Shown here: one piece after another, positions 1 through 64,000 of the stretch
Position numbering within the stretch: the stretch's first letter is position 1
Layout: each line of letters opens with the position of its first letter
Source of the DNA: a virus
IMG/VR virus record: IMGVR_UViG_3300039106_000244
Coordinates: 1-64,000 of that record
Strand: one strand, 5' to 3'
DNA length: 64,000 bases
Translations under genes and position numbers: made by a program
Notes under the pieces: model-generated
Seen by the model: only the letters and a program-made list of their open reading frames with translations
Told to the model about the DNA's origin: nothing
Databases searched by the model: none

Positions 1-125
1 ACTTTGCAGAGCCTTACTATGTACAAAATCATAAAACCTTACACATTGTTAGCGACCGCGATGCAATGATGATAGGGCTACATGCAAACAATCTACAGCA
101 ATACTTGGATAACCAAAGCCTCTAA
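1..125 (+). CDS. 3' end of a gene entering from the left edge (hypothetical phage protein)
   Basis: Open frame from nt 3 reads FAEPYYVQNHKTLHIVSDRDAMMIGLHANNLQQYLDNQSL, with TAA at 123-125 abutting the stop of the next gene tail-to-tail. Confidence 0.6.
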   Translation, partial: FAEPYYVQNHKTLHIVSDRDAMMIGLHANNLQQYLDNQSL

Positions 126-2036
126 TTACCAAGTACCCATACCGTTCCACGTATATTCAAAACTGTAATCATCCCACGTGTAACCTTCGTTGTCTGGATG
201 TTGTACAAATTTATAATAGTGTGTTGCTGACCAATTGCCCATTGCGTCAATTTTAAATTTATGATTAGCTGTATAGTCGCATGCAAGCCTATCGCTCCAC
301 TCACGTAAATCTGCTTCAGGGTCATAAACTATTTCAATTTCATACTCGCCTAATGCTCTCCATAATGAACGCAACAATGGCCAGATTTCATTCACAATAC
401 TATCGGCAAATTTATTAATGTTAGGTGTAATTATATTGTAATTAAATTCTTCATATGGAATTTGTTGAGGTTGTATATTTTTTTGATCATACTTAATATT
501 GTATAACTTTAATAATTCAGGTCTTTCTGCACCAAAGAATGGAGTCGTTGAATGCAGGTGTTGAAGGAAAATTAAGAATGATTTTTGTCTAATTAATCGA
601 TGAAGTTTAGTATTAACTAAGTCATTTGTAGTCCATGCTTTTTGAAATCTATGTGGAAATATATTAAACTTTTCACCATACATAGTCACTTCGGCACCAG
701 GGCTTAACATCATAGTAATGCCGGGGCTAACATTAAACAGATTATAGTTACGTATGCGCCACACTAATGTTAATGTATCTGCAAAGCCTTGTGGGTCTTC
801 ACTAGGAAATCCAATAATCCATGTTGTTGAATGTTCTATACCTACTTCGCTTCCGTGTCGTAAGTTATCCTCAATTTCTGTTACATTAACACCTTTCTTC
901 ATATCATCAAGTACACGTTGACTGCCTGATTCGACTCCATAATTAAGTTGATGACAGCCACTTGCTTTTAGGTCTTTAAGATATTCAAAGTCCATTCTGC
1001 CATCGCATCGTGCATATCCTTGCCACTTGATTTTTAGATTACGTTCCACTACACCTAATGCAAATGCACGTAATTCTTTAAGATTGCCATTTACAAGACT
1101 ATCAATGAACCATACAAAATCAATGCCATAAGTTTGGTATTGTATTTCTATTTCGTTTAATACAGATCCTGCCATGCGTCCACGATACTTCCAGAAATGC
1201 ACTTCTGTACAGAACACACACTTAGCAACACAGCCACGGCTTAACTCACTGCTAATACCGTTAGACATTTCGTAATCAGTCAAGTCATAATGACTGTAAT
1301 CTGGAAAAGGTAAACTATCTAAATCTAATCGTGTTTTTGGTGCTACTAAAAATTTATCCATTATAGGTTGGTTATTTTCTATACTGTCTAGTAGATTTAA
1401 TAGTATCTGCTCGCCTTCACCTTGTACTAAATGATCATAAAACTTTTCTGTATACCTAGACGGAGAACCTGCTTGTGGGCCGCCAGCAATTATTTTAGCA
1501 TTAGGTAACAGTTGACGCAGTTTAAGTGCCATCCAATTTGCAGGGACTTCGTTTGTATAGTATAAACAAAATCCTACTACATCAGGTTTACTAGCGGCTA
1601 TACTTTCTACATACTCTTGTAGTATTGGCTCGAGATATTGATGAATTTCTCTCATGTATTCTTTGCCAGCCCACATCCACTCTCGACTAGGATGCCAATA
1701 ATCCAATGGTGCTATTTCTTTAAGTCGTTTCCACGATTTAACATTTACATCTAATACAGTAGTATCGTACCCTGCCGCACGTGTTACACCGGCTAAGCGT
1801 GATAGGTTGTATGGCGGAAAATATACACCCCATTCCGGAACCATTACTAATGTTAATTTAGTATTTCTAGTTACTTCATTTAATTCAATTGGTATAAGAT
1901 TGTGCTGTGGCGTTTTTCTAGCCATAGACATCATTGATTTGATCATTACCCAATCTTTACTTTCTGGGTCGTTGGATGGTAGTTCTTCAGCTAAGTTATT
2001 AAACTTACTGTCTGGGAGGATTGGGATGATTGCCAT
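126..2036 (-). CDS. Cobalamin (B12)-binding radical SAM enzyme, class B methyltransferase-like
   Basis: N-terminal B12-binding region (PPYNLSRLAG, PDVVGFCLY, IIAGGPQ, GEGE), then SRGCVAKCVFC (CxxxCxxC) and GVESGSQRVL. Start moved to ATG 2036 (MAIIP), 5 nt downstream of a TAAATA motif; the upstream extension overlaps a promoter. Confidence 0.9.
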   Translation of the reverse strand: MAIIPILPDSKFNNLAEELPSNDPESKDWVMIKSMMSMARKTPQHNLIPIELNEVTRNTKLTLVMVPEWGVYFPPYNLSRLAGVTRAAGYDTTVLDVNVKSWKRLKEIAPLDYWHPSREWMWAGKEYMREIHQYLEPILQEYVESIAASKPDVVGFCLYYTNEVPANWMALKLRQLLPNAKIIAGGPQAGSPSRYTEKFYDHLVQGEGEQILLNLLDSIENNQPIMDKFLVAPKTRLDLDSLPFPDYSHYDLTDYEMSNGISSELSRGCVAKCVFCTEVHFWKYRGRMAGSVLNEIEIQYQTYGIDFVWFIDSLVNGNLKELRAFALGVVERNLKIKWQGYARCDGRMDFEYLKDLKASGCHQLNYGVESGSQRVLDDMKKGVNVTEIEDNLRHGSEVGIEHSTTWIIGFPSEDPQGFADTLTLVWRIRNYNLFNVSPGITMMLSPGAEVTMYGEKFNIFPHRFQKAWTTNDLVNTKLHRLIRQKSFLIFLQHLHSTTPFFGAERPELLKLYNIKYDQKNIQPQQIPYEEFNYNIITPNINKFADSIVNEIWPLLRSLWRALGEYEIEIVYDPEADLREWSDRLACDYTANHKFKIDAMGNWSATHYYKFVQHPDNEGYTWDDYSFEYTWNGMGTW

Positions 2037-2082
2037 ATACATATTTACGCTATATATAGCGCCGGTATAAATTTTATAACGA

Positions 2083-2111
2083 TTGACTTTTAAATATAAT
2101 TGTGTTATACT
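2083..2111 (+). promoter_or_regulatory. sigma70-type promoter with extended -10
   Basis: TTGACT-N17-TATACT with TG before the -10; RBS AAGGAG lies before ATG 2146. Confidence 0.8.
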
Positions 2112-2145
2112 GGTTGTGTAATAAATAAAATTCAAGGAGTAACGT

Positions 2146-2451
2146 ATGAAGAAAACACTTTTAGCATTACTGTTAGCATCACTTAGTACTACTGCATTTG
2201 CAGATGGACGTTATGGGCGCGGCTATCGTGGCCACGGAGGTGGTGGCGGAAATGTATTACTTCCGTTAATCGTTGGAGGTACATTAGGTTACATTATTGC
2301 ACAGCCGCGTCAACAAACAATTATTGTACAAGAACCACAATATGCTCCACTACCAAGCTATGTACCTGCAAACGAACCAATCTACCGTTATGAGAACATT
2401 TATGACGCAAATTGTAACTGTTATCGTCAGGTTTTAGTTCAAATCAACTAA
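2146..2451 (+). CDS. Small exported/membrane protein, Gly- and Pro-rich
   Basis: Sec signal peptide MKKTLLALLLASLSTTAFA, Gly-rich stretch, hydrophobic segment and C-terminal CNC. Confidence 0.75.
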   Translation: MKKTLLALLLASLSTTAFADGRYGRGYRGHGGGGGNVLLPLIVGGTLGYIIAQPRQQTIIVQEPQYAPLPSYVPANEPIYRYENIYDANCNCYRQVLVQIN

Positions 2452-3580
2452 GAGAATGTATGTGTGATAGTAACCAATTGCGTAAAGGCAAAATAAGTAG
2501 TTCCCTATTGGTTATTATTGCATAGTTGTGTTCTACTGTATCTTTAATAGTTTTTTGTACCACAGTTGGATCCATTTTACTCAAATTGATTATTTGTTGG
2601 ACAGCTTTAGCAATCCGTAAATCGTCATCTACTTCGTTATCATACGATTCATCTATAATATCTCCAAATGTTTTAAATCCATATTCTCGTAATTTTTTTA
2701 AATGATGATATGCACTAAACATTACAAATAATCGTTTTGCAAGTAATGGCTTCACTGTTTTTTCAGTGAAAAATATAAACGAATTCCATTGAGTTTCTGC
2801 AACAATGCTGTAATAACTATTTTGATATACCCCTACCGGAAGTTGTCGCGAAATTGGATATACTATATGCGGCACTGTCGGGTGAGGAAATGTAGCCTGG
2901 TATGAATTAAACACGCCATTATTAAGTTCCTTAGCAAGCACAGCCTGGGGTTGCTCAAGAGTATGCAATTCAGGAGAATAATATATTGTTGATTTATTTG
3001 ATAGATAGTCCAAATTATTTAACGATACCAACGATACATATGATTTATCTAGTAAGTTAGTTGTGCGCAATGCTTCGACTATTGTAGCTCGATGAGGTTT
3101 GTAAATCCCAAGTAATGCATCAAATAATTTTAATTTCGGTTCTGTGCCTGTTTCTGTATATGTATAATCGCAGGATGCCTCTATTAGAAATAACGGAAAT
3201 ATAAAAATTTTATCAGTGGTCAACGTTAAATTTTGTTTAATTGCACCAGTAACAATAATTACATTTTTGATAGAAAATCGTTCTCGGGTTAATTCTAAAT
3301 ATTCTTCAGGATCATCCCCGGGCAATATCTCTATATCAAAAATTATCAATAGATCAAACCTACTCAAATTGATAGTAGGAACACGCGAAATATCAAAACA
3401 ATCGAGTACATAATTCGCTCCAATTACAGCTATTTTTTTATTAGATTCTGGTAATTGATTAAAGTCATCTAACCAATATTTTTTACAATAAGAAAAATTA
3501 TTCCCTAAAATCTCATGTTCTGTTTTTTCATAGAGTGATAACGTATCGGAGATTTCAACTATTAATATATTATTGTGCAT
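2444..3580 (-). CDS. Putative glycosyltransferase-like protein (TEK family, paralog 1)
   Basis: C-terminal SIVAET...FFTEKTVKPL...LREYGFKTF..IIDESYD...HN motif shared with 40291, 41414 and 44020; resembles the GT10/GT-B nucleotide-binding half. Confidence 0.55.
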   Translation of the reverse strand: MHNNILIVEISDTLSLYEKTEHEILGNNFSYCKKYWLDDFNQLPESNKKIAVIGANYVLDCFDISRVPTINLSRFDLLIIFDIEILPGDDPEEYLELTRERFSIKNVIIVTGAIKQNLTLTTDKIFIFPLFLIEASCDYTYTETGTEPKLKLFDALLGIYKPHRATIVEALRTTNLLDKSYVSLVSLNNLDYLSNKSTIYYSPELHTLEQPQAVLAKELNNGVFNSYQATFPHPTVPHIVYPISRQLPVGVYQNSYYSIVAETQWNSFIFFTEKTVKPLLAKRLFVMFSAYHHLKKLREYGFKTFGDIIDESYDNEVDDDLRIAKAVQQIINLSKMDPTVVQKTIKDTVEHNYAIITNRELLILPLRNWLLSHIHSLS

Positions 3581-3608
3581 ATAAATTATTTAGCCAGTCA
3601 ATTAGTAC

Positions 3609-3636
3609 TTGACTTCTACTGTAAAGAGTGTATAAT
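3609..3636 (+). promoter_or_regulatory. sigma70-type promoter
   Basis: TTGACT-N16-TATAAT upstream of 3675. Confidence 0.75.
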
Positions 3637-3674
3637 AGCATTATTAGTTAGTTAATACACAGTGGAAGTTAAGT

Positions 3675-4205
3675 ATGACATCATTAGTAGCTAGAGCAAG
3701 ATCATTTGCTATCGAAGCGCATAGCGCAATCAATCATAAACGAAAATACACAGGTGACGACTACATTGTTCACCCTGCCGAAGTTGCGGCGATTGTTGCT
3801 ACTGTTCCACACACAGACGAAATGCTAGCGGCGGCTTGGTTGCATGACACAGTAGAAGACACTGGTGTTACAATCGAAACTATCCGTGAAGAGTTTGGTC
3901 CAATTGTAGCAGGGTTGGTTGCTGACCTAACTGATGTTAGCACTCCAAGTCTTGGCAACAGAGCAATTCGTAAAGGTATTGACTTGGCACATACTGCAAG
4001 TGCAAGCCCTAGCGCAAAAACAATTAAACTTGGCGACTTAATTTCAAACACTGCAAGCATTGTTGCACATGACCCGGGCTTTGCACGTGTATATCTTAAA
4101 GAAAAAGCCGCAATGCTTGAAGTAATGACTGACGGTGATGCAACACTGTTGGCTCGTGCTAAAGCTACACTAGCGGCAGGACTTGCTAAACTAGAAGGCA
4201 AATAA
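3675..4205 (+). CDS. HD-domain phosphohydrolase, Mesh1/SpoT-like small alarmone hydrolase
   Basis: AH..RKY..YIVHPAEVA, AAWLHDTVEDT, LTD and IKLGDLISN motifs of the RelA/SpoT hydrolase domain, with no synthetase domain. Confidence 0.85.
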   Translation: MTSLVARARSFAIEAHSAINHKRKYTGDDYIVHPAEVAAIVATVPHTDEMLAAAWLHDTVEDTGVTIETIREEFGPIVAGLVADLTDVSTPSLGNRAIRKGIDLAHTASASPSAKTIKLGDLISNTASIVAHDPGFARVYLKEKAAMLEVMTDGDATLLARAKATLAAGLAKLEGK

Positions 4206-4208
4206 CGG

Positions 4209-4237
4209 TTGACAGATGACTGAATTGACTGTATAAT
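4209..4237 (+). promoter_or_regulatory. Consensus sigma70 promoter
   Basis: TTGACA-N17-TATAAT; RBS AGGAG at about 4260. Confidence 0.9.
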
Positions 4238-4270
4238 GCTATACATACACTAACAACACAGGAGCAACAA

Positions 4271-4675
4271 ATGGCTTATATTGGCGCACAAGATGTTAAA
4301 GCAATACGTGACGAACTTAAAGCAACTTTTCCTAAATTTAAGTTTGGTGTACGTAAAGGTTATGCAGGTAGTTCAGTTGATGTTACTATTAAACAAGGTC
4401 CAGTTGACTTTGCCGAAGTATTCAAAGGTGGTCATTTACCTACTAAACGTAAATATGTTCAAATTAACGAATATCATCTATATAACTATGGTAAGTACGA
4501 AGCATTCTTTGAACAAGTATTAAACATTATCAAGACTGCTCCAGCTAACGCAGGTGGACGTGCTTGGTTTGATAAAAGTGATTCGCAAACAGATTATTTC
4601 TCAATTGCCTATTACATTCATTTAAACGTAGGTGAATGGGATGCTCCGTACGCTTGCACTAAGGAGTTTGCATAA
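4271..4675 (+). CDS. Early phage protein, LPD29-like
   Basis: IRDELKATFPKFKFGVR...SVDV and D.SDSQTDYF...YY pattern recalled from large-polyvalent-protein-associated domain 29. Confidence 0.6.
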   Translation: MAYIGAQDVKAIRDELKATFPKFKFGVRKGYAGSSVDVTIKQGPVDFAEVFKGGHLPTKRKYVQINEYHLYNYGKYEAFFEQVLNIIKTAPANAGGRAWFDKSDSQTDYFSIAYYIHLNVGEWDAPYACTKEFA

Positions 4676-4854
4676 TGTCATCAGCTTATTTCGTAAATTA
4701 TCACAAGAGTCGTATTTCTTTGTTGTCAGATGATGACTTAGAGGTTGCGTTTGAAACTTACAAAACATTGCAGGCACGTTCAGTCAATGATGAAATCGTA
4801 ACAGAATTGCTTGCACAAGAATTAGATGCACGTGATCAAAAAGAATTTGCATAG
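4675..4854 (+). CDS. Hypothetical 59-aa protein (not in ORF track)
   Basis: MSSAYFVNYHKSRISLLSDDDLEVAF...DQKEFA; TAATG coupling with the upstream gene and RBS AAGGAG at 4661. Confidence 0.75.
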   Translation: MSSAYFVNYHKSRISLLSDDDLEVAFETYKTLQARSVNDEIVTELLAQELDARDQKEFA

Positions 4855-4867
4855 TAGTAGAAAGTGC

Positions 4868-4896
4868 TTGACAAAAAGAGAAAGTGGTAGTATAAT
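4868..4896 (+). promoter_or_regulatory. Consensus sigma70 promoter
   Basis: TTGACA-N17-TATAAT upstream of the AAA+ gene. Confidence 0.9.
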
Positions 4897-4939
4897 ATGT
4901 TTTGTTACATCAAGTTAAACAATTAATTAGGAGCAGGAA

Positions 4940-6037
4940 ATGGCAACAATTACTGAAAATAGAACAGTTACAGCAACGGAAGCAAAGGCGGCAATTTTGC
5001 GTTGCTTTACTAAACAACGTCCACTATTTTTATGGGGTCCCCCAGGTATTGGTAAGTCAGAATTAGTAGAAGGTATTACTAAAGACATGGGCGGGTTAAT
5101 GATTGACTTGCGCTTGGCACAAATGGACCCGACGGATATACGTGGTATTCCTTACTTTAACAAAGATAAGGGTGTAATGGATTGGGCTCCTCCAATTGAC
5201 TTGCCTGATGAAGAACTTGCGTCACAATATCCTATTGTGGTGTTGTTTTTAGATGAGATGAACAGTGCGGCGCCAAGTGTGCAAGCAGTTGCGTATCAAC
5301 TTATTTTGAACAGACGTGTTGGTAAGTATAAACTTCCTGACAACGTTGTAATGGTAGCGGCAGGTAACAGAGACGGTGACAAAGGTGTTAGCTACAGAAT
5401 GCCAAGTCCACTTGCTAACAGGTTTGTGCATTTGGAAATGCGTGTAGATTTTGATAGCTGGTTACAATGGGCTACTGAAAATCGTATTAACAAAGACGTT
5501 ATTGGTTACATCTCGTTTGCTAAAAACGACTTGTATGACTTCGATCCAAAAAGCTCAAGTCGTAGTTTTGCAACACCTCGTAGCTGGACTTTTGTTAGCG
5601 AGTTGTTAGATGACGGCATGGCAGATAGCACTACTACAGATATTGTAGCAGGTACTATTGGTGAAGGTACTGCGGTTAAGTTTATGGCGCATAGAAAGAT
5701 TTCTGCTAAAATGCCTAATCCAAGTGACATTTTAAATGGCAAGGTTACAGAACTTTCTGTTAAAGAAATTAGTGCAATGTACTCTCTAACAATGAGTATG
5801 TGTTACGAGTTGAAAGATGCGTACACTAAAATTGGTAAGGAAGATAATGCTAAATGGCATACTATGGCAGATTACTTCTTTAAGTTTATGATGGAGAACT
5901 TTACTACAGAAGTTACTGTTATGGGGGCGCGGGTTGCTTTGACTACTTTTAACTTGCCTTTTGTGCCAAACAAGTTGAAAAACTTTGATGAGTTCCATCG
6001 TCGCTTCGGAAAATATGTCGTAGCGGCCGTTGCGTGA
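4940..6037 (+). CDS. MoxR-like AAA+ ATPase
   Basis: Walker A GPPGIGKS, Walker B LFLDEMN, AAGNR sensor, LANRF arginine finger and TPRSW. Confidence 0.92.
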   Translation: MATITENRTVTATEAKAAILRCFTKQRPLFLWGPPGIGKSELVEGITKDMGGLMIDLRLAQMDPTDIRGIPYFNKDKGVMDWAPPIDLPDEELASQYPIVVLFLDEMNSAAPSVQAVAYQLILNRRVGKYKLPDNVVMVAAGNRDGDKGVSYRMPSPLANRFVHLEMRVDFDSWLQWATENRINKDVIGYISFAKNDLYDFDPKSSSRSFATPRSWTFVSELLDDGMADSTTTDIVAGTIGEGTAVKFMAHRKISAKMPNPSDILNGKVTELSVKEISAMYSLTMSMCYELKDAYTKIGKEDNAKWHTMADYFFKFMMENFTTEVTVMGARVALTTFNLPFVPNKLKNFDEFHRRFGKYVVAAVA

Positions 6038-6062
6038 TAAGACTAGTTCTTAAATAGCAATT

Positions 6063-6094
6063 AAATAAAAGCGTCTTAATTGGCGCTTTTATTT
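6063..6094. terminator. Bidirectional intrinsic terminator
   Basis: AAATAAAAGCGTC-ttaatt-GGCGCTTTTATTT hairpin with A/T tails between two convergent genes; the endonuclease stop codon is in the loop. Confidence 0.75.
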
Positions 6095-6765
6095 TGGCTA
6101 TTATTCCATATAGTAAATGAATGTATTGCCATTTCTTTACGGTCGAATATACGACATATAACTTTTGGTTTGGCTATTCCTAAACCCTGACCTGCATGTG
6201 CGGCTTTATTATTTGCTCTATGTGTATCTGATTGTGCTTTACCTTTATTCCAAGCAATCTGTTCGCCTACTTTACCTTTGTTATGTGCAACCTGCACTCC
6301 TTTCTTACCTTTATTCCAAGGAGCAGTTCCTTTCTTAGATTCGCTAATTCTTCGTTTATGTTCGTCTGATTTAACTCTGCCTTTGTGCGCAATCGAGCGT
6401 TTCATTTTTGCTTCATCTGACTGTGGGCCAAGTTTCTTACCTTTAAATATACATGGTCTGTTTAAGCCAGTAAACTTGCCATCACCATTGTGTTGATTGT
6501 AGCTTAAAGGGTCGTTTTTAGCGTCTACAAGCGTTAGTAATGCGGTCTCTAATGCTAACATATCAACAGCGTGGCCAATGCACAGCACAGTTCGGGACCA
6601 ATTGGTTTGGTTGGATTCAATCAAAGGTTTGACTATGCGACTACTGCAAATATAACCATCTGCGGGGTTACAGCCGAGCTTAGTGCGTGAGCCAATATAC
6701 CAACGTCCGGTTGATAATTCTGTCCACTTATAAACATAAGCATAGGTAGGTGAGGTTAAATACAT
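6076..6765 (-). CDS. Free-standing GIY-YIG (Seg-like) homing endonuclease with NUMOD3-like and (P/A)WNKG repeats
   Basis: YVYKWTELSTGRWYIGSR, Y..SS, LETALL, YNQHNG, then HKGRVKSDEHKRRISES and PWNKGKK/AHNKGK/AWNKGK. The start is probably ATG 6765, since ATG 6774 is only 2 nt from AGGA. Confidence 0.85.
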   Translation of the reverse strand: MYLTSPTYAYVYKWTELSTGRWYIGSRTKLGCNPADGYICSSRIVKPLIESNQTNWSRTVLCIGHAVDMLALETALLTLVDAKNDPLSYNQHNGDGKFTGLNRPCIFKGKKLGPQSDEAKMKRSIAHKGRVKSDEHKRRISESKKGTAPWNKGKKGVQVAHNKGKVGEQIAWNKGKAQSDTHRANNKAAHAGQGLGIAKPKVICRIFDRKEMAIHSFTIWNNSQNKSAN

Positions 6766-6834
6766 TGCTGACATAGTCCTTTATGTTAGAGTAGTCGGAT
6801 AGTGAGATATCGTGGACTACACATCTATTTATCA
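6763..6834 (-). ncRNA. Candidate structured 5' leader, copy A
   Basis: TGATAAATA..GTAGTC-CAC-GATA-N6-TATC-C-GACTAC-TCTAAC..AGGA..TCAGCA; same geometry as copy B at 38251, with compensatory changes. Confidence 0.7.
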
Positions 6835-6843
6835 TTTCTCCAA

Positions 6844-6872
6844 TTGACATCCCCGAACTTCTATGTTATAAT
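6844..6872 (+). promoter_or_regulatory. Consensus sigma70 promoter with extended -10
   Basis: TTGACA-N17-TATAAT with TG; back-to-back with the endonuclease promoter. Confidence 0.9.
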
Positions 6873-6898
6873 ATGCTTTACAATAATATGGTATCGAT

Positions 6899-7204
6899 AT
6901 GGTAGAATTTAAAATTAAGAAGATGGATGCAAGGTATAACGGCAGTGGATACTTTACTCACGTAATAGACTACGGTGGCAAGTATGGTACAAGTTTAACC
7001 TTTCAACAGCATCGAGTTTGGTTCTGGGAATCATTTGGTCCAAGTTGCGAGATTGAGGCGTTTATGCGGCTTGGAAAGAACAATCATTCTCAACCAGATT
7101 GTATTAGTGGTAATTGGGCATGGAATACAGAGTTTGGTAATAGAAAACTTTACGTAAGAGATGAAGCAACCCTTGCGTTCTTTACACTGAAATTTTTAAC
7201 TTGA
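6899..7204 (+). CDS. Hypothetical phage protein
   Basis: 101-aa ORF with its own promoter; Trp-rich, ends FFTLKFLT. Confidence 0.75.
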   Translation: MVEFKIKKMDARYNGSGYFTHVIDYGGKYGTSLTFQQHRVWFWESFGPSCEIEAFMRLGKNNHSQPDCISGNWAWNTEFGNRKLYVRDEATLAFFTLKFLT

Positions 7205-7229
7205 CAACAACAGAAAATGGTAGTATAAT
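7201..7229 (+). promoter_or_regulatory. Consensus sigma70 promoter, near-copy of 4868-4896
   Basis: TTGACAacaacagaaaatggtagTATAAT versus TTGACAaaaagagaaagtggtagTATAAT. Confidence 0.9.
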
Positions 7230-7260
7230 AGTCTTTATAGTAAACGATTAGGAGTAGTAA

Positions 7261-8541
7261 ATGTCTACAGCAACAGCAACAACTAGCACAGAAAAGAAAA
7301 AAGTAGTTACAGTAACAGATGCACGTATTGATGGTATAGTACGTGAAAAACTTATTACTGCACGTATTGCGCTATTACTTAAAGCGCCGTTTTTTGGTAA
7401 CTTAGCGACACGGTTAAAATTAGTAAACGCAGATGAGTGGCTTACTACTGCGGCTACAGACGGGCGCAACTTTTATTACAATAGTGAATTTGTAAACAAA
7501 CTGCCTCAAAAACAAGTGGAGTTTTTAGTTGGGCACGAAGTGTTACACGTAGTTTACGATCACATGGGACGTAGACAAGATAGAAATCCTCAACTGTATA
7601 ACATTGCGGCAGACTACTGCGTTAACGCTGACTTAATCGATAACAGAATTGGTGAAAAAATTACAAGTGTGCCTATTTTGTTTGATAAGAAATATGCAGG
7701 TATGAGCTCAGAAGAAGTGTATGACTTGCTATACGAAAATGCTGAGAAAATTGACATTAGCGAGTTGCTTAAACAAATGTTAGATGAACATTTAGATGAT
7801 GGCGACGATGATGGTGAAGATGGTGAAGATGGGGACAAAGAAGGTAAAGGTAGTCGCCCAGGTAAAATGACTGCTGAAGAAAAGAAAGCATTGCGTGACG
7901 AAATACGCGAAGCTGTATTGCAAGCGGCAGAAGCGGCGGGTGCAGGTAACTTGCCAGCTGGTGTTAAACGTATGATTAATACGCTTACAAACCCACAATT
8001 AAACTGGCGTGAGTTGATTCGTCAACAAGTACAAAGTTTAGTAAAAGCCGACTTTACTTGGGCACGTACGAATCGTAAAGGGCAACACTTAGATGCGATT
8101 TTGCCTGGTAATAATTTTGCAGAAACAATTGATGTTAGTGTTAGTATTGATGCGTCAGGTAGTATGAGCAACGAAATGTTACATGATATCTTAAGTGAAG
8201 TTAAAGGTATTATGGAAGCGTTTGATGACTTCAAACTTGATGTATGGACATTTGATACTAACGTTTACGGGTACGAAAAATACACGCCAGACAACATCGA
8301 CGATATTGACAGCTACGAATTACAAGGTGGTGGCGGTACAGACTTTGAATGTAACTGGGAATTTATGCGTGAAAATGAAATTGCGCCTAAATTGTTTATT
8401 ATGTTTACAGATGGATACCCAGGGGGCGGATGGGGTGATGAGAATTACGCAGATACATTGTTTGTAATTCACGGTACTACAAGTATCGAAGCACCATTTG
8501 GTATTACAGCTTATTATGATTTATCGAAAGGAAGTAATTAA
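7261..8541 (+). CDS. DUF2201-type metallopeptidase-like plus VWA domain protein (MoxR partner)
   Basis: TAATDG, HEVLH (HExxH), NIAAD, acidic linker, MIDAS DASGS, GGGGTDF and FTDG. Confidence 0.9.
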   Translation: MSTATATTSTEKKKVVTVTDARIDGIVREKLITARIALLLKAPFFGNLATRLKLVNADEWLTTAATDGRNFYYNSEFVNKLPQKQVEFLVGHEVLHVVYDHMGRRQDRNPQLYNIAADYCVNADLIDNRIGEKITSVPILFDKKYAGMSSEEVYDLLYENAEKIDISELLKQMLDEHLDDGDDDGEDGEDGDKEGKGSRPGKMTAEEKKALRDEIREAVLQAAEAAGAGNLPAGVKRMINTLTNPQLNWRELIRQQVQSLVKADFTWARTNRKGQHLDAILPGNNFAETIDVSVSIDASGSMSNEMLHDILSEVKGIMEAFDDFKLDVWTFDTNVYGYEKYTPDNIDDIDSYELQGGGGTDFECNWEFMRENEIAPKLFIMFTDGYPGGGWGDENYADTLFVIHGTTSIEAPFGITAYYDLSKGSN

Positions 8542-8852
8542 TGGCAACCTATCAAAGTTTTTCGCATAGCCCAACCGAGTATGCGGCTGCACTAACCAAC
8601 CAGACTCATGTAACACTCGGTTGGTTAGTCAATCGTAATTATATCACTGAAGAGGCTTATGAAGAGTTAGTAAGCACACTGATAGTAGCTAATGTACAAC
8701 ATCACAAAAGTTGGGGCCAAAAGGTGATAGAACATTTATTTAGTAAAGAGTCAACTGATGATGCCTGGGTGTTTCCACTTGTGCTAGTAGATAAATTTGT
8801 TAAGCAAGACAAATTACCCAAACCAACCAAACCAAAGTTGGAGATTGTGTAA
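8541..8852 (+). CDS. Hypothetical protein
   Basis: ORF coupled by TAATG to the upstream gene. Confidence 0.7.
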   Translation: MATYQSFSHSPTEYAAALTNQTHVTLGWLVNRNYITEEAYEELVSTLIVANVQHHKSWGQKVIEHLFSKESTDDAWVFPLVLVDKFVKQDKLPKPTKPKLEIV

Positions 8853-9200
8853 GTGACAATTAACGCTTACATTTTTGCTTGGGACAATACAGGCATCGAA
8901 GCTGTTATTCCAATTACGCAGTATGAGCAAGTTGATCGCGATAACACAATGCGCATACTAGGTAATGAGCCGACTATACGTAATCCGGTGAATGGTATTT
9001 TACAAATGCTGATACTACGTGCTAAAGCAAATCCGCAACGTCACTATGAAATCTATAGTGTGGATTGTAATATTGAGTTAGATGAAGAATACTGGAAAGA
9101 AGCATGGGAAAGTGATCCGCAAGGGTGTGCTGACTTAGTGCGTGAACGTGGCATTAAATTATACAGTGACAGACAAACGTCTAAGCCTGTAATTAGTTAA
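8853..9200 (+). CDS. Hypothetical phage protein
   Basis: GTG start with GGAG RBS; contains LILRAKANPQRHYEIY. Confidence 0.75.
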   Translation: MTINAYIFAWDNTGIEAVIPITQYEQVDRDNTMRILGNEPTIRNPVNGILQMLILRAKANPQRHYEIYSVDCNIELDEEYWKEAWESDPQGCADLVRERGIKLYSDRQTSKPVIS

Positions 9201-9208
9201 GGAATAGT

Positions 9209-9445
9209 ATGAACGAACGAATTAGAGAAATTGCAGAACAAGCTACAATTCAAGAAGGCAGTCATGGTGCGTTTGGTGAACCAACTATAAATGAATATGT
9301 TGATTTAGAAAAGTTAGCTGAGTTGATTGTTCTTGAAATGTGTAATGTGTTAGACAAAGCACAGTGGGACAAAGGTGAAGATTGGGTCTGTGCTGATGGC
9401 ACACGGATCATACCGCAGATTAAAGAACATTTCGGAGTTGAATAA
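9209..9445 (+). CDS. Small phage protein, MNERI...KEHFGV family, copy 1
   Basis: Shares MNERI, EK.AELI and IKEHFGV blocks with the next ORF. Confidence 0.8.
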   Translation: MNERIREIAEQATIQEGSHGAFGEPTINEYVDLEKLAELIVLEMCNVLDKAQWDKGEDWVCADGTRIIPQIKEHFGVE

Positions 9446-9657
9446 TGAACGAACGAATTAAAGAACTATTGTTAAAAGTTGTTCATATGCAAGGTGAGGA
9501 TGGTGAATATTTGCCGTCTTTAGTTACAGAAGAACACATAGAAAAGTTTGCTGAGTTGATTATTAAAAAATGTTGCAAAATGATGATTGATTTAGAAATC
9601 AAATATCCAGCTAATCTTACTGTGCGAGATATTAAAGAACATTTTGGAGTTAAATGA
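9445..9657 (+). CDS. Small phage protein, MNERI...KEHFGV family, copy 2
   Basis: Tandem paralog of 9209-9445. Confidence 0.8.
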   Translation: MNERIKELLLKVVHMQGEDGEYLPSLVTEEHIEKFAELIIKKCCKMMIDLEIKYPANLTVRDIKEHFGVK

Positions 9658-9869
9658 TGGATAAACAGGAATTATGCGACCAGCTTAAAGCTATCTCAGA
9701 TAGTATTGCAAAACTTGAATCTAGCTTGCCGTATGATTATGAACAGCATGACCCGGACAATGCGTTCTTAGCAGAAATACGCCAGAACATTTACGTGGTA
9801 CGCAGACAGCTTGGTAATGTACGTGAATCAGTTAAAGATCCACGCAATTGGATAAGGGGATGTAAATAA
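9654..9869 (+). CDS. Hypothetical helical protein
   Basis: ATGA overlap and GGAG RBS. Confidence 0.7.
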   Translation: MMDKQELCDQLKAISDSIAKLESSLPYDYEQHDPDNAFLAEIRQNIYVVRRQLGNVRESVKDPRNWIRGCK

Positions 9870-9878
9870 TGGAGTTAA

Positions 9879-11369
9879 GTGATTAATAAAAAAATTCTTT
9901 GTTTAGGAAATAGCTCCGAAGATACCGACCTCAGAGCTAAACAAATTGCGTACGAGCAAAATTTGTCTTATCACGGACTATTAACCGAATTTAGAGATAC
10001 AGTTGCAGGATGTTATCAAACCAGTGTGTATGATATGGCATATGGCGAGTTGATTGAATTAGCTAATAGTATAGATGAATTAATAATTTTAGATCAGGCC
10101 AAAGAAACGTATTTAGATGAACATGCGTTTTATCAAACTATAAGTTTAGGTAAACAATTAAAGTCTATATGCAATGTTATATTTTTAGATACGTCATTTA
10201 ATGATACAATTGAGGACGAGTTAAAAACAAATAAAAGTATATGCATATTACCGTTTATACAGTCAGTTACTATAAATGGCAATTTACATACTTGCTGTAG
10301 ATCTGATAATCCTTTATCAAAATTTGATCCGTTAATTAAATATTCTGATGATAGTAATCGCAATTTAATTAAGCAGAAAATGATAGCAGGTGAAAATTTA
10401 GATCACTATTGTAAAATATGTTATGATCTCGAAGATAAAGAAATTGTAAGTCCGCGAATTACACAAACAATCGAATGGGCAAATAGATTAAACATAAAAA
10501 ATATCAATGAATTAAGTCAACTAACTGGTCCAATATATTATGATATACAAGCAGGTAACAAGTGTAATCTAATGTGTAGAATGTGCAATTCCGATTATAG
10601 TAGTCTAATTGCAAAAGAAAATCAGAAACTAAAAATTGTTAATGATACCGATTATCAATACACTGGTTTTGATATTATTGATATTGAGAAAATAGAAAAA
10701 TTATATGTTGCAGGTGGTGAGCCGACAATTATGCCGGAACTGCATAAATTTTTAGAAGAATGTATAGCAAAGAAAAAAACAAATTTTGAAATACAACTTA
10801 ATACAAATGCAGTATCATTGAGTACTAAATTTAAATCTCTTATAAAACATTTTAGTAATTTTAATTTTGAAATTAGCGTCGACGGATATGACTTGGTTAA
10901 TCAATATATTCGGTGGCCTACTAAGTGGAATAAATTAATTAATAATATTGATTATTTGCATAACGCAGGATATAAAATATCATTTAATTCTGTTGTTTCA
11001 ATATATAATATTGCTAGTTTACATTCAACTATTAATTTTTTAAGCAATCGTTATAAGAATTTGCCAATACATTTAACTGAAGTAGATTTTCAAGATAATA
11101 TATTATCACCGTATGTATTTCCAAATGCTACACTTGTTATTGTTGAGTTAGATAAAATTAAAAAATTAGATGCATATAAAAATGATCGTGTATTAAAAAG
11201 TAAGATAGATGAATACTTAGATTATTTTACAAATAGTCATAAGGTTGATTTAATAACGCTAGCGGCATTTTTTAAGTACAATGATAAATTAGATGTAGCA
11301 AGAGATATACAGCTGGTAGATTATATACCAGAATTAGAACAATGTCGGTTAATAAAAGGAGTTAAATAA
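9879..11369 (+). CDS. Radical SAM enzyme with N-terminal twitch/SPASM-like Cys cluster and an extra N-terminal domain
   Basis: CILPF..TCC..CKIC followed by CNLMCRMC, AGGEP, LNTN, SVDG and YIRWP. Confidence 0.88.
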   Translation: MINKKILCLGNSSEDTDLRAKQIAYEQNLSYHGLLTEFRDTVAGCYQTSVYDMAYGELIELANSIDELIILDQAKETYLDEHAFYQTISLGKQLKSICNVIFLDTSFNDTIEDELKTNKSICILPFIQSVTINGNLHTCCRSDNPLSKFDPLIKYSDDSNRNLIKQKMIAGENLDHYCKICYDLEDKEIVSPRITQTIEWANRLNIKNINELSQLTGPIYYDIQAGNKCNLMCRMCNSDYSSLIAKENQKLKIVNDTDYQYTGFDIIDIEKIEKLYVAGGEPTIMPELHKFLEECIAKKKTNFEIQLNTNAVSLSTKFKSLIKHFSNFNFEISVDGYDLVNQYIRWPTKWNKLINNIDYLHNAGYKISFNSVVSIYNIASLHSTINFLSNRYKNLPIHLTEVDFQDNILSPYVFPNATLVIVELDKIKKLDAYKNDRVLKSKIDEYLDYFTNSHKVDLITLAAFFKYNDKLDVARDIQLVDYIPELEQCRLIKGVK

Positions 11370-11782
11370 TGCCAACATATTGGAATACAATACAGAAAAT
11401 TAAACGTGTAGAAGCCATGGCAAATAAGATGGGCTTTGAATTTTCTCCAGGACGAGGTCACTACATAGATAGCGGCGACTCTATTCATCTCGTTCCATTA
11501 GGCGATGCACTTCCACACTACAGACGTGGTGCTGAGATTTTTAGTGGGTCAGTCGAAGACATTGGTACTTGGTTAGAAGGATTACTGTGGGCTCGTAACT
11601 ATGATGAGATGCTTAGAGTTAGCAATGAAAAGAAACGTACAGAACGTGAACAGACTGAACGTAACAAACAGTTAATGAAAACGATTAAGTCAGGTAAGTT
11701 AGTCGAAGGTCCACTCGGATATGGTGATGACGATGACATCGATTCGGACGAAGAAGATGAATATGATCAAATCCCATTTTAG
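11369..11782 (+). CDS. Hypothetical protein with an acidic SSB-like C-terminal tail
   Basis: Ends GDDDDIDSDEEDEYDQIPF. Confidence 0.75.
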   Translation: MPTYWNTIQKIKRVEAMANKMGFEFSPGRGHYIDSGDSIHLVPLGDALPHYRRGAEIFSGSVEDIGTWLEGLLWARNYDEMLRVSNEKKRTEREQTERNKQLMKTIKSGKLVEGPLGYGDDDDIDSDEEDEYDQIPF

Positions 11783-11791
11783 GAAAATATA

Positions 11792-12247
11792 ATGACAAAA
11801 CTAATCGACGCATTGCCAGACGCATTAACAGACTGCACTAAAGAACAAGCACCGTGGACTACATTAGTAGAAGAGGATTTCCACATTGCTATTTTCAAAG
11901 ACGGTTTTCCTGTTAGTAATGGCCACTTGCTCTTTGTGCCAAAGTATAATACAATAGATATATTAGCCGACGCAGTAGCCGATGCTGTTGCACAAGGACA
12001 ACGTTTAGTAGCCACAGGTAAGTGCGATGGATACAACATTGGTATTAATATTGGTGCGGCGGCCGGACAAACAGTTGCGTGGCCACATGTGCATATGATT
12101 CCGAGGTACGAAGGTGATGTAACTGACCCACGTGGCGGTGTACGAAATGTTATTCCTCGCTTAGGCAATTACAAGCGTGAAGGTATTAGTGATGCGTATG
12201 ATGAAGTAAACAAATGGTACGGTGGTTTTGGTGATTCACGAGATTAA
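11792..12247 (+). CDS. HIT family nucleotide hydrolase
   Basis: DGFPVSNGHLLFVPK and GYNIGINIGAAAGQTVAWPHVHMIPR (first His of the triad replaced by Trp). Confidence 0.88.
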   Translation: MTKLIDALPDALTDCTKEQAPWTTLVEEDFHIAIFKDGFPVSNGHLLFVPKYNTIDILADAVADAVAQGQRLVATGKCDGYNIGINIGAAAGQTVAWPHVHMIPRYEGDVTDPRGGVRNVIPRLGNYKREGISDAYDEVNKWYGGFGDSRD

Positions 12248-12753
12248 TGGAGAATAAAATGAACTTAAAAGATTTCATGGAAGTAATTGATTACAAAATC
12301 ACAGAAGGTAGTGAGTATCAGTGGTCTTGTTTTGGTAACAATGCATACACATTAGATAGTTGGAATGGCGAACAAGACGGGCATACTGTATCAGCAATAT
12401 TTGATACTAAAGATCAAACGGTATATACAATGATGGCATATGATTACATTGCAAATCGTGCATATCGTTGGATGAATCCAGAGTTTATTACAGTTTATAA
12501 AGCAGAATGTGAAAGCAGAAACTGCAATGACGAAGCATGGGAACATGTTGAATATGTTGACTTAGAAGTCGAAGAAGACTTTTTAGAAAAAGCACGTGCA
12601 ATCGTATTAGGGTCAGACTACGATACACGTATTCAAGTTCCGTTAGACTTTGACAAAGAAACAACGTTTCAACTTATGCAACTTGCGCACAAAGCAGACT
12701 TAACGCTTAATAAGTATGTTGAGAAAATTCTACGTGATGAATTAGGAGTATAA
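12247..12753 (+). CDS. Hypothetical phage protein, possible C-terminal ribbon-helix-helix
   Basis: 168-aa ORF with C-terminal IQVPLDF..LMQLAHKADLTLNKYVEKIL. Confidence 0.7.
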   Translation: MENKMNLKDFMEVIDYKITEGSEYQWSCFGNNAYTLDSWNGEQDGHTVSAIFDTKDQTVYTMMAYDYIANRAYRWMNPEFITVYKAECESRNCNDEAWEHVEYVDLEVEEDFLEKARAIVLGSDYDTRIQVPLDFDKETTFQLMQLAHKADLTLNKYVEKILRDELGV

Positions 12754-12754
12754 T

Positions 12755-12919
12755 ATGAATCCAGATAAAAATGAATGGGGTGTATGGAAGACTGCATATA
12801 AACACGTAGTTACAGTTCCGGGTGGTCATGTGTTTATTAATCCTATCGAAGAGCGATTAAAGACTGGTGACTTTACAGAAGCCAATGCTGAACTTGCTCG
12901 CATTATGAAGTTGAAATAA
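12755..12919 (+). CDS. Hypothetical 54-aa protein (not in ORF track)
   Basis: MNPDKNEWGVWKTAYKH...ARIMKLK; AGGAG RBS and TAATG coupling to the next gene. Confidence 0.7.
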   Translation: MNPDKNEWGVWKTAYKHVVTVPGGHVFINPIEERLKTGDFTEANAELARIMKLK

Positions 12920-13137
12920 TGTTCGAATATAGTTGGGACCTAGACACAAATGATCCAATGATTATATTGTTTAAGCATAACAGCAAAGTGGTGCAACGTG
13001 TATTTCTTGGTGAGGCAATGGAAATGGCAGGTAAAACTGCCGTAATGAAACATGTTAATGCATGCAATAATACTCCATGGCTTATTACGTGGCATGACGA
13101 AATGTGGACTGCTCTTAAAGATACAAAGGCGATATAA
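12919..13137 (+). CDS. Hypothetical protein
   Basis: Translationally coupled ORF. Confidence 0.65.
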   Translation: MFEYSWDLDTNDPMIILFKHNSKVVQRVFLGEAMEMAGKTAVMKHVNACNNTPWLITWHDEMWTALKDTKAI

Positions 13138-13589
13138 TGGAAGAAGTTTATTACAAAAAAGTTGGTAATAAGTATGTTGCAGTTAGTTACTACAATCACG
13201 AAGTTATGGATAGTGTCCCGCTTGGCTCGCATCTTATAATTAAGCGTGAAGGAAGTACAAGTCGACGCAACAATATTACTCCAGCGTTTGCTCCTATGAT
13301 TGCAGCTGGATATTATGCCGAGTCTGCCATCGTTGCGTCAATTGTAAAAGCAAGTGAGCTACGTCCGACTAATAAACTGCCGTTAACTCCTAAGCAAGCA
13401 GAAGCGTGGCATGCGTTAGCGGAAGCGTTTGGTACAGAAACACATGCGCTGACTTATGGTAGCTATCAAGATGCGGCTTCAGCGGGTGTTAAAGCAATGA
13501 CTGTCGAAGCAGAGAAGTTACTTGCGCATCCATCGGTACGTGCCGCATATAATCACTTTTTACTAACTTGCGAGCTTGTTAATGCTTAA
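13137..13589 (+). CDS. Hypothetical phage protein
   Basis: Coupled 150-aa ORF. Confidence 0.7.
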   Translation: MEEVYYKKVGNKYVAVSYYNHEVMDSVPLGSHLIIKREGSTSRRNNITPAFAPMIAAGYYAESAIVASIVKASELRPTNKLPLTPKQAEAWHALAEAFGTETHALTYGSYQDAASAGVKAMTVEAEKLLAHPSVRAAYNHFLLTCELVNA

Positions 13590-13875
13590 ACACAATGAGC
13601 CAAACCCGTTAAACATACACGGGTTACGACAAGTTAATCACTGTCCGCCGCACTTCACTCCTGTGATATTTAATCTTGTAGTACAAGAGAAAGACTTAAT
13701 CGACTGGCTATATGAAAACTTAGAAGGACGTTTCTACTCTGGACAAATTGATGTTAGACAAGAGTCTGGTGTTATCGCACGTCAGCAATGTATTGCATTT
13801 GAACAATCCTCTGAAGCGAGCTATTTCGCAATGTTCTTAACACAAATTAATTCAATAAAATACCTTATTTTCTAG
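13582..13875 (+). CDS. Hypothetical phage protein
   Basis: ATG at 13582; contains PNPLN..PPHF..WLYENLEGRFY..AFE..EASYF. Confidence 0.7.
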   Translation: MLKHNEPNPLNIHGLRQVNHCPPHFTPVIFNLVVQEKDLIDWLYENLEGRFYSGQIDVRQESGVIARQQCIAFEQSSEASYFAMFLTQINSIKYLIF

Positions 13876-13936
13876 AAAATATTTCCACCTGATATAAGTT
13901 GGTTAAATACAGTTGTCCCTAAGGAGAACTTTTTAA

Positions 13937-14191
13937 ATGGCTAATACAGAAACACCCGTAGCAGACGATTCCACGCCTGTTGCATCAGCTGAAACACCAC
14001 AACCAGCACCAAGTTTAACACTTCAAGATTTAATTTTTGTTGCACAAATCATTCAATTTACCAGTCAACGCGGCGTTTATAAAGCCGAAGAGTTACAAAA
14101 CGTTGGCACACTTTATAACAAATTAATTGCATTTTTAGACAGCGTTGGTGCAATTACTAAGACAGACCAGACTGCTGCACCGGAGAATTAA
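13937..14191 (+). CDS. Hypothetical phage protein
   Basis: TAAATA at 13904 and AAGGAG RBS; contains LTLQDL...RGVYKAEEL..VG.LYNKL. Confidence 0.75.
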   Translation: MANTETPVADDSTPVASAETPQPAPSLTLQDLIFVAQIIQFTSQRGVYKAEELQNVGTLYNKLIAFLDSVGAITKTDQTAAPEN

Positions 14192-14192
14192 G

Positions 14193-14834
14193 ATGATTAA
14201 GCACGTAGGTAAACACAATAACAAGCGAGTTGTTATTGCATATAAGCAAGTCCCAGATGAAGATCATATGTGTTTGGTAATTTACAGTGAATCATTACCA
14301 ATGCGTATACACGATGAAGTAATGAAAGTATTAGAAAGTGCCGCAGGTCAAGATGCAAATGACTTTGCTGATGCATTATTCCGTCATACTATGCCAGATG
14401 GTGTTAATTGCTTAAATGCAATTCATCGTGGTGGATTGCTATCTAAAGTACCAACTAACCAAGTTATTGTAACACCGACTACAGCTAGCTCAGTGCGTTT
14501 AGATGAACTAAACACAATCTTAGCAGAAATTGCTAAAGGCAAAGAAGCTACTGATAAATTAGCTAAAGCAGATGCAGGGCAACGATACGAAGGTAGAGAA
14601 TTAGGTGAACCAGCAAGAGTCACAGAAAGTGTAAATACTACATCGGCTAGTATTAATACAGATGGTGTATTATCTGATGCCGACATTGCAAATCAGCGGT
14701 TAGCACAAGCTGACAAAATGGAGGCCGAAGCTAAATCATTATTAGCAGAAGCAAAACGTTTAAAAGAAGAAGCAAAATCACTTGCCCCAAAGAGACCAAA
14801 TGTCAGAAAATCTACCAAAAAAGCCACGGCGTAA
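14193..14834 (+). CDS. Hypothetical phage protein with C-terminal coiled coil
   Basis: Probable start MIKHVGKH at 14193 after GGAG. Confidence 0.75.
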   Translation: MIKHVGKHNNKRVVIAYKQVPDEDHMCLVIYSESLPMRIHDEVMKVLESAAGQDANDFADALFRHTMPDGVNCLNAIHRGGLLSKVPTNQVIVTPTTASSVRLDELNTILAEIAKGKEATDKLAKADAGQRYEGRELGEPARVTESVNTTSASINTDGVLSDADIANQRLAQADKMEAEAKSLLAEAKRLKEEAKSLAPKRPNVRKSTKKATA

Positions 14835-15150
14835 ACCAACCCCGGGCAAGAAACTTAATTTAAATATTAAGAAGCGTTGGCAAGATATTGTTAGAGATGT
14901 TGATAAAAAGGAAGTACCGGTTGAAGTCTTACTACGAATTATTGTAAGACTTATTGATGGTACAGATCTTTCTATTGATGTTAGACAATTACTTGATGAT
15001 GGACAATCGGCTGAGGAAATCGAAGAATTACTCAATGAGAAATTCAGAGACCTCGACGAGTATATTGAAAATGTAGACTTCTTTATTGATATTGATAAAG
15101 TAGTTAGCACGGTGCAACCCGAGACTGACAAGGCACTAAAGAATCTATGA
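14800..15150 (+). CDS. Hypothetical phage protein
   Basis: Probable start MSENLPKK; ATGA overlap with DHFR. Confidence 0.7.
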   Translation: MSENLPKKPRRKPTPGKKLNLNIKKRWQDIVRDVDKKEVPVEVLLRIIVRLIDGTDLSIDVRQLLDDGQSAEEIEELLNEKFRDLDEYIENVDFFIDIDKVVSTVQPETDKALKNL

Positions 15151-15650
15151 TTATATCAATTTTAGCTTCTACCAGTACCGGCGGTATTGGGAATCGTGGT
15201 ACCTTGCCTTGGCCCAAGCATTCCGAAGATATGAAATGGTTTGCGCAACATACTACAGGTCAAATTGTTGTTATGGGGCGCAATACATGGGATGATCCTA
15301 AGATGCCCAAGCCATTGCCCAATCGTGAAAATTATGTTGTTAGTAGTAAACATGTAGCACAGCAATATCAACATTTAGTAAAGTGGATTCCGAGTAGCGC
15401 CGTAGAGAATATACTACAGTTGCAAAAGGATAATCCAAAGAAAGATGTTTATATTATCGGTGGTAAACAGTTATACGAAGCAACAGAAAGCATTGTAGAT
15501 AGAGTTTATCTTACTCGTATTAAAGGTGCTTGGTTTACTGATACCCGTATACAGTTAGATAGTATGCTTGCATGTTTTCAAATTAAGTCAGTTACGCCCG
15601 GCGACAACTGCACATACGAAACGTGGGACCGCATAATGTTTTTTAAATAG
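15147..15650 (+). CDS. folA: Dihydrofolate reductase
   Basis: GIGNRGTLPW, DMKWF, VVMGRNTW, PLPNRENYVVS and IIGG. Confidence 0.95.
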   Translation: MIISILASTSTGGIGNRGTLPWPKHSEDMKWFAQHTTGQIVVMGRNTWDDPKMPKPLPNRENYVVSSKHVAQQYQHLVKWIPSSAVENILQLQKDNPKKDVYIIGGKQLYEATESIVDRVYLTRIKGAWFTDTRIQLDSMLACFQIKSVTPGDNCTYETWDRIMFFK

Positions 15651-15679
15651 TTGACCTTTAAAACTATCACTGTTATACT
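15651..15679 (+). promoter_or_regulatory. sigma70-type promoter, probably giving a leaderless thyA mRNA
   Basis: TTGACC-N17-TATACT with TG; the ATG is 6 nt after the -10. Confidence 0.7.
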
Positions 15680-15685
15680 ATTAGT

Positions 15686-16534
15686 ATGAAAACATATCTC
15701 GATTCACTCAAATTTGTACTAGATAATGGTACAGTAAGACCAGACCGCACATCAACAGGAACTATTGGTGTGTTTGGTATGCAACAACGTTACGATCTAT
15801 CACAGTCCTTTCCTGCTATTACTACTAAAAAACTAGCATGGAAGGCTGTTGTCTCTGAACTACTTTGGTTTATTGAAGGTAGTGGCGATGAACGTAGGCT
15901 CGCAGAACTACTGCACGGCACACGTGATGACAGTAAGCGTACAATATGGACAGACAATGCAACATCTCCATATTGGATTCTTAAATCTACATTCAAAGGC
16001 GACTTAGGTAGAGTCTACGGGGTGCAGTGGCGACATTGGCGAACACCAGACGGAACGGAAGTGGACCAACTAGCAGAACTTATCCACAATATTAAAACAG
16101 ACCCACACGGACGACGACATATACTAACAGCGTGGAATCCTGGAGAATTAAGCTCTATGGCTCTACCACCGTGTCACTGTTTTGCCCAGTTTTATGTTAG
16201 TGCCGACAATAAGTTGTCGTGTCAATTATACCAGCGATCATGCGATATGTTTTTAGGTGTTCCTTTTAACATAGCGTCCTATTCACTTCTAACACACATG
16301 ATTGCGCAAGTGTGCGGACTTGGAGTAGGCGAATTCGTTCACGTTCTCGGTGATGCCCACGTATATTTGAATCATGTAGATCAGGTAAACGAACAACTGC
16401 AACGTGAACCATTACCTGCGCCACAACTTTGGATTAATCCAGATGTTACTGACATAAATCACTTTACTATGAAGGATTTTAGACTAGATGGCTATAACTC
16501 ACTTGCTGCTATCTTGGCACCAATGGCTATATAA
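15686..16534 (+). CDS. thyA: Thymidylate synthase
   Basis: DRTSTGT, ELLWF, YGVQWR, RR, MALPPCH, YQRSCDMFLGVPFNIASY and GDAHVYLNH. Confidence 0.97.
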   Translation: MKTYLDSLKFVLDNGTVRPDRTSTGTIGVFGMQQRYDLSQSFPAITTKKLAWKAVVSELLWFIEGSGDERRLAELLHGTRDDSKRTIWTDNATSPYWILKSTFKGDLGRVYGVQWRHWRTPDGTEVDQLAELIHNIKTDPHGRRHILTAWNPGELSSMALPPCHCFAQFYVSADNKLSCQLYQRSCDMFLGVPFNIASYSLLTHMIAQVCGLGVGEFVHVLGDAHVYLNHVDQVNEQLQREPLPAPQLWINPDVTDINHFTMKDFRLDGYNSLAAILAPMAI

Positions 16535-17529
16535 TGATAATTGGTATCGTATCCGATCATGCAATTGGTGGGACATTTTTATCTTGGTCATTACATTACC
16601 TTGCAGGACATAGAACTTATTTTTCTACAGTAAAAAAAGAATATAACAAATTGCCCGATAACCCGCTAACTGATATAAATGCACATATCTTTGATAATCA
16701 AGTTGAGACACTAACACAATTTACTGAGTATATTGATTTAATAACTGAGATACCAACTAATTTATTTCATTCTGTGTATTTTCATAATTTAAATAATGGT
16801 ACAGTAGCCACATCATCCATCTGTATAGATACAACAAAAGCAATTGATCAATTACAAACAATAACAGAGAACGTAATATTGTTATACAATCAACCATCTC
16901 GAGCATTGTACTATTCAAAATTTCAATGCAGAGATTTATCAGTGAAAATGAATAAAATAGATGAAGTTAATAATAATTTCAATGACCATCATAATGATTT
17001 CATTGATACATTCTTTAATGAATCAAAGACAGCATGGGAACAGTCGGGATTAACAAATACATGGGATTATAGAGAATTTTTAGCATTAAATCTAAGACCG
17101 TATGATGTTATATCTATCGTCCCAAATTTTAATTTTACTAAAAAGCATTATCCATTGGATTGTTTTGAATTATTTAATAATTTTGATAAGACAGTAATAA
17201 GTTTATTTGATTTTTTAGAATTAAAAATTGATAGTAGTAGATGGAATAATTGGCTTACTGTTTATAATCAATGGAAAGAATTACACACAGATAGAATATT
17301 ATTTGTAGACTATTTTGATCAGATAATAGATGCTATTCTTAACAATTATTATATGGAATTAAGTCGGTTTAATTTAGACATTGTGCAAGAAGCGGCTATT
17401 CAACATGTATTGCTTTACAAACACGGGCTAACATTTAGAGCCCGGGGATTAGAAAAATTCAACAATACACAAGATTTACATTTATTATTAGAACCAAATA
17501 TATATCATGATGTGAAGGATTATTTATAA
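16534..17529 (+). CDS. Hypothetical protein, possibly sulfotransferase-like P-loop fold
   Basis: N-terminal beta-strand plus IGGTFLSWSL resembles the 5'-PSB loop; visibly AT-rich. Confidence 0.4.
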   Translation: MIIGIVSDHAIGGTFLSWSLHYLAGHRTYFSTVKKEYNKLPDNPLTDINAHIFDNQVETLTQFTEYIDLITEIPTNLFHSVYFHNLNNGTVATSSICIDTTKAIDQLQTITENVILLYNQPSRALYYSKFQCRDLSVKMNKIDEVNNNFNDHHNDFIDTFFNESKTAWEQSGLTNTWDYREFLALNLRPYDVISIVPNFNFTKKHYPLDCFELFNNFDKTVISLFDFLELKIDSSRWNNWLTVYNQWKELHTDRILFVDYFDQIIDAILNNYYMELSRFNLDIVQEAAIQHVLLYKHGLTFRARGLEKFNNTQDLHLLLEPNIYHDVKDYL

Positions 17530-17530
17530 A

Positions 17531-17857
17531 ATGGCTATGAATCGCTCGCAAGCATTAAATCACCGATGGCAGTCTAAAGAAGCTAATACTCATCGTGTGC
17601 GGTTTTTTACAAAAATGGTAGATATAGATGAAGCTTCTGACATGCACAATAATGAGATATTTTGGAAGGTTGCAGAAGAATTTAAACTAACTCCGCAGGC
17701 GCAATGGGTTGATGATAATGACATTAAACTTGCATTTATGGAAGGTGAAATATATTATACCTGGGGTAAGATGTGTATTATATACGGCGATATTACCGAA
17801 CGACAATATGTAGATTATAGTTTGCGATTTTTTGTACACCAAACGGATTGGAAATGA
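17531..17857 (+). CDS. Hypothetical phage protein
   Basis: 108-aa ORF; the start may be 17537. Confidence 0.7.
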   Translation: MAMNRSQALNHRWQSKEANTHRVRFFTKMVDIDEASDMHNNEIFWKVAEEFKLTPQAQWVDDNDIKLAFMEGEIYYTWGKMCIIYGDITERQYVDYSLRFFVHQTDWK

Positions 17858-18828
17858 AAATAATAATCACAGGCGGTGCAGGATTCATTGGTCATAATGT
17901 AACTCGCATATTAGAACAGCAAGGGCATGAGTGCATTGTTATTGATACTACAACCGACTACGGCTTTATACCAAAAAAGGAATTAACTTATCTTAAATCT
18001 TCACGTAAAGAACGTTTTAACTCACATGTTATACATACTGATATATGTAGCGTTAATCATATCGACAGTATTTTTAGCGCAGTACGTCCAGAGCTAGTAA
18101 TACATCTCGCTAGCTTTCCGCGGCAACATATAGTAAATCGAAACCCAATAATTGGGTCAGAAGTAATGACTACTGGACTAATTAATTTACTCGAAGCAAG
18201 CGCACGTTATAACATTAAGAAGTTCGTTTACATTAGCAGTTCGATGGTGTATGGTGATTTCATTGATAAAATGTTTGATGGCATTGATGAATATTCTGAA
18301 TGCAAACCAATTGGACAATACAGTATCATGAAGTACATGGGCGAGAAACTTGTAGCTGATTATACTTGTCGTGGTTGCTTTGCGCATACTATCATTCGCC
18401 CAAGTGCTGTATACGGACCTTGGGATATCAAGGATAGAGTTGTTAGTAAGTTTATGCTTGCGGCAATGCGCAATGAAGTATTAACTGTAAAAGGCCCCAA
18501 AGAAGTATTAGACTTTACCTATGTCGAAGATACTGCTACAGGCATTGCCCAAGCCGCGTTAAGCGATAATGCTAACAATAAAATATATAACATCACACGG
18601 TCATCTAATATCGAATATACATTACTTGATGCCGCAAAACTTGCTGTTAGTATTGTAGGCAAAGGTAATATCGAAGTTGCAGAACGTGACTTAGCATTTC
18701 CAATACGTGGTAGATTGAGTATTATGAATGCAAGAACAGACTTTGGGTACAATCCAACAGTTGATGTAGAAGATGGCTTTGCTCGTTATTATGAATGGTT
18801 TACTAACTCGGAGTATTATAAAATATGA
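17848..18828 (+). CDS. NAD-dependent NDP-sugar epimerase/dehydratase (extended SDR)
   Basis: TGGAGFIG, HLAS, SSSMVYG, YSIMK, RPSAVYGP and DFTYVED. Confidence 0.93.
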   Translation: MEMKIIITGGAGFIGHNVTRILEQQGHECIVIDTTTDYGFIPKKELTYLKSSRKERFNSHVIHTDICSVNHIDSIFSAVRPELVIHLASFPRQHIVNRNPIIGSEVMTTGLINLLEASARYNIKKFVYISSSMVYGDFIDKMFDGIDEYSECKPIGQYSIMKYMGEKLVADYTCRGCFAHTIIRPSAVYGPWDIKDRVVSKFMLAAMRNEVLTVKGPKEVLDFTYVEDTATGIAQAALSDNANNKIYNITRSSNIEYTLLDAAKLAVSIVGKGNIEVAERDLAFPIRGRLSIMNARTDFGYNPTVDVEDGFARYYEWFTNSEYYKI

Positions 18829-19880
18829 TTAAATTAAGTGATTTCCATTATGAACGCGAACATAGTTTAGATAAATTATGTTCAGGTACATTAACCAGAC
18901 AAGACTTTATCTTAGGTAAAGCAGTAAGAGATTTTGAATCTAATTTTGGAAAATATACTAATACCAATCATTGTGTAGCAGTTGGTAATTGTACAGATGC
19001 ATTACGATTAAGTTTAGATGCAGTAGGGGTTAAGCCCGGTGACAATGTTATTACTGTGGGACTTACCTGGTTAAGTTCATACGAAGTTATTGCTAATTTA
19101 GGTGCAGAAATACGCTTAGTTGATGTTAATGAATATTTAACAATGAACATGGGTGATGCATTAAATGCTATAGATAGTCGTACCAAGGCTATAATCGGAG
19201 TTGATCTATTTGGGCAACCGTGCGAATGGGACAAGGTTAAATTTCCTGTAGCAACTATTAGCGATGCAGCACAAGCCACTGGTGCAAAATATAAAGATCA
19301 AATGGTTGGTGGTATCACTGACTTAACTTGCTTTAGTTTCTATCCTACTAAGAATTTAGGTTGCTTAGGCGATGGTGGTGCAGTTACTACTAATAATGCA
19401 GAATATGCCGCTACTATTAAGAAATTACGTAATCACGGACAAGAGAGTAAATTCAATGTTAGTCATGTAGGATATAATAGTCGCTTAGATAGTATACAAG
19501 CAGAGTTACTTGATAATAAATTACCATACTTAGATCAATGGAACATTCGTCGTCGAGAGATTTCTGCATACTACGATGAACAATTTAAAAATTTATTTGA
19601 TGTTATTCCGCAACATCCGTTAGGGTATAATGTACGACATCAGTATATTATATTAAGTGAAAAATCGGAACACATCGAAGCGGCACTTAAAGCAAATGAT
19701 ATCGAGTCACGTAGATATTACAGCAACCTTGCATATAAACAACCTGCATATAATATTAATGTCACCTTGCCTAATACCGAATATTATAGTCGATTAAACC
19801 TGGCGATTCCAACTCATCAATTCCTAACTGATAACGAAGTTGAATTAATTGCTAGCATTGTTAAGAGAGAATTTAAATGA
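18825..19880 (+). CDS. DegT/DnrJ/EryC1/StrS PLP-dependent sugar aminotransferase
   Basis: DAAQATG, SFYPTKNLGCLGDGG, LRNHG and GYNSRLD. Confidence 0.95.
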   Translation: MIKLSDFHYEREHSLDKLCSGTLTRQDFILGKAVRDFESNFGKYTNTNHCVAVGNCTDALRLSLDAVGVKPGDNVITVGLTWLSSYEVIANLGAEIRLVDVNEYLTMNMGDALNAIDSRTKAIIGVDLFGQPCEWDKVKFPVATISDAAQATGAKYKDQMVGGITDLTCFSFYPTKNLGCLGDGGAVTTNNAEYAATIKKLRNHGQESKFNVSHVGYNSRLDSIQAELLDNKLPYLDQWNIRRREISAYYDEQFKNLFDVIPQHPLGYNVRHQYIILSEKSEHIEAALKANDIESRRYYSNLAYKQPAYNINVTLPNTEYYSRLNLAIPTHQFLTDNEVELIASIVKREFK

Positions 19881-20755
19881 AATTAGGCATTGCAGGTGCA
19901 GGTTACTGGGGTAGCAAAATTGTTAATAGTGCTAGTAATCAAGCCACTATTGTTATCATGGATATTAAAAATGGCGACAGTTGGCAAAATAAAACATTAG
20001 ATGCTGTTATTATTGCTACGCCAGCTGATCAACATTACCTTATGACTAAATGGTATCTTGAACAAGGTATTCATGTATTATGCGAAAAACCTACATGCAT
20101 GAATGTAGTCGAACAACAAGAATTAAATGATTTAGCCAAGGCACAAAACTTAGTTTATCAAGCTGGCCATATCTTATTATTCCAGCCTAACGTAGAGTAT
20201 ATGTTAAATTATGTAAGTGGATTAACTGTACGTCACGTAGAATCACGTAGACTTAATTGGGGTAGATTACAAACCAATATTGATTTAGCTTGGCATTTAG
20301 CACCACACGATATTAGTGTAATCGATAAATTATACGGCGAATTACCTAATACTATTAATAGTCAAGGAACACATTTAAACAATGGTCCACAATTTGATTA
20401 CGCAACAAACGAATTGACATATAATGAGAAGAGTGCTACAATAACATTAGGGTGGCAATGGCCTAAGAAGGTTAGAGAATTTGTTGTTACCTGTGACGAA
20501 TGCCAAATATGGTTAGATGATATAGAGTTGCAGATTATCGAAGGAGGTTACGCTAATGGTAATCTCAGTGAAACAAAAATTTCAACTGTACAATTCAACC
20601 CTAAGCAATCACCATTGGAAGCGCAAATTCAAGACTTTATGCGCTGTATAGATACTGGCAACAAACCAAGAGCAGACATAGACCATATGTTAAGAGTAAC
20701 ACAAACTGTAGAATTAATGTCAAAGAAATTTATGTCAAGGAACTTATATGTATAA
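19877..20755 (+). CDS. Gfo/Idh/MocA NAD-dependent sugar dehydrogenase
   Basis: GAGYWG, IATPADQH, HVLCEKP and LAPHD. Confidence 0.92.
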   Translation: MKLGIAGAGYWGSKIVNSASNQATIVIMDIKNGDSWQNKTLDAVIIATPADQHYLMTKWYLEQGIHVLCEKPTCMNVVEQQELNDLAKAQNLVYQAGHILLFQPNVEYMLNYVSGLTVRHVESRRLNWGRLQTNIDLAWHLAPHDISVIDKLYGELPNTINSQGTHLNNGPQFDYATNELTYNEKSATITLGWQWPKKVREFVVTCDECQIWLDDIELQIIEGGYANGNLSETKISTVQFNPKQSPLEAQIQDFMRCIDTGNKPRADIDHMLRVTQTVELMSKKFMSRNLYV

Positions 20756-21389
20756 ACGTATTTTAGCAGTTGGGGCTCATCCCGATGATATCGAATTAGG
20801 TTGTTTAGGTACATTATTAAAGTTTCGTGATCAAGGGGCAGAGTTTGATATTGTAGTAGCACGTAACGATAATGTTCCACGCCCAAGTGTATGGCGCGAC
20901 AAGGATAAAATGATTGCTGAATATTCAGCAAGTGAAAAAGTCATCGGTACTAAGTTTACATTTCTTAATAATCGGTTAGATGCAACTGGTCGCCCTGTAT
21001 TAGAATGGGATAGTGCCACTGTAGAGCAACTTGATACATATATGCGTGATAAGGAATACGATTTAGTTATTACTCATAGCCCGGGTGACCATCATCAAGA
21101 TCATGTAAATACGTTCCATATCGTTAACAGTAGTCTACGTCGTTATCAAGGCGAATTGTGGTGCATGGAAGGTGGTCCATATACTAATCGTAATAAAGAA
21201 TTTGTGCCTAATATATTCGTAGATATTGCTCCATACATTAACACAAAAATTGAAGCCATTCAATGTTATGATAGTTACTTTAGCGATACATTATTGCATA
21301 ATATCAAAGGGCAGGCTGCCTTACGTGGACAGATGCTAGGTAGTACGTATGCAGAATCGTTTGAAGTTAGGTATCGTTGTATTAAATGA
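20748..21389 (+). CDS. PIG-L/LmbE family N-deacetylase
   Basis: VGAHPDDIELG and THSPGDHHQDH. Confidence 0.93.
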   Translation: MYKRILAVGAHPDDIELGCLGTLLKFRDQGAEFDIVVARNDNVPRPSVWRDKDKMIAEYSASEKVIGTKFTFLNNRLDATGRPVLEWDSATVEQLDTYMRDKEYDLVITHSPGDHHQDHVNTFHIVNSSLRRYQGELWCMEGGPYTNRNKEFVPNIFVDIAPYINTKIEAIQCYDSYFSDTLLHNIKGQAALRGQMLGSTYAESFEVRYRCIK

Positions 21390-22453
21390 TTAAACTATTC
21401 CAATTAGATCGAATATGGGCAGAAATACGTGAACATAGTTTAGCGTCAATTGATTATATTTGTAGTCAAGGTATTGCTCAAAAAGGTTCAACAGTAGAAA
21501 GCGTAGAAGAATGGTTGCGACTTGAGAGCGGGCGCAAGTATGCTATTACCCTTGCTAGCTGTACAGACGCCTTAACGTGCATCTTAGAAGCATTACAGTT
21601 ACCACCAAATAGTCTTGTTGCAGTTCCTAGTTATACATTTATTGCTACTGTTAATGCTGTACGTAAAGCAGGTTATATACCAGTGTTTGTTGACGTTACT
21701 AACGATTTTCATATAGATTTAGATCAGATATCAAATGTACAAGCAGTAGTGCTAGTAGATTTATTTGGATTAGCAATAGACTACGATTATCTACATAACT
21801 GGCAACAGAATAATCCAGACATTGTGGTTGTTATGGATGCCGCGCAAAGTATAGAAACAAAATACAACAATGAGCATAGTATGAAACAAGGTATTGCCGC
21901 GGCAGTTAGCTTTGCTCCTACTAAAACTATTCCTGTATTTGGATCCGGTGGAGCTATTGTAACAGATAATGAAGAGCTCGCATTGTATGCACGTAAATGG
22001 CGTACTCATGGTAAAAATACCAATGGCGATACTATGATTTGCATTGGTGCAAATAGTATGCTTGGTAGTATGGAGGCCGCACAACTAACAGGCTGTATTA
22101 CAAATCATGTAGCGTGGCGAAATCGTAGAGAACAGATCGCCCGGGCATATATTGCTAATATTATCAATCCTAGTCTAACTGCACCAACTACTAGAGGTGA
22201 GCATAGCTGGCATAAATTTGTTATTACCTGTGAGTCAATTGAAACTAAAGATGCATTGACAAAATTTCTAAATGAGCGTAATATAAGTACTGCGGTGTAT
22301 TATTCACCATTGGTTCACAACGAATATAACGTAGACATAAGTTTACCCAATTCAGAAAGATTAAGCAAATGTAGTGTTGCTATACCTTGTCAGCATACAT
22401 TATCAGACCACGAATATCAAACAATAGCGCAAGCTCTTAAGGATTTTATATGA
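21386..22453 (+). CDS. Second DegT-family sugar aminotransferase
   Basis: PSYTFIAT, DAAQS, SFAPTKTIPVFGSGG and RTHG. Confidence 0.92.
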   Translation: MIKLFQLDRIWAEIREHSLASIDYICSQGIAQKGSTVESVEEWLRLESGRKYAITLASCTDALTCILEALQLPPNSLVAVPSYTFIATVNAVRKAGYIPVFVDVTNDFHIDLDQISNVQAVVLVDLFGLAIDYDYLHNWQQNNPDIVVVMDAAQSIETKYNNEHSMKQGIAAAVSFAPTKTIPVFGSGGAIVTDNEELALYARKWRTHGKNTNGDTMICIGANSMLGSMEAAQLTGCITNHVAWRNRREQIARAYIANIINPSLTAPTTRGEHSWHKFVITCESIETKDALTKFLNERNISTAVYYSPLVHNEYNVDISLPNSERLSKCSVAIPCQHTLSDHEYQTIAQALKDFI

Positions 22454-23436
22454 AAATATTAATTTTAGGTGGACACGGCTTTATAGGTAGTCACACAAGC
22501 AATAAACTTAACGCATTAGGGCACACAATTGGAGTAGTCGATTGTTACCATCAATATTATACCTTTCCAGATTGGGAATATATTCCAGTGCTGGCCCAAC
22601 GTATTGCATTAGCAAATGCAGATTCTGTATTCGAAGGACGAATCGAAGATCAGTTGTTTATTAATGGCGTGTTCAATGAATTTAAACCAGATGTTGTAAT
22701 TCATGTAGCAACTTATCCTAATGCTAAAATGGTGCATCGTAATCCAGTTGATGCGGCTAATAACATGGTTAGTGCTACTGCTAATGTATTATTAAATTGC
22801 ACTCAACATCACGTTAAACGGCTTGTATTTGCATCTAGTAGCATGGTATACGGTGATTTTAAAACTGCAGCCCCTGATGAGTTTGCGCAATGTGATCCAC
22901 TTACGTTATATGGTAGTTACAAATTGCAAGGCGAACGTATGGTTAAGATTTGGGCACAAGATCATGATTTAGAATATGTTATTATGCGCCCAAGTGCCTT
23001 ATATGGCACACGTGATATGATTGTGCGAGTTATTAGTCAAATGGCCGCAGGTGCATTGCGCAACGGTACAATTACAGTACAAGGTCCCAACAATAAATTA
23101 GATTTTAGCTTTGTAGAAGATGTTGCTGGATATTTTACCGAGGCGGCATTAAATCCAAACGCAGTAAATCAGATATTCAATTGCACACGTGGATACGGTA
23201 GGACTATATTAGAAGCGGCAGAATTAGTGCAAAGTCGAGTAGGCGGTGAAATTATAGTTAAGCCACACGATATATTTTATCCTAGCCGTGATACCCTTGA
23301 TAGTGATAAGATTAAACACATGCTAAACTACAAACCAATATGGGACATCGAGCAAGGTATTCCTGCATACCTTGATTGGTTGTTAGAACAAGAATTTATT
23401 GGTCAACTTCGGGATACAGTTCCGCAAATTGTTTAG
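22450..23436 (+). CDS. Second NAD-dependent NDP-sugar epimerase/dehydratase
   Basis: GGHGFIG, SSSMVYGDF, YGSYK and RPSALYG; paralog of 17848. Confidence 0.92.
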   Translation: MKILILGGHGFIGSHTSNKLNALGHTIGVVDCYHQYYTFPDWEYIPVLAQRIALANADSVFEGRIEDQLFINGVFNEFKPDVVIHVATYPNAKMVHRNPVDAANNMVSATANVLLNCTQHHVKRLVFASSSMVYGDFKTAAPDEFAQCDPLTLYGSYKLQGERMVKIWAQDHDLEYVIMRPSALYGTRDMIVRVISQMAAGALRNGTITVQGPNNKLDFSFVEDVAGYFTEAALNPNAVNQIFNCTRGYGRTILEAAELVQSRVGGEIIVKPHDIFYPSRDTLDSDKIKHMLNYKPIWDIEQGIPAYLDWLLEQEFIGQLRDTVPQIV

Positions 23437-25822
23437 CTAACCATTCCCATTTAAATGCTTGTTTAAGTATTTGGTGGGAATTTTTATTGGTTGAATAAAA
23501 GTTAACTCCATCTACGGCACCTTTTAATACCCAATCTGCATTTAATCCTTCTGCGTTAGTTGTCCATATATGCAATCTATGTTCAGTTTCAATGCATCTA
23601 GTTTCTTCATATATTTGTGCAAGTTTAGCACATTCACGAAACGCACTGCGCCATGCCTGGTACGGAGTTGCACCAATTCGAGCAATTGCACTTATTGTTG
23701 GTATTACTGCATGTGGAGCAGACATGGTGTAATCAATACCAAATTCAGTTGCTGTTTTAACTAAGTTAACATTATATAATATAACACCAGCATACCCATA
23801 CTCTAGTCCATTGGATTCATTATGAGCATAGAATATATAATGCTTAGGTTGCTGAAAGTAATCAGGTTGAAAATCAAATTCAAAATCTGGATGTATTTCT
23901 GTCTTAGCAAATACAGCATAATACCATTTAGTTTCGCTTAATTCGGCAGCTGCACGTAGAGCATTTTCCATTCCCTCGACACCATGAATGCGTTTTGCTC
24001 TTGGATATTTGATTTTTAATATTGCCCAATTAGCATCTGCATCTGCTTCGTCGTAACTAATAAAGATAATATCTAGTGCAAGTTTACTAATCATAGGTAT
24101 TTTATCAATATACGGATAATCGTATGCTTGTGTATCAATGAAAGATTTAGTGTCTCTAGGCACCAAAACATAGCTATTGTCGTCCGAAAAACTAGTGATT
24201 TGTCTGTCTTTTGCATACCAGATGCTCGGATTATACTGTGGATTATACTGTTGTACCCCACGATCGTAGTTATAAAACCATGTAAACGGATGTTTAAATT
24301 CATGTTGCTTAATTACTTCAATTAAGTTGTCGCCACTGTATTCAACTGCGGGAATAGGTAGGCGTGGTACACGTTGTTCTTTACAGTAATTAATAACATT
24401 AAACCAATCTAATAATGCAAGCTCAACCATTTGCAGTTTAAAACTTTCTACATGTATATAGAATGTATCACCGCGTTCCTGATTGTTACTTGGAAATACA
24501 TGTATCATTTCTTTCTGCCACGGTTCAGGTTGCCAGCTAAAATCAAAGCGAGCATAATCACATAAGCTACTAATTATCCACACATGTTCTGTTGTTGCAG
24601 TTGACATAATACGTTTAAAGGTATCAAGGTAGTTGTCAACATAGCGAGTTGTTTTAATGTCGGGATGTTTTTTTTGTAATTGTTCAATTTGATCATTATC
24701 GTTGCCATGATCTACAAAGTAAATGTCATGCAAGTCATCGGGTATTATAACAGGTTGGTCCATTACAAAATGCAAATTAGGAAATTCTTCTAAGCTCTTT
24801 TCCCAACTACTACAGCGAGTAAATTCGCCGCGATTGATTAAGTATGTATCGCTCCACTTCTGATGTTGTGAACCAAACACATGCATCATATGTCCTTGCC
24901 ATGGTTCAGCATGCCAGCCAAAGTCAAAATCTGTATAAATGTTTTCGCTACTAATAACCCAGAACTTGCTTGTTTTGCTTCGAGCAATGCAACGAGCAAT
25001 AGTATCCATCATTGAATTAACATAACGTATCTTTTGTAGATGTGGGTATTGTTCAATTAACTTTTCGTACCGTGCAGGCGAACTAGCATTACTCTTATCA
25101 ATAAAGAATATATCTAATACTTGTATAGCATCACTATTGTTTTTAGTAGGCATCATATCTAAAAACTTAATATCAGTTGCACCTTGCACTGTATAAGTTA
25201 ATCCGCTACTTACTTGAAACTGTGAACTAAAATGATATATGTATGCTGGATGTGTAGGGTCGGGTCGCCATGTAAAGTCAATGTCTTCACTGTTTATTTC
25301 TTCGGGTACATTCCAGCATGACATAGTAGGTATAAATTCTGCAACAAAATCGTATAGATACTTAACTTCTGTTGCACCCGGTACTACGTAACGTGGCCCA
25401 TCAACATGGTCGCGCCCCCATTTAACAGGAAACTGATATATGTAAGGCGGGTCCAACGGGTCTGGTGCCCAGCGGCTATCTATGCTATTAGGATTGCAAT
25501 CGTTACAATCCCAATAATCTAAATTAGGTAGTCGATGTGTGTATGTGTCTGTATGAAAGTTATGTGTCTTATCTTGAATAGTATACTTGTTAGCAAGGTA
25601 TGTGCCACCATCTACTTGCCATTGATTTGGCCACGTATGTATTTGATGCTCTTCCCAAGGCACTGCACGGAAATTAAAATCAAAGTTAGTGTAATCATTC
25701 TGTCCATCGATAAACCAAAAGAACTTAGTACGACTTAAACTCGCGGCTTCTTCTAATGTATCAGCGGGTAGTTCAAAAGGAAATAGGTTAGGCTTGGCGC
25801 CTTGATAAAACACATCAAACAT
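23396..25822 (-). CDS. Multi-repeat glycosyltransferase-like (GT-A) protein
   Basis: Three FDF.(W/F)..(E/V)PW...H.(F/W)....T(Y/F) units and two ID..W.PDP..P.YIY.F units; the C-terminal ISYDE...AWRSAFRE domain is homologous to 45728. Confidence 0.6.
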   Translation of the reverse strand: MFDVFYQGAKPNLFPFELPADTLEEAASLSRTKFFWFIDGQNDYTNFDFNFRAVPWEEHQIHTWPNQWQVDGGTYLANKYTIQDKTHNFHTDTYTHRLPNLDYWDCNDCNPNSIDSRWAPDPLDPPYIYQFPVKWGRDHVDGPRYVVPGATEVKYLYDFVAEFIPTMSCWNVPEEINSEDIDFTWRPDPTHPAYIYHFSSQFQVSSGLTYTVQGATDIKFLDMMPTKNNSDAIQVLDIFFIDKSNASSPARYEKLIEQYPHLQKIRYVNSMMDTIARCIARSKTSKFWVISSENIYTDFDFGWHAEPWQGHMMHVFGSQHQKWSDTYLINRGEFTRCSSWEKSLEEFPNLHFVMDQPVIIPDDLHDIYFVDHGNDNDQIEQLQKKHPDIKTTRYVDNYLDTFKRIMSTATTEHVWIISSLCDYARFDFSWQPEPWQKEMIHVFPSNNQERGDTFYIHVESFKLQMVELALLDWFNVINYCKEQRVPRLPIPAVEYSGDNLIEVIKQHEFKHPFTWFYNYDRGVQQYNPQYNPSIWYAKDRQITSFSDDNSYVLVPRDTKSFIDTQAYDYPYIDKIPMISKLALDIIFISYDEADADANWAILKIKYPRAKRIHGVEGMENALRAAAELSETKWYYAVFAKTEIHPDFEFDFQPDYFQQPKHYIFYAHNESNGLEYGYAGVILYNVNLVKTATEFGIDYTMSAPHAVIPTISAIARIGATPYQAWRSAFRECAKLAQIYEETRCIETEHRLHIWTTNAEGLNADWVLKGAVDGVNFYSTNKNSHQILKQAFKWEWLAKQFAELYPEVDQ

Positions 25823-26333
25823 GTACTTGTTCTACTGTCAACCCACATTTAATTAAAAAGTCAGCGCCTATTGTATCGCGATATGATTGTGCATAGTACA
25901 CTTCTGTAATGCCGGCTTGATAAATTGTTTTTGCGCAATCTAAGCACGGGCAATGTGTAATAAAGATTGCTGCACCTTTGCCTCCACCATTTAATTTAGC
26001 AAGTTTTGCCACTGCGTTTGACTCTGCGTGAAGTACTGTTGATTTTGTTTTCAATCTGTATCGACCAATGTAAGAATCATCTAGCTCCGACACTTCAACA
26101 AATGGCCATTTCTCATCTATCTCTTCAGGGTCAAGCCAACCACCAGCATCACTCGACATGTATTCTCGTTCTTCACATACGTTATCCCATCCGCTGGGTT
26201 GTCCGTTGTATCCAATTGAAATAATTGCATCATCTTTAACAATGATTGACCCGACTTGTAAGCGTACAGCACTTGAACATGCCGCATAATTAAATGCAGT
26301 GCGCATGTGTGCTAATTTCATTTTATCTTTCAT
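25815..26333 (-). CDS. dCMP deaminase (ComEB/T4 cd family)
   Basis: VGSIIVK, GYNG, HAESNA and PCLDC zinc motif. Confidence 0.92.
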   Translation of the reverse strand: MKDKMKLAHMRTAFNYAACSSAVRLQVGSIIVKDDAIISIGYNGQPSGWDNVCEEREYMSSDAGGWLDPEEIDEKWPFVEVSELDDSYIGRYRLKTKSTVLHAESNAVAKLAKLNGGGKGAAIFITHCPCLDCAKTIYQAGITEVYYAQSYRDTIGADFLIKCGLTVEQVHV

Positions 26334-26739
26334 TTAATTCCTTTATAGAAATAGCATGTGCAATAATAGTTGCCCAACGTTCAGCATCTTGTTCTATTAT
26401 TCGCATGTCATATTGAGTTGGTGGTTCAAATACTTTGTTTGTATCTTTAAATCTGCCTTTTTTAATTGTGTCGACCCATACTGTATAATCAGCATTAAAG
26501 ATATCGCGTATCTCTTTAGTAGGCGCAACAAAGTCGCATATAACATGACCTTTGCTATCATCAGCTAACGTTTTCATACGTGTTGCTTGACGCAGTCTGC
26601 CTTCTTCGGAAAAATCCCAATCATTATAATTTTCTCGAACTGCATCGGCATTATACCATACACAATCTATCAATTTTGATAATGCGCAAGCAAGGGTTGT
26701 TTTTCCACTACCAGGAAGACCCATAATTAGTATGTTCAT
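26323..26739 (-). CDS. cysC: Adenylylsulfate (APS) kinase-like P-loop kinase, short form
   Basis: GLPGSGKTT, NADAVR, DFSEEGRLRQ, DFVAP and FEPP match the APS kinase pattern. Confidence 0.7.
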   Translation of the reverse strand: MNILIMGLPGSGKTTLACALSKLIDCVWYNADAVRENYNDWDFSEEGRLRQATRMKTLADDSKGHVICDFVAPTKEIRDIFNADYTVWVDTIKKGRFKDTNKVFEPPTQYDMRIIEQDAERWATIIAHAISIKELNER

Positions 26740-26745
26740 ATTGTA

Positions 26746-26774
26746 ATTATATATTCATTATTAAAGTATGTCAA
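26746..26774 (-). promoter_or_regulatory. Consensus sigma70 promoter, leaderless geometry
   Basis: Minus strand TTGACA-N17-TATAAT, 6 nt before ATG 26739. Confidence 0.85.
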
Positions 26775-26803
26775 GTATTTAATATAGTACAGCCTCACGT
26801 AAT

Positions 26804-26811
26804 TATAAATA
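26804..26811 (+). promoter_or_regulatory. T4-late-like promoter TATAAATA
   Basis: Exact TATAAATA 5 nt before ATG 26817. Confidence 0.65.
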
Positions 26812-26816
26812 TAAAC

Positions 26817-28022
26817 ATGAATGTTTTAATATTAACACCGGACCGAGTCGGATCAACCTTATTGCAACGTGTATTAACTATCTATATGTTAAGACGTGGA
26901 TTTGATAAACCAGTGATTAATTTACACGAATTAACCAATGGATTACAAAAATATTATAACACAACGTTAAATCAAGAAGTATTGGGCAAATCTAGTACCG
27001 AGTGGGGCTATCATCAATCATTAAATGAGATCACTGAATTATTGTCTTCAGTTGATCATTATAAAACTAGCAGACTTGCGCATTATCACATAGTTGAGCG
27101 GCAAGATGGTATTAATGATCAGCTACCATTTTACAAATACCTTAATGAGAACTTTTTTATTATTAGTTGTCGACGCGACAATTTATTTGAACATGCATTG
27201 AGTTGGGCAATAAATGGATATAGCAAAAAATTAAATGTTTATAGCCCCCGAGAAAAGGTCGATGCATTTTATAATATATACAAAAATAAAATAACAGTCT
27301 CCGAAGATACATTAATTAAATATTTACAAGCATATAGAGATTATATCAGTTGGTCTGATAGGCATTTCAATATACAATCTCATTTTTATTATGATCGAGA
27401 GATAAAAGATATCGAATCATATATATTGAATTTAGATTTTATGCACGGACATCAAAATAATACGTGGCAGGATATGTTTAATTTAGATTTTGCTGATTAT
27501 AATACCTATCATTCAATTATCCCAAACTTAGTATTAAACGATGTTAACCTATTAGATAAACAGATCGTTGGTAAAATAAACACAATATCAAGTCATAAAT
27601 GGGATTTAATGAAAGGGGTCGATTGGCCAATGTTAGCCGACCTAAACAATACCGAAATACTTAACCAAGTGCCAGCTAATATAAAATTAGAAATAGATAA
27701 TTTATGTACTGCAGAGATGTCAACAATTAATGTCAGAGATCATAATCTATATAATTTCTTAATTAATAACTTAGATGCCTACAGAAATATTTCTGCTCAA
27801 GTTGAAAATTTAGTTGCCAGTGGCTTTTTAGTCACAGGAGTGCCAATTAAATTACAATCACTTAGTGAAAAGAAATCATTGATAAAAAACTTTAACGATT
27901 GTATACAGTGGTATAACAAATGGGTTCATACTAATAATTTTGGTACGCTTTATACTGAAGAAGAACTTTCTTTATTAAGTGATACAGAAGATTTACTCTT
28001 AACTAAATCTATTAAGCTGTAA
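26817..28022 (+). CDS. Sulfotransferase-like protein
   Basis: N-terminal LILTPDRVGSTLL (5'-PSB-like), LHE, and RRDNLFEHALSW (3'-PB-like R..S), as in Stf0-type sulfotransferases. Confidence 0.6.
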   Translation: MNVLILTPDRVGSTLLQRVLTIYMLRRGFDKPVINLHELTNGLQKYYNTTLNQEVLGKSSTEWGYHQSLNEITELLSSVDHYKTSRLAHYHIVERQDGINDQLPFYKYLNENFFIISCRRDNLFEHALSWAINGYSKKLNVYSPREKVDAFYNIYKNKITVSEDTLIKYLQAYRDYISWSDRHFNIQSHFYYDREIKDIESYILNLDFMHGHQNNTWQDMFNLDFADYNTYHSIIPNLVLNDVNLLDKQIVGKINTISSHKWDLMKGVDWPMLADLNNTEILNQVPANIKLEIDNLCTAEMSTINVRDHNLYNFLINNLDAYRNISAQVENLVASGFLVTGVPIKLQSLSEKKSLIKNFNDCIQWYNKWVHTNNFGTLYTEEELSLLSDTEDLLLTKSIKL

Positions 28023-28892
28023 TATACTGTTAACTAATTGTGTTGCTGTTAATTTATCATAATGAAACCCATCTCTTGCAAAATCAAGTTGGCGTGGCAT
28101 TGGGATAGCTAAATTATTTGTTAATAATGTAGATACCTTATCTCTATGATATAGATAATTATAATAATGGTCATATAGATTATCGTTTTGTAGTTCTTGT
28201 TTTATTTGCTTATCTAACTGTTCTAATTCTACAGTAGAATTAGGAAATAAGTTAGGCCAATCTGCGCCTTTAAAGAAATTCCATTTTTCCTGTAATATTA
28301 TAAGTGGACAAAAAATAGAATAGTCATCTGGAATAAATGAATGTATTACATTGTGATTATTAACTAATGATACATTCTTATTAAAATTTGTAAAATCTGC
28401 ATCTATATCAAATAATGCATTAATAGATTCCGAATTTGATAACACTCTACTTTCATCAGTTTGATAGGTAGCCGAAAGCGCACGTTCGCGGCGATGTAGG
28501 AAACTCCAGTGTATTATTAGTTGTTTAGGATTTATTATTTCTAATACGCGAGCAGCTTTTCTCGCTATCCAATCATTACTTGCACCATCCATACTAATAT
28601 TAATACATCTAGAATTGATATTAGTTTGAAGTATATTTGCCCAAGTATGATTCAACGGACTACCGATACCAACAGTAAAACTATCACCAAAACACCAGAC
28701 ACATTCTTTAAGTTCCTCTATAGTGGTTGGCCATTCATCGTCACGAAAGCCGCGAGAATTATAACTGTATTCAACTGTATAAGGATATTGCTTATAATGA
28801 TTTCTATCCCTACAAAGTTTATAGGAATCCATGCCAGAATTATTCCATATTTTATTTTGCCGTGTTGGTAATATAAAATCAGGTAGTATCAA
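27999..28892 (-). CDS. SGNH-fold hydrolase/acyltransferase-like protein
   Basis: NSRGFRD, FGDSFTVG, NISMDGASND and C-terminal RDGFH (DxxH). Confidence 0.75.
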   Translation of the reverse strand: MILPDFILPTRQNKIWNNSGMDSYKLCRDRNHYKQYPYTVEYSYNSRGFRDDEWPTTIEELKECVWCFGDSFTVGIGSPLNHTWANILQTNINSRCINISMDGASNDWIARKAARVLEIINPKQLIIHWSFLHRRERALSATYQTDESRVLSNSESINALFDIDADFTNFNKNVSLVNNHNVIHSFIPDDYSIFCPLIILQEKWNFFKGADWPNLFPNSTVELEQLDKQIKQELQNDNLYDHYYNYLYHRDKVSTLLTNNLAIPMPRQLDFARDGFHYDKLTATQLVNSILQLNRFS

Positions 28893-30391
28893 CTTAGGAC
28901 CTTGACTCCATATAAATTTTGAAAACGATCTGCATCATTACGATCGTTAACCATTGGCTCGCCACGTATATTTAAACTTGTGTTAAGTAACATCGGACAC
29001 CCGGTCCATGTATACCATAAGCACAATAGTTCACGTATGCCACTTCCATCACGTGGAACAGTTTGCACACGACTTGTACCATCTACATGTATTATAGCAG
29101 GAAATTCGTTGGGGCGTAAGCACTTTGCAGTCGTTTGCATATATCTACTTGATTCAAATCCTTTGGGCATTTCGAAATATTCATTTGCAAACTCTTCTAG
29201 TATTACAGGAGCAAACGGTCTAAACTTTTGTCTACGTTTAATTAAGTTTACAGCATCTTTAATGTCTGCGCCACGTGGATCAGCAAGTAAACTTCTATTA
29301 CCTAATGCTCTCGGACCAAACTCTGCACGACCATTGGCAACACCAACAATCTTATTTGTCATTAGCTCGGAGACAATATCCGCCACAGGATATATCCCAG
29401 GAATATTATGGCCAAGAAAAGCATCCACCCAATTAAGTTTGCCCCCGTGCGCAAGCGCCGCTGCTCCAAGGCTGCTACCAGCATCGCCAGGGTTAGGCAT
29501 AATCCAAATATTATCAAAGTCAAAAAACTCTCCTAAATGTCTATTTGCACTGCAATTAAGCGCAACACCGCCAGCATATACTAAATTACTACTTGGTGCT
29601 AACTTCTTTGCTTTGTACATTATATTGTATATTAATTGTTCTGTCAATGATTGAGCTGCATTAGCAATTTCAAAGTCATTCCAGCGAGCACGTATATCAC
29701 TCTCTGGCAGACCAATATGTAAGTTGTGCTTTAATGTTAAATCAAACTCATGCTCTATTAGCCAAGACGACAACTCATTGTATAGATGTCGTGTATTTTT
29801 TTGAGCCCACCCTGCCATGCCCATTAAAATGTATTCTTCGTCTAATGGTTTAAGTCCGACTTCTTTTGTAAATGCACTGTACATTAAGCCGATACTGTGT
29901 GGATATAGTTGACGCCATACTCTTGTGTATTGTGCTTTGCCATTTACATATTTTGCAGACCATATGCTTATAGTATCCCACTCGCCGATTGCATCAATTA
30001 CAACAACCGTCGCATCATCAAACGGACTTGTTTGAAAACCTGCAGCCGCATGTGATAGATGATGATTATATGTTTTGACTGGGAGATGATGTATCGGAGA
30101 TTCTAGCACCATCTGTTTAAGCATGCCACGCACTGTCCATGGAGTTTTTAGTTCGCTATACTGACCAGAGTAAAGTTGACGGGTCTTTTTAACTAATGGT
30201 CTTTCATAATATGCAATTTGATTAGGTGCACCGTAGGTTAATGCATCTGCTATCAACGCATTGTTTAAGTTTGAATCGTGTTTAATTTTGCTATAACGCT
30301 CAGCATGACCTGCAAAGACAATATCATCGCCTTTGATTAATGTAATTGCTGCGTCATGAAACCCAGCACTAATTCCGAGAATATTTTTCAT
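28889..30391 (-). CDS. Carbamoyltransferase (NodU/CmcH/TobZ family)
   Basis: HDAA, ERYSKIKHD, HHLSHAA, DAIGE, AGGVALNC, GDAG, EFGPRALGNRS, FRPFAP, HVDGTSRVQTV and LNTSLN. Confidence 0.96.
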   Translation of the reverse strand: MKNILGISAGFHDAAITLIKGDDIVFAGHAERYSKIKHDSNLNNALIADALTYGAPNQIAYYERPLVKKTRQLYSGQYSELKTPWTVRGMLKQMVLESPIHHLPVKTYNHHLSHAAAGFQTSPFDDATVVVIDAIGEWDTISIWSAKYVNGKAQYTRVWRQLYPHSIGLMYSAFTKEVGLKPLDEEYILMGMAGWAQKNTRHLYNELSSWLIEHEFDLTLKHNLHIGLPESDIRARWNDFEIANAAQSLTEQLIYNIMYKAKKLAPSSNLVYAGGVALNCSANRHLGEFFDFDNIWIMPNPGDAGSSLGAAALAHGGKLNWVDAFLGHNIPGIYPVADIVSELMTNKIVGVANGRAEFGPRALGNRSLLADPRGADIKDAVNLIKRRQKFRPFAPVILEEFANEYFEMPKGFESSRYMQTTAKCLRPNEFPAIIHVDGTSRVQTVPRDGSGIRELLCLWYTWTGCPMLLNTSLNIRGEPMVNDRNDADRFQNLYGVKVLS

Positions 30392-31033
30392 TTAAATCCA
30401 TCCCAGAGACCTAATATGTTCATAAATTTTATCCGCTACTACTTGATGTCCTGCTTCTAAGAAATGTCCGCCTGGACCACGCGGTGTAGCATAAGTCCAA
30501 TCTGTCATATTATCTTTTAACCAACCAATATAATATCTATGGTCAACTTGGTTTAGTAATTGCATAATTTGCGCATCAGTTTTAAAATCACCGAAATTAT
30601 TACCAAACGAATCGAGCATTAGATATTGTTTATTTTGTTGTTGAATAAAATGCTGTATTAATAATATGTTAATTAAATATTGTCTATACAAATAATTATC
30701 ATCGTGATATCGGTTGATATAGTTTAATAGGTCTGCTCTATATGATATTGGACCATTAAACATAACTCCACTGTGTCCGGGCCACGTATCATAAACGCCA
30801 TAGTTGTCAGCAAATTCAATTCTAGCATAATGGCTCCACGCAATGATAATCAAATCATAATCTGCAGCATGTTCTACTACGTTCCTAATCATACTAGTAT
30901 TACCAGTCGATGATTTGCCAAGATTTGTTAATTCGCATGATAATTTATTTTGTAAAACATATGGCCATGCCTGTTTAATATCTGTTAACTCATCGCCATA
31001 TGTAAAACTGTCACCAACCGTTAATATTTTCAT
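30392..31033 (-). CDS. SGNH-fold protein
   Basis: VGDSFTYG, NLG...GN, IIAWS..R and GGHF...H. Confidence 0.75.
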   Translation of the reverse strand: MKILTVGDSFTYGDELTDIKQAWPYVLQNKLSCELTNLGKSSTGNTSMIRNVVEHAADYDLIIIAWSHYARIEFADNYGVYDTWPGHSGVMFNGPISYRADLLNYINRYHDDNYLYRQYLINILLIQHFIQQQNKQYLMLDSFGNNFGDFKTDAQIMQLLNQVDHRYYIGWLKDNMTDWTYATPRGPGGHFLEAGHQVVADKIYEHIRSLGWI

Positions 31034-31131
31034 TTGTAAATAAATGGATCACGTTTGCGTAATTCTTTTAATTTCTTACGGTATCGTATTTCTAATGTAA
31101 TTCTATTGTATAAATTCGTTAACCAATTCAT
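31030..31131 (-). CDS. 33-aa basic peptide ending PFIYK (SxtK/DUF5989-like; not in ORF track)
   Basis: MNWLTNLYNRITLEIRYRKKLKELRKRDPFIYK; AAGGAG RBS and ATGA overlap with the downstream gene. Confidence 0.75.
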   Translation of the reverse strand: MNWLTNLYNRITLEIRYRKKLKELRKRDPFIYK

Positions 31132-31924
31132 TGTAGTTCTCCTTAATGTAGTTCATGGCATCAATGTGTGCTGGCTCCAATGGGTGTGTAGTAGCAAACG
31201 GGTATTTAAAATCTCTAGCCCATGTATAAAATCCCTGATTGTTTGGAAAAGTAACCCACCGATTAAAATCAAGTTGATTGTATAATGTTATTATATTTTC
31301 GTCATTCATTAAATGGGTACAATTATTCAACAATGCTTCATCAACCATCGAAAATATATATGGTATTTTCTTTAATTGTAGATATTGTTGCAACATGGTT
31401 ATTTCTGTTAGCGAATTATATGTTTCCCAATATGCAGTTGACCCAATATGTTTATAAAAGGTTTTAGCAAAATCTGCTGTGCCAGTTTGTTTAGCTCGTA
31501 ATAAATGATTAGTATGATGCTGTAATATTGCTGTATTATTAGTTTTAAATTCTTTTTTTATTTGTTCTACATCATCAATGATGGACCATGGATTTAAATT
31601 ATACCAATTTCCCCAACGCTCACCTGTATCATAATCAAATCTAAATTCGTATCGGCCCGGAAATGTCCATGTTACAAAAACTAATCCTACATCTTGTAAT
31701 TTTTCACATGCATTCATAACAGTGCGGCGAATTGCACTATTACTAAATCCCGGATAGGCTACGCATTCGTACTGCATATTAAAATCTTTAGCCAAAAGCG
31801 CAGTAAAGGTTGATTGGCTAACAATTGGGCGGGCTGGTTCGGTCCCATTGGGATCAAATGGTGTAACTCCATCAGCAAGTTCACTACCGTATGTAAAACT
31901 ATCGCCCCCGGCTACTAAAATCAT
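31103..31924 (-). CDS. SGNH-fold protein
   Basis: GGDSFTYG, PGFSN..I.R, VTWTF..R and THPLEPAH. Confidence 0.75.
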   Translation of the reverse strand: MILVAGGDSFTYGSELADGVTPFDPNGTEPARPIVSQSTFTALLAKDFNMQYECVAYPGFSNSAIRRTVMNACEKLQDVGLVFVTWTFPGRYEFRFDYDTGERWGNWYNLNPWSIIDDVEQIKKEFKTNNTAILQHHTNHLLRAKQTGTADFAKTFYKHIGSTAYWETYNSLTEITMLQQYLQLKKIPYIFSMVDEALLNNCTHLMNDENIITLYNQLDFNRWVTFPNNQGFYTWARDFKYPFATTHPLEPAHIDAMNYIKENYNELVNEFIQ

Positions 31925-33018
31925 ACATATCCTCGTTTGATATGTTGTACTTGTAAGTCTATATAATTTGCATCAGACCAATTATACCGATAAGTTGCAG
32001 ATGCATGACTAGTTCTTATATTATACACATCTAAATGTAATCCGAGTCGGTTCCATATAATATTATAATCATCCGACCCAAATGTTCTATGTAAGTCGAC
32101 TTGTCCTACTTGCGGATGGCCGATTGTCAATGATTTATCATTTGGATCAAATCCATTATCTATTAGCCATTGAGTGAAATCTGTGAGCTCTTTTTTCATC
32201 CAAGAAAAATTACCAGGACTAAGTGCCCACTCAATATCAAAATCTCCGGCGGCTTCGGTTTGTGATCGCATCGCCGATGTCGTTAAATCATCAATGGTAT
32301 GCCCTCCTTTACCTTCATCACGAAAGACTTCGTAATGATGCTTGCCAATGGCTTTATTGACTCCAACAAATACGCCACCTGCTGGTCTATTTAAACTTTC
32401 AATTCCAAATAATTCAAAGTCATTAGCATCCAATGTAAATCGTGGTGCATTCAACCAACACATTAATTGACTAGGTCGACGCCATTCCGGCGCATGAATT
32501 GCTTTACGCATACTTAATACAAGCGACTCATACTCGTGACATAATAAATTTAGCTGGCGGATGTGCCATTTAATAGTATCAGTGGCCTGATTATAATATT
32601 TAGACATGTGTCCACTTACACCTTGTAAATCTTCAAAGTATCTATGTAAATGATTTAATTTGTCGTGTACTAATTTGCCACCTTCGAGAAATTCGCCAAC
32701 CGGACCGGGCACTATAGTATTTTCTACAGTAAAATGATCAGTAATTTGGTATCCAAGGTCTGCTTGATTTATTGCAGCTATTGATAAATTGATTTGATTA
32801 GTAATATATTCTGCATTACGTTCCGATTCGATAAATCCGTGAAAGCAGTAATTTTTCTCAAGGTGATAGTTATTTTCTATTAGATTGTTTAGGGCCGATA
32901 GCCATTTACGACTAAGCGAGCTATCAAATATATCAATATATACTGTTAAGAGTTTATTAGTTTTATTATTTTTTAAATCAATTTCAATTTGATCAAGCAA
33001 TGTTGTTGTACCACTCAT
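31921..33018 (-). CDS. Hypothetical protein in the radical SAM cluster
   Basis: 365-aa ORF with LNHLHRYFEDL, LNLLCHEYES and GKHH motifs. Confidence 0.75.
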   Translation of the reverse strand: MSGTTTLLDQIEIDLKNNKTNKLLTVYIDIFDSSLSRKWLSALNNLIENNYHLEKNYCFHGFIESERNAEYITNQINLSIAAINQADLGYQITDHFTVENTIVPGPVGEFLEGGKLVHDKLNHLHRYFEDLQGVSGHMSKYYNQATDTIKWHIRQLNLLCHEYESLVLSMRKAIHAPEWRRPSQLMCWLNAPRFTLDANDFELFGIESLNRPAGGVFVGVNKAIGKHHYEVFRDEGKGGHTIDDLTTSAMRSQTEAAGDFDIEWALSPGNFSWMKKELTDFTQWLIDNGFDPNDKSLTIGHPQVGQVDLHRTFGSDDYNIIWNRLGLHLDVYNIRTSHASATYRYNWSDANYIDLQVQHIKRGYV

Positions 33019-34294
33019 ATACTTCCGGTCTCTCTTTTAAGATGTCTGCTAATGTATACGTATCACCACGAATACTTTCTAATTGTAGCACACGAGCCTT
33101 ACCTTTTGCAAGACTTACTTTATATGTATCTGGCCATTGCTCATCAAATGTCGGTCGTGATTTTAACTGTACAAGTATATCTTGCATAGCACCAGAAGTT
33201 TGTGGTATTAGTTCATCTAACCATGGATGTAATAACTTGCGCGGCAGTGCCAAGGGACTAAGAATAATATCAGGGCTAAAGCTAAAAACAACTTTAGCCA
33301 ATATATCTACTTTTTCTTCGTTAGCAAGCTGGGTAATGTTAATAACTTCAAACATTCCCGGCATTGTGAGTGTGAAGTCGATTCGCATTTGTCTGCGGTT
33401 AGTTGCAATTTTAACTCCTTCACGGAAGTTTTCAAGCCATTGACTATAATTAAGTCCTGTTCTAATATATTCGCCAATGCGACCAGTTCCGTCGAGACTG
33501 GCACAGATTTGCCAGTCACGTAACCTAGATAAAATATCGCTGAAGAGATTGATGCCACGATAGTCGATGCGGCTAAGATTAGTATTGTACCTTGCATAAG
33601 CATTCTTTCCATCTCCCAAATCAATTATGCGTTTCATATAACGCCAATGCTGTTCGTACATTAAGGGCTCACCGCCAACCCAATATACTTCCTCAACTTG
33701 ATGATTCTCGACTGCTTGAGCAAACTCCTGTTCAATTTGACTATCTTGAAATTTTGATATTTCGCTTCTCACTTCGGGCTTCATCCAATTATTCTTTGGA
33801 TTGTGCCAATTGATCATATTATGTTGTTTTTGTTCAGTTTCCCAAGCACTTGACAACATATCGCCACACATGCGACATTTAAAGTTACATAAGTTACTAA
33901 ATCTATAATCCCAACTTATAGGACGCATAGTTGTATAACCTGTTTCGTCTGTTGTTTCTATTACTTGCAAATATTTATTTTCGAACATTTGATCAAAATA
34001 ACTACGGTAAACTGATGTATTCAACAGCTTATCATTACATACTTCGCACTCTGGGAGGGTTTCCCCAGCAATCATGCGACGACGGACCGACCGCATGTGC
34101 TCGCTATTCCAGTGTTCATCCAGAGTTATTGGAATGTATTTGCCCGTTCCGGCTTTTGTATCAATATACTGCTGAAAGTTTTGCGCAGGTTCGCGACTAG
34201 CACAGCACATACGTCTTTCTGTGACAGGGCTTAAATAGGTATGGAGAAATGGCGCAAAACAGAAATTCTCTGGCGGCTTTTTAGGAATTGACAT
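32993..34294 (-). CDS. Radical SAM enzyme with N-terminal twitch-like Cys cluster
   Basis: CFAPF..MCC..CEVC followed by CNFKCRMC, VGGEP, YNTN, SLDG and YIRTG. Confidence 0.92.
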   Translation of the reverse strand: MSIPKKPPENFCFAPFLHTYLSPVTERRMCCASREPAQNFQQYIDTKAGTGKYIPITLDEHWNSEHMRSVRRRMIAGETLPECEVCNDKLLNTSVYRSYFDQMFENKYLQVIETTDETGYTTMRPISWDYRFSNLCNFKCRMCGDMLSSAWETEQKQHNMINWHNPKNNWMKPEVRSEISKFQDSQIEQEFAQAVENHQVEEVYWVGGEPLMYEQHWRYMKRIIDLGDGKNAYARYNTNLSRIDYRGINLFSDILSRLRDWQICASLDGTGRIGEYIRTGLNYSQWLENFREGVKIATNRRQMRIDFTLTMPGMFEVINITQLANEEKVDILAKVVFSFSPDIILSPLALPRKLLHPWLDELIPQTSGAMQDILVQLKSRPTFDEQWPDTYKVSLAKGKARVLQLESIRGDTYTLADILKERPEVYEWYNNIA

Positions 34295-36836
34295 AACCCA
34301 TTGCTAGTGCAATTTCCTTATGTGTTGTTAGCATACTTTGTTCGCGATATGCATCTGTCTGTTGCATTTTTTGTAAGAATTCTGTACCATCACTTCCTGC
34401 GCCGTTTTCAATGAACTGAATTATTTTATCAATTTCAACACGATGCTTAACATTAAATGGGTAATCATTCAATCTATCTATAACTAATTTTTGTGCGGCT
34501 GGTGTCATACGATTAATACACATAACATTTGGGTCATGCAACATATTAAAATGCACCATGTCAAATTGTTGAGTATTAACCCAGTCACATAGCTCAGGTA
34601 GATAGTAAACATTTTGTATGTTTATAGTCATGCATACCTGTGTTTGAATTAGATTAGTTTTCATTGCATTAAATTTTATAACATTGGTTTTTACTTCGTC
34701 CCACACAGCACCATAACGTTCATATTCAAATCGTGCTTCGATATTATCTATGCTAACTGCAATTTCAATGTTTCTAAATTTACCCCATAAACTTACTTCT
34801 TCGTCTGAGGGATATACAGTACCATTAGTATTATAATGTATATCTATACGTTTACTATATCCATGTTCTACTGCATAACGTAATAGTTTAAAGTGTTCTT
34901 CAATTAAGAATGGTTCGCCACCTGTAAATTCAAAGTACTTGATGTTTGGTAATAGTTCTTTTAAATTTTCCCAGAACACTTCACTTTCTCTTGGCCAAGT
35001 TCCTTCTTGTAAGAACATGTATGCACTATGTTGTTTGCGGTCATATCCTTGTACGTCTTTGTATTTTCTAGCTTCGTAATCAATTTCTTCTTTGGCCCAT
35101 TTACTGCTAGACCACGAGCCACATATACGACATTTAAGATTACAGATGTTGCCTAGCTTAAGATCAATAAACCAAAGTTGGTCAGGTTTATCATTCTTCC
35201 AATCAACAATAGGATAAAACTCTTTAAGTCTAATTCTGCTATTAATACGCTTACTAACTATACCGGCATCTTCTTCCTTCCAGCAACGATTACATGTAGA
35301 TGGCTTTTCACCCCGACGGAATTGTTGTCGTAAGTCTTGCATATATTCACTGTTGTAAATTTCTGCCAATGAACTTTCTTTTAGCTTATACGGTGTACCA
35401 TCACTTTTAGTAATCTCATCTGTTGCTAAACAACATGGGCGAGCTGTGCCAACCGGACTTGCTTCAATACTAACCCACGGTAACATACAAATATTATCGT
35501 GTGTCTTGTTAATACCTAAATGATCACGTAACTCTTTATATTCCGGAAACACTTCTTCAAATGTTTCTTTTCTCATTGAATCAGTTTGATCATTTATCTT
35601 AAAGAATTCTTTTAATAAGTGACTTTTGTCGTCTTGATACATAAATGTAATAATAGCTTTATAACCCGAGATAGCTCGTTGCAATTGATCTTGTGGTGCA
35701 AGCCATGCGATATGTTCTTCGACACGTTGTTTAATTCTATCTTTAAATTGAATTGGTAATACATCAATACGATCGCGTTCCGGACTCTGTAGAATGTTTA
35801 CGTTCCAATCCATTGCTTTAATTAAGCCAAGTTCGACCCATTCTTTATGGAATTCTGTTAAATGCCATGCATTAAGTATACTAACTGTACTGCTAACATA
35901 AAAGTCAACATTAGGACAAATTTCAATCATTTTGCGGCGATTTTCTACTGTTTCTGCCCAGTCTTGACCCTTGCGGATATATTCTCCACGAAGATAAGAA
36001 TCATCTAAACTTGCGCCTACACTTACTACATCAAATAGTTTCCAGTATTCAAACACCATCTTATCTTTAAGACGAATGTGACTAAAGTTTGTATTATATA
36101 CTAATCTAACATGGAACATTTTACGTTTAACTAATTCTTCTAGTATACGATAATGTTCTTCCATGATAAGTGGCTCACCACCAGCAAAGTAAATTTGTTC
36201 TAAGTAAGGGATATGTTCTTGCATCTGCTCCCACATATCATCTTTCTCTTTACCAGCAAACATAATTTGTGGGTGATTTAACTTACCAAATAGTTTTGTT
36301 TCTTCGGCAAACCAACTACTACTAAACAAACTACCACATGTTCTGCAGCTGAAGTTACATAGATTACTAAAGCGTATGTCATAGTAGCGTAATTTAAAAT
36401 CATCTAAACTACCATCTGGATTAGTTTTGTCTGTTAGTGCAATATGATGTCCGAAGTTTTTATTTTGGCTATTGCGCATTGAAAAGAAGCCGTTGTCTTC
36501 TTGTTCATAACAACGTGTACATTCTTTAGAAGGCTTATCTTCTAACATATTGATACGCATTTGTTTGTACGGAGTACCATTCCATACTTCTGCCATTGTA
36601 TTTTCTTTAAGATTACCTATAGGCAAATGCATCTCACCTAAACAACAAGGATATGCTCTGCCATCTGGGATACCATGCATGTGTGTCCACGGTATCATAC
36701 AGAAATATTTACTTTCTATTAATTTATATGTATGGTCTTCTGTTAAATCATCTTCATGTATGTACACTGGCTTACGTGTATTGTAATTGTGATTTTTATG
36801 ATGTACTGTTAATTTCTTGCTTGGCTCATCGCTCAT
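34281..36836 (-). CDS. Tandem double radical SAM enzyme
   Basis: Two full units: CMIPW..PCC..CTRC..CNFSCRTC..GGEP and CMLPW..PCC..CNRC..CNLKCRIC..GGEP. Confidence 0.93.
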   Translation of the reverse strand: MSDEPSKKLTVHHKNHNYNTRKPVYIHEDDLTEDHTYKLIESKYFCMIPWTHMHGIPDGRAYPCCLGEMHLPIGNLKENTMAEVWNGTPYKQMRINMLEDKPSKECTRCYEQEDNGFFSMRNSQNKNFGHHIALTDKTNPDGSLDDFKLRYYDIRFSNLCNFSCRTCGSLFSSSWFAEETKLFGKLNHPQIMFAGKEKDDMWEQMQEHIPYLEQIYFAGGEPLIMEEHYRILEELVKRKMFHVRLVYNTNFSHIRLKDKMVFEYWKLFDVVSVGASLDDSYLRGEYIRKGQDWAETVENRRKMIEICPNVDFYVSSTVSILNAWHLTEFHKEWVELGLIKAMDWNVNILQSPERDRIDVLPIQFKDRIKQRVEEHIAWLAPQDQLQRAISGYKAIITFMYQDDKSHLLKEFFKINDQTDSMRKETFEEVFPEYKELRDHLGINKTHDNICMLPWVSIEASPVGTARPCCLATDEITKSDGTPYKLKESSLAEIYNSEYMQDLRQQFRRGEKPSTCNRCWKEEDAGIVSKRINSRIRLKEFYPIVDWKNDKPDQLWFIDLKLGNICNLKCRICGSWSSSKWAKEEIDYEARKYKDVQGYDRKQHSAYMFLQEGTWPRESEVFWENLKELLPNIKYFEFTGGEPFLIEEHFKLLRYAVEHGYSKRIDIHYNTNGTVYPSDEEVSLWGKFRNIEIAVSIDNIEARFEYERYGAVWDEVKTNVIKFNAMKTNLIQTQVCMTINIQNVYYLPELCDWVNTQQFDMVHFNMLHDPNVMCINRMTPAAQKLVIDRLNDYPFNVKHRVEIDKIIQFIENGAGSDGTEFLQKMQQTDAYREQSMLTTHKEIALAMGYVNS

Positions 36837-38209
36837 AGTGTGTCGTACCAGTCTGCTAATTGTGTAAATGTATATTTAAAGTCTTTGCCACGACGTTGGT
36901 CGTATTGTTGATAAAAGTTCTTAAAGTCACGCTGTAGTACCTCGCGTGCCAATGCTTCGCTATGCGGAGTATCCACTGTTTCTAAGTATGTAATTAATCG
37001 TCGTAGTTGATTATATTCATATTCATGCATAAAATCTACAGCAACATCGCCGAAGATACGCAATTCATCTGCGTATTGTTTACGCATTTCTAACGGTAAT
37101 ATCAATGGGCTTTGGAAACTAGGAAAACGTAAGATGTTAAGGCTAAAGTTAATTGCATCCTCGCCGTACTTCTTTTTAAGATTAACAATCATCCATAAGA
37201 ATTCTGTTAAGCTCGATAAGCACAATGCATTAATGGTACACATAACATGAAGCCCACGTAATCGTTTACTATCTAATAACCACATAACATTTTGACACCA
37301 CTGATCCCAATCTAGTCCATCACGAATATATATTGCATGTCTACCGATGCTTTCGTTGCTAGTGTATAAATCTAATTCAGTACCTTCTGTGCTATCTAAT
37401 AATCGTTCTAATACTTCGCGGTCAACTCCTAGATTACTATTAATAGCTAAACGTGTTTTACTAGTGCCTTTGTTTTCTTTAAACCAATCAAACAGGCGCC
37501 ATGTGTAACCCGACATCAATGGCTCGCCGCCGGTAATGCGTAATTCTTTTAATGTTTTGTGTAAGTCTGTTTCCCACCATTTGAAGAACGCTTCCACATA
37601 TGGATTAACTTCATTGAGTTTGAACAGTTGACTACTATCATGAACGTGAGTAAAATGATTCCTACCGTCTGATACCAAACCTGTGTATGCACCGCTTGTT
37701 TTAATGTCTCTGACCCAGGCGCTACTAAAAGCAGGGTTGCAGTAACTACAAGCAAATTGGCAAGTGCGGTCAAAAGAAATTTCCAATGTTTGCAAATTAA
37801 CGTCTTCGTTTGCAGGTAAATTGTATGCATAATCTAAATCCTCATCATTATAAATTACTGTTTTGTATACACGGTCACTAATCGGTACAGGAACATCTAC
37901 ACCATTGTACTTAGAACCCTTGTACATGTCTTCTATCTTCCAGCAGTAATCACACCCTGCAGGTCGTTCACCCTCTTGCATTTGCTTACGTTCTAATTTC
38001 TTTTGTGGCGTGTTATGTAATGCACTTGGGTTTGTTTTAATTGCTTCTAAGTCAATTGCATGAGGTAATGGATGATGACAACTTGTAGTCTGACCTGAGC
38101 CCAACCATATAGTTGCATTGTACCATTTAGCCGCACAGAAACTAGCTGACTTAATGTCAATTACTCTACGCTTATATTGTATATCTGATTCGTTATTAAT
38201 TCTCGGCAT
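36833..38209 (-). CDS. Radical SAM enzyme (CxAKW subtype)
   Basis: CAAKW..SCHHP..CDYCW, CQFACSYC, TGGEP and YIRDG. Confidence 0.92.
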   Translation of the reverse strand: MPRINNESDIQYKRRVIDIKSASFCAAKWYNATIWLGSGQTTSCHHPLPHAIDLEAIKTNPSALHNTPQKKLERKQMQEGERPAGCDYCWKIEDMYKGSKYNGVDVPVPISDRVYKTVIYNDEDLDYAYNLPANEDVNLQTLEISFDRTCQFACSYCNPAFSSAWVRDIKTSGAYTGLVSDGRNHFTHVHDSSQLFKLNEVNPYVEAFFKWWETDLHKTLKELRITGGEPLMSGYTWRLFDWFKENKGTSKTRLAINSNLGVDREVLERLLDSTEGTELDLYTSNESIGRHAIYIRDGLDWDQWCQNVMWLLDSKRLRGLHVMCTINALCLSSLTEFLWMIVNLKKKYGEDAINFSLNILRFPSFQSPLILPLEMRKQYADELRIFGDVAVDFMHEYEYNQLRRLITYLETVDTPHSEALAREVLQRDFKNFYQQYDQRRGKDFKYTFTQLADWYDTL

Positions 38210-38215
38210 TTAGTA

Positions 38216-38244
38216 ATTATAGCAGGAACAATGAAGATTGTATA
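38216..38244 (-). promoter_or_regulatory. sigma70-type extended -10 promoter, leaderless geometry
   Basis: Minus strand TATACA-N17-TATAAT with TG, 6 nt before ATG 38209. Confidence 0.7.
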
Positions 38245-38250
38245 TCTTTT

Positions 38251-38334
38251 TGATAAATAAAAATGCAGTTCACGGAAGTGGAATTCCTAACTGCTCTAAC
38301 GTTCAGGAGAACAATCAGCATGAATATTTATCAA
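38251..38334 (+). ncRNA. Candidate structured 5' leader, copy B
   Basis: TGATAAATA..GCAGTT-CAC-GGAA-N6-TTCC-T-AACTGC-TCTAAC-GTTC-AGGA-GAAC..TCAGCATG. Confidence 0.7.
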
Positions 38335-38913
38335 TCAACAGAAGTGCGACCATACATTTATATCTGCACACATAAAACAACTGGAAAATTTTACATCGGA
38401 TATAGAGAAGCAAATAAAATTGCATCACATCTAGATTTTCCTTTATATAAGACTTCCTCTAAAATTGTCAGACCAGATTTTGATAATTACACCTGGATTA
38501 TATTTGCTGAATTCTTAAATGGCGAATCCGCATATCAAATTGAGCAACAACTAATTTTCGAAAACTGGAGTAACCCTTTATTAATAAATCAACATCAGAG
38601 AGTACACGCTTCGACTCCTCTCAGAGGAAGTAGGAAAAATGCAGTATTATCTGACGCTACTAAAAAGAAAATTTCCGACGCAAATAAAGGTAAGAAGAGG
38701 TCAACAGAATTTAAAGAAAGAATGGCTATTTTACACCAAGGCAAAAAACATTCACTAGAATCAATTACAAAAATGAAAATGCGAACAATGTCAGACTCAG
38801 CAAAAGCTCATTTATCGAGTATTAATAAAGGAAAAATAATGTCAGCTGAAACTAAAGAGAAACTTCGTCAAGCTAATCTAGGCAAAAAAAGAGGAAAGTA
38901 TAAAAAAGACTGA
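38320..38913 (+). CDS. Free-standing GIY-YIG homing endonuclease with NUMOD3-like repeats
   Basis: YIYICTHKTTGKFYIGYR, YKTSS, EQQLI, LIN, then SDATKKKISDANKGKKRS, HSLES and MSAETKEKL. Start probably ATG 38320 (AGGAG RBS), not 38263. Confidence 0.85.
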   Translation: MNIYQSTEVRPYIYICTHKTTGKFYIGYREANKIASHLDFPLYKTSSKIVRPDFDNYTWIIFAEFLNGESAYQIEQQLIFENWSNPLLINQHQRVHASTPLRGSRKNAVLSDATKKKISDANKGKKRSTEFKERMAILHQGKKHSLESITKMKMRTMSDSAKAHLSSINKGKIMSAETKEKLRQANLGKKRGKYKKD

Positions 38914-38915
38914 CT

Positions 38916-40304
38916 TTAGTTCGAAGCGTGATAGTTGCACTCCTGCCAGAAGTCTGTCATCTGTGGGAACGTTTTCAAAAAGTTTAAGCCTCTGCGTTTA
39001 TCGTATTCATTGAAGAACTTATAAAAGTCTGCTCTTTGTAGTGTAACATATTCCTTAGGTAGTTCACAACCTTGTTTCATCCAATCTACATTACGTTCCA
39101 TACGTTGTATTTCGTAATCCTTAAAGCCTTCAAAGTTATCAGCAGTTTCATCTGCTTGATTTGCTCGCATAAACGTAACAACATCTTCTAATATGCGAAC
39201 ATAACTTGCTGGAAGTATTTGTAAACTTTGATAGGTTGGGCTACGTAATAGTGGCGTATCGAACCACACACGTTGATAAGTTGTGCTGTATTTGTTACGC
39301 ATCTCTAATATCTGTGTCAATAAAAGTTTTAGTCCAAGTACGTTTAAATTGTTCATTGTAATAATAAACGTTAGGCTATTGCGGTATGGCACTACTGCTA
39401 GGAAATCGTTAGTATAGCGCATGACTCTGTCCCATTGTAGACCATCGCGTATATATTCTGCATGTCTAGGAAGTCCGCTATCTAAGCTAACATACTGCAT
39501 AAAGTGTTCAATGCGTTCACCAGTGCATAGTTGTTTTACTTTGTCTAGGTACTTGTCAAACAGTTCGGGCTCAACACTAAAGTTACTAGTAACGTCTACG
39601 TGCAGATCACTCTTGGGTAAGGCAAGTATGTAATCAAATACACGATGTGTATTCTTATCCATAAGCGGTTCGCCACCAGTCATTCTAAAGTGTTTTAGCT
39701 TAGGGTACAGCTCGGGCCACCAACGCCAAAATGCTTCAACATACGGGTTAGATTCACGTACTGGGATTGGCTTGCGTCGACCTTGAAAGTGTTCAGGCGC
39801 ATTGTGTGGTACGCTTGTTGGATACGCACCCCAACGATCAATGTCTTTGCCCCACTCCGTTGAATACTGTGGACTGCAATATGAACAAGCTAAGTTACAG
39901 CCGTGACTAAAGTTTACTTCGACATAACTTGGCACAACGTCTTGGTCCCATGGTGCGTTTACTATTTCTTCATAGTGTTCGGCCGCCCACGGTTCACCAC
40001 TGCGATAGTGTCTATCGCTTAGTTGTTTGTTATCTTCTGCACTCCAACAGTAACTACATTCTGCTGGGCGTATTTGCTCTAGCATAAGTTTACGTTGCTG
40101 TTTCTTGTAATCAGTGTTATGTAGCGCACCTGGATTGAATAACAATGGAGCACTATCAATCTCATGTAAGGGCGGATGATAACAACTATTTGTTAGTCCA
40201 GTTGGCAGATGTAAACTTACTTGTTGCCACTTAGCCAAGCAGAGTGCAGGACCTAATTTATCCTTCATGTCTTCTGCAGCTGTCAGGAAATCACTTTTGC
40301 TCAT
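38916..40304 (-). CDS. Radical SAM enzyme (CxAKW subtype), paralog of 36833
   Basis: CLAKW..SCYHP..CSYCW, CNLACSYC, TGGEP and YIRDG. Confidence 0.92.
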   Translation of the reverse strand: MSKSDFLTAAEDMKDKLGPALCLAKWQQVSLHLPTGLTNSCYHPPLHEIDSAPLLFNPGALHNTDYKKQQRKLMLEQIRPAECSYCWSAEDNKQLSDRHYRSGEPWAAEHYEEIVNAPWDQDVVPSYVEVNFSHGCNLACSYCSPQYSTEWGKDIDRWGAYPTSVPHNAPEHFQGRRKPIPVRESNPYVEAFWRWWPELYPKLKHFRMTGGEPLMDKNTHRVFDYILALPKSDLHVDVTSNFSVEPELFDKYLDKVKQLCTGERIEHFMQYVSLDSGLPRHAEYIRDGLQWDRVMRYTNDFLAVVPYRNSLTFIITMNNLNVLGLKLLLTQILEMRNKYSTTYQRVWFDTPLLRSPTYQSLQILPASYVRILEDVVTFMRANQADETADNFEGFKDYEIQRMERNVDWMKQGCELPKEYVTLQRADFYKFFNEYDKRRGLNFLKTFPQMTDFWQECNYHASN

Positions 40305-41427
40305 TGATTAATATTTTTTGTAATTCGTTTAACGAAGATGCTTCATAGTAATTATACATGCAATTCTTTGCAAAGTCAATATTTTTTTTGAATCTATTAA
40401 GATTATTATACCACAGTGTTTTAGTATTATCTAAATTAATTAATAATTCTCGGTTCAATTCAATGGCAGAAATTATCCGATCTAATGGATTCTCAATGGT
40501 GTCGTAACTGTGATTAATAATATCATCAAACATATCAAACCCTACTCGTCTTAAATGCTTAACTGTTCTAACAGGTGCTAGCACAATCGGAAAATTGGCG
40601 CCATATATATTTTGTAGGAATTTTTCAGTTAAGAAACTACTTGGTTCACAAAAATTTGATTCTGTGATAATTTCTACAAATGTGTGTTGGTATATAGGTT
40701 TAAGATATAAATTAAAATTATTAACATTATCATTGAGTGATTGTTTGAACGTAGCATTGACTTTATTAAAATCAAACTTAATACCATTTCCTTGTTTTGC
40801 TTTTTGAAATCCCACAAGTATAGTATCTAAATATAAATTCTGTTGTTGCGTAGTTAACTGCCAATTACATAAATCTAGCCATGAATTATATTTTTTATCT
40901 ATCGATTGATAATTAAAAGTAATATAACCATATTGGTCAAGATCCATTCCTAATAGATAACTAACTGTAGTATAACGATGTGGTCGTAAACCACGATTTA
41001 AACACATAAAGGTAGTTAAATTATCATTGCTCTTATCTAATACACTTTCTCTATGATGTGTATGTTGCATTTGCAGGCCACCGTGACAAATTAAATGTAC
41101 ATTATTAGCAGCAATTTCTCTATCCAAATAATCCATTGCTGTGGATATTATAAATGTAGTAGCTGGATTTTTTAATGCAATATCAAGTAATACCTGCGCA
41201 TGTACTGTTCTTGTTTGTGTTGGATTATAATCAGAATGATATTGTAAATTATCTACAATGAATAATAATACCAAAGAAGATTCAAATTTTTCCTGTATTA
41301 AATCTTCGAACACCTCATTAAATGAAGCAAAGTAATATGCTTCGGCATTGTTGGGCAACGTTGTAACCATTTTCTTAAATAATTCAAAATACCATTCATC
41401 AAATGGCAGTCGTTTAAATATCTTCAT
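40291..41427 (-). CDS. Putative glycosyltransferase-like protein (TEK family, paralog 2)
   Basis: FMCLNR..RPHR, VEIITES..FLTEK and GFDMFDDIINHSYD. Confidence 0.55.
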   Translation of the reverse strand: MKIFKRLPFDEWYFELFKKMVTTLPNNAEAYYFASFNEVFEDLIQEKFESSLVLLFIVDNLQYHSDYNPTQTRTVHAQVLLDIALKNPATTFIISTAMDYLDREIAANNVHLICHGGLQMQHTHHRESVLDKSNDNLTTFMCLNRGLRPHRYTTVSYLLGMDLDQYGYITFNYQSIDKKYNSWLDLCNWQLTTQQQNLYLDTILVGFQKAKQGNGIKFDFNKVNATFKQSLNDNVNNFNLYLKPIYQHTFVEIITESNFCEPSSFLTEKFLQNIYGANFPIVLAPVRTVKHLRRVGFDMFDDIINHSYDTIENPLDRIISAIELNRELLINLDNTKTLWYNNLNRFKKNIDFAKNCMYNYYEASSLNELQKILINEQK

Positions 41428-42454
41428 TGAATATTTCTTGTATTTGATTAATTGATAAATTTAAAAAATTATTATAATTATGATCCAATATTAATTGCAT
41501 ATCATTGAGTTTAGTATGTAAAGTTTCCACTGGCCAATTAGATATACTATTCAATAATTTTTCAATGTGAGTAATACGATCATGAATACCCACTAAATCA
41601 TATTCTTCGGACCAAAATTCAGCAAATGTTTTAAATCCCAGCTTACGTAGGTTAGCAAGGTAATTAGGATTTGACATCACAATAAACGGACGTTTTGCTA
41701 TAATACAGCGCCACAGCTTTTCTGTCACTAGAAAACAATTACCACTTACATTTGGTTCACATATAATATCAACAAATATATCATTGTAATATTGTAAAAG
41801 ATTTAAATTAGTTGGATGCTGAATTGGGTAATAACTATTTTCGTGTTGAAATGTACCATTTTTACAATTATCTAAATTTTGTAAATATTCTATATCTATT
41901 GTACGTGGACACGTTTTAATAAATTCCACAGCATCAACAACTATATCACATTTAAAATTTATTAAATCATCGAGTCCAATATAACCATTGCCATTGGCAT
42001 TTTCTCTCAATGGATCATAATGATATGTTTGTATGGTTTTATTGTTATAATACTTGTTTAATATAGTTGCGATCCATAATCTATACCAATTACTTCTACT
42101 AGAGAAATTAGCAAAATGTTTAGTAGGAGTTGTGTTGATATTAAGTACTTTGTTATGTAGCCATTCTTGTATTCCGTTCACTTCATACCACGACGATGCT
42201 TGCTTATTGATAATATAATCAGGATGTTGTTCTATCATATTGCCTGTATTAATTGTTATCTGATTCTTATTATAACCTGTACGTAGACAAAATTCATCTA
42301 ACAATCTATATAATCCTAGTGCAGTAGCACACGATCCCTCGGGCGCAAAATCTATTTCTATAGTCTGTTTATTAATGTAACATTTGTACAAAAATTCAGT
42401 CAGCAATTCTTTGCGCCAAATCTTTCTATCTAATGTTTGTACATGTATTTTCAT
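41414..42454 (-). CDS. Putative glycosyltransferase-like protein (TEK family, paralog 3)
   Basis: VDIICEP..LVTEKLWR..KRPF..LRKLGFKTF..WSEEYD. Confidence 0.55.
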   Translation of the reverse strand: MKIHVQTLDRKIWRKELLTEFLYKCYINKQTIEIDFAPEGSCATALGLYRLLDEFCLRTGYNKNQITINTGNMIEQHPDYIINKQASSWYEVNGIQEWLHNKVLNINTTPTKHFANFSSRSNWYRLWIATILNKYYNNKTIQTYHYDPLRENANGNGYIGLDDLINFKCDIVVDAVEFIKTCPRTIDIEYLQNLDNCKNGTFQHENSYYPIQHPTNLNLLQYYNDIFVDIICEPNVSGNCFLVTEKLWRCIIAKRPFIVMSNPNYLANLRKLGFKTFAEFWSEEYDLVGIHDRITHIEKLLNSISNWPVETLHTKLNDMQLILDHNYNNFLNLSINQIQEIFNEDI

Positions 42455-43302
42455 TTAATTTTTCTTCTTGTTACATTTTCTAAATGTATAATTTTAGATT
42501 CGATATCAGCGGTTGTAGGGCACATACTACAAACATTAGCAGCTTTTCCAAAATTCTCTAGAAACGTAGTAAGTTCTAATTCTGAACAGTCTGCTCCTAT
42601 TCCTGTTTGTAAATATTGTGCCCATTGCTCGCTATTAGGATTATTAAATCGTTCCAATGTTTCTGCTAATAAACCGCTTGTACTGCATTTATAAATCCGA
42701 CCATTATGCATCAATGGACACGTTTGTTGACAACAAATGTCAAATGCTTGTGCTGGGTTGTTAGTATGTGGTTGCATATTTTCATACGAACCTTTAAATG
42801 TCTTCCAGAATATGTCAGGTCGTTTAACATGAAATCGAAAGTTATTTGCTGTTTTATAACGTGCTACTCCGTATTCAGTAACAGGCTCCCAATCGTAACT
42901 ATCAAATATACGTTGTATAATTAATTCTAATTCTGGATTAGGTTGATGTACTGCAATCTTAAATACGCAGTTACCTACTTCGGCTAAATGTTTAACTATA
43001 TCAAACTTTTTATTTAATAATAATCCGTTTGTAGTAAATCGTATTTGTGAATCAGGCATTAGTTCACGTATCCCAAATATCCATTCATTTACTTCTGGGC
43101 TTATAGTAGGCTCACCCCCGAGTATTCCAAAATCAGGTATATCCACCCGTTCCAACCAGGATTCTAGCCAGGCCTTGCCCTGACGCCAAGGTACATATCC
43201 TTCGTGTTGTAAATCACTATAGTTTGTACAACCAGTGCAACTTAAATTGCACACCTGAGTAATCATTGTTTCAACAAACGGAAGTGTTGGCTTTACATCC
43301 AT
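42451..43302 (-). CDS. Radical SAM enzyme with C-terminal Cys cluster
   Basis: CNLSCTGC, LGGEP, TTNG; C-terminal CCQQTCP..YKC..CSMCP. Confidence 0.9.
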   Translation of the reverse strand: MDVKPTLPFVETMITQVCNLSCTGCTNYSDLQHEGYVPWRQGKAWLESWLERVDIPDFGILGGEPTISPEVNEWIFGIRELMPDSQIRFTTNGLLLNKKFDIVKHLAEVGNCVFKIAVHQPNPELELIIQRIFDSYDWEPVTEYGVARYKTANNFRFHVKRPDIFWKTFKGSYENMQPHTNNPAQAFDICCQQTCPLMHNGRIYKCSTSGLLAETLERFNNPNSEQWAQYLQTGIGADCSELELTTFLENFGKAANVCSMCPTTADIESKIIHLENVTRRKIK

Positions 43303-44027
43303 CCTAATTCCTTAACTAACGGATGGAGTATTTTATTGTACCAATTAGCATTACCTTCTGCTGCATGATGGCCAAACCAGCCAGACCCTTTTTCCCAATC
43401 CTCAGCGGCCGGTCTGATATTATCTGCTTCGTTAACTGAATGACATGTATTATCAAATATAATGCATTCTTTGAGAGATTTTATCTTTAGCATTATGTTT
43501 TTACTCACTGGCCAGTCCGGCTCATACCTGATGGGAATAGTTAAATTAACAATTACAAATTTTGCCGAATGGGCCTTTAATAAATTGTATATTAATAATA
43601 TCTTATCACATGTTATTGTTTCTTGCCAGCTGTGATAATAATTTGCCATAAAATATTTTTCTTGTGCAAATATCTCATGAAAATCAAATTGTTGGGTTCC
43701 GCCCACTGATTCTGTATTATACTTCTGCTGTTGAAAGTTTTGATTAAATGTTGAATACGGCCATTGTGTTAATCTATTAGATTCTCTATAGATAGCTAGT
43801 CTTGCAACTGGAGGAATACCAATAACATAATATCCTTGAGAAAAATCAAATGATTCATTACATATTATATGTATAATCTGATCTAGACTAAATCCACTGT
43901 GACTGTAATTAACTATATTATCTACTTTCAAATCTCTGGCTAGCAATCCCCAGAAACTATCTGCAGGTGCTACACAGAAGTTAGGAGTAGAAAACGAATC
44001 TCCAAAAACATATAATGTTTTATTCAT
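43293..44027 (-). CDS. SGNH-fold protein
   Basis: VFGDSFS, NYSHSG.S and GHH..GN. Confidence 0.7.
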   Translation of the reverse strand: MNKTLYVFGDSFSTPNFCVAPADSFWGLLARDLKVDNIVNYSHSGFSLDQIIHIICNESFDFSQGYYVIGIPPVARLAIYRESNRLTQWPYSTFNQNFQQQKYNTESVGGTQQFDFHEIFAQEKYFMANYYHSWQETITCDKILLIYNLLKAHSAKFVIVNLTIPIRYEPDWPVSKNIMLKIKSLKECIIFDNTCHSVNEADNIRPAAEDWEKGSGWFGHHAAEGNANWYNKILHPLVKELGWM

Positions 44028-44991
44028 GTATTCTTGTAATATCCGATGTGAATTGTTGATTGATTAATAATTGATAATTGTGTTCAATAGTTGCTTGTAG
44101 TTTATTATTTAACTCATCTAATTGTTGTAGAGATAGATTTGATAATTGATCAATCAGCGATAGTATTGAAAAATATCTATTCTTTCCGGTTAAATCATCA
44201 TATGATTCACTCCAGCAATCTGCAAATGTCTTAAATCCCATTTGTTGTAAGTATCTTAGGTAGAATAACGGAGCCATTACAATAAATGGTTTACGACACA
44301 ATATAGCCCGGGCTATTTTTTCTGTAGGATAAAAACTGTTGCCGTTAACGTTAGGTTCGACTACTAGGTCGACAAATATATCCTTGTAAAGATAATTTAT
44401 CTCGTTGTTATAATCATATCTGCGTAAATTATGATTATGTGCAAAATCTGTGGCCTGATATTGATTGATATTAGTTAATAATGCAATGACCTTAGGCATA
44501 ATTTCCGGATGCCATCCATATAATTTTTGTAACTCAAAATTCTTACGATTATCTTCTTGTGTATTGTTAAAGCGTACCTTGATAACTGCTTGTGCCGGGT
44601 TTACGTAACTAGCAATGCCCAATCTGCTAGCACTCGGTCTGCCATAAAAACACCCAAATATTTTTTGTTTTGTCCATGAATAATCATATGCATGATCAAA
44701 TGTAGAAAGATCCCATCGGAGCCAATGGTTCCAATCGTATGGTTCTTGAATACTATATCGATGATGGTGTTCTACGATATTAGCAGTTAAAATAGTAACA
44801 GACGTAAATGTAAATAAATCAAGGATATCATATACTCCACAAAATCGTAAACAGTGAGATTCTTGATTTACAACTAATTTAATATCTGTATGTTCATTTT
44901 CTTTGCAGAATCTAACAAATGGTATTATATTATCTAATTGATCATTTTCTAACTGCAATGTATATGTATTCATTATTTGCAGAATTCCCAA
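44020..44991 (-). CDS. Putative glycosyltransferase-like protein (TEK family, paralog 4)
   Basis: VDLVVEP..FYPTEKIAR..KPF..GFKTF..WSESYD; closest to 41414. Confidence 0.55.
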   Translation of the reverse strand: MGILQIMNTYTLQLENDQLDNIIPFVRFCKENEHTDIKLVVNQESHCLRFCGVYDILDLFTFTSVTILTANIVEHHHRYSIQEPYDWNHWLRWDLSTFDHAYDYSWTKQKIFGCFYGRPSASRLGIASYVNPAQAVIKVRFNNTQEDNRKNFELQKLYGWHPEIMPKVIALLTNINQYQATDFAHNHNLRRYDYNNEINYLYKDIFVDLVVEPNVNGNSFYPTEKIARAILCRKPFIVMAPLFYLRYLQQMGFKTFADCWSESYDDLTGKNRYFSILSLIDQLSNLSLQQLDELNNKLQATIEHNYQLLINQQFTSDITRIHE

Positions 44992-45731
44992 TTATACGTA
45001 TCTTGATAGGCCCAATGTAATTTTCTCCAACAATTTAATATTGTAATAGCTGTTTGGTCAAGTCGTATTCCAAATATACTCATTAATTTTTCTATTATTA
45101 AATTAGGATCTGCTGTTATTAACTCCTCAATTGATAACACCGGAATATGTTTATTAACTTCTAAAAATTGTTTTTGCTGTCTCTCGAGTATTTCTCTCAT
45201 GTTAATAGTATTCATTTTGAAATATTCGTGTTGTCCATTTTCTGATATAAATTGTGTTACTTGTTCTTCTTTATTATCATTAAATGAAAAATCCATCATT
45301 GCTTTATTATTGCCATCTACACATTTAAAATGCAATGCTCTAACTTGCCATTCTAATCCTTGAGCTGTCAATGGTGTAATATACAACATGGTTGTATCTT
45401 TAAAAAAATTATCAAATTCAGAATTTATATCCCATAGTAGAGAATGGTTTAATATTACTATTGGACTTGTAATTTTATAACGAGATTGTTTATATGTATT
45501 GTAATCAAGTGCAAGCGTGGAATCTACACCCGATATAGGATTAATAAAATCTAAGTTCCGTTCAGTGACCCACCAGCCCGATAATGAGTCAGTGGCATAT
45601 TGTGCTAAAATTGTATCGTATCTATCGCAAGATTGCTCGGGCCAATATACATCTTTACTAGTTAATAGAAGATTTCTTACTAAGTTTCCGGCGGCGCCAA
45701 CATTAGCAATTAAGAATAAATCTTTAATCAT
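44973..45731 (-). CDS. Hypothetical protein, possibly sulfotransferase-like P-loop fold
   Basis: N-terminal LIANVGAAGNLVRNLL and C-terminal LSIEEL...W...H; weak resemblance to 16534. Confidence 0.35.
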   Translation of the reverse strand: MIKDLFLIANVGAAGNLVRNLLLTSKDVYWPEQSCDRYDTILAQYATDSLSGWWVTERNLDFINPISGVDSTLALDYNTYKQSRYKITSPIVILNHSLLWDINSEFDNFFKDTTMLYITPLTAQGLEWQVRALHFKCVDGNNKAMMDFSFNDNKEEQVTQFISENGQHEYFKMNTINMREILERQQKQFLEVNKHIPVLSIEELITADPNLIIEKLMSIFGIRLDQTAITILNCWRKLHWAYQDTYNWEFCK

Positions 45732-46624
45732 TCTCTAGCCATTATGCCTCTATTTTTAAATACGCTTTTATAATGGTGCTTAAAGAATCTACTTTGGTCT
45801 GCTGTAAGATGCGGAGCGGCTAATCCTAATTTTACATTTAAGGTATGTGACATTTCATTACATTCTTCTACTAGATTATACACCTTATGTTGATGCCAAA
45901 TATTATTCAGTGCATCAAAGTCCTGCACTTCTCTATAATCCCAATCTGTAATCATGGTCATGTATGTACCAAGTTTTGCACCGTACATTGCCCAATCACC
46001 ATGCTCTACATCCATGCCTACGTTGTGCCATATACTTAAATGATCATAGTTGCGAGCATGTACACGTTGTTCAAACTCTTGTAGGCTCGGTTTTGTACCA
46101 CGATCTAAACACATTTTAACACCTTCTCTAAAGCCTGCTCGCCATGCCTGATATGGAGATTGATTTGGGTATGTTGTGCTATAGCAATCATTCATTGCCC
46201 AATAGTTAGGATGAAAACAAAACTCAACCGCTGTATCATCTGCACCATCACTTGCCTCATGTGTACGCATGTTGTTAACAAAGTCTTTGGTCCAACAACT
46301 CATGCCACCGTTGCCATACATAAGTCCGTTGATGTGATTACGTGCTTTCCATCGAAATACTACATCTTTATTAGTATCATCTAATGTAAGTTGTAGGTTG
46401 AAAAATTCTGGGTCAGGTAAGTTATCACCGTCAATTAGTACAAAGCGTTCTGTATCACTTGCGGCTGCGGCTGCTTTATGTGCGGCATCACTGCCTTTAA
46501 CTCCATCTACACGTTTGGCCCACGGAACCATATTTTGAATCTTAATCCAAAACTCTTCTTTTTTGGGTTCATCGTAACTTAGGTAAATGCAATCTAAGTC
46601 TGCAATATCAACGATTTGTGTCAT
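45728..46624 (-). CDS. GT-A-fold glycosyltransferase-like protein
   Basis: LSYDEP, VDGVKGSDAAH, FVLIDGDN (DxD), NGLMYGNGG and AWRAGFREG. Confidence 0.65.
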   Translation of the reverse strand: MTQIVDIADLDCIYLSYDEPKKEEFWIKIQNMVPWAKRVDGVKGSDAAHKAAAAASDTERFVLIDGDNLPDPEFFNLQLTLDDTNKDVVFRWKARNHINGLMYGNGGMSCWTKDFVNNMRTHEASDGADDTAVEFCFHPNYWAMNDCYSTTYPNQSPYQAWRAGFREGVKMCLDRGTKPSLQEFEQRVHARNYDHLSIWHNVGMDVEHGDWAMYGAKLGTYMTMITDWDYREVQDFDALNNIWHQHKVYNLVEECNEMSHTLNVKLGLAAPHLTADQSRFFKHHYKSVFKNRGIMARE

Positions 46625-46964
46625 AGTATTCTATATCCTGATAGGTGTCAGTTGGTTCTAATATTAATCCTGCATGGTTCTTTACTGTGGCATAACCCTC
46701 AGAGCTACTTACTAATTGTATACGATACCCAGGATTGTTGTCAATCTTTTTCAGTTTACCATCTACAATTGTATAGCGGAAGTAGTTGTTATATTCATCT
46801 TTGCTAACAATAATATACATTGTATCTGTTGGGTGATTTATCATTGTACACATTGTAATGATTCCATCTTCGGTATAATGTAATCTATATTCTTTAACTT
46901 CTTCAACCGCAGGTTTAAGCATTGCTAATGCTTTTTCAAATTCACTTAAGGAGTTCATGTTCAT
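46608..46964 (-). CDS. Hypothetical protein
   Basis: Overlapping, operon-internal ORF. Confidence 0.7.
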   Translation of the reverse strand: MNMNSLSEFEKALAMLKPAVEEVKEYRLHYTEDGIITMCTMINHPTDTMYIIVSKDEYNNYFRYTIVDGKLKKIDNNPGYRIQLVSSSEGYATVKNHAGLILEPTDTYQDIEYYDTNR

Positions 46965-47796
46965 ACTCCTTAACTAATTCATCTGTAACCCAAGACTTTT
47001 CATGATAGTGAATAGGGTGATATTGATTTGTATTTGCTATACGTATCATTGGCAAATCTGTTTCACACACAACTAACTCGGGCCATGGCGTACTAGTCCA
47101 CGAGTTAATTGCAGGCTTCATGTGTACAAAGTTAATAAAGTCCATCGGCAATGTACAATCTTCTATGCCAAGTAACTTTGCAGTTAACGCATAAACAACA
47201 TCAGTGGTTGGATTGTCATCTCGGCAGTTAAGCAATACATTATCACGTAGATGTGCCCAATTTTTAAATATTTGTTCTGCTAGTGTAAAGAACTGTGTCG
47301 CTTCTCTTGTATATCTAAAATACATTAGTCCGCTGTAGGTGTCAGGTAATTCATTGTCATCGAACAACTTTCTATATTCACGCGATGCACTTAATTCTTG
47401 CTTATAATTTCTACAGCCCGAGCTTAATACAACATTCTTTAATCTAAAAGTAGTCCACCAATGTGCAATACTTCTTGTAAACACAATATCGCTTTCAAGT
47501 TTAATTGTTTCTTTGAATGGAGTAAGATAAAATACCTGCCACTCGTTACTTAACTTCCAAGTTTCAACTTGTGCTAAGTCATTCTCAATTGTAATTACAT
47601 AATCAAATACTTTGCGGTGCTGTTCTGTTACTTGCTCTAATGTATTCTTATCAACTGCTACTGCATATAAACTGCCAGGCATTGTTAATTTAATGCTCAT
47701 TGCCTGTACGTAAGCAAGACGCAAATAATCAACATCTGCTGTGTTTTGTGCAATAGTCATAAAACCTTGCTGTGCTTGATGTGGAGTTATGCGCAT
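46942..47796 (-). CDS. Nucleotide-diphospho-sugar transferase-like (GT-A) protein
   Basis: DYLRLAY..A.SIK, TPFKETIKLESD, YSGLMYF, TDVVYA and FVHMK. Confidence 0.6.
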   Translation of the reverse strand: MRITPHQAQQGFMTIAQNTADVDYLRLAYVQAMSIKLTMPGSLYAVAVDKNTLEQVTEQHRKVFDYVITIENDLAQVETWKLSNEWQVFYLTPFKETIKLESDIVFTRSIAHWWTTFRLKNVVLSSGCRNYKQELSASREYRKLFDDNELPDTYSGLMYFRYTREATQFFTLAEQIFKNWAHLRDNVLLNCRDDNPTTDVVYALTAKLLGIEDCTLPMDFINFVHMKPAINSWTSTPWPELVVCETDLPMIRIANTNQYHPIHYHEKSWVTDELVKEYEHELLK

Positions 47797-48563
47797 ATTG
47801 TATCTACTAGTTTATCAAATTCTGCACTTAATAAGTAATCTTTATCCATTATGTGTACGTTTTGCTTGGCAACGACATGTGCTATATTTTCTTCACGTAC
47901 AACCATCTTTTCACCTGTTATTTCGATGTTTTTAACTAGTTTATCTATAGTTAGCATAGTGAAAGGGATACTTTGCGATAGGTCAGTTGTGTAACCACTA
48001 ATAATGTTATTAGCAATTGCAAATGCGTAATCGTTGCGGAAATTATTTTCTCTTAATTGATACAACTTTTGATAGTAAGCATAGTTGCGTTCAATTCTGC
48101 CCACTAAGTCAAATAATGCTTTTGTTTTATCTGTGCGTTTAAAGGTTATAGCAGTTGCCCATACATAATCTAAACTTAGTTGCCCCATATTACCCGACAT
48201 TGATTGTGTAGGACTTTGATTGTGATGCATTAATCTATAATCAATAGTTGTATTAAGTATGTTTAATAAACTTGTATCAAACTGTAAGTAATCACTGTCA
48301 AGTAATATAGTTTCATCATATGGGCTAAGTTCATAAGCACGATATCTACCACCATTCTTCCATTGTGTGCCGCTGGCATAACCAGTTCGATGGTTGTCTG
48401 CGGAATCTACGCCAGTGTTGGTTATAATTGTAGTGGGTAGATTTAATGTATGCTTTATTAGTCGTGCGGCTTGCTCAGCGATTTTAACGTAATCAACTGT
48501 ATCTGTATTGACTGCAAATAGTATTACGCCCTTAGACTTTTCTTGCACGTTTAATTTCTTCAA
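47787..48563 (-). CDS. Nucleotide-diphospho-sugar transferase-like (GT-A) protein, paralog of 46942
   Basis: DYVKIA, SPYDETILLDSDY (DxD), WAT, FRNDYAFAIA and HIMDK. Confidence 0.65.
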   Translation of the reverse strand: MKKLNVQEKSKGVILFAVNTDTVDYVKIAEQAARLIKHTLNLPTTIITNTGVDSADNHRTGYASGTQWKNGGRYRAYELSPYDETILLDSDYLQFDTSLLNILNTTIDYRLMHHNQSPTQSMSGNMGQLSLDYVWATAITFKRTDKTKALFDLVGRIERNYAYYQKLYQLRENNFRNDYAFAIANNIISGYTTDLSQSIPFTMLTIDKLVKNIEITGEKMVVREENIAHVVAKQNVHIMDKDYLLSAEFDKLVDTICA

Positions 48564-48849
48564 ATTGAATATGCCATGCGTTCATGGCCAGTTGATAATG
48601 TTGTGTGGCTAACTCTAACATTGCTATCCTATTAACTTTAATTGGATTTTGATAAGTATCTTCTATAACCATTTCGTACAAGTCATATAAGTTTAGAAAC
48701 GCTATTAGCTCAGGCGTAGCTTTAAATAGCCCGCCACTAAGTGTAAAATGCAAATCACTTTGTATTTTTTCTCTGAGTATGCGTTTGTTTGTTTGATAAT
48801 CTGTCGCTTGTTTAATTTGAGCAACTAGTTGATTGATTTCTGTTGTCAT
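48532..48849 (-). CDS. Hypothetical phage protein, first gene of the leftward modification operon
   Basis: 105-aa ORF with GGLFKATPELIAF..D.YQNPI. Confidence 0.75.
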   Translation of the reverse strand: MTTEINQLVAQIKQATDYQTNKRILREKIQSDLHFTLSGGLFKATPELIAFLNLYDLYEMVIEDTYQNPIKVNRIAMLELATQHYQLAMNAWHIQFEEIKRARKV

Positions 48850-48863
48850 AATAGTAATTAGCC

Positions 48864-48896
48864 ATAAAAATAGGTAAGTGTAAATAACTTACCTAT
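48864..48896 (-). terminator. Intrinsic terminator ending the structural operon
   Basis: Perfect 10-bp stem ATAGGTAAGT-N7-ACTTACCTAT followed by TTTT on the minus strand. Confidence 0.75.
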
Positions 48897-48925
48897 ATTA
48901 TATTACATTTATATTAATATGTCAA
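48897..48925 (-). promoter_or_regulatory. Consensus sigma70 promoter for the leftward modification operon
   Basis: Minus strand TTGACA-tattaatataaatgtaa(17)-TATAAT. Confidence 0.85.
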
Positions 48926-49888
48926 CTATGCAATAGTTGGCGTACCCCACGAATTAGTTGTAAGATATGTCGATTCCGGGAATACAATATCAATACGGTG
49001 GTTAACTGTTACATTTAATGCGCTATCAAACGCACTATGCCCTGGTGAATCTAAATACATCGAAAATACGATTTGTAAGCCGTGGTCTCCATTCCCCGAT
49101 ACATTTTGCGCACTAGTAAACATACGAAGATAAAAATTATCAGTTGTGTAACTAGCAGTGGTACTAGTAATTTGAAAATGGTTAGTAGTAAGAGATGCTG
49201 GTAATTGTCTATATCCTGCAGCAGTATTATTAGTAACCAATGTACCGCCAGTGCCGGTTCGACCACCATTGCTATTATTTCTAAAAGCAGTTAGCCCGCC
49301 AAAGTTTGTAGCCATTAATGTAACAGCATCGCCACTACGTGCTGTGCCATTATTATTAGTAACACTAGAAATTACTAAATTTATTTGTCCGCCGGCATTA
49401 AAGAAATAACGTGCGGCATCACCACTGGCAAAAGAAACTGTACGCTGAACAAAGTCTGCAGCATACGCAACACCTGCAGCAGCTGTTATACCTGTTGCAA
49501 AATTAGCACCTGTTAGCGTCGAACCTTGTGCTGCAAATGATGCTAAGTTTGTATTGATTGTTGTTACTGCGGTATTGACATTAGCAAAATATGTAATAGT
49601 TTGCCCAGCGGTATAGTTGCCACTCAATACCGCACCAGCACCACTTTGATGACCTAATGCGCCATTAAGTAATGTTAGTAGACCACTCCATTGTGTCGCT
49701 GTTACTAGTGCAGAGCTTGCAACTGTATTAATTGCAGTAATAGTTTGTCCGTATCCTGCAGCGTCAGTGCCAACTCCCATAACATACGCAATGTTTTTAG
49801 TAACACTGGTGTAGGTACCTTGTGTTCCACCCCACGCCAATGCGTTATAGTCTGTTGCTGAAATTAGGCCGCCTGATGCGTATGACAT
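48926..49888 (-). CDS. Virion structural protein (tail/fibre-associated)
   Basis: G/A/S/T/N-rich; MSYASGGLISATDYN, GYGQ and ARYFFNAGG; lies in the structural block. Confidence 0.65.
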   Translation of the reverse strand: MSYASGGLISATDYNALAWGGTQGTYTSVTKNIAYVMGVGTDAAGYGQTITAINTVASSALVTATQWSGLLTLLNGALGHQSGAGAVLSGNYTAGQTITYFANVNTAVTTINTNLASFAAQGSTLTGANFATGITAAAGVAYAADFVQRTVSFASGDAARYFFNAGGQINLVISSVTNNNGTARSGDAVTLMATNFGGLTAFRNNSNGGRTGTGGTLVTNNTAAGYRQLPASLTTNHFQITSTTASYTTDNFYLRMFTSAQNVSGNGDHGLQIVFSMYLDSPGHSAFDSALNVTVNHRIDIVFPESTYLTTNSWGTPTIA

Positions 49889-49972
49889 ATTACTTCGATT
49901 TCCTTTATAATTTGATTAGGTGATACCAGTAATATATTTAGTCTGGTCCATCTAACGAAGATTATTTATATA

Positions 49973-51214
49973 CTAGTTTAATGCCACCCAGGCAGCACCA
50001 GTATATCCATAAAATGTAGTACCAGCAGTTACAAATACTTGCATACCTGCGGCTGGCGAAGTTATTGCAGCGTCACGTGCTGATGTTGTTGCATATACCG
50101 CATTTTTTACATATCCACTAATAGTTACATTAGTTGCAGTAACATTACCTGTAACATTACCTGTAACATTTCCCCAAAGTGTAGTAGCATATACATTAGC
50201 AAATTTAGTGGCATTTGCACCGATATCTATTGTATTGTTTGCATTTGGCAATAGTGTATTTGATGCAACTATAACACCTTGAGTTAACGTATAACCAGTT
50301 ATAGTTACGTTACCGGTGATACTTGCAGTACCTTGTCCAATAAAATTGCCAGATACTGTAACTGCTCCTGTTGTACCATTGATACCGAGTGCTTTTGTAC
50401 TTACTCCGCCTTTATTAACCCATAAATTCATATCACTATTGTTAGTACTATTTGTTAGACTAACAGAACCACTTGCAGATGCAATAGTTAAATCAGTGCC
50501 AACTACTATGCCGCCGCCGGCTGTAATGCGATATGCAGTACTTACATTCTGATCGCTACGTAAATACGATGAAATATTGTTTAGGGTTAATGAGCTACTA
50601 GCATTACCTGTAAATTGTGCACCTGGTACAGCAAGTTCTGCGGCTAAATTTAAGCCAGGTTTAACTGTTGCAAATCCTAAAATTGATGTTTGTGGAGTAA
50701 ATGTAGCATCTTTGCTTAGAATAGCAATTACGCTATTTGAAATATAGAATTTAACAATAACATGACTAATTGAGCTACTATCTAAAATAGTTTCAACTAT
50801 AGCACCAGATGTTCCAGATGCCGATGTATACGTTGGGCCAATGGTTATCCATGCACTTCCACTCCATATCTTAAGTTGCGCATTGTTAGTGTCCCACCAT
50901 AAATCTCCTGTAACAGGACCAACCGGTGAACTACTAGCCGAGGTAGAACTGCTGATAGGTTTCCATATACTGCCATTATAAATTTTTAATACACTATTTG
51001 TACTATCATACCATAATTGCCCAGTTAGCGCAGGCGACGGAGATGCTGTATTAGAAAAATTTTCTAATAATTTAATATAATTTTCATTTAGAAAAATGCC
51101 ATATCCGGCATAGTTTTTACCAATTAGAGTTAAACTAGTAGCCGAAGAATTAATTGTACCATCTACAATAGTTGCAATTGTTACTCCGGCTGTTGTGGTT
51201 ACGTTATATGACAT
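49973..51214 (-). CDS. Tail fibre/baseplate-associated protein
   Basis: N-terminal DGT..SLTLIGKNYAGYG..ENF..P..GQLWYD, GDLWWD repeats and GNVT repeats. Confidence 0.7.
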   Translation of the reverse strand: MSYNVTTTAGVTIATIVDGTINSSATSLTLIGKNYAGYGIFLNENYIKLLENFSNTASPSPALTGQLWYDSTNSVLKIYNGSIWKPISSSTSASSSPVGPVTGDLWWDTNNAQLKIWSGSAWITIGPTYTSASGTSGAIVETILDSSSISHVIVKFYISNSVIAILSKDATFTPQTSILGFATVKPGLNLAAELAVPGAQFTGNASSSLTLNNISSYLRSDQNVSTAYRITAGGGIVVGTDLTIASASGSVSLTNSTNNSDMNLWVNKGGVSTKALGINGTTGAVTVSGNFIGQGTASITGNVTITGYTLTQGVIVASNTLLPNANNTIDIGANATKFANVYATTLWGNVTGNVTGNVTATNVTISGYVKNAVYATTSARDAAITSPAAGMQVFVTAGTTFYGYTGAAWVALN

Positions 51215-51246
51215 TATTTTTACCTATTATGTATTATTTATCTGTG

Positions 51247-52620
51247 TTAAGCGGTGTATTGGAACCAAAAATCGCCATCGTGCGATCCAGAATCATTAAC
51301 TCCTGGATCTGGTGCAGATGTACTTACAAATTTAGCACTGCCACCCCACCATTGTCCTGCTGTTGATACATATTCTGTTGTTGCAATTGCAGCATTACCT
51401 GCACTTTGATATGTTTGTGGTTGTGTTATTGCAACTGCGCCATTTTTTAAATTTAAACCAGTAGCACTTGCAGTCAGTACACTAGTACCATCAATTACTA
51501 AATTGGCACTACCTGTACCTACATCAAGAATTTCTAAATAACTATTTCCTTGATATATTTTATTTTGCAAGAATCCAGCATTATTAACAACGAATTCTGT
51601 TGTAGCAATTTGTGTTGTTGCTGTACCAGCAATTGCTGTAGCGGCTGTTGGAACTCCGCCTAATACTGGAGAAGTAGCAAAACTATCATCTACATAATTT
51701 TTTGTAGCAATACCTAACGTCGTTGTTGGGTCATTATTAACTTCAATTACCCCAGCAGTTGCATCGATATGCAAATATTGTATACTATTTGTAATTAAAC
51801 TGATATTACCATTGGTAGAATTATTTGTTATAGTTGCATCGGCTCCGGTTACCGCCAATGATAAGTCTAACCCAGCACCTATTGTAATTCCACTATCGTT
51901 TGCAATACGTAAGTTACCAGTACCGGTATTGTTAATATCTGTACGGAAATAATTACTAGCAATAATGCCGCCTAAATAACTAGCATTATTTGCAGTGCCC
52001 CAGAAAGTTTCACTACTATGTAAATTGTGGCCAGTTTTAATAGTTGTGAACCCGGTAATTGCAACTAACGGAGTAAACTCGCTATCTTGATTAATAATTG
52101 CGGTACGTGTACCATCGATATACAATGATACAACATTATGAGTTACTGCAACTGTATCCACAATTTGTTCCCAAATTGCGCCACCTTTGCCATGTACTTT
52201 GCTCCATACAGGGCCAACTAATTTCCATCCTGAAGCAGTATACGGGGTTGTTCCATCATAAACGTATAATTGTTCAGCATAAGTATCCCACCAAATGTCG
52301 CCAGAGACAACTGTCGATGGCGCACCAAGTGTACTACTATTTTGTGCTGTTGCACTGCTAATAATTTTAAAATATGTGCCAGTATAAACTTTTAATAATT
52401 TAGCTGCTGTATCCCACCAAAGTTGCCCTGGCAATGGATTGCTTGGTTCAATATCGTATGCAAAATTTTCAACTAGTGCTACTAAATTATCAGTCATTAT
52501 CTGACCATAGTTAGCATAGTTACGACCAACTAATGTTAAACTAGTCTGAGACGTATCCACTGTACCATCTAAAATAGTACCAAGTGTTGTTCCGTTTGTT
52601 TTTCTTATTATATACGACAT
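51247..52620 (-). CDS. Tail fibre/baseplate-associated protein, paralog of 49973
   Basis: Same N-terminal domain; ATKNYVD and IATTE(F/Y)V fibre motifs; C-terminal GDFWFQY. Confidence 0.72.
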   Translation of the reverse strand: MSYIIRKTNGTTLGTILDGTVDTSQTSLTLVGRNYANYGQIMTDNLVALVENFAYDIEPSNPLPGQLWWDTAAKLLKVYTGTYFKIISSATAQNSSTLGAPSTVVSGDIWWDTYAEQLYVYDGTTPYTASGWKLVGPVWSKVHGKGGAIWEQIVDTVAVTHNVVSLYIDGTRTAIINQDSEFTPLVAITGFTTIKTGHNLHSSETFWGTANNASYLGGIIASNYFRTDINNTGTGNLRIANDSGITIGAGLDLSLAVTGADATITNNSTNGNISLITNSIQYLHIDATAGVIEVNNDPTTTLGIATKNYVDDSFATSPVLGGVPTAATAIAGTATTQIATTEFVVNNAGFLQNKIYQGNSYLEILDVGTGSANLVIDGTSVLTASATGLNLKNGAVAITQPQTYQSAGNAAIATTEYVSTAGQWWGGSAKFVSTSAPDPGVNDSGSHDGDFWFQYTA

Positions 52621-52633
52621 TTTATTATCCTAG

Positions 52634-53245
52634 TTATGCTATAGTACTTAAATTAGTTAAAGTTGAAATACGCACTGTATAATCAATTTGAATTAGTCTA
52701 TTTAATGATTTTTGTACTGGACTAAAAATCACGTGTGTTAATAATTTACCAAGGCCATCACCCGATGTGCTAAATCCTTTTAAGCCCAATTCATCAAATA
52801 CAAATTGTCCATTCAGATCCTGGCTATTATCAAACACTGCTTGTCCATTTGGTTCGCCGTAGTCTAATAAACAACTTACAATAATATCACTATAAATTTG
52901 ACCAGGCACGTGCGTTATTACTAGTTTATTTCTTAGTGGATCACCATTTGCTGCATTGGTATCATCAACAATTTTGTAATATTGCGGACTATATAAGTCA
53001 GCATTCTGTACATTGGTATTAGTCGGCAGGTATGTAATAACTCCGGTAGGGTCAACTGTAGTACCACCATTGCCAAAATGCATTTCTGTAATAAAATTTA
53101 CACCTTTATTACTTAAACTTTGTGCAATTGCTTCGCTCATGTTTTCATAGTGAATAGCATTGTCTTTGTCAACAAACATTTCATGTGTAATAGGATCGTA
53201 TATTTTTAAAAATCCTCTAATACTAAAATTAGCCATTGATAACAT
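52634..53245 (-). CDS. Virion structural protein (baseplate/fibre-attachment-like)
   Basis: NAIH, FGNGG, FDELGL and LLTHVIFSPVQKSLNR..IDYTVRI. Confidence 0.6.
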   Translation of the reverse strand: MLSMANFSIRGFLKIYDPITHEMFVDKDNAIHYENMSEAIAQSLSNKGVNFITEMHFGNGGTTVDPTGVITYLPTNTNVQNADLYSPQYYKIVDDTNAANGDPLRNKLVITHVPGQIYSDIIVSCLLDYGEPNGQAVFDNSQDLNGQFVFDELGLKGFSTSGDGLGKLLTHVIFSPVQKSLNRLIQIDYTVRISTLTNLSTIA

Positions 53246-53397
53246 TATGCTCTCTCCTGTACAAATATTTCTTTAGTTTCAGGATCAAATATTTTAATAT
53301 GCCCTTGAATATGTATACCACCGCGCTCATCAGGTTGCTTAGACGGTGTTGCTGTTGGTTGTGTTTTTATTGTTGAATCTTGCATTTTTTTATCCAT
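53245..53397 (-). CDS. 50-aa protein resembling the N-terminus of the downstream gene (not in ORF track)
   Basis: MDKKMQDSTIKTQPTATPSKQPDERGGIHIQGHIKIFDPETKEIFVQERA; TAAATA 5 nt upstream and TAATG coupling. Confidence 0.75.
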   Translation of the reverse strand: MDKKMQDSTIKTQPTATPSKQPDERGGIHIQGHIKIFDPETKEIFVQERA

Positions 53398-53446
53398 ATA
53401 CTTATTTATTTCAATCCTACTAACAGTTATTGTATTTACCGTATAT

Positions 53447-56400
53447 CTATGGTGCGATTAATGTTGCTGTACTTGCTTTTAAGAATGTAACCGGTGCAGT
53501 TGTTGCTCCATTAAATCCTGTCCCATCTGTTGCTACTCCGCTACCTAAATTATACCATACGTTGGTTGTATGCAATGATATATTAGCTGCAATAGTTACG
53601 TTACCGTTGCTATCAACAAATGGGTTGCCAGCATCATTTCTACCAACTGGCACAATACTTAATGGATACACATTACCTGTGCTTGTTCCATTTATTATTA
53701 TCGCTGAACTAAGTGATACATTGCTAGTTATTGTAGTTGGATAGATTGCAACATTAGATCCATTAATTGCAATATTACCACCAGCTTTACCAGTAGTTAA
53801 TGTTGTAATTCCATAGTAACTTAATGAAATGTTGCTAACATTAGCACCGCTTGTTAATACTGTTAAATTAGCACCAGTCGATGATTGTGTTATATAATCA
53901 CCAGCAGTTACAGTAACATTTCCACTTAGAGCTACATCATTATTTTGATATGTTAGACTATTTGTATTATTGCGTATAACCAACAACACTCTTGCAACTG
54001 AATCAATACCAGCTACTGTCATTGACGCACCAGATACAGATTGTGTTATTACATCACCAACATTGGCACTTACGTTACCAGTTAATGAAAGATAGTACGA
54101 ACGAGTTGTTGTTACCGTATATGGTGTAATTGTGCTAAGTGAAATATTAGAAACTACATTTGGCACAAGTTGATCAATGCTACCATCAGTTATAAGTGTT
54201 CCAGCAGTGTAAAGTGCTGGTGTACCTGTACCTTGTGTGCCTCGACGTATTTGCCCAAGTGTATTTGTTAATAGATTACGTGTGTAATAAGTTATACGTT
54301 CACCATTAATAAATATCACGCCAGGGATAGCAATTTGTCCTAATCCTACTGTGTCGATAAATGGTGCAGTTAACTTACTTGCATCTGCCACAACAATTGT
54401 AGTGTCGGTTATTGCTAAATTAGAAGCAAGTGTAGTCGAATGTGCAGATGCTATACGTAAATAACTTTCTTCACGCATCATATTGCTAAACATTCTATAG
54501 CCAATTACATCGACATTACCATTGATTTTAGTATACACTTGCATATCTAATGTATCAAATACAATACCCGGTACCAATTCTTCAGGAGCATGGCTCGAGT
54601 ATGTATCGACATACGCACCGCCAGCCACATTAATATCTTCTGCTCGTGTGCCTAATGCTAAATCAGTGTAATCACTGCGTATAATCGAATCAATAGTATA
54701 ATCATCGAGCATCGGTAATCCATCGGCATCGTATTGAATATTATCAAATACACCTTCGTCAAATGGTGTTGGCCCACTAAAGCCAGGTGCTTGGTCAAAA
54801 CCAGCACCTTGTACTTTTACACCCGGATATCCAATACCTCGTAATAATTGGGTTAAATCACGAGCTGGCATTGATGCACCTGGCTCATAATATCCAGTAA
54901 TACGATCATTTGCAGTAGTAAAATCAGATGCATTGTAAATAGTATAATCGGTTGTATGTATGAACGTAGATCCAGATACTATATTTGCAGTTACGATATA
55001 TGCGTTACGAGTTGCTGTTTCTAGCGAGCCGGTATGTGTTACTATATCACCAATTGTATAGGCAGTATTTGCAGACCATTCCTGCACCGAACTTGTATAA
55101 TTAACTCTATCAAATTTTAATGTTGTATTAATACTGCGAACTTGATTATTAGCAAGCATAGCATACGCACGTGCAGGAGTTGTACAACTACCATTAATAA
55201 GCACAGTTGGAGTTACATAATAACCACTACCACCAGCGATGATATCAATTCTAATTACAGTGCCCAGGTCAAAATCAATAATTGCACGTGCAGTTGCACC
55301 GGACGCAGCAAGTCCACCATCGACTATAGTAACTATTGGTTCGGCAGTATAACCACTGCCGCTATACTCCACTACGATACTCTCAACTTTGTAATTTCTA
55401 TTAGCATACCATTGACTATATGTATCAGTTTGCCATAATGCCTCATCTTTAATTATATTTTCGCCACTCGGACTACGGAATATCTGTGTGTCAGTATCAT
55501 AATATGCCGGTACATCAAAATCAGATATGTTACCAGCATACTCATCGGTGCTATTGTAGTTAATTGAATATTCGCGTATTTTAGTCGAATATGGTTTAAC
55601 TTCTGAGATATAATCTTGATAATAAGTTTGATTATCTTTAATATAATTAGGAGTTTGTGCAAGTGTTCGTAGGGTATGAGCTACACTAATAAAACTAGTT
55701 TTAAATATCCAATCAACATATTTTTGTTCATTGAATATGTAATTAACTACAACAAAAAATAATTTATTAAATTCAGAATCTAATTCTCCAACAAAAATAT
55801 CATCTCGTAATGCTGTAATTATATACCGAACTTCGATTGTTGGAGTTGTATTATTAATAAGAGTACCGTTTGATGTTTTTAATTGCACAGTTCCATTTTG
55901 AATGCCTACGACATCAAAGTGATTTTGACTATTAAGTACAAGAAGATTCCATCCGTGGTCCCCACCGCGGCTAACTCTAACTAATACATCGTCACCGACT
56001 TTAACCGGTAATTTCAATGCATCGGTTAATGTATCAACTACATATTCAAGTTGAGTTTCAACTCCGTACCCAGGTGCGTACCAATCAACATAATCCCAAT
56101 ATAAATCTGTTTTATAACTTTGTATTTTAACTACTTCCCATGTATTGTTAATAGACAATTCATAAACTACCCAAAGATTATTACGTGTAGTATCTTGTTC
56201 TACTAATATTTTATAACCAGGGTCTAGTGTAGTTATATCAATCAATTCTAATTCTAATTCTGTTGCAATTTTTAAATCATATTCACCTAATTTAATATTA
56301 GGTTGCGGTTCAGACGCAGTAAGATTAGTTAAATCACAATTTCGTGCAATTGGTGTAGTTATTAATACACTATTAGCATAGTCTATTAGATTAGACCATG

Positions 56401-59400
56401 CTGTGAATCTATCAATAAACATTGTTTGGCGCGGTCTTACTCCGAGTCCAAATTTATCTGCTGTGCTCAATGCCGGATCGGGTACAGTTGCACCTAATAT
56501 ATCAATACCCGCTAAACTATCAATCAATTTATTAATAATTTTTGGAGATATTGCGCTATCTGCATTACCTTTTTGTATTAATTCATATTCACTATGTATA
56601 ATATTAGTATTTTTAATTGTATTATAATCAATATGTAATATAGTATTTTGTGATGATAGATAATCAACTATGTTGTATACAATAAGTGCATTATTTTGTA
56701 TAATTGCCGCGTATGGAACTCCTTGATTTTTAGGATTTTCAATTATATCTTGTACCGCAAGAATTGGTATATGTCTAAATTCATTATTTGGGTCAACTGT
56801 TGTTTTATTTTTAACCCAATAAAAATATTTAATACCAATAATATTAGTGATTGGATCAACGAAAATAAGTTCGACGTATGCAGAATCATCTTCGTATTTT
56901 GGTTGGCCTTCGCCGCCATTTGCAACATACATACTAGGTAGGTATGCACTTTCTACCCATTCAAGCACTTCGACAATTGAACCCGGAAATAATTTGCCCC
57001 AGTTGATACTACGATACGTTAAGGTATCTTGTTCGTAATCTATATAACTAAGTAAACTCAAATTCCACCATACTTGGCCAACTTGATTACTGTTCCAGAA
57101 TATATTATCGTTTAAATTAACTGCATTATTTGTTCCGCGGTTGTATACCGCCGGATCGTACCCAGTTTTATATGATATTTCTTGTTCTGCTAATCCAGAT
57201 ATCTTACCCTTTGCAGGGTCAATAAATTCCAGTGTTTTTAAAATAGTATTTGATAAATTACTATATAGATACAATCTGCTAATAGATTCAATGTCTACTG
57301 TAGGTTGTTGATAACGTAATAAACTCCACCCACGTTTGCCAGTTGGATTACTAAACACGTATATGCTTCCGCCATCTGTGATTGTTGTATCATCGCTTGG
57401 TGCACTCACTACAATGTGTCCGCCAATTACATCAATTGCAGCACCAAAGCCATCGCCGGTATTTAAGTCAGTCGGATCAAGTTGTTGACAAAATGCATAG
57501 CGGCCTGGATGTTCAACTGCATTACGTGGATCATCGTATAATTCATAAGTGTATACGCTTCCACTAGCATTAACACTATCAAAGAATGCTGTAGAAATAT
57601 TATCAAATGTTGTTGCTGTTCCATCATCAAATGTAGTATAATGATTTGTTGTTCCGCGATCACTACTAATCACCAACATATATGCATTACGGGCCAAGAT
57701 AACTTTAGTACCAAAATATTCATTGTTACTATGGTACGGGTTAACAATAATCTGCATGAATGCAAATATAGCCATGCCAGCGTCTTCGTACACGGTGCCA
57801 CTTGCTGATAGGATACGTAAACGATTTTTAGCTACAGTTTTATCACTATTCAATCTTAAATAACCTGCTTCATTAACTGCGGTGATACCTAATAGATTAG
57901 CGTCATTGATATCTTGTACTAAACTATCTAAACTTGTACCGGTTACAGTAATTTGGAAGTTATCTAACCGAATTGTATCGCCTGGAGTAAACGTTGGATT
58001 ATGTATATAACCTGTATTAGTACCGTAAAGTGTTCCTCTATTATGGAATTTCCAAACTGCACCGGTGTTGTAAATTGTACCTGCATTGTAATACGGAGCA
58101 CCGATATAGAATGCGCAATTGTTTGAACATATTGTTAACGCCGAACCAAATCGTGCCCCTGCTTGAATTGCACTTAAACTACCATCTAGCGTATCAATGC
58201 CAATTAATCTTTCTAATAGAGTAAATTTATTAGTTTCAATTTTTACAACTTTACCTACCCCAAGTGGCACAAATAAAGTTATTTCATTTGTTCCAGTTTT
58301 TGTATAATTAAATATTTCAATATCATCAACTGTTACTTTATGTACATCGGCTATTATTTCTTGCGTAGTATATACTGTACCATTTGTGCTATTAAATGCT
58401 TCGATTACACGATCATATACATATACTGCACCAGCCTGTGCAAGTGTCACTCCAGTTGACCCAATTACGCCATCTCCTGGTGCACCAACTCCGAGTTGTG
58501 CTCCGTTCAAACTTGCATCAATGCAATATCCAAACTCACTGCCTGCAGGTCCAGAAATAGTTTCAACTAATGTGTAATACGGACCTTGTGAAATTGTAAA
58601 TGTGCCATTTACATTACCCGATATAAATGTTATTGTTTGTCCACTTATAGTATAATCGATTCTTGGAATATATGTACGTGTTGCACTTGTTACTAATACC
58701 GAATTAGCATCAGTTGAGCTAACTATTGTATCACGAGTAAACGGTACTGTTATTGTAGATACGGAACCAGATGTAGTAACATTTCCGGTAGCTTCAGTTA
58801 CAAAGCGTTGTAAGCCATATACATAAACTTTTGGAGTTGCTTCATATGGTGCACTAACGTATAACCAGTGTCCTAACTCATCAAATGCGAATCCTGTACC
58901 AAATTTGCCACCGGTTGCACTTACATTACCGGCAATAACCTGTCCACGAACCCAATTTTCAGTGCTAGCAGTTTCTTTATATATGTACATTAATCCGACA
59001 TTAGCAGCACCGCCTAACCCAGAACTTGTTGGTGCGCTAATTGCTAGTGTTTCTCTTGTGTCGACTCCATCATTGATAAACGAATCAACTGCGGTATCAA
59101 TATGTGAACCAAATGTAAATGTGTTTGCACCATCTGGTATTATCGAAGTTGTTTCAACATATACATTAGATGCATTTTTTTCAAATATATTTACTGCACC
59201 TGTATTAGTTGAGACAGATAAATTTGCGTATAATGTAGTACCAGTAAAAATAGTTTGTTCAGCGTTATCAATCATTTTTAATGATCGGCCAAAACCTATG
59301 TTTGCAGAGTATTCGCTAGTATTTTTTACAAGGCGTTGGCCCATAGACCACGGATGTGTTTTTTCATACACTTTCCATGTACCACTTGGCTGTGTACCAA

Positions 59401-62400
59401 ATGGTTGCCCTTGTACTGCATTAGTTTCTGCATCATCATCAATCCAAATCTTTTCACCTATGTGCCAGCCGTGCGGTGGTACATATAGACGTGCAGTTTC
59501 CATGTAATCAAATCGTAAACTGTGTAAGTTAAATAACATACCATTACCATCAATAGTAGTTAATTGTGCTGTATCTCCAGAATATTTAACTAATATATTT
59601 GTAAGATCGAGTACTTCCTCAACTTGATAGAAGCCATCAAATGCTGTATTAAAATTGCGAGTCATGAACACATCGCCTACAAGTAATCCGTGTAGTTTAT
59701 TTGTAGTAAATGTTATATAACCATCAAGTGAATTAGATACTAAAATAATATTATTGTCAGTTTCTGTTATTCTATAAACATTCCAATTTTGAGTGAAATC
59801 TTTGGCGCACCAAATAGTATAACCGGTGCCCATTGCATTTAATCTATCATCTAAATTTACAAAATTAGCAAGATCAAATATAGTAGTCGATACATCATTT
59901 ATATTTACATAACCAGCAGTTAAAATATCATTACTATAATCACTATGTGCATCTCTGTTTAATGCAATCGTGCCATTATACTGTTCAGTTGATTTATATA
60001 ATTGTGACTTATTAAATATAGTCACACCATTTCCACTAGTATCGGTTACAAATGAAGCTGTTGCAGGATTAACACTAAATGCTTTTTCATCTAATGCAAG
60101 TTCTACATATGGATTTATATTTAATGCACCATACTCACCTGTCCGTATTGCCCACTCTTCGTAAAAATTAATTGAGTTACCGGTATTATTAAATTCTGCA
60201 TTAATTAATTGATTAACTGCATTAGCAGAACCTTTTTGTTTAATGAATCCTTTATATAATTCAATCTGAGTAGTATCACTTAATCCAAGGTCTGCTAAGT
60301 ATTGACGTGGTTTAAATCCAATTAAACCATGACTATATCTGATTTGATCCGAATCATTAAAGGTTGTGTGCGAATTATAATATAATTGAGATTTAGCCGC
60401 AATAGTAGCAAAATTTGGCATTAATCCTTTTTTAATCTCACTTGCTGCAATTTGTTTCCAGTATGCAAACGCAAACTCAATAGTTGCTGATATGTTTTGT
60501 AATGCAACATAAAATTGATTTTTATATTGTACTAAATCACCTTTTAAATAATCCTTGCCACCTTGCCACACATCTATAGCACCAGAATTATACATAAAGC
60601 CCGGTGCATTTAAGCTGCCATCCCAGTCTGCAGTTTTTTGTCCAATTAATTTTAATCTAAATTGTCTATTGCCAAGTTCGGGTTTATATATTACATCGTT
60701 GAATACAGTAGTATTATCAAATATCAACACATGTTCATATTGTACTAGATTTAATTCAATGTATCCTATAACCGCATCATTTGTTAATGTTATTTTAAAT
60801 GAAGTAGGACTACGTAATACATTATAATTTGTAGTTTTAACTAAAGTAAAATTCTGATCTAACACTCTCGAACCATGTTGATTATCTGTAATTGCATCTG
60901 TAATTGCACCTACTGTAACTACATTCAATACATTAGCAACCGGTGATAATACCAAGATGCTGCCTGCAGCCCAACCTTGTTGTGCCCAAAATATGAATTC
61001 TTTAATTGACAATTTCCAGTTACGTGTTTCGCCTAGTTGTTCATCAGTGTCGTTAAATGTAAACCCTTGTGCCATTAAATGTCGTTCGTAACTAATTAAG
61101 AAATCGGCTATTTGTTGTTGACTATTAAACTCGTATCCATATGGAACTGTTAATTTTAAGTTCTGATAATCTTTAAACACAGTTACAGAATTATTTAATA
61201 CATTAATTTTATATGCATTTGAGTTAATTACACTTGGAATAATAGTAAAGTACGGGTTAGATAAATTATATCCACGTACACTATATCCATTTGTAGTTTT
61301 TTCAATGATCACGCCACTGTATGCTATTTTTTCCACAGGAGTTGATTTATATAAATGTACATTATAATTTTCGTTTGGAATAATAATACTATCATTTGTA
61401 CTTGTTGGGGAACTTTGTTCTGCCAATACCTGTAGATATTTTTGATCACTAAATCCTGCCATTTTATATGCAAGATTAATTTCGTAATTTTTTAGTAATG
61501 GAGTAATAATAGTAGATGGATCAATGCCTTGATTTACTAAGAAATCTGCAATCCAGTTTATATAACCTGCTGTTCTTACTACTGTGCCAGATGATGTATC
61601 ACCATTAAATGTTAATGATGTTTGTTTAATATGATCATTGGTATCAGTTAGATATTGTCCTATATTCTTATTCATTGAATAGCGTGAAACATCTATCAAT
61701 AAGCCAAAGTATCTAGCAGGCTTTGCCAATGCAAGTGCTTGTTGCATAGCAAATGGGAAATCACTGCTATTACGCCATGCTGTTTCAACTGGACCTTCGT
61801 GTCCTACTGCCCATGATGTTGCGGCTCTAATAGAATTAAATGATGCTGTCATAATCGATGCTGGATTCTTTAAGAATCCGTGATCGTCAACTGGGATAGC
61901 AGTTGACAGCCCGGGACGAATAAAGTTAGGTGCTATACCAGCATTTTCGCCTCTTCTGATTAATCCTGCTTCTAAATCATCCCATAATAATTTATTACCG
62001 CCGGTGTATGGTGCAGGACCGTACTCTTCTTCCCACCAAGCTGGTTTTATCGCAAACCCTAACATTTCCCATGGTGTCTGATGTGGGCGAATTGTATCAT
62101 AATAATATTGATAACATGCTCGCCAACTACCCGGCAATGCTTCTCCACTAATTCTATCAACAAAGCGACTATAGTTCCATGTAAATGGATCATTACTTTC
62201 AAAAGTATCATTTACTGTGAAATCAATTTTGTTATTACCTATCCAATTTAAAAAACTCTTAGATAATAATTGATTAACTTCTGTTAATGAATAATCATCA
62301 TTTCTAAATTTTCCAGATTTAACAGAATAAATGTCTTGGTAGCTACCATTATCAAGTAATTTAATATTATTGTATATACGTTTTTCTAATTCTAATACAA

Positions 62401-64000
62401 AATCATCTCTGTAATCACCAAATGCCGGTGTGATACTACCATCGTGACCGCGTATAACATTAATAGTAGTGCGATAAGTATCATCTAAAAAGATTTCTGG
62501 TAGAAATTTAGGATATAGACCTAATTTAGTAGGTGTCTCCGGAACATAACATCCATTGGTATCGGCATATTCTACTATTTTAATAATATCATCAACTTCT
62601 AATGTAACAGTGTTAGCAATTGTTATTGCCGGGCGGTCTGTATCAAAGGTGTAATCTCTACCTAGCATTAATTGTATATCATTTAAATATACAAGTATCG
62701 CCTTGTTACTTAATGCATACGCATCAAATACTGTAGTAATTTCATACGAACGTACCAATGGGTCAAATACAGTATACCCAGTACCATTAACAATATTTTT
62801 TAATGTACCATAGGGTATCATATCACTATAAAACCAAGGGAATGTTTTATTTTTAATCTTGTTAATTTCTGTTAATATTAAATCTACACTTGAAGCAGGA
62901 TCAGTTGGCTGTATGCCAGATAACGTTGCACTTAGTTCTAAGAATTTATTTTTAAATCGTGCATATTCTTGTTGTGCATATCGTGTTGCATCAATGAAAT
63001 TTGTAGTATCGTTTAACAAGAATAATATCGCATTAGATACTGGGGCACTATGTTGTAATATATTACCACCCTGTGATTTAATCTCAATATCTCTGAGATT
63101 GCTACTTCCGAATATATCTCCTACTAATTCAGTACTACGTTGACTTAATTCAACTAAATGATTTCTAAGTTGACCAAGGGTCAACGATGTAAGATTAATA
63201 TTTTGTGCATTTAAATCTAAATTTTGAGGAACTTGATATTGTCCTATTTTACTTATTTCATCACTAAAAACTAAAATATCAATCTTATCGCCAATTACAG
63301 GAGCAACAGATAATGTTATTGCATTGTTTATAATCGACCAATTTGATTGTTGTACAAATATGTTATTTTTATAAACCCTAATATGCGGAACTATATCTGA
63401 TGGTAATACCGTAACATCAATTTTAAATGGACTATTAGTTCCATCATAGTTATAGGTAATAAGTTGTTCCTGATGCAATGGTTCATTTACTGTTGCCCAG
63501 TTATTTTTTGGAATAACTGTATTTCTATCTACTATTTGTTGTAAAAAACCAGTGGTAATATGTTTGTTATATTGAGTTTGCTCAACAATATAACTAAACA
63601 TATCTGTATCAAAATAATTAGTAAATTCAATATTACCTTGAGTTTGAAATGTTGTATATTTTAATGGAAATGCCAATACTGTATCAATTAACGTACTTGT
63701 GCTAGTTCTATTATATCCAAATAATTTTGTACCCAAGAATGTACTAGATGAATATAGTGATAAACTTGTTCCATTTGCGTCGTATACATCAAATAACGGA
63801 TCTTGTTGTAAACCGGTTTTCTGTTGGCTTTCAATCCATATATCACCATTATACCACCACTGAGTTCCTTTATGAATTCCTGAGGTTACTACTACAGTAT
63901 CGTATATTTCGTTAGTGGCATCGTTAGCCGGATTTAAATTTATGTATATAGGACCGGTTAATAATCCATTGGTATCAATTTGAATTTGTACCAAATTAAT
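53447..64000 (-). CDS. Giant virion protein (>3515 aa, 5' end outside the window), baseplate-wedge-like with FG-GAP-type propeller repeats
   Basis: The frame stays open to the window edge. Contains FG...(V/I)(S/G)AP...G.VY repeats, VKPYSTKIRE, GSGY..P.V.I repeats, W...Y..GD.V modules and a Ser/Thr/Asn-rich C-terminus. Confidence 0.8.
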   Translation of the reverse strand: MNLVQIQIDTNGLLTGPIYINLNPANDATNEIYDTVVVTSGIHKGTQWWYNGDIWIESQQKTGLQQDPLFDVYDANGTSLSLYSSSTFLGTKLFGYNRTSTSTLIDTVLAFPLKYTTFQTQGNIEFTNYFDTDMFSYIVEQTQYNKHITTGFLQQIVDRNTVIPKNNWATVNEPLHQEQLITYNYDGTNSPFKIDVTVLPSDIVPHIRVYKNNIFVQQSNWSIINNAITLSVAPVIGDKIDILVFSDEISKIGQYQVPQNLDLNAQNINLTSLTLGQLRNHLVELSQRSTELVGDIFGSSNLRDIEIKSQGGNILQHSAPVSNAILFLLNDTTNFIDATRYAQQEYARFKNKFLELSATLSGIQPTDPASSVDLILTEINKIKNKTFPWFYSDMIPYGTLKNIVNGTGYTVFDPLVRSYEITTVFDAYALSNKAILVYLNDIQLMLGRDYTFDTDRPAITIANTVTLEVDDIIKIVEYADTNGCYVPETPTKLGLYPKFLPEIFLDDTYRTTINVIRGHDGSITPAFGDYRDDFVLELEKRIYNNIKLLDNGSYQDIYSVKSGKFRNDDYSLTEVNQLLSKSFLNWIGNNKIDFTVNDTFESNDPFTWNYSRFVDRISGEALPGSWRACYQYYYDTIRPHQTPWEMLGFAIKPAWWEEEYGPAPYTGGNKLLWDDLEAGLIRRGENAGIAPNFIRPGLSTAIPVDDHGFLKNPASIMTASFNSIRAATSWAVGHEGPVETAWRNSSDFPFAMQQALALAKPARYFGLLIDVSRYSMNKNIGQYLTDTNDHIKQTSLTFNGDTSSGTVVRTAGYINWIADFLVNQGIDPSTIITPLLKNYEINLAYKMAGFSDQKYLQVLAEQSSPTSTNDSIIIPNENYNVHLYKSTPVEKIAYSGVIIEKTTNGYSVRGYNLSNPYFTIIPSVINSNAYKINVLNNSVTVFKDYQNLKLTVPYGYEFNSQQQIADFLISYERHLMAQGFTFNDTDEQLGETRNWKLSIKEFIFWAQQGWAAGSILVLSPVANVLNVVTVGAITDAITDNQHGSRVLDQNFTLVKTTNYNVLRSPTSFKITLTNDAVIGYIELNLVQYEHVLIFDNTTVFNDVIYKPELGNRQFRLKLIGQKTADWDGSLNAPGFMYNSGAIDVWQGGKDYLKGDLVQYKNQFYVALQNISATIEFAFAYWKQIAASEIKKGLMPNFATIAAKSQLYYNSHTTFNDSDQIRYSHGLIGFKPRQYLADLGLSDTTQIELYKGFIKQKGSANAVNQLINAEFNNTGNSINFYEEWAIRTGEYGALNINPYVELALDEKAFSVNPATASFVTDTSGNGVTIFNKSQLYKSTEQYNGTIALNRDAHSDYSNDILTAGYVNINDVSTTIFDLANFVNLDDRLNAMGTGYTIWCAKDFTQNWNVYRITETDNNIILVSNSLDGYITFTTNKLHGLLVGDVFMTRNFNTAFDGFYQVEEVLDLTNILVKYSGDTAQLTTIDGNGMLFNLHSLRFDYMETARLYVPPHGWHIGEKIWIDDDAETNAVQGQPFGTQPSGTWKVYEKTHPWSMGQRLVKNTSEYSANIGFGRSLKMIDNAEQTIFTGTTLYANLSVSTNTGAVNIFEKNASNVYVETTSIIPDGANTFTFGSHIDTAVDSFINDGVDTRETLAISAPTSSGLGGAANVGLMYIYKETASTENWVRGQVIAGNVSATGGKFGTGFAFDELGHWLYVSAPYEATPKVYVYGLQRFVTEATGNVTTSGSVSTITVPFTRDTIVSSTDANSVLVTSATRTYIPRIDYTISGQTITFISGNVNGTFTISQGPYYTLVETISGPAGSEFGYCIDASLNGAQLGVGAPGDGVIGSTGVTLAQAGAVYVYDRVIEAFNSTNGTVYTTQEIIADVHKVTVDDIEIFNYTKTGTNEITLFVPLGVGKVVKIETNKFTLLERLIGIDTLDGSLSAIQAGARFGSALTICSNNCAFYIGAPYYNAGTIYNTGAVWKFHNRGTLYGTNTGYIHNPTFTPGDTIRLDNFQITVTGTSLDSLVQDINDANLLGITAVNEAGYLRLNSDKTVAKNRLRILSASGTVYEDAGMAIFAFMQIIVNPYHSNNEYFGTKVILARNAYMLVISSDRGTTNHYTTFDDGTATTFDNISTAFFDSVNASGSVYTYELYDDPRNAVEHPGRYAFCQQLDPTDLNTGDGFGAAIDVIGGHIVVSAPSDDTTITDGGSIYVFSNPTGKRGWSLLRYQQPTVDIESISRLYLYSNLSNTILKTLEFIDPAKGKISGLAEQEISYKTGYDPAVYNRGTNNAVNLNDNIFWNSNQVGQVWWNLSLLSYIDYEQDTLTYRSINWGKLFPGSIVEVLEWVESAYLPSMYVANGGEGQPKYEDDSAYVELIFVDPITNIIGIKYFYWVKNKTTVDPNNEFRHIPILAVQDIIENPKNQGVPYAAIIQNNALIVYNIVDYLSSQNTILHIDYNTIKNTNIIHSEYELIQKGNADSAISPKIINKLIDSLAGIDILGATVPDPALSTADKFGLGVRPRQTMFIDRFTAWSNLIDYANSVLITTPIARNCDLTNLTASEPQPNIKLGEYDLKIATELELELIDITTLDPGYKILVEQDTTRNNLWVVYELSINNTWEVVKIQSYKTDLYWDYVDWYAPGYGVETQLEYVVDTLTDALKLPVKVGDDVLVRVSRGGDHGWNLLVLNSQNHFDVVGIQNGTVQLKTSNGTLINNTTPTIEVRYIITALRDDIFVGELDSEFNKLFFVVVNYIFNEQKYVDWIFKTSFISVAHTLRTLAQTPNYIKDNQTYYQDYISEVKPYSTKIREYSINYNSTDEYAGNISDFDVPAYYDTDTQIFRSPSGENIIKDEALWQTDTYSQWYANRNYKVESIVVEYSGSGYTAEPIVTIVDGGLAASGATARAIIDFDLGTVIRIDIIAGGSGYYVTPTVLINGSCTTPARAYAMLANNQVRSINTTLKFDRVNYTSSVQEWSANTAYTIGDIVTHTGSLETATRNAYIVTANIVSGSTFIHTTDYTIYNASDFTTANDRITGYYEPGASMPARDLTQLLRGIGYPGVKVQGAGFDQAPGFSGPTPFDEGVFDNIQYDADGLPMLDDYTIDSIIRSDYTDLALGTRAEDINVAGGAYVDTYSSHAPEELVPGIVFDTLDMQVYTKINGNVDVIGYRMFSNMMREESYLRIASAHSTTLASNLAITDTTIVVADASKLTAPFIDTVGLGQIAIPGVIFINGERITYYTRNLLTNTLGQIRRGTQGTGTPALYTAGTLITDGSIDQLVPNVVSNISLSTITPYTVTTTRSYYLSLTGNVSANVGDVITQSVSGASMTVAGIDSVARVLLVIRNNTNSLTYQNNDVALSGNVTVTAGDYITQSSTGANLTVLTSGANVSNISLSYYGITTLTTGKAGGNIAINGSNVAIYPTTITSNVSLSSAIIINGTSTGNVYPLSIVPVGRNDAGNPFVDSNGNVTIAANISLHTTNVWYNLGSGVATDGTGFNGATTAPVTFLKASTATLIAP

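Follow-up and report, generated by a model that had tools for sequence, protein, structure and literature searches.

A portable, covarying RNA cassette heads unrelated homing endonuclease genes of uncultured phages and fits the strand opposite the nuclease gene

Among the selfish genes of large phages, homing endonucleases are the most common, and to our knowledge their control is known from a mere handful of T-even examples. The closest to the locus described here in phage lineage and gene class are T4 gene e, I-TevI, I-TevII, I-TevIII, T4 segB and mobE of Aeh1, which, in the excerpted account of PMC3014915, have a late promoter immediately upstream, structure at the ribosome-binding site and, as we predict for our cassette, restrained translation of the nuclease. 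The inhibitory 5' arm of these bypass hairpins lies at or upstream of the late promoter (PMC3014915, in excerpt), so late transcripts start beyond it and escape, a logic that does not apply to the cassette, since both of its hairpins lie downstream of the promoter; unlike the T-even hairpins, they are also selected on the opposite strand. A T-even type of bypass was rejected, as its sole candidate 5' arm, ATAAATA with TATTTAT, lacks covariation, and our covariance model R1 found nothing in T4. The only antisense RNA opposite a homing endonuclease gene of a T4-like phage that we found in the literature is CfrI of cyanophage S-PM2, which the excerpted sources describe as ~225 nt long and linking the nuclease gene to psbA (PMC2984593, PMC12197685); the RNA predicted here is shorter. 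Model R1 gave no match in the S-PM2 genome (AJ630128) at E-values up to 1, while a control search recovered both cassette copies in their own genome.

Three further systems share parts of the proposed arrangement. In IS10/Tn10, the enzyme gene of a selfish element is opposed by RNA-OUT, an antisense RNA of ~69 nt (the size predicted here) that forms a stem-loop perfectly complementary to the translation initiation region, blocks ribosome binding and can act in trans on other copies (PMC5006887, in excerpt). Unlike RNA-OUT, the cassette has predicted promoters of the T4 late type, read by a phage sigma factor, is common to unrelated nuclease families of lytic phages, is known here from sequence alone and would encode two hairpins over the whole 5' untranslated region. 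SymR of E. coli, according to the excerpted text of PMC3874152, is transcribed from a reverse promoter inside the toxic nuclease-like gene symE, is complementary to its long leader and covers the Shine-Dalgarno sequence, all of which resembles our proposal; in contrast to the cassette, however, symE/SymR is one chromosomal locus under SOS control and is not portable, SymE acts on mRNA (Table 2 of the same source), and we found similarity in neither sequence nor structure. PeSLs, like the cassette, are small conserved promoter-plus-stem-loop units of ~100 bp at gene starts that were moved between genes by recombination (PMC2839356, PMC4122927, both in excerpt). They carry sigma-70 early promoters and terminator stems with G/C tracts, whereas the motifs within the cassette are those of late promoters, and the excerpts link them to ORFans and note neither a nuclease link nor a covarying two-hairpin fold or facing promoter pair.

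We re-read two cassette copies, A and B, directly in the window (the whole 64-kb stretch of DNA analysed; Table 1). Both agreed exactly with the first-pass annotation in coordinates and letters, in their common 6-3-4-6-4-1-6 spacing, in having two outer and two inner pairs changed on both sides, and in a second hairpin with AGGA in its loop (ACATA/TATGT in A, GTTC/GAAC in B). On the minus strand, a 5-nt spacer separates the TGATAAATA of copy A from its core, GTAGTC-CAC-GATA-tctcac-TATC-c-GACTAC (6820-6791), followed by TCTAAC (6790-6785), the second hairpin around AAGGAC, CAGCA and ATG (6765-6763). Copy B reads, on the plus strand, GCAGTT-CAC-GGAA-gtggaa-TTCC-t-AACTGC (38265-38294), TCTAAC (38295-38300), GTTC-agga-GAAC (38301-38312), CAGC and ATG 38320; on its antisense strand the main hairpin is followed by AUUUUUAUUUAUCA (38264-38251). 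A degenerate core pattern matched twice in the window, against 0.00 matches expected from 100 shuffles, and searches of the full 117,015-bp record with a regular expression and with model R1 both recovered these two copies and no others. Copy B folded at -17.4 kcal/mol on the antisense strand (z -2.57) and -14.2 on the sense strand (z -0.94), although with z values of -0.9 to -2.6 for the window copies such single-sequence folds are not decisive.

Table 1. Features of the two cassette copies and their nuclease genes (window coordinates).
Feature	Position	Strand	Basis or remark
Copy A sense late-promoter motif TGATAAATA	6834-6826	minus	Sequence; complement is part of the U-rich tail 3' of the antisense hairpin
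Copy A main hairpin SL1' (6 bp + 1 bp + 4 bp)	6791..6820	plus, antisense to nuclease gene	Covariation; A·C without G·U on gene strand; fold
Copy A 5' hairpin P2' of predicted antisense RNA (CUGAC-AUAG...UAU-GUUAG)	6768..6789	plus	Loop carries Shine-Dalgarno complement
Copy A backward promoter-like motif TTAAATA	6756..6762	plus	Inside codons 2-3; putative promoter function
Copy A outward sigma-70 consensus promoter (12/12, TG-extended)	6844..6872	plus	Aimed at next phage gene
Gene A, homing endonuclease (NUMOD3, PHROG 314; GIY-YIG-like N-terminus)	6076..6765	minus	ATG 6765 adopted as start
Copy B sense late-promoter motif TGATAAATA	38251..38259	plus	Sequence
Copy B main hairpin SL1'	38265..38294	minus (antisense strand)	Covariation; extra pair; fold
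Copy B 5' hairpin P2' of predicted antisense RNA (CUGAU-u-GUUC-uccu-GAAC-GUUAG)	38296..38318	minus	Fold and closure counts
Copy B backward TGATAAATA	38325..38333	minus	Codons 2-5; exact inverted copy of sense promoter
Copy B outward sigma-70-like promoter (10/12, TG-extended)	38216..38244	minus	
Gene B, homing endonuclease (NUMOD3, PHROG 314)	38320..38913	plus	Pfam, PHROG
Copy B whole inserted unit (outward promoter, cassette, nuclease gene)	38210..38934		Missing from related lake phage

The proteins encoded behind the two copies are as divergent as had been stated (28% identity over 145 aa). They had been called GIY-YIG endonucleases, and the endonuclease half of that assignment held: NUMOD3 was the only significant Pfam domain in both, and PHROG 314, 'homing endonuclease', was significant for the window nucleases. 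The GIY-YIG half fell below curated cut-offs (Pfam GIY-YIG in protein B, E 0.024, 15.4 bits versus a cut-off of 22.6; SegE_GIY-YIG in protein A, E 0.14), and protein A had no match among PDB sequences. The ORF listing starts gene A at ATG 6774, and comparison across the family at ATG 6765. Nor is the leader particular to GIY-YIG genes, as the annotation had supposed. Pfam searches of 114 ORFs downstream of cassettes identified NUMOD3 in 49, HNH in 12, HNH_3 in 9, HNH_5 in 8, GIY-YIG in 10 and SegE in 3, so the cassette is portable among unrelated nuclease families, both GIY-YIG/NUMOD3 and HNH. This makes the suggested autoregulation by the endonuclease itself unlikely. Leaders remain 97-99% identical where the 3' halves of their genes fall to 54-74%.

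Two scans found the same cassette in at least 120 IMG/VR stretches and at least 119 metagenome stretches; hundreds of endonuclease genes in uncultured phages are headed by this unit of ~85 bases. In an alignment of 123 leaders (A1), 96.7% of cells were paired compared to 71.4% in shuffles (a level that none of 500 shuffles reached), double-sided changes occurred in 314 cells compared to 93, and slid registers paired merely 30-47% of cells; most copies were fully Watson-Crick paired. A model-based alignment (A2) agreed, with double changes in 12 of 13 pairs, and the ten top mutual-information pairs were all predicted pairs. The search pattern does not itself impose pairing, since among the 108 matches parsed from genome contigs of bacteria and archaea, 106 were unpaired, the other two being full cassettes. 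Column entropies placed sharp ends of the conserved block at both promoter motifs. The claim of a conserved, covarying RNA behind a T4-type late promoter is thus upheld: the cassette is a real RNA structure that travels with homing endonuclease genes. The Rfam check that the annotation named gave no match, with 0 hits at gathering score in Rfam 15 for the 64-kb window and only noise in E-value mode for both 201-nt regions (best E 0.37; 9.6-18.5 bits versus cut-offs of 35-298), and the cassette was without a match in T4, S-PM2 or 50,697 isolate phage genomes.

We then considered which strand carries the fold, which had been read as that of the nuclease mRNA. On the gene strand, the outer stem of 122 copies contained 23 A·C and 0 G·U oppositions (among 39 distinct outer stems, A·C in 18 and G·U in none), and a newly seen pair, joining the middle base of CRC to the opposite 'bulge', was G-C in 85 copies, A-U in 12, A·C in 26 and G·U in 0. 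Read on the other strand, each gene-strand A·C becomes G·U, and these exceptions indicate that the selected fold is not that of the mRNA but that of the antisense strand, in which the new pair is the middle pair of SL1', flanked by two single bulged G. Strand-biased mutation could add to the A·C excess, but would not account for an invariant wobble. The segment from CAG to CTAAY closed as a single hairpin on the antisense strand in 119/122 copies and on the sense strand in 0/122 (mean energy -5.8 versus -2.3 kcal/mol), and among 113 independent metagenome copies in 111 and 0, respectively. TCTAAY finds its partner, YCAG, on the antisense strand only. The resulting hairpin, P2', has an invariant G·U, a fifth pair that is C-G in 23 copies, U-A in 38 and U·G in 58, and a loop beginning with CCUU, which gives the antisense-strand structure complementarity to the ribosome-binding site. 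When folded in isolation, the short inner section of hairpin 2 favoured the sense strand in 83 copies and the antisense strand in 25.

The flanking motifs were then examined. NATAAATA motifs lie closely upstream of many ORFs in this genome, and NATAAATA stands 3-5 nt ahead of the cassette structure, so that the gene is immediately preceded by a late promoter. The genome is equipped to read promoters of this type, as it encodes a gp55-family late sigma factor (76998-77336 of the record, E 6.6e-24). A second late-promoter motif, NTAAATA, faces backward in codons 2-4. Its core, TA[TC][TA]TA, was parsed in 118 of 123 copies, lay 4-6 nt past CAGC in 115 of the 118 (5 nt in 89) and occurred in three reading frames (start-codon offsets of 5, 3 and 4 in 89, 21 and 6 copies). 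With neither motif forced, the backward variants (ATAAATA 59, GTAAATA 40, CTAAATA 5) mirrored those of the sense promoter (ATAAATA 83, CTAAATA 18, GTAAATA 5); CTAAATA is the Aeh1 late promoter, and the T4 late motif occupies -13 to -6 (PMC1524935, in excerpt). The perfect ATAAATA was present backward in only 73/118 copies and the core was altered (TACTTAT, TATATAT) in 17/118. Copy A also departs from it, with TTAAATA, a variant at -12, and 4-nt spacing to GCUG. An 8-bp AT-rich motif arises easily in a genome of 36% G+C. At the other end, the 12 nt past the antisense hairpin contained a mean of 6.6 T, compared to 2.5 past TCTAAY on the sense strand; the bulged main hairpin was moderately stable on the antisense strand (mean -10.0 kcal/mol), and a simple terminator scan at both window copies did not flag it. 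The putative antisense terminator is weak.

The fit of the conserved fold to the antisense strand suggests that a small antisense RNA is probably transcribed from the cassette and holds the nuclease in check, a reading we hold with moderate confidence. The portable ~85-bp cassette at the head of a nuclease gene would be bounded by two facing late promoters: the left, NATAAATA, would yield nuclease mRNA, and the right, NTAAATA in codons 2-4, would fire back to yield an antisense RNA of 65-70 nt starting at the G opposite the C of CAGC. We predict this start at ~6767-6768 in copy A and, from the T4 position rule (excerpted in PMC1524935), at G 38319 in copy B, whose RNA would be ~69 nt long and end near 38251. 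The RNA would begin with the hairpin CUGRY...RUUAG, showing CCUU, the Shine-Dalgarno complement, in its loop, continue after 1 nt with a hairpin of 11-12 bp bearing two invariant bulged G, and end in a U-rich tail, the complement of the sense promoter. Fully complementary to the 5' untranslated region of the mRNA, it would pair with it, cover the ribosome-binding site and keep nuclease output low, comparable to RNA-OUT on IS10 transposase and SymR on SymE. None of the assembled contigs from two RNA runs spans the cassette or a nuclease gene.

The best-supported alternative, which we consider unlikely, is that the antisense-strand structure yields no separate RNA and acts within read-through transcripts of the flanking genes as a terminator, 3' stabiliser or insulator just ahead of an outward early promoter from which the interrupted operon resumes, the two forming a PeSL-like composite brought in by the insertion. 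Of 118 cassettes, 85 had an upstream neighbour on the opposite strand, and of the 74 with ORF calls for the nuclease and both flanks, 52 had both neighbours so oriented. The former orientation would also allow phage-gene read-through to supply the antisense strand, perhaps making a separate antisense promoter unnecessary. An outward sigma-70-like promoter (at least 10/12 within 70 nt upstream) was found in 27/84 opposite-oriented cases compared to 3/84 on the control strand, and at both window copies. In a nuclease-less allele, carried by a DNA contig from run X2 (depth 31.9; shorter side 67 letters), position 38209 is followed by 5 other letters and then by 38935, leaving two radical SAM genes 5 nt apart, so an insert here must restore downstream expression. 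This allele sets the start of the insert ~40 nt upstream of TGATAAATA, which speaks against the cassette being a DNA end-signal of a mobile unit, as had also been suggested. The U-rich tail, too, suits a terminator, and T4-type phages offer a precedent in PeSLs, cassettes that combine a stem-loop with a promoter (PMC2839356, in excerpt). However, 33/118 cassettes are co-oriented with the upstream gene and keep the same structure, 57 of the 84 opposite-oriented cases have no strong outward promoter, and a plain terminator would need neither the two invariant bulged G and wobble-closed second hairpin nor a promoter-like motif held at fixed spacing in three frames.

It is improbable that, as first annotated, both hairpins act in the 5' untranslated region of the nuclease mRNA, one as a 5'-terminal stabiliser and the other showing or masking the Shine-Dalgarno sequence, perhaps bound by protein. 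With a 5-nt spacer the predicted sense start is the first base of the main hairpin, full Watson-Crick pairing in most copies implies that their mRNA would form the stems too, U·G pairs are added on the sense strand within the inner section of hairpin 2, and T-even and Aeh1 nuclease genes combine late promoters with ribosome-binding-site hairpins (PMC3014915, in excerpt). Against this stand the exceptions to pairing, all A·C and never G·U (23 in the stem, 26 for the extra pair), the lack of a sense-strand partner for TCTAAY and CAGC (closure in 0/122 and 0/113), and 3-nt spacers (~24/123, counted by eye) that would put a distance-set sense start inside the stem.

Highly improbable is a role as DNA, in a recombination hotspot or cruciform for swapping nuclease regulatory heads, or the closure of ATAAATA with TATTTAT in read-through mRNA to shut the start region in the manner of T4 gene e and I-TevI: the 7-nt inverted repeat bounding the conserved block (9 nt in copy B), the sharing among nuclease families, leader identity above that of the gene 3' halves and the excerpted precedents of PeSLs and the gene e hairpin would suit it, but strand-asymmetric wobbles point to RNA rather than duplex or cruciform DNA, and the ATAAATA/TATTTAT helix shows no covariation (flanks 31/73 versus 36.0, 32 versus 30.5 and 27 versus 28.0 in shuffles), its partner base being uncompensated in 4/4 copies with CTAAATA or GTAAATA promoters.

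The proposed antisense RNA might also be a common trans-acting brake rather than each gene's private regulator. We think this unlikely. Three segments, at the foot of the 5' hairpin, in its CCUU loop and in the bulged-G helix, are invariant in all cassettes, so the RNA of one copy could damp all cassette-bearing nucleases of the genome. Its reach would include co-infecting phages, with copy-number control like the multicopy inhibition of IS10, and the two invariant bulged G could dock a phage or host protein that speeds pairing.

These results describe one portable RNA cassette, seemingly selected on the antisense strand, on hundreds of unrelated nuclease genes of uncultured lake phages, and demonstrate that a 'leader' can be reassigned to the other strand purely by counting A·C versus G·U exceptions in its sequences. 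Should the antisense RNA prove real, it would constitute a new and abundant RNA family not in Rfam, a general cap that phages or the selfish genes themselves place on nuclease toxicity, and a compact natural pair of facing late promoters for studies of T4-type late transcription. If it does act as a common brake, the cassette rather than the nuclease would be the unit contested by phages and selfish genes.

The cassette at the head of two nuclease genes in the window has, in both copies, the sequence layout described by the first-pass annotation. TGATAAATA and a 5-nt spacer lead into a 6-bp stem, CAC, a 4-bp stem, a 6-nt loop, return strands with one extra base, and TCTAAC; a small hairpin enclosing the Shine-Dalgarno sequence and then CAGC(A)ATG complete the layout. 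The compensatory changes it reported also stand, with two outer and two inner pairs altered on both sides between copies A and B. A degenerate core pattern gave 2 matches (0.00 expected), and these are the only copies in the whole 117,015-bp record (G000) by both regular expression and covariance model. The encoded proteins are indeed divergent (28% identity), both carry NUMOD3, and both match PHROG 314. Their assignment to the GIY-YIG family is tentative, as Pfam GIY-YIG matches are present but lie under the curated cut-offs; comparison of protein A to PDB sequences returned 0 hits.

Positions of the two cassettes, their surroundings and related genes (window numbering unless marked G000, the whole record)
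Feature	Position	Strand	Details
Cassette, copy A	6834-6763	-	
Nuclease gene A	6076..6765	-	
Outward sigma-70-like promoter, copy A	6844-6872	+	12/12, TG-extended
Neighbours of copy A			AAA ATPase gene on one side, DUF2201 gene on the other
Cassette, copy B	38251-38334	+	
Nuclease gene B	38320..38913	+	
Predicted antisense RNA, copy B	38319 to about 38251	-	~69 nt
Outward sigma-70-like promoter, copy B	38216-38244	-	10/12, TG-extended
Insertion carrying copy B	38210-38934		
Neighbours of copy B			radical SAM gene on each side
gp55-family late sigma factor	G000 76998-77336	+	E 6.6e-24
Nuclease-like gene, GIY-YIG-like (MTYEFPWIYNG...)	G000 81202-81546	+	outside the window; no cassette
Nuclease-like gene, HNH + NUMOD-like (MFIENKYKRWY...)	G000 82508-83040	-	outside the window; no cassette

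Comparison of 123 aligned leaders bore out a conserved covarying structure, with 96.7% of cells paired compared to 71.4% in shuffles (none of 500 reached that level) and double-sided changes in 314 cells compared to 93 in shuffles; slid registers paired only 30-47% of cells. Model-based alignment brings in hairpin 2, with double changes in 12 of 13 pairs. Mutual information ranked only predicted pairs among its top ten and yielded no pairs outside the three helices that would indicate pseudoknots or loop contacts. Because the main hairpin's loop columns are not conserved (entropy 1.4-1.6 bits), a CsrA-type or loop-specific protein site there was dropped as a candidate.

The same leader was found at 19 of 52 homologous loci fetched by protein. 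A DNA pattern that imposes no pairing matched at least 120 IMG/VR stretches, and nearly all of the 140 pattern matches listed carry the full cassette. When applied to bacterial and archaeal genome contigs, this pattern gave 108 parsed matches (12 of 120 loci, lacking a match to the stricter parsing pattern, were left out), of which 106 were unpaired chance matches and 2 were full cassettes, indicating that the search pattern does not create the structure. The two full cassettes (L328 and L415, one of them on a 2.2-kb contig in an uncultured Bacteroidetes bin) probably lie on phage contigs binned with their host, and offer a possible host lead. A second pattern, fixing only the commonest main hairpin, matched at least 119 metagenome stretches. 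The leader is not confined to GIY-YIG genes; downstream ORFs (n=114) include NUMOD3 (49), HNH (12), HNH_3 (9), HNH_5 (8), GIY-YIG (10) and SegE (3) matches, and the cassette is thus common to unrelated nuclease families.

Several contigs bear two or three cassettes, some with CTAAATA or GTAAATA as sense promoter instead of ATAAATA. Contigs with closely spaced cassettes are L097 (3 copies in 11.8 kb), L141 (3 copies), L032, L054, L059, L060, L065, L077, L113, L121 and L128. At seven loci (L064, L145, L156, L078, L058, L159 and L166) the cassette is followed by no nuclease gene or a shortened one (ORFs of 4 to 49 aa), so hairpin and promoter can outlast the gene. Compared to window positions 6076-6934, L001 and L003, which carry close relatives of gene A, are 97-99% identical in the cassette and 94-96% in the first 300 nt of the gene, and only 74% and 54% identical in its 3' half; this sequence pattern suggests that the DNA-binding half of the nuclease is swapped.

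Four counts agree that selection acts on a molecule read from the opposite strand to the nuclease gene. On the gene strand, outer-stem exceptions comprise 23 A·C and 0 G·U, with A·C spread over 18 of 39 distinct stems; an A·C mismatch on the gene strand becomes a G·U wobble on its complement, which is therefore the strand of the selected molecule. The middle base of the "CRC bulge" and the single base opposite it form G-C in 85 copies, A-U in 12, A·C in 26 and G·U in 0, and once this extra R-Y pair is counted, what remains is two invariant single-base bulges. TCTAAY and YCAG are partners: antisense CUGRY...RUUAG closes hairpin 2 in 119 of 122 copies, compared to 0 of 122 for sense (leaving out L067, which has TAGC for CAGC and was unparsed), generating one 8-10-bp helix with an invariant G·U and a fifth pair of C-G (23), U-A (38) or U·G (58). 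An independent metagenome set gave antisense closure in 111 of 113 copies versus 0 of 113 for sense, with 5 A·C versus 0 G·U at inner pairs 2-3. Left out of the A·C and backward-motif counts were three chance matches (L083, L120 and L151) and three loci whose hairpin is present with the downstream part replaced (L064, L145 and L156). The earlier reading of the fold as an mRNA leader structure was not borne out, since the exceptions are A·C and TCTAAY/YCAG close on the antisense strand only. Minimum free energy of the inner hairpin 2 alone favoured sense in 83 copies, a preference overturned when the adjoining TCTAAY and CAGC were added to the segment.

The start codon is closely followed by TATTTAT (ATAAATA on the other strand), and in copy B this backward motif inverts TGATAAATA exactly over 9 nt. 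It stands 4-6 nt past CAGC in 115 of 118 parsed copies; because it occurs in three reading frames and codon 2, where variable, keeps T as its third base (judged by eye), it is conserved as DNA. Just 73 of 118 copies carry the motif in perfect form (copy A has TTAAATA), and where the search forced neither motif, both strands carry NTAAATA with similar variants. According to the excerpted text of PMC1524935, the T4 late promoter occupies -13 to -6 and that of Aeh1 is CTAAATA. That spacing rule would put the 5' end of the predicted antisense RNA on the G facing the C of CAGC, one base ahead of its 5' hairpin, and the mRNA start on the main hairpin's first base. The antisense main hairpin is followed by a U-rich tail (mean 6.6 T in 12 nt) complementary to the sense promoter and its A-rich spacer, and sequence conservation ends sharply at both promoter motifs. 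Long-range ATAAATA/TATTTAT pairing was rejected as the main explanation, as neither flanking positions nor promoter variants covary.

The record is a linear IMG/VR fragment (36% G+C) estimated to be ~33% (about one third) complete, which points to a probable jumbo phage with a genome near 350 kb. NATAAATA motifs lie directly upstream of many genes and a gp55-family late sigma factor is encoded, making T4-type late transcription plausible. At the two nuclease-like genes outside the window, a plain NATAAATA promoter precedes the start codon by a few bases. One freshwater metagenome run holds near-identical DNA (0.98 of sampled words of the record) and may be the sample behind its assembly; lake-water and freshwater-sediment runs hold 0.13-0.23 of its words.

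Both nuclease genes are antisense to neighbouring genes, and the outward promoters of both copies, 7-10 nt from the cassette, point at the interrupted operon's next gene. In a related lake phage, a DNA contig from run X2 has five other letters in place of the stretch between 38209 and 38935, leaving the two radical SAM genes 5 nt apart in this nuclease-less allele; that stretch is therefore an insertion, which includes ~40 nt upstream of the cassette, where the outward promoter lies. Depth over 38376-38911 of the nuclease gene is 0 or near 0 in all four compared runs (one bin 0.97), whereas depth is not wholly lost in the cassette bin, as would be the case were further genes there headed by the cassette too. 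Contigs of RNA runs X19 and X20 cover the radical SAM genes and neither nuclease gene nor cassette, a result that is neutral either way.

Late in infection, both facing promoters would fire, and the predicted antisense RNA would present CCUU on a 5' hairpin, followed by a bulged hairpin towards its 3' end and a U tail. Fully complementary to the untranslated region of the nuclease mRNA, it would mask the ribosome-binding site and so hold nuclease levels down. The bulged hairpin makes a poor textbook terminator, and a simple terminator scan of both copies did not flag it. We consider it unlikely that the antisense structure serves instead as a terminator or insulator within phage transcripts that read through it. 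Such a role could hold because the upstream neighbour is on the opposite strand to the cassette in 85 of 118 cases and strong outward early promoters (≥10/12) accompany 27 of 84 opposite-oriented cassettes versus 3 of 84 on the control strand.

An antisense RNA that covers the nuclease's ribosome-binding site would act like IS10 RNA-OUT and SymR as portrayed in excerpts of PMC5006887 and PMC3874152, although the cassette is a member of neither. It differs from the T-even device described in part of PMC3014915, in which a late start skips the hairpin arm, in that both its hairpins lie downstream of the promoter and its possible long-range helix lacks covariation. PeSL cassettes of T4-type phages use early promoters, unlike this one, according to portions of PMC2839356 and PMC4122927. 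CfrI, the S-PM2 antisense RNA opposite a homing endonuclease gene (from sections of PMC2984593 and PMC12197685), is set apart by our cassette covariance model R1 finding nothing in the S-PM2 genome; R1 likewise found no match in T4, and the same tool recovers both copies in their own genome. Rfam gave no match in gathering or E-value mode, and megablast with the surroundings of the two genes found none among 50,697 isolate phage records. Word-11 blastn of one high-scoring cassette against those records also found none, although a 106-nt query is a weak search that leaves absence unproven. Our literature search found no paper describing the cassette. New here are the additional R-Y pair and its two bulged bases, the antisense TCTAAY/YCAG pairing, the bacterial genome contig control, and an allele without the nuclease, which sets where the insertion begins and ends in this genome.

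Follow-up and report, generated by a model that had tools for sequence, protein, structure and literature searches.

An uncultured giant freshwater phage carries a block of sugar-building, radical SAM and carbamoyl-transferring genes that adjoins its tail-fibre genes. The island is genuine and conserved in many relatives; its enzymes are soluble and comprise sugar-building, radical SAM, carbamoyl-adding and, probably, sulfate-adding ones. The window analysed (64,000 nucleotides of IMG/VR record IMGVR_UViG_3300039106_000244) covers the beginning of a T4-core jumbo-phage fragment that is 117 kb long; within it, the fibre genes lie upstream of the island and share its strand. We tentatively read it as a soluble cytoplasmic glycan pathway, the product of which would most likely be carried by a protein acceptor, namely the neighbouring fibre or virion proteins. 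Giant freshwater phages devote about a tenth of the genome to the island, and solving it would show what for, and would provide a function for a radical SAM family. No published description of it was found in the literature searched, and a 19.5-kb megablast query had no match among isolate phages.

Conservation was followed across 79 related viral loci, in all of which (79/79) the carbamoyltransferase is present by construction. A core made up of a constant set of five N-twitch radical SAM paralogs together with a cyclophilin-like protein, the carbamoyltransferase, a kinase and a multi-GT-A protein is syntenic in these loci, and thus the gene grouping is more than chance; co-occurrence in relatives is what the original prediction had made itself depend on. 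The shared order, laid out for 18 loci, is Y298, radical SAMs E-D-B/C-A, cyclophilin-like protein, SGNH protein, a short peptide, carbamoyltransferase, kinase and an 808-aa glycosyltransferase (GT). Around this fixed core, relatives differ in their GT, SGNH and sulfo genes, as might befit an exposed glycan. On the minus strand between 23396 and 48849, all genes overlap or abut, save where plus-strand genes have been inserted. Most of the enzyme families originally proposed for the interval were recovered, but a dCMP deaminase (25815-26333) and a NUMOD3 homing endonuclease (38263-38913, plus strand), which lie inside it and are not pathway genes, had been wrongly counted in. The outlier genes proposed before the island are also present: a B12 radical SAM (126-2135), an N-twitch radical SAM (9879-11369) and a paralog (2444-3580).

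The nucleotide-sugar block (17848..23436, plus strand) has exactly the families predicted for it, according to Pfam and NCBIfam. It is composed of an SDR (17848-18828), a DegT aminotransferase (18825-19880), a Gfo/Idh/MocA dehydrogenase (19877-20755), a PIG-L deacetylase (20748-21389), a second DegT aminotransferase (21386-22453) and a second SDR (22450-23436). Dehydratase-type SDRs have the motif TDEVYG, instead of which both proteins carry SSSMVYG. The first SDR and one DegT are present in 53-55 of the 79 loci, Gfo and PIG-L in just 5-7.

Five radical SAM genes, with six domains, were identified by Pfam and NCBIfam, the number first proposed: 32993-34294, 34281-36836 (two fused domains), 36833-38209, 38916-40304 and 42451-43302, all on the minus strand. 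The first four (32993..40304), a run split by the endonuclease gene, encode five N-twitch domains. They score 277-720 bits against NF033640 (N_Twi_rSAM), and the outlier at 9879-11369 scores 238, against a cut-off of 170 that none of 14 control genomes passes. C12, C31, C83 and C86, as well as the CX3CX2C motif (C136, C140, C143), are invariant in six of six domains, i.e., the five of the operon and the outlier. Score, motif and the four N-terminal cysteines are thus shared with NF033640; the difference is that here five fixed paralogs occur together, and these form five orthologous clades. Homologs of the core proteins abound in metagenomes, with at least 8000 scored for one radical SAM. No characterised member of NF033640 was found, and the literature search gave no paper on the family. 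The analogies drawn earlier with aminoglycoside enzymes are resemblances only; the radical SAMs fall in NF033640 and not with BtrN or GenK.

The carbamoyltransferase (28889..30391, minus strand) is of the NodU/TobZ type, with both Pfam domains (PF02543 and PF16861) above their cut-offs at 140.2 and 161 bits, and its identity across the 79 loci is 51-85%. Its top NCBIfam match is NodU (NF041651), at 146 bits versus an equivalog cut-off of 1000. The short APS-kinase-like P-loop kinase (26323..26739, minus strand), predicted together with it, passes the PF01583 cut-off (31.0 versus 21.1 bits), stays below the TIGR00455 equivalog (26.4 versus 138.7) and matches phrog_10255 at 1.7e-32. In 16 of 33 distinct relatives the kinase is longer (about 263-280 aa), with an extra C-terminal part; of two long forms scanned, matches to APS_kinase reach 1e-11, and one has a sub-threshold cytidylyltransferase-like match. 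The cyclophilin-like protein (365 aa; 31921..33018, minus strand) belongs to no family. Its AF2 model (pLDDT 86.5) is a cyclophilin-like barrel with a helical insert and has wide VIA matches at Z 8-9.2; Foldseek against the PDB gave no match at E <= 0.001. It is present in 72 of the 79 loci, and 5393 metagenome homologs were scored.

About seven GT-like genes had been proposed, and the support differs between them. The 808-aa protein (23396..25822, minus strand) contains tandem GT-A domains, as judged by fold: its AF2 model (pLDDT 84.4) matches K4CP chondroitin polymerase in Foldseek at 9e-7 (probability 0.96-1.0), which places it in the GT-A fold, and VIA locates GT-A domains at residues 235-365 and 573-808 (Z 8.4-10.7). 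ThuS and SunS are also among the fold matches, the C-terminal part reaching Z 8.9 with ThuS. The protein has no Pfam GT match and no assigned DxD motif, and matches to it occur in 65 of the 79 loci. Its 298-aa GT-A paralog (45728-46624, minus strand; E 1.6e-14) lies in a minus-strand block (45728..48849) that also holds a 118-aa protein, a glycogenin-like GT8 pair and a 105-aa protein, the 118-aa and 105-aa proteins being without family; its DNA is 79-85% identical to the five closest relatives. The GT8 pair (46942-47796 and 47787-48563, minus strand) is assigned by profile: glycogenin accounts for 19 of 20 PDB matches (best E 1.4e-4), with DSD aligned to DAD, and the Pfam match is weak (E 0.1). 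Adjacent to this block, a variable minus-strand segment (40291..45731), poorly conserved in DNA relative to the closest relatives, encodes three X paralogs, the small radical SAM, an SGNH-like protein and a 252-aa protein without family. The X paralogs (40291-41427, 41414-42454 and 44020-44991) have only a GT10-like 'TEK' motif and are weak candidates for GTs. Atlas rates them as GT10 fucosyltransferase-like at 0.78-0.79, the PDB FucT match across the motif is weak (E 1.2), and none of 120 listed homologs has a Pfam domain.

All four SGNH proteins proposed earlier start with GDSF (27999..28892, 30392..31033, 31103..31924 and 43293-44027, minus strand). The Pfam cut-off is passed by the second alone (DUF6071; 52 of 79 loci); the first has Pfam matches under the cut-off, and the third occurs in 49 of 79 loci. 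Among the proteins labelled sulfotransferase-like, the product of 26817..28022 (plus strand) is a candidate suggested by Atlas, with Stf0 sulfotransferase clusters at 0.95-0.96 and structure rows at TM 0.40-0.49, and has no Pfam or PDB sequence match. For the other two (16534-17529 and the 252-aa protein, 44973-45731, minus strand), no support for the label was found. PDB profile searches gave nothing useful for this candidate, the 16534-17529 product, the 365-aa protein or the 808-aa protein.

No island ORF has a membrane helix, in that no 19-residue window reaches KD 1.6. As predicted, the initiating membrane transferase, flippase and polymerase families that would mark a lipid-linked surface polysaccharide are missing from the Pfam scan and TM-like windows, and neither an exporter nor a polyprenyl-phosphate transferase was found in the island by Pfam scan and hydropathy windows. 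The part of the proposed amino-sugar pathway that gains support, from families, folds, conservation in relatives and this lack of membrane proteins, is making and tailoring in the cytoplasm; we infer the chemical steps, product and acceptor as follows. Host nucleotide sugars would be oxidised and transaminated, and in this lineage de-N-acetylated. GT-A-type transferases would assemble them, and editing would fall to the five fixed radical SAMs, the carbamoyltransferase and SGNH esterases, probably along with a PAPS-dependent sulfotransferase. The glycan would most likely end on neighbouring fibre or virion proteins, with the invariant 33-aa peptide as a possible primer, carrier or enzyme partner. 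We favour such a protein-linked glycan, either on virion fibres or with the peptide as primer.

This peptide, which is basic and ends in DPFIYK, is encoded by a 33-codon ORF (31033..31131, minus strand) that the earlier reading had overlooked. It is present in 75 of the 79 loci with Y17, L24, D28, P29, F30, I31 and Y32 invariant, and variation in the ORF clusters at third codon positions, which indicates that it is coding. It matches 237 representative clusters; among 150 listed, all are 27-156 aa long, the match is mostly at the protein C-terminus, and enzyme fusions are absent. On one divergent contig (n=1) it comes immediately after a conventional radical SAM/SPASM gene, with a carbamoyltransferase about 8.5 kb away. 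At two divergent loci (L044 and L079) the peptide is retained together with the carbamoyltransferase, a Y-type GT and an N-twitch radical SAM; a third (L014) retains the peptide, carbamoyltransferase and a radical SAM match. Ralstonia phage RsoM2USA, which is annotated entirely as 'hypothetical', encodes the carbamoyltransferase and a single radical SAM but no peptide, and a tblastn search of isolate phages with the peptide as query found no match. An amphipathic peptide was rejected, its helical moment being equalled by 1214 of 2000 shuffles.

The invariant peptide and the auxiliary-cluster radical SAMs would suit a peptide-derived product equally, which counts against the protein-linked glycan, as do the weak assignments of the X paralogs and the sulfotransferase. 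Nor is virion glycosylation known to require a radical SAM in the phage cases described so far. It is conceivable, if doubtful, that the peptide itself is the substrate or scaffold of a RiPP-like or mycofactocin-like product, glycosylated (perhaps on an invariant Tyr), edited by radical SAMs, carbamoylated, and released or packaged as a glycopeptide. Its retention, codon-position variation, unfused matches and radical SAM neighbours would all agree with this. Glycogenin glucosylates Tyr, and one GT pair is glycogenin-like; in glycocins (SunS/ThuS) and mycofactocin, short peptides are paired with a GT-A transferase or an auxiliary-cluster radical SAM, and the resemblance to ThuS noted above points the same way. 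However, the conserved part of the island peptide has no Cys, Ser or Thr as acceptor, Pfam scans revealed no RRE domain, leader protease or exporter even though the peptide adjoins radical SAMs, and the enzymes are far more numerous than in those systems, at least five radical SAMs and at least seven GT-like genes being many for 33 residues. The peptide may also be a mere enzyme subunit, and RsoM2USA lacks it. The full scheme of a phage glycopeptide scaffold, with Tyr glycosylated by the glycogenin-like or GT-A enzymes, remodelled by the five N-twitch radical SAMs, carbamoylated and sulfated, is unlikely; if true, it would be the first RiPP-like natural-product pathway core to a large phage clade.

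Likewise improbable is a product that modifies the host envelope during infection or stays free as an oligosaccharide or pseudo-sugar of Nod-factor or aminoglycoside type. Nod-factor tailoring relies on NodU, NodH, NodPQ and NodB, and the NodU-topped carbamoyltransferase, APS-kinase-like, sulfotransferase-like and deacetylase genes would parallel it in producing a carbamoylated, sulfated and deacetylated amino-sugar oligomer. Gfo with DegT, PIG-L and radical SAM may similarly parallel aminoglycoside enzymes, and the enzymes are all soluble. Yet the island has no NodC-type membrane synthase, its deacetylase is of another family, equivalog scores remain below cut-off (NodU included), the missing exporter, flippase and polyprenyl-phosphate transferase tell against a free or envelope product, and adjacency to the fibre genes is left unexplained. 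Sugar hypermodification of phage DNA, originally offered as an alternative, has become very improbable. Phage GTs able to glycosylate DNA exist (Pyle 2024, as cited in PMC12619734), and thyA (15686-16534), DHFR (15147-15650) and the dCMP deaminase lie beside or inside the island. However, thyA is canonical, passing the thymidylate synthase equivalog cut-offs (Pfam/NCBIfam), and DHFR, identified in the same way, accords with normal dTMP synthesis. In a complete 329-kb relative there is just one gene of the ThyA family and therefore no hydroxymethylase; no T4/SPO1-type dCMP/dUMP hydroxymethylase was found there or on the window's contig. With one canonical thyA even in the complete relative, T4-style DNA glycosylation appears unlikely from gene content.

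The favoured protein-linked glycan has partial precedents. Glycosylation is known in giant viruses. In mycobacteriophages, virion glycosylation has been described (Freeman 2023, as cited in PMC12619734). The likeness to these systems lies in virus-encoded soluble GTs by structural genes; they use few GTs and are not known to include radical SAMs, a carbamoyltransferase, a conserved peptide or a sulfation module such as the island (probably) has. The 'Nol-like' carbamoyltransferase/LPS-type clusters of the T4-like marine phages P-SSM2, S-CAM3 and HTVC008M (cyanomyophage, pelagiphage) contain carbamoyltransferase homologs, but with just 27-32% identity.

Beyond the island, a 320-aa Gly/Ala/Ser/Thr/Asn-rich protein (48926..49888, minus strand), for which composition suggests a structural role, lies behind a TATAAATA motif (49963-49970, minus strand). 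This motif has three copies versus 16.9 expected, one of them at the head of the island, and a gp55-type late sigma factor is encoded on the same contig; both count for the protein-linked glycan. Against it, a perfect sigma-70 consensus (26774-26746, minus strand) precedes the kinase gene, which suggests possible early expression for a portion of the island.

The locus of sugar and radical SAM genes at 16534-48849 (hereafter, the island), located between thyA and the tail genes, was originally predicted to be a pathway for a tailored glycan. Nearly all of the enzyme families named in that prediction are borne out at their positions by Pfam and NCBIfam. The interval also holds dCMP deaminase and NUMOD3 homing endonuclease genes, which lie outside a sugar pathway. 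Neighbouring minus-strand genes in 23396-48849 overlap or abut at every junction without an intervening plus-strand gene. Two distant NUMOD3 genes are present in the window (6076-6774(-) and 38263-38913(+)), and one interrupts the radical SAM array.

The genes also keep company in related viruses. A search of IMG/VR with the carbamoyltransferase (28889-30391(-)) gave 209 matching stretches, from which 79 loci were retained, and matches no more than 10 kb from the carbamoyltransferase were counted. Radical SAMs are present in 72-76 of the 79 loci, a 365-aa protein (31921-33018(-)) in 72, an 808-aa protein (23396-25822(-)) in 65, SDR and DegT in 53-55, thyA in 47, an APS-kinase-like protein (26323-26739(-)) in 45, and Gfo and PIG-L in only 5-7. 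The order of the genes does not vary among the 18 loci compared for it. A tree built on 76 radical SAM domains (15 loci and the window) assigns the window's five N-twitch domains A-E (32993-40304(-)) to separate clades, which are represented in 15, 13, 15, 13, and 8 of those loci, respectively; support for the clade around A is low (0.37). At the DNA level, 45741-48994 and the fibre genes are 79-85% identical to the five closest relatives, while 40300-45700 is largely without a match in them.

One widely shared neighbour was overlooked in the original prediction. An ORF at 31033-31131(-), preceded by an AAGGAG site and overlapping the following gene at an ATGA, encodes a 33-residue peptide of net charge +7, which is present in 75 of the 79 loci (72 by an initial sequence pattern, three by a later pass). 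Y17, L24, D28, P29, F30, I31, and Y32 are invariant in 52 sequences. Selection acts on the protein sequence, because entropy by codon position is 17.7, 11.4, and 35.7. Searching 1.84 billion representatives with a profile gave 237 clusters; the 150 listed are all 27-156 aa long, mostly match at the protein C-terminus, and include no enzyme fusion. The longer members resemble tandem copies or read-throughs. Prokaryote assemblies contributed seven matches, on MAG contigs, six of which carry the same phage genes. On the seventh, the peptide immediately follows a conventional radical SAM/SPASM gene, and the operon also includes the carbamoyltransferase, approximately 8.5 kb farther downstream. The peptide is therefore a member of the pathway and, judging by this one contig (n = 1), tied to more than the carbamoyltransferase alone. 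Its presence leaves room for a RiPP-like or primer role.

The neighbouring 365-aa protein gives a confident model (pLDDT 86.5), for which Foldseek found nothing in the PDB at E <= 0.001. In full alignments it resembles a barrel of the cyclophilin-like type that carries a helical insert, although the Z scores (8-9.2) are middling. Its 10 BFVD look-alikes are uncharacterised phage proteins.

The predicted glycosyltransferases (GTs) fared unevenly. None of the island's GT-like genes passes a Pfam GT cut-off; however, the model of the 808-aa protein (pLDDT 84.4, built from 20 relatives) matches chondroitin polymerase K4CP (E 9e-7), Mimivirus R699, LH3, heparosan synthase, SunS/ThuS, and WrtF, and residues 235-365 and 573-808 form GT-A or nucleotidyltransferase-type domains (Z 8.4-10.7). 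The last domain has a paralog at 45728-46624. For 46942-47796 and 47787-48563, a six-sequence profile drew 20 matches from the PDB, of which 19 are glycogenins (best E 1.4e-4), with the DxD region inside the aligned part. Evidence is weak for four paralogs sharing an 'FLTEKTFKPI' motif (40291-41427, 41414-42454, 44020-44991, and the outlying 2444-3580): a fucosyltransferase match at E 1.2, Atlas scores of 0.78-0.79, and a Pfam domain in none of the 120 homologs listed of 1499 found.

The kinase scores above the Pfam APS_kinase cut-off. Long forms of approximately 263-280 aa occur in 16 of 33 distinct relatives (e.g., L071:11476-12270, in a related viral locus) and bear an HxGH/ISATKIR-type nucleotidyltransferase-like tail that is absent from the window's kinase. 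In two that were scanned, APS_kinase matches reach 1e-11, and one has a sub-threshold cytidylyltransferase-like tail. The divergently transcribed 26817-28022 has Stf0 sulfotransferase as its nearest Atlas clusters, while Pfam and PDB sequence searches gave no support.

Two observations weigh against DNA as the glycan acceptor: thyA is above equivalog cut-offs, and the ThyA-family gene is single in a complete relative with terminal repeats. A lipid-linked surface glycan is disfavoured by the lack of encoded membrane proteins; none of the island's proteins has a membrane-helix-like window. A late, virion-linked role is favoured by the fibre genes that precede the island, and by TATAAATA, which is rare in the window (three copies vs. 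16.9 expected) and has one copy at 49963-49970(-), upstream of the first island gene. A perfect sigma-70 consensus upstream of the kinase argues against a purely late operon. A second perfect TTGACA-17-TATAAT lies within the carbamoyltransferase gene (29647-29619(-)).

A literature search found no paper describing the island. The accessible part of PMC12619734 describes a large aquatic phage lineage with four core glycosyltransferase groups, and does not refer to radical SAM or to carbamoyltransferase.

The window makes up the opening 64 kb of one contig of 117,015 bp (CheckV completeness 33%). The remainder of the contig carries genes for T4-type baseplate, portal, prohead protease, major head, sheath, and tube proteins, as well as for a late sigma factor of the gp55 type. 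Its major head protein shares 63-68% identity with the counterparts in the jumbo phages Phosso, Vibrio 2.275.O, PA5oct, and pEa_SNUABM. Near-identical DNA comes mainly from one freshwater metagenome run, perhaps the source run; 0.35 of the words sampled also occur in a second study. Upstream of the island (3675-4205, 4940-6037, 7261-8541, and 11792-12247) are genes for a RelA/SpoT-like HD hydrolase, a MoxR-type AAA ATPase with a DUF2201/VWA partner, and a HIT protein. A fibre-like paralog pair (49973-51214 and 51247-52620; 38% identity) has PHROG virion or tail-fibre matches, and directly upstream of these genes is a single minus-strand ORF of 4149 aa, which spans 53447-64000 of the window and continues to 65896 in the contig.
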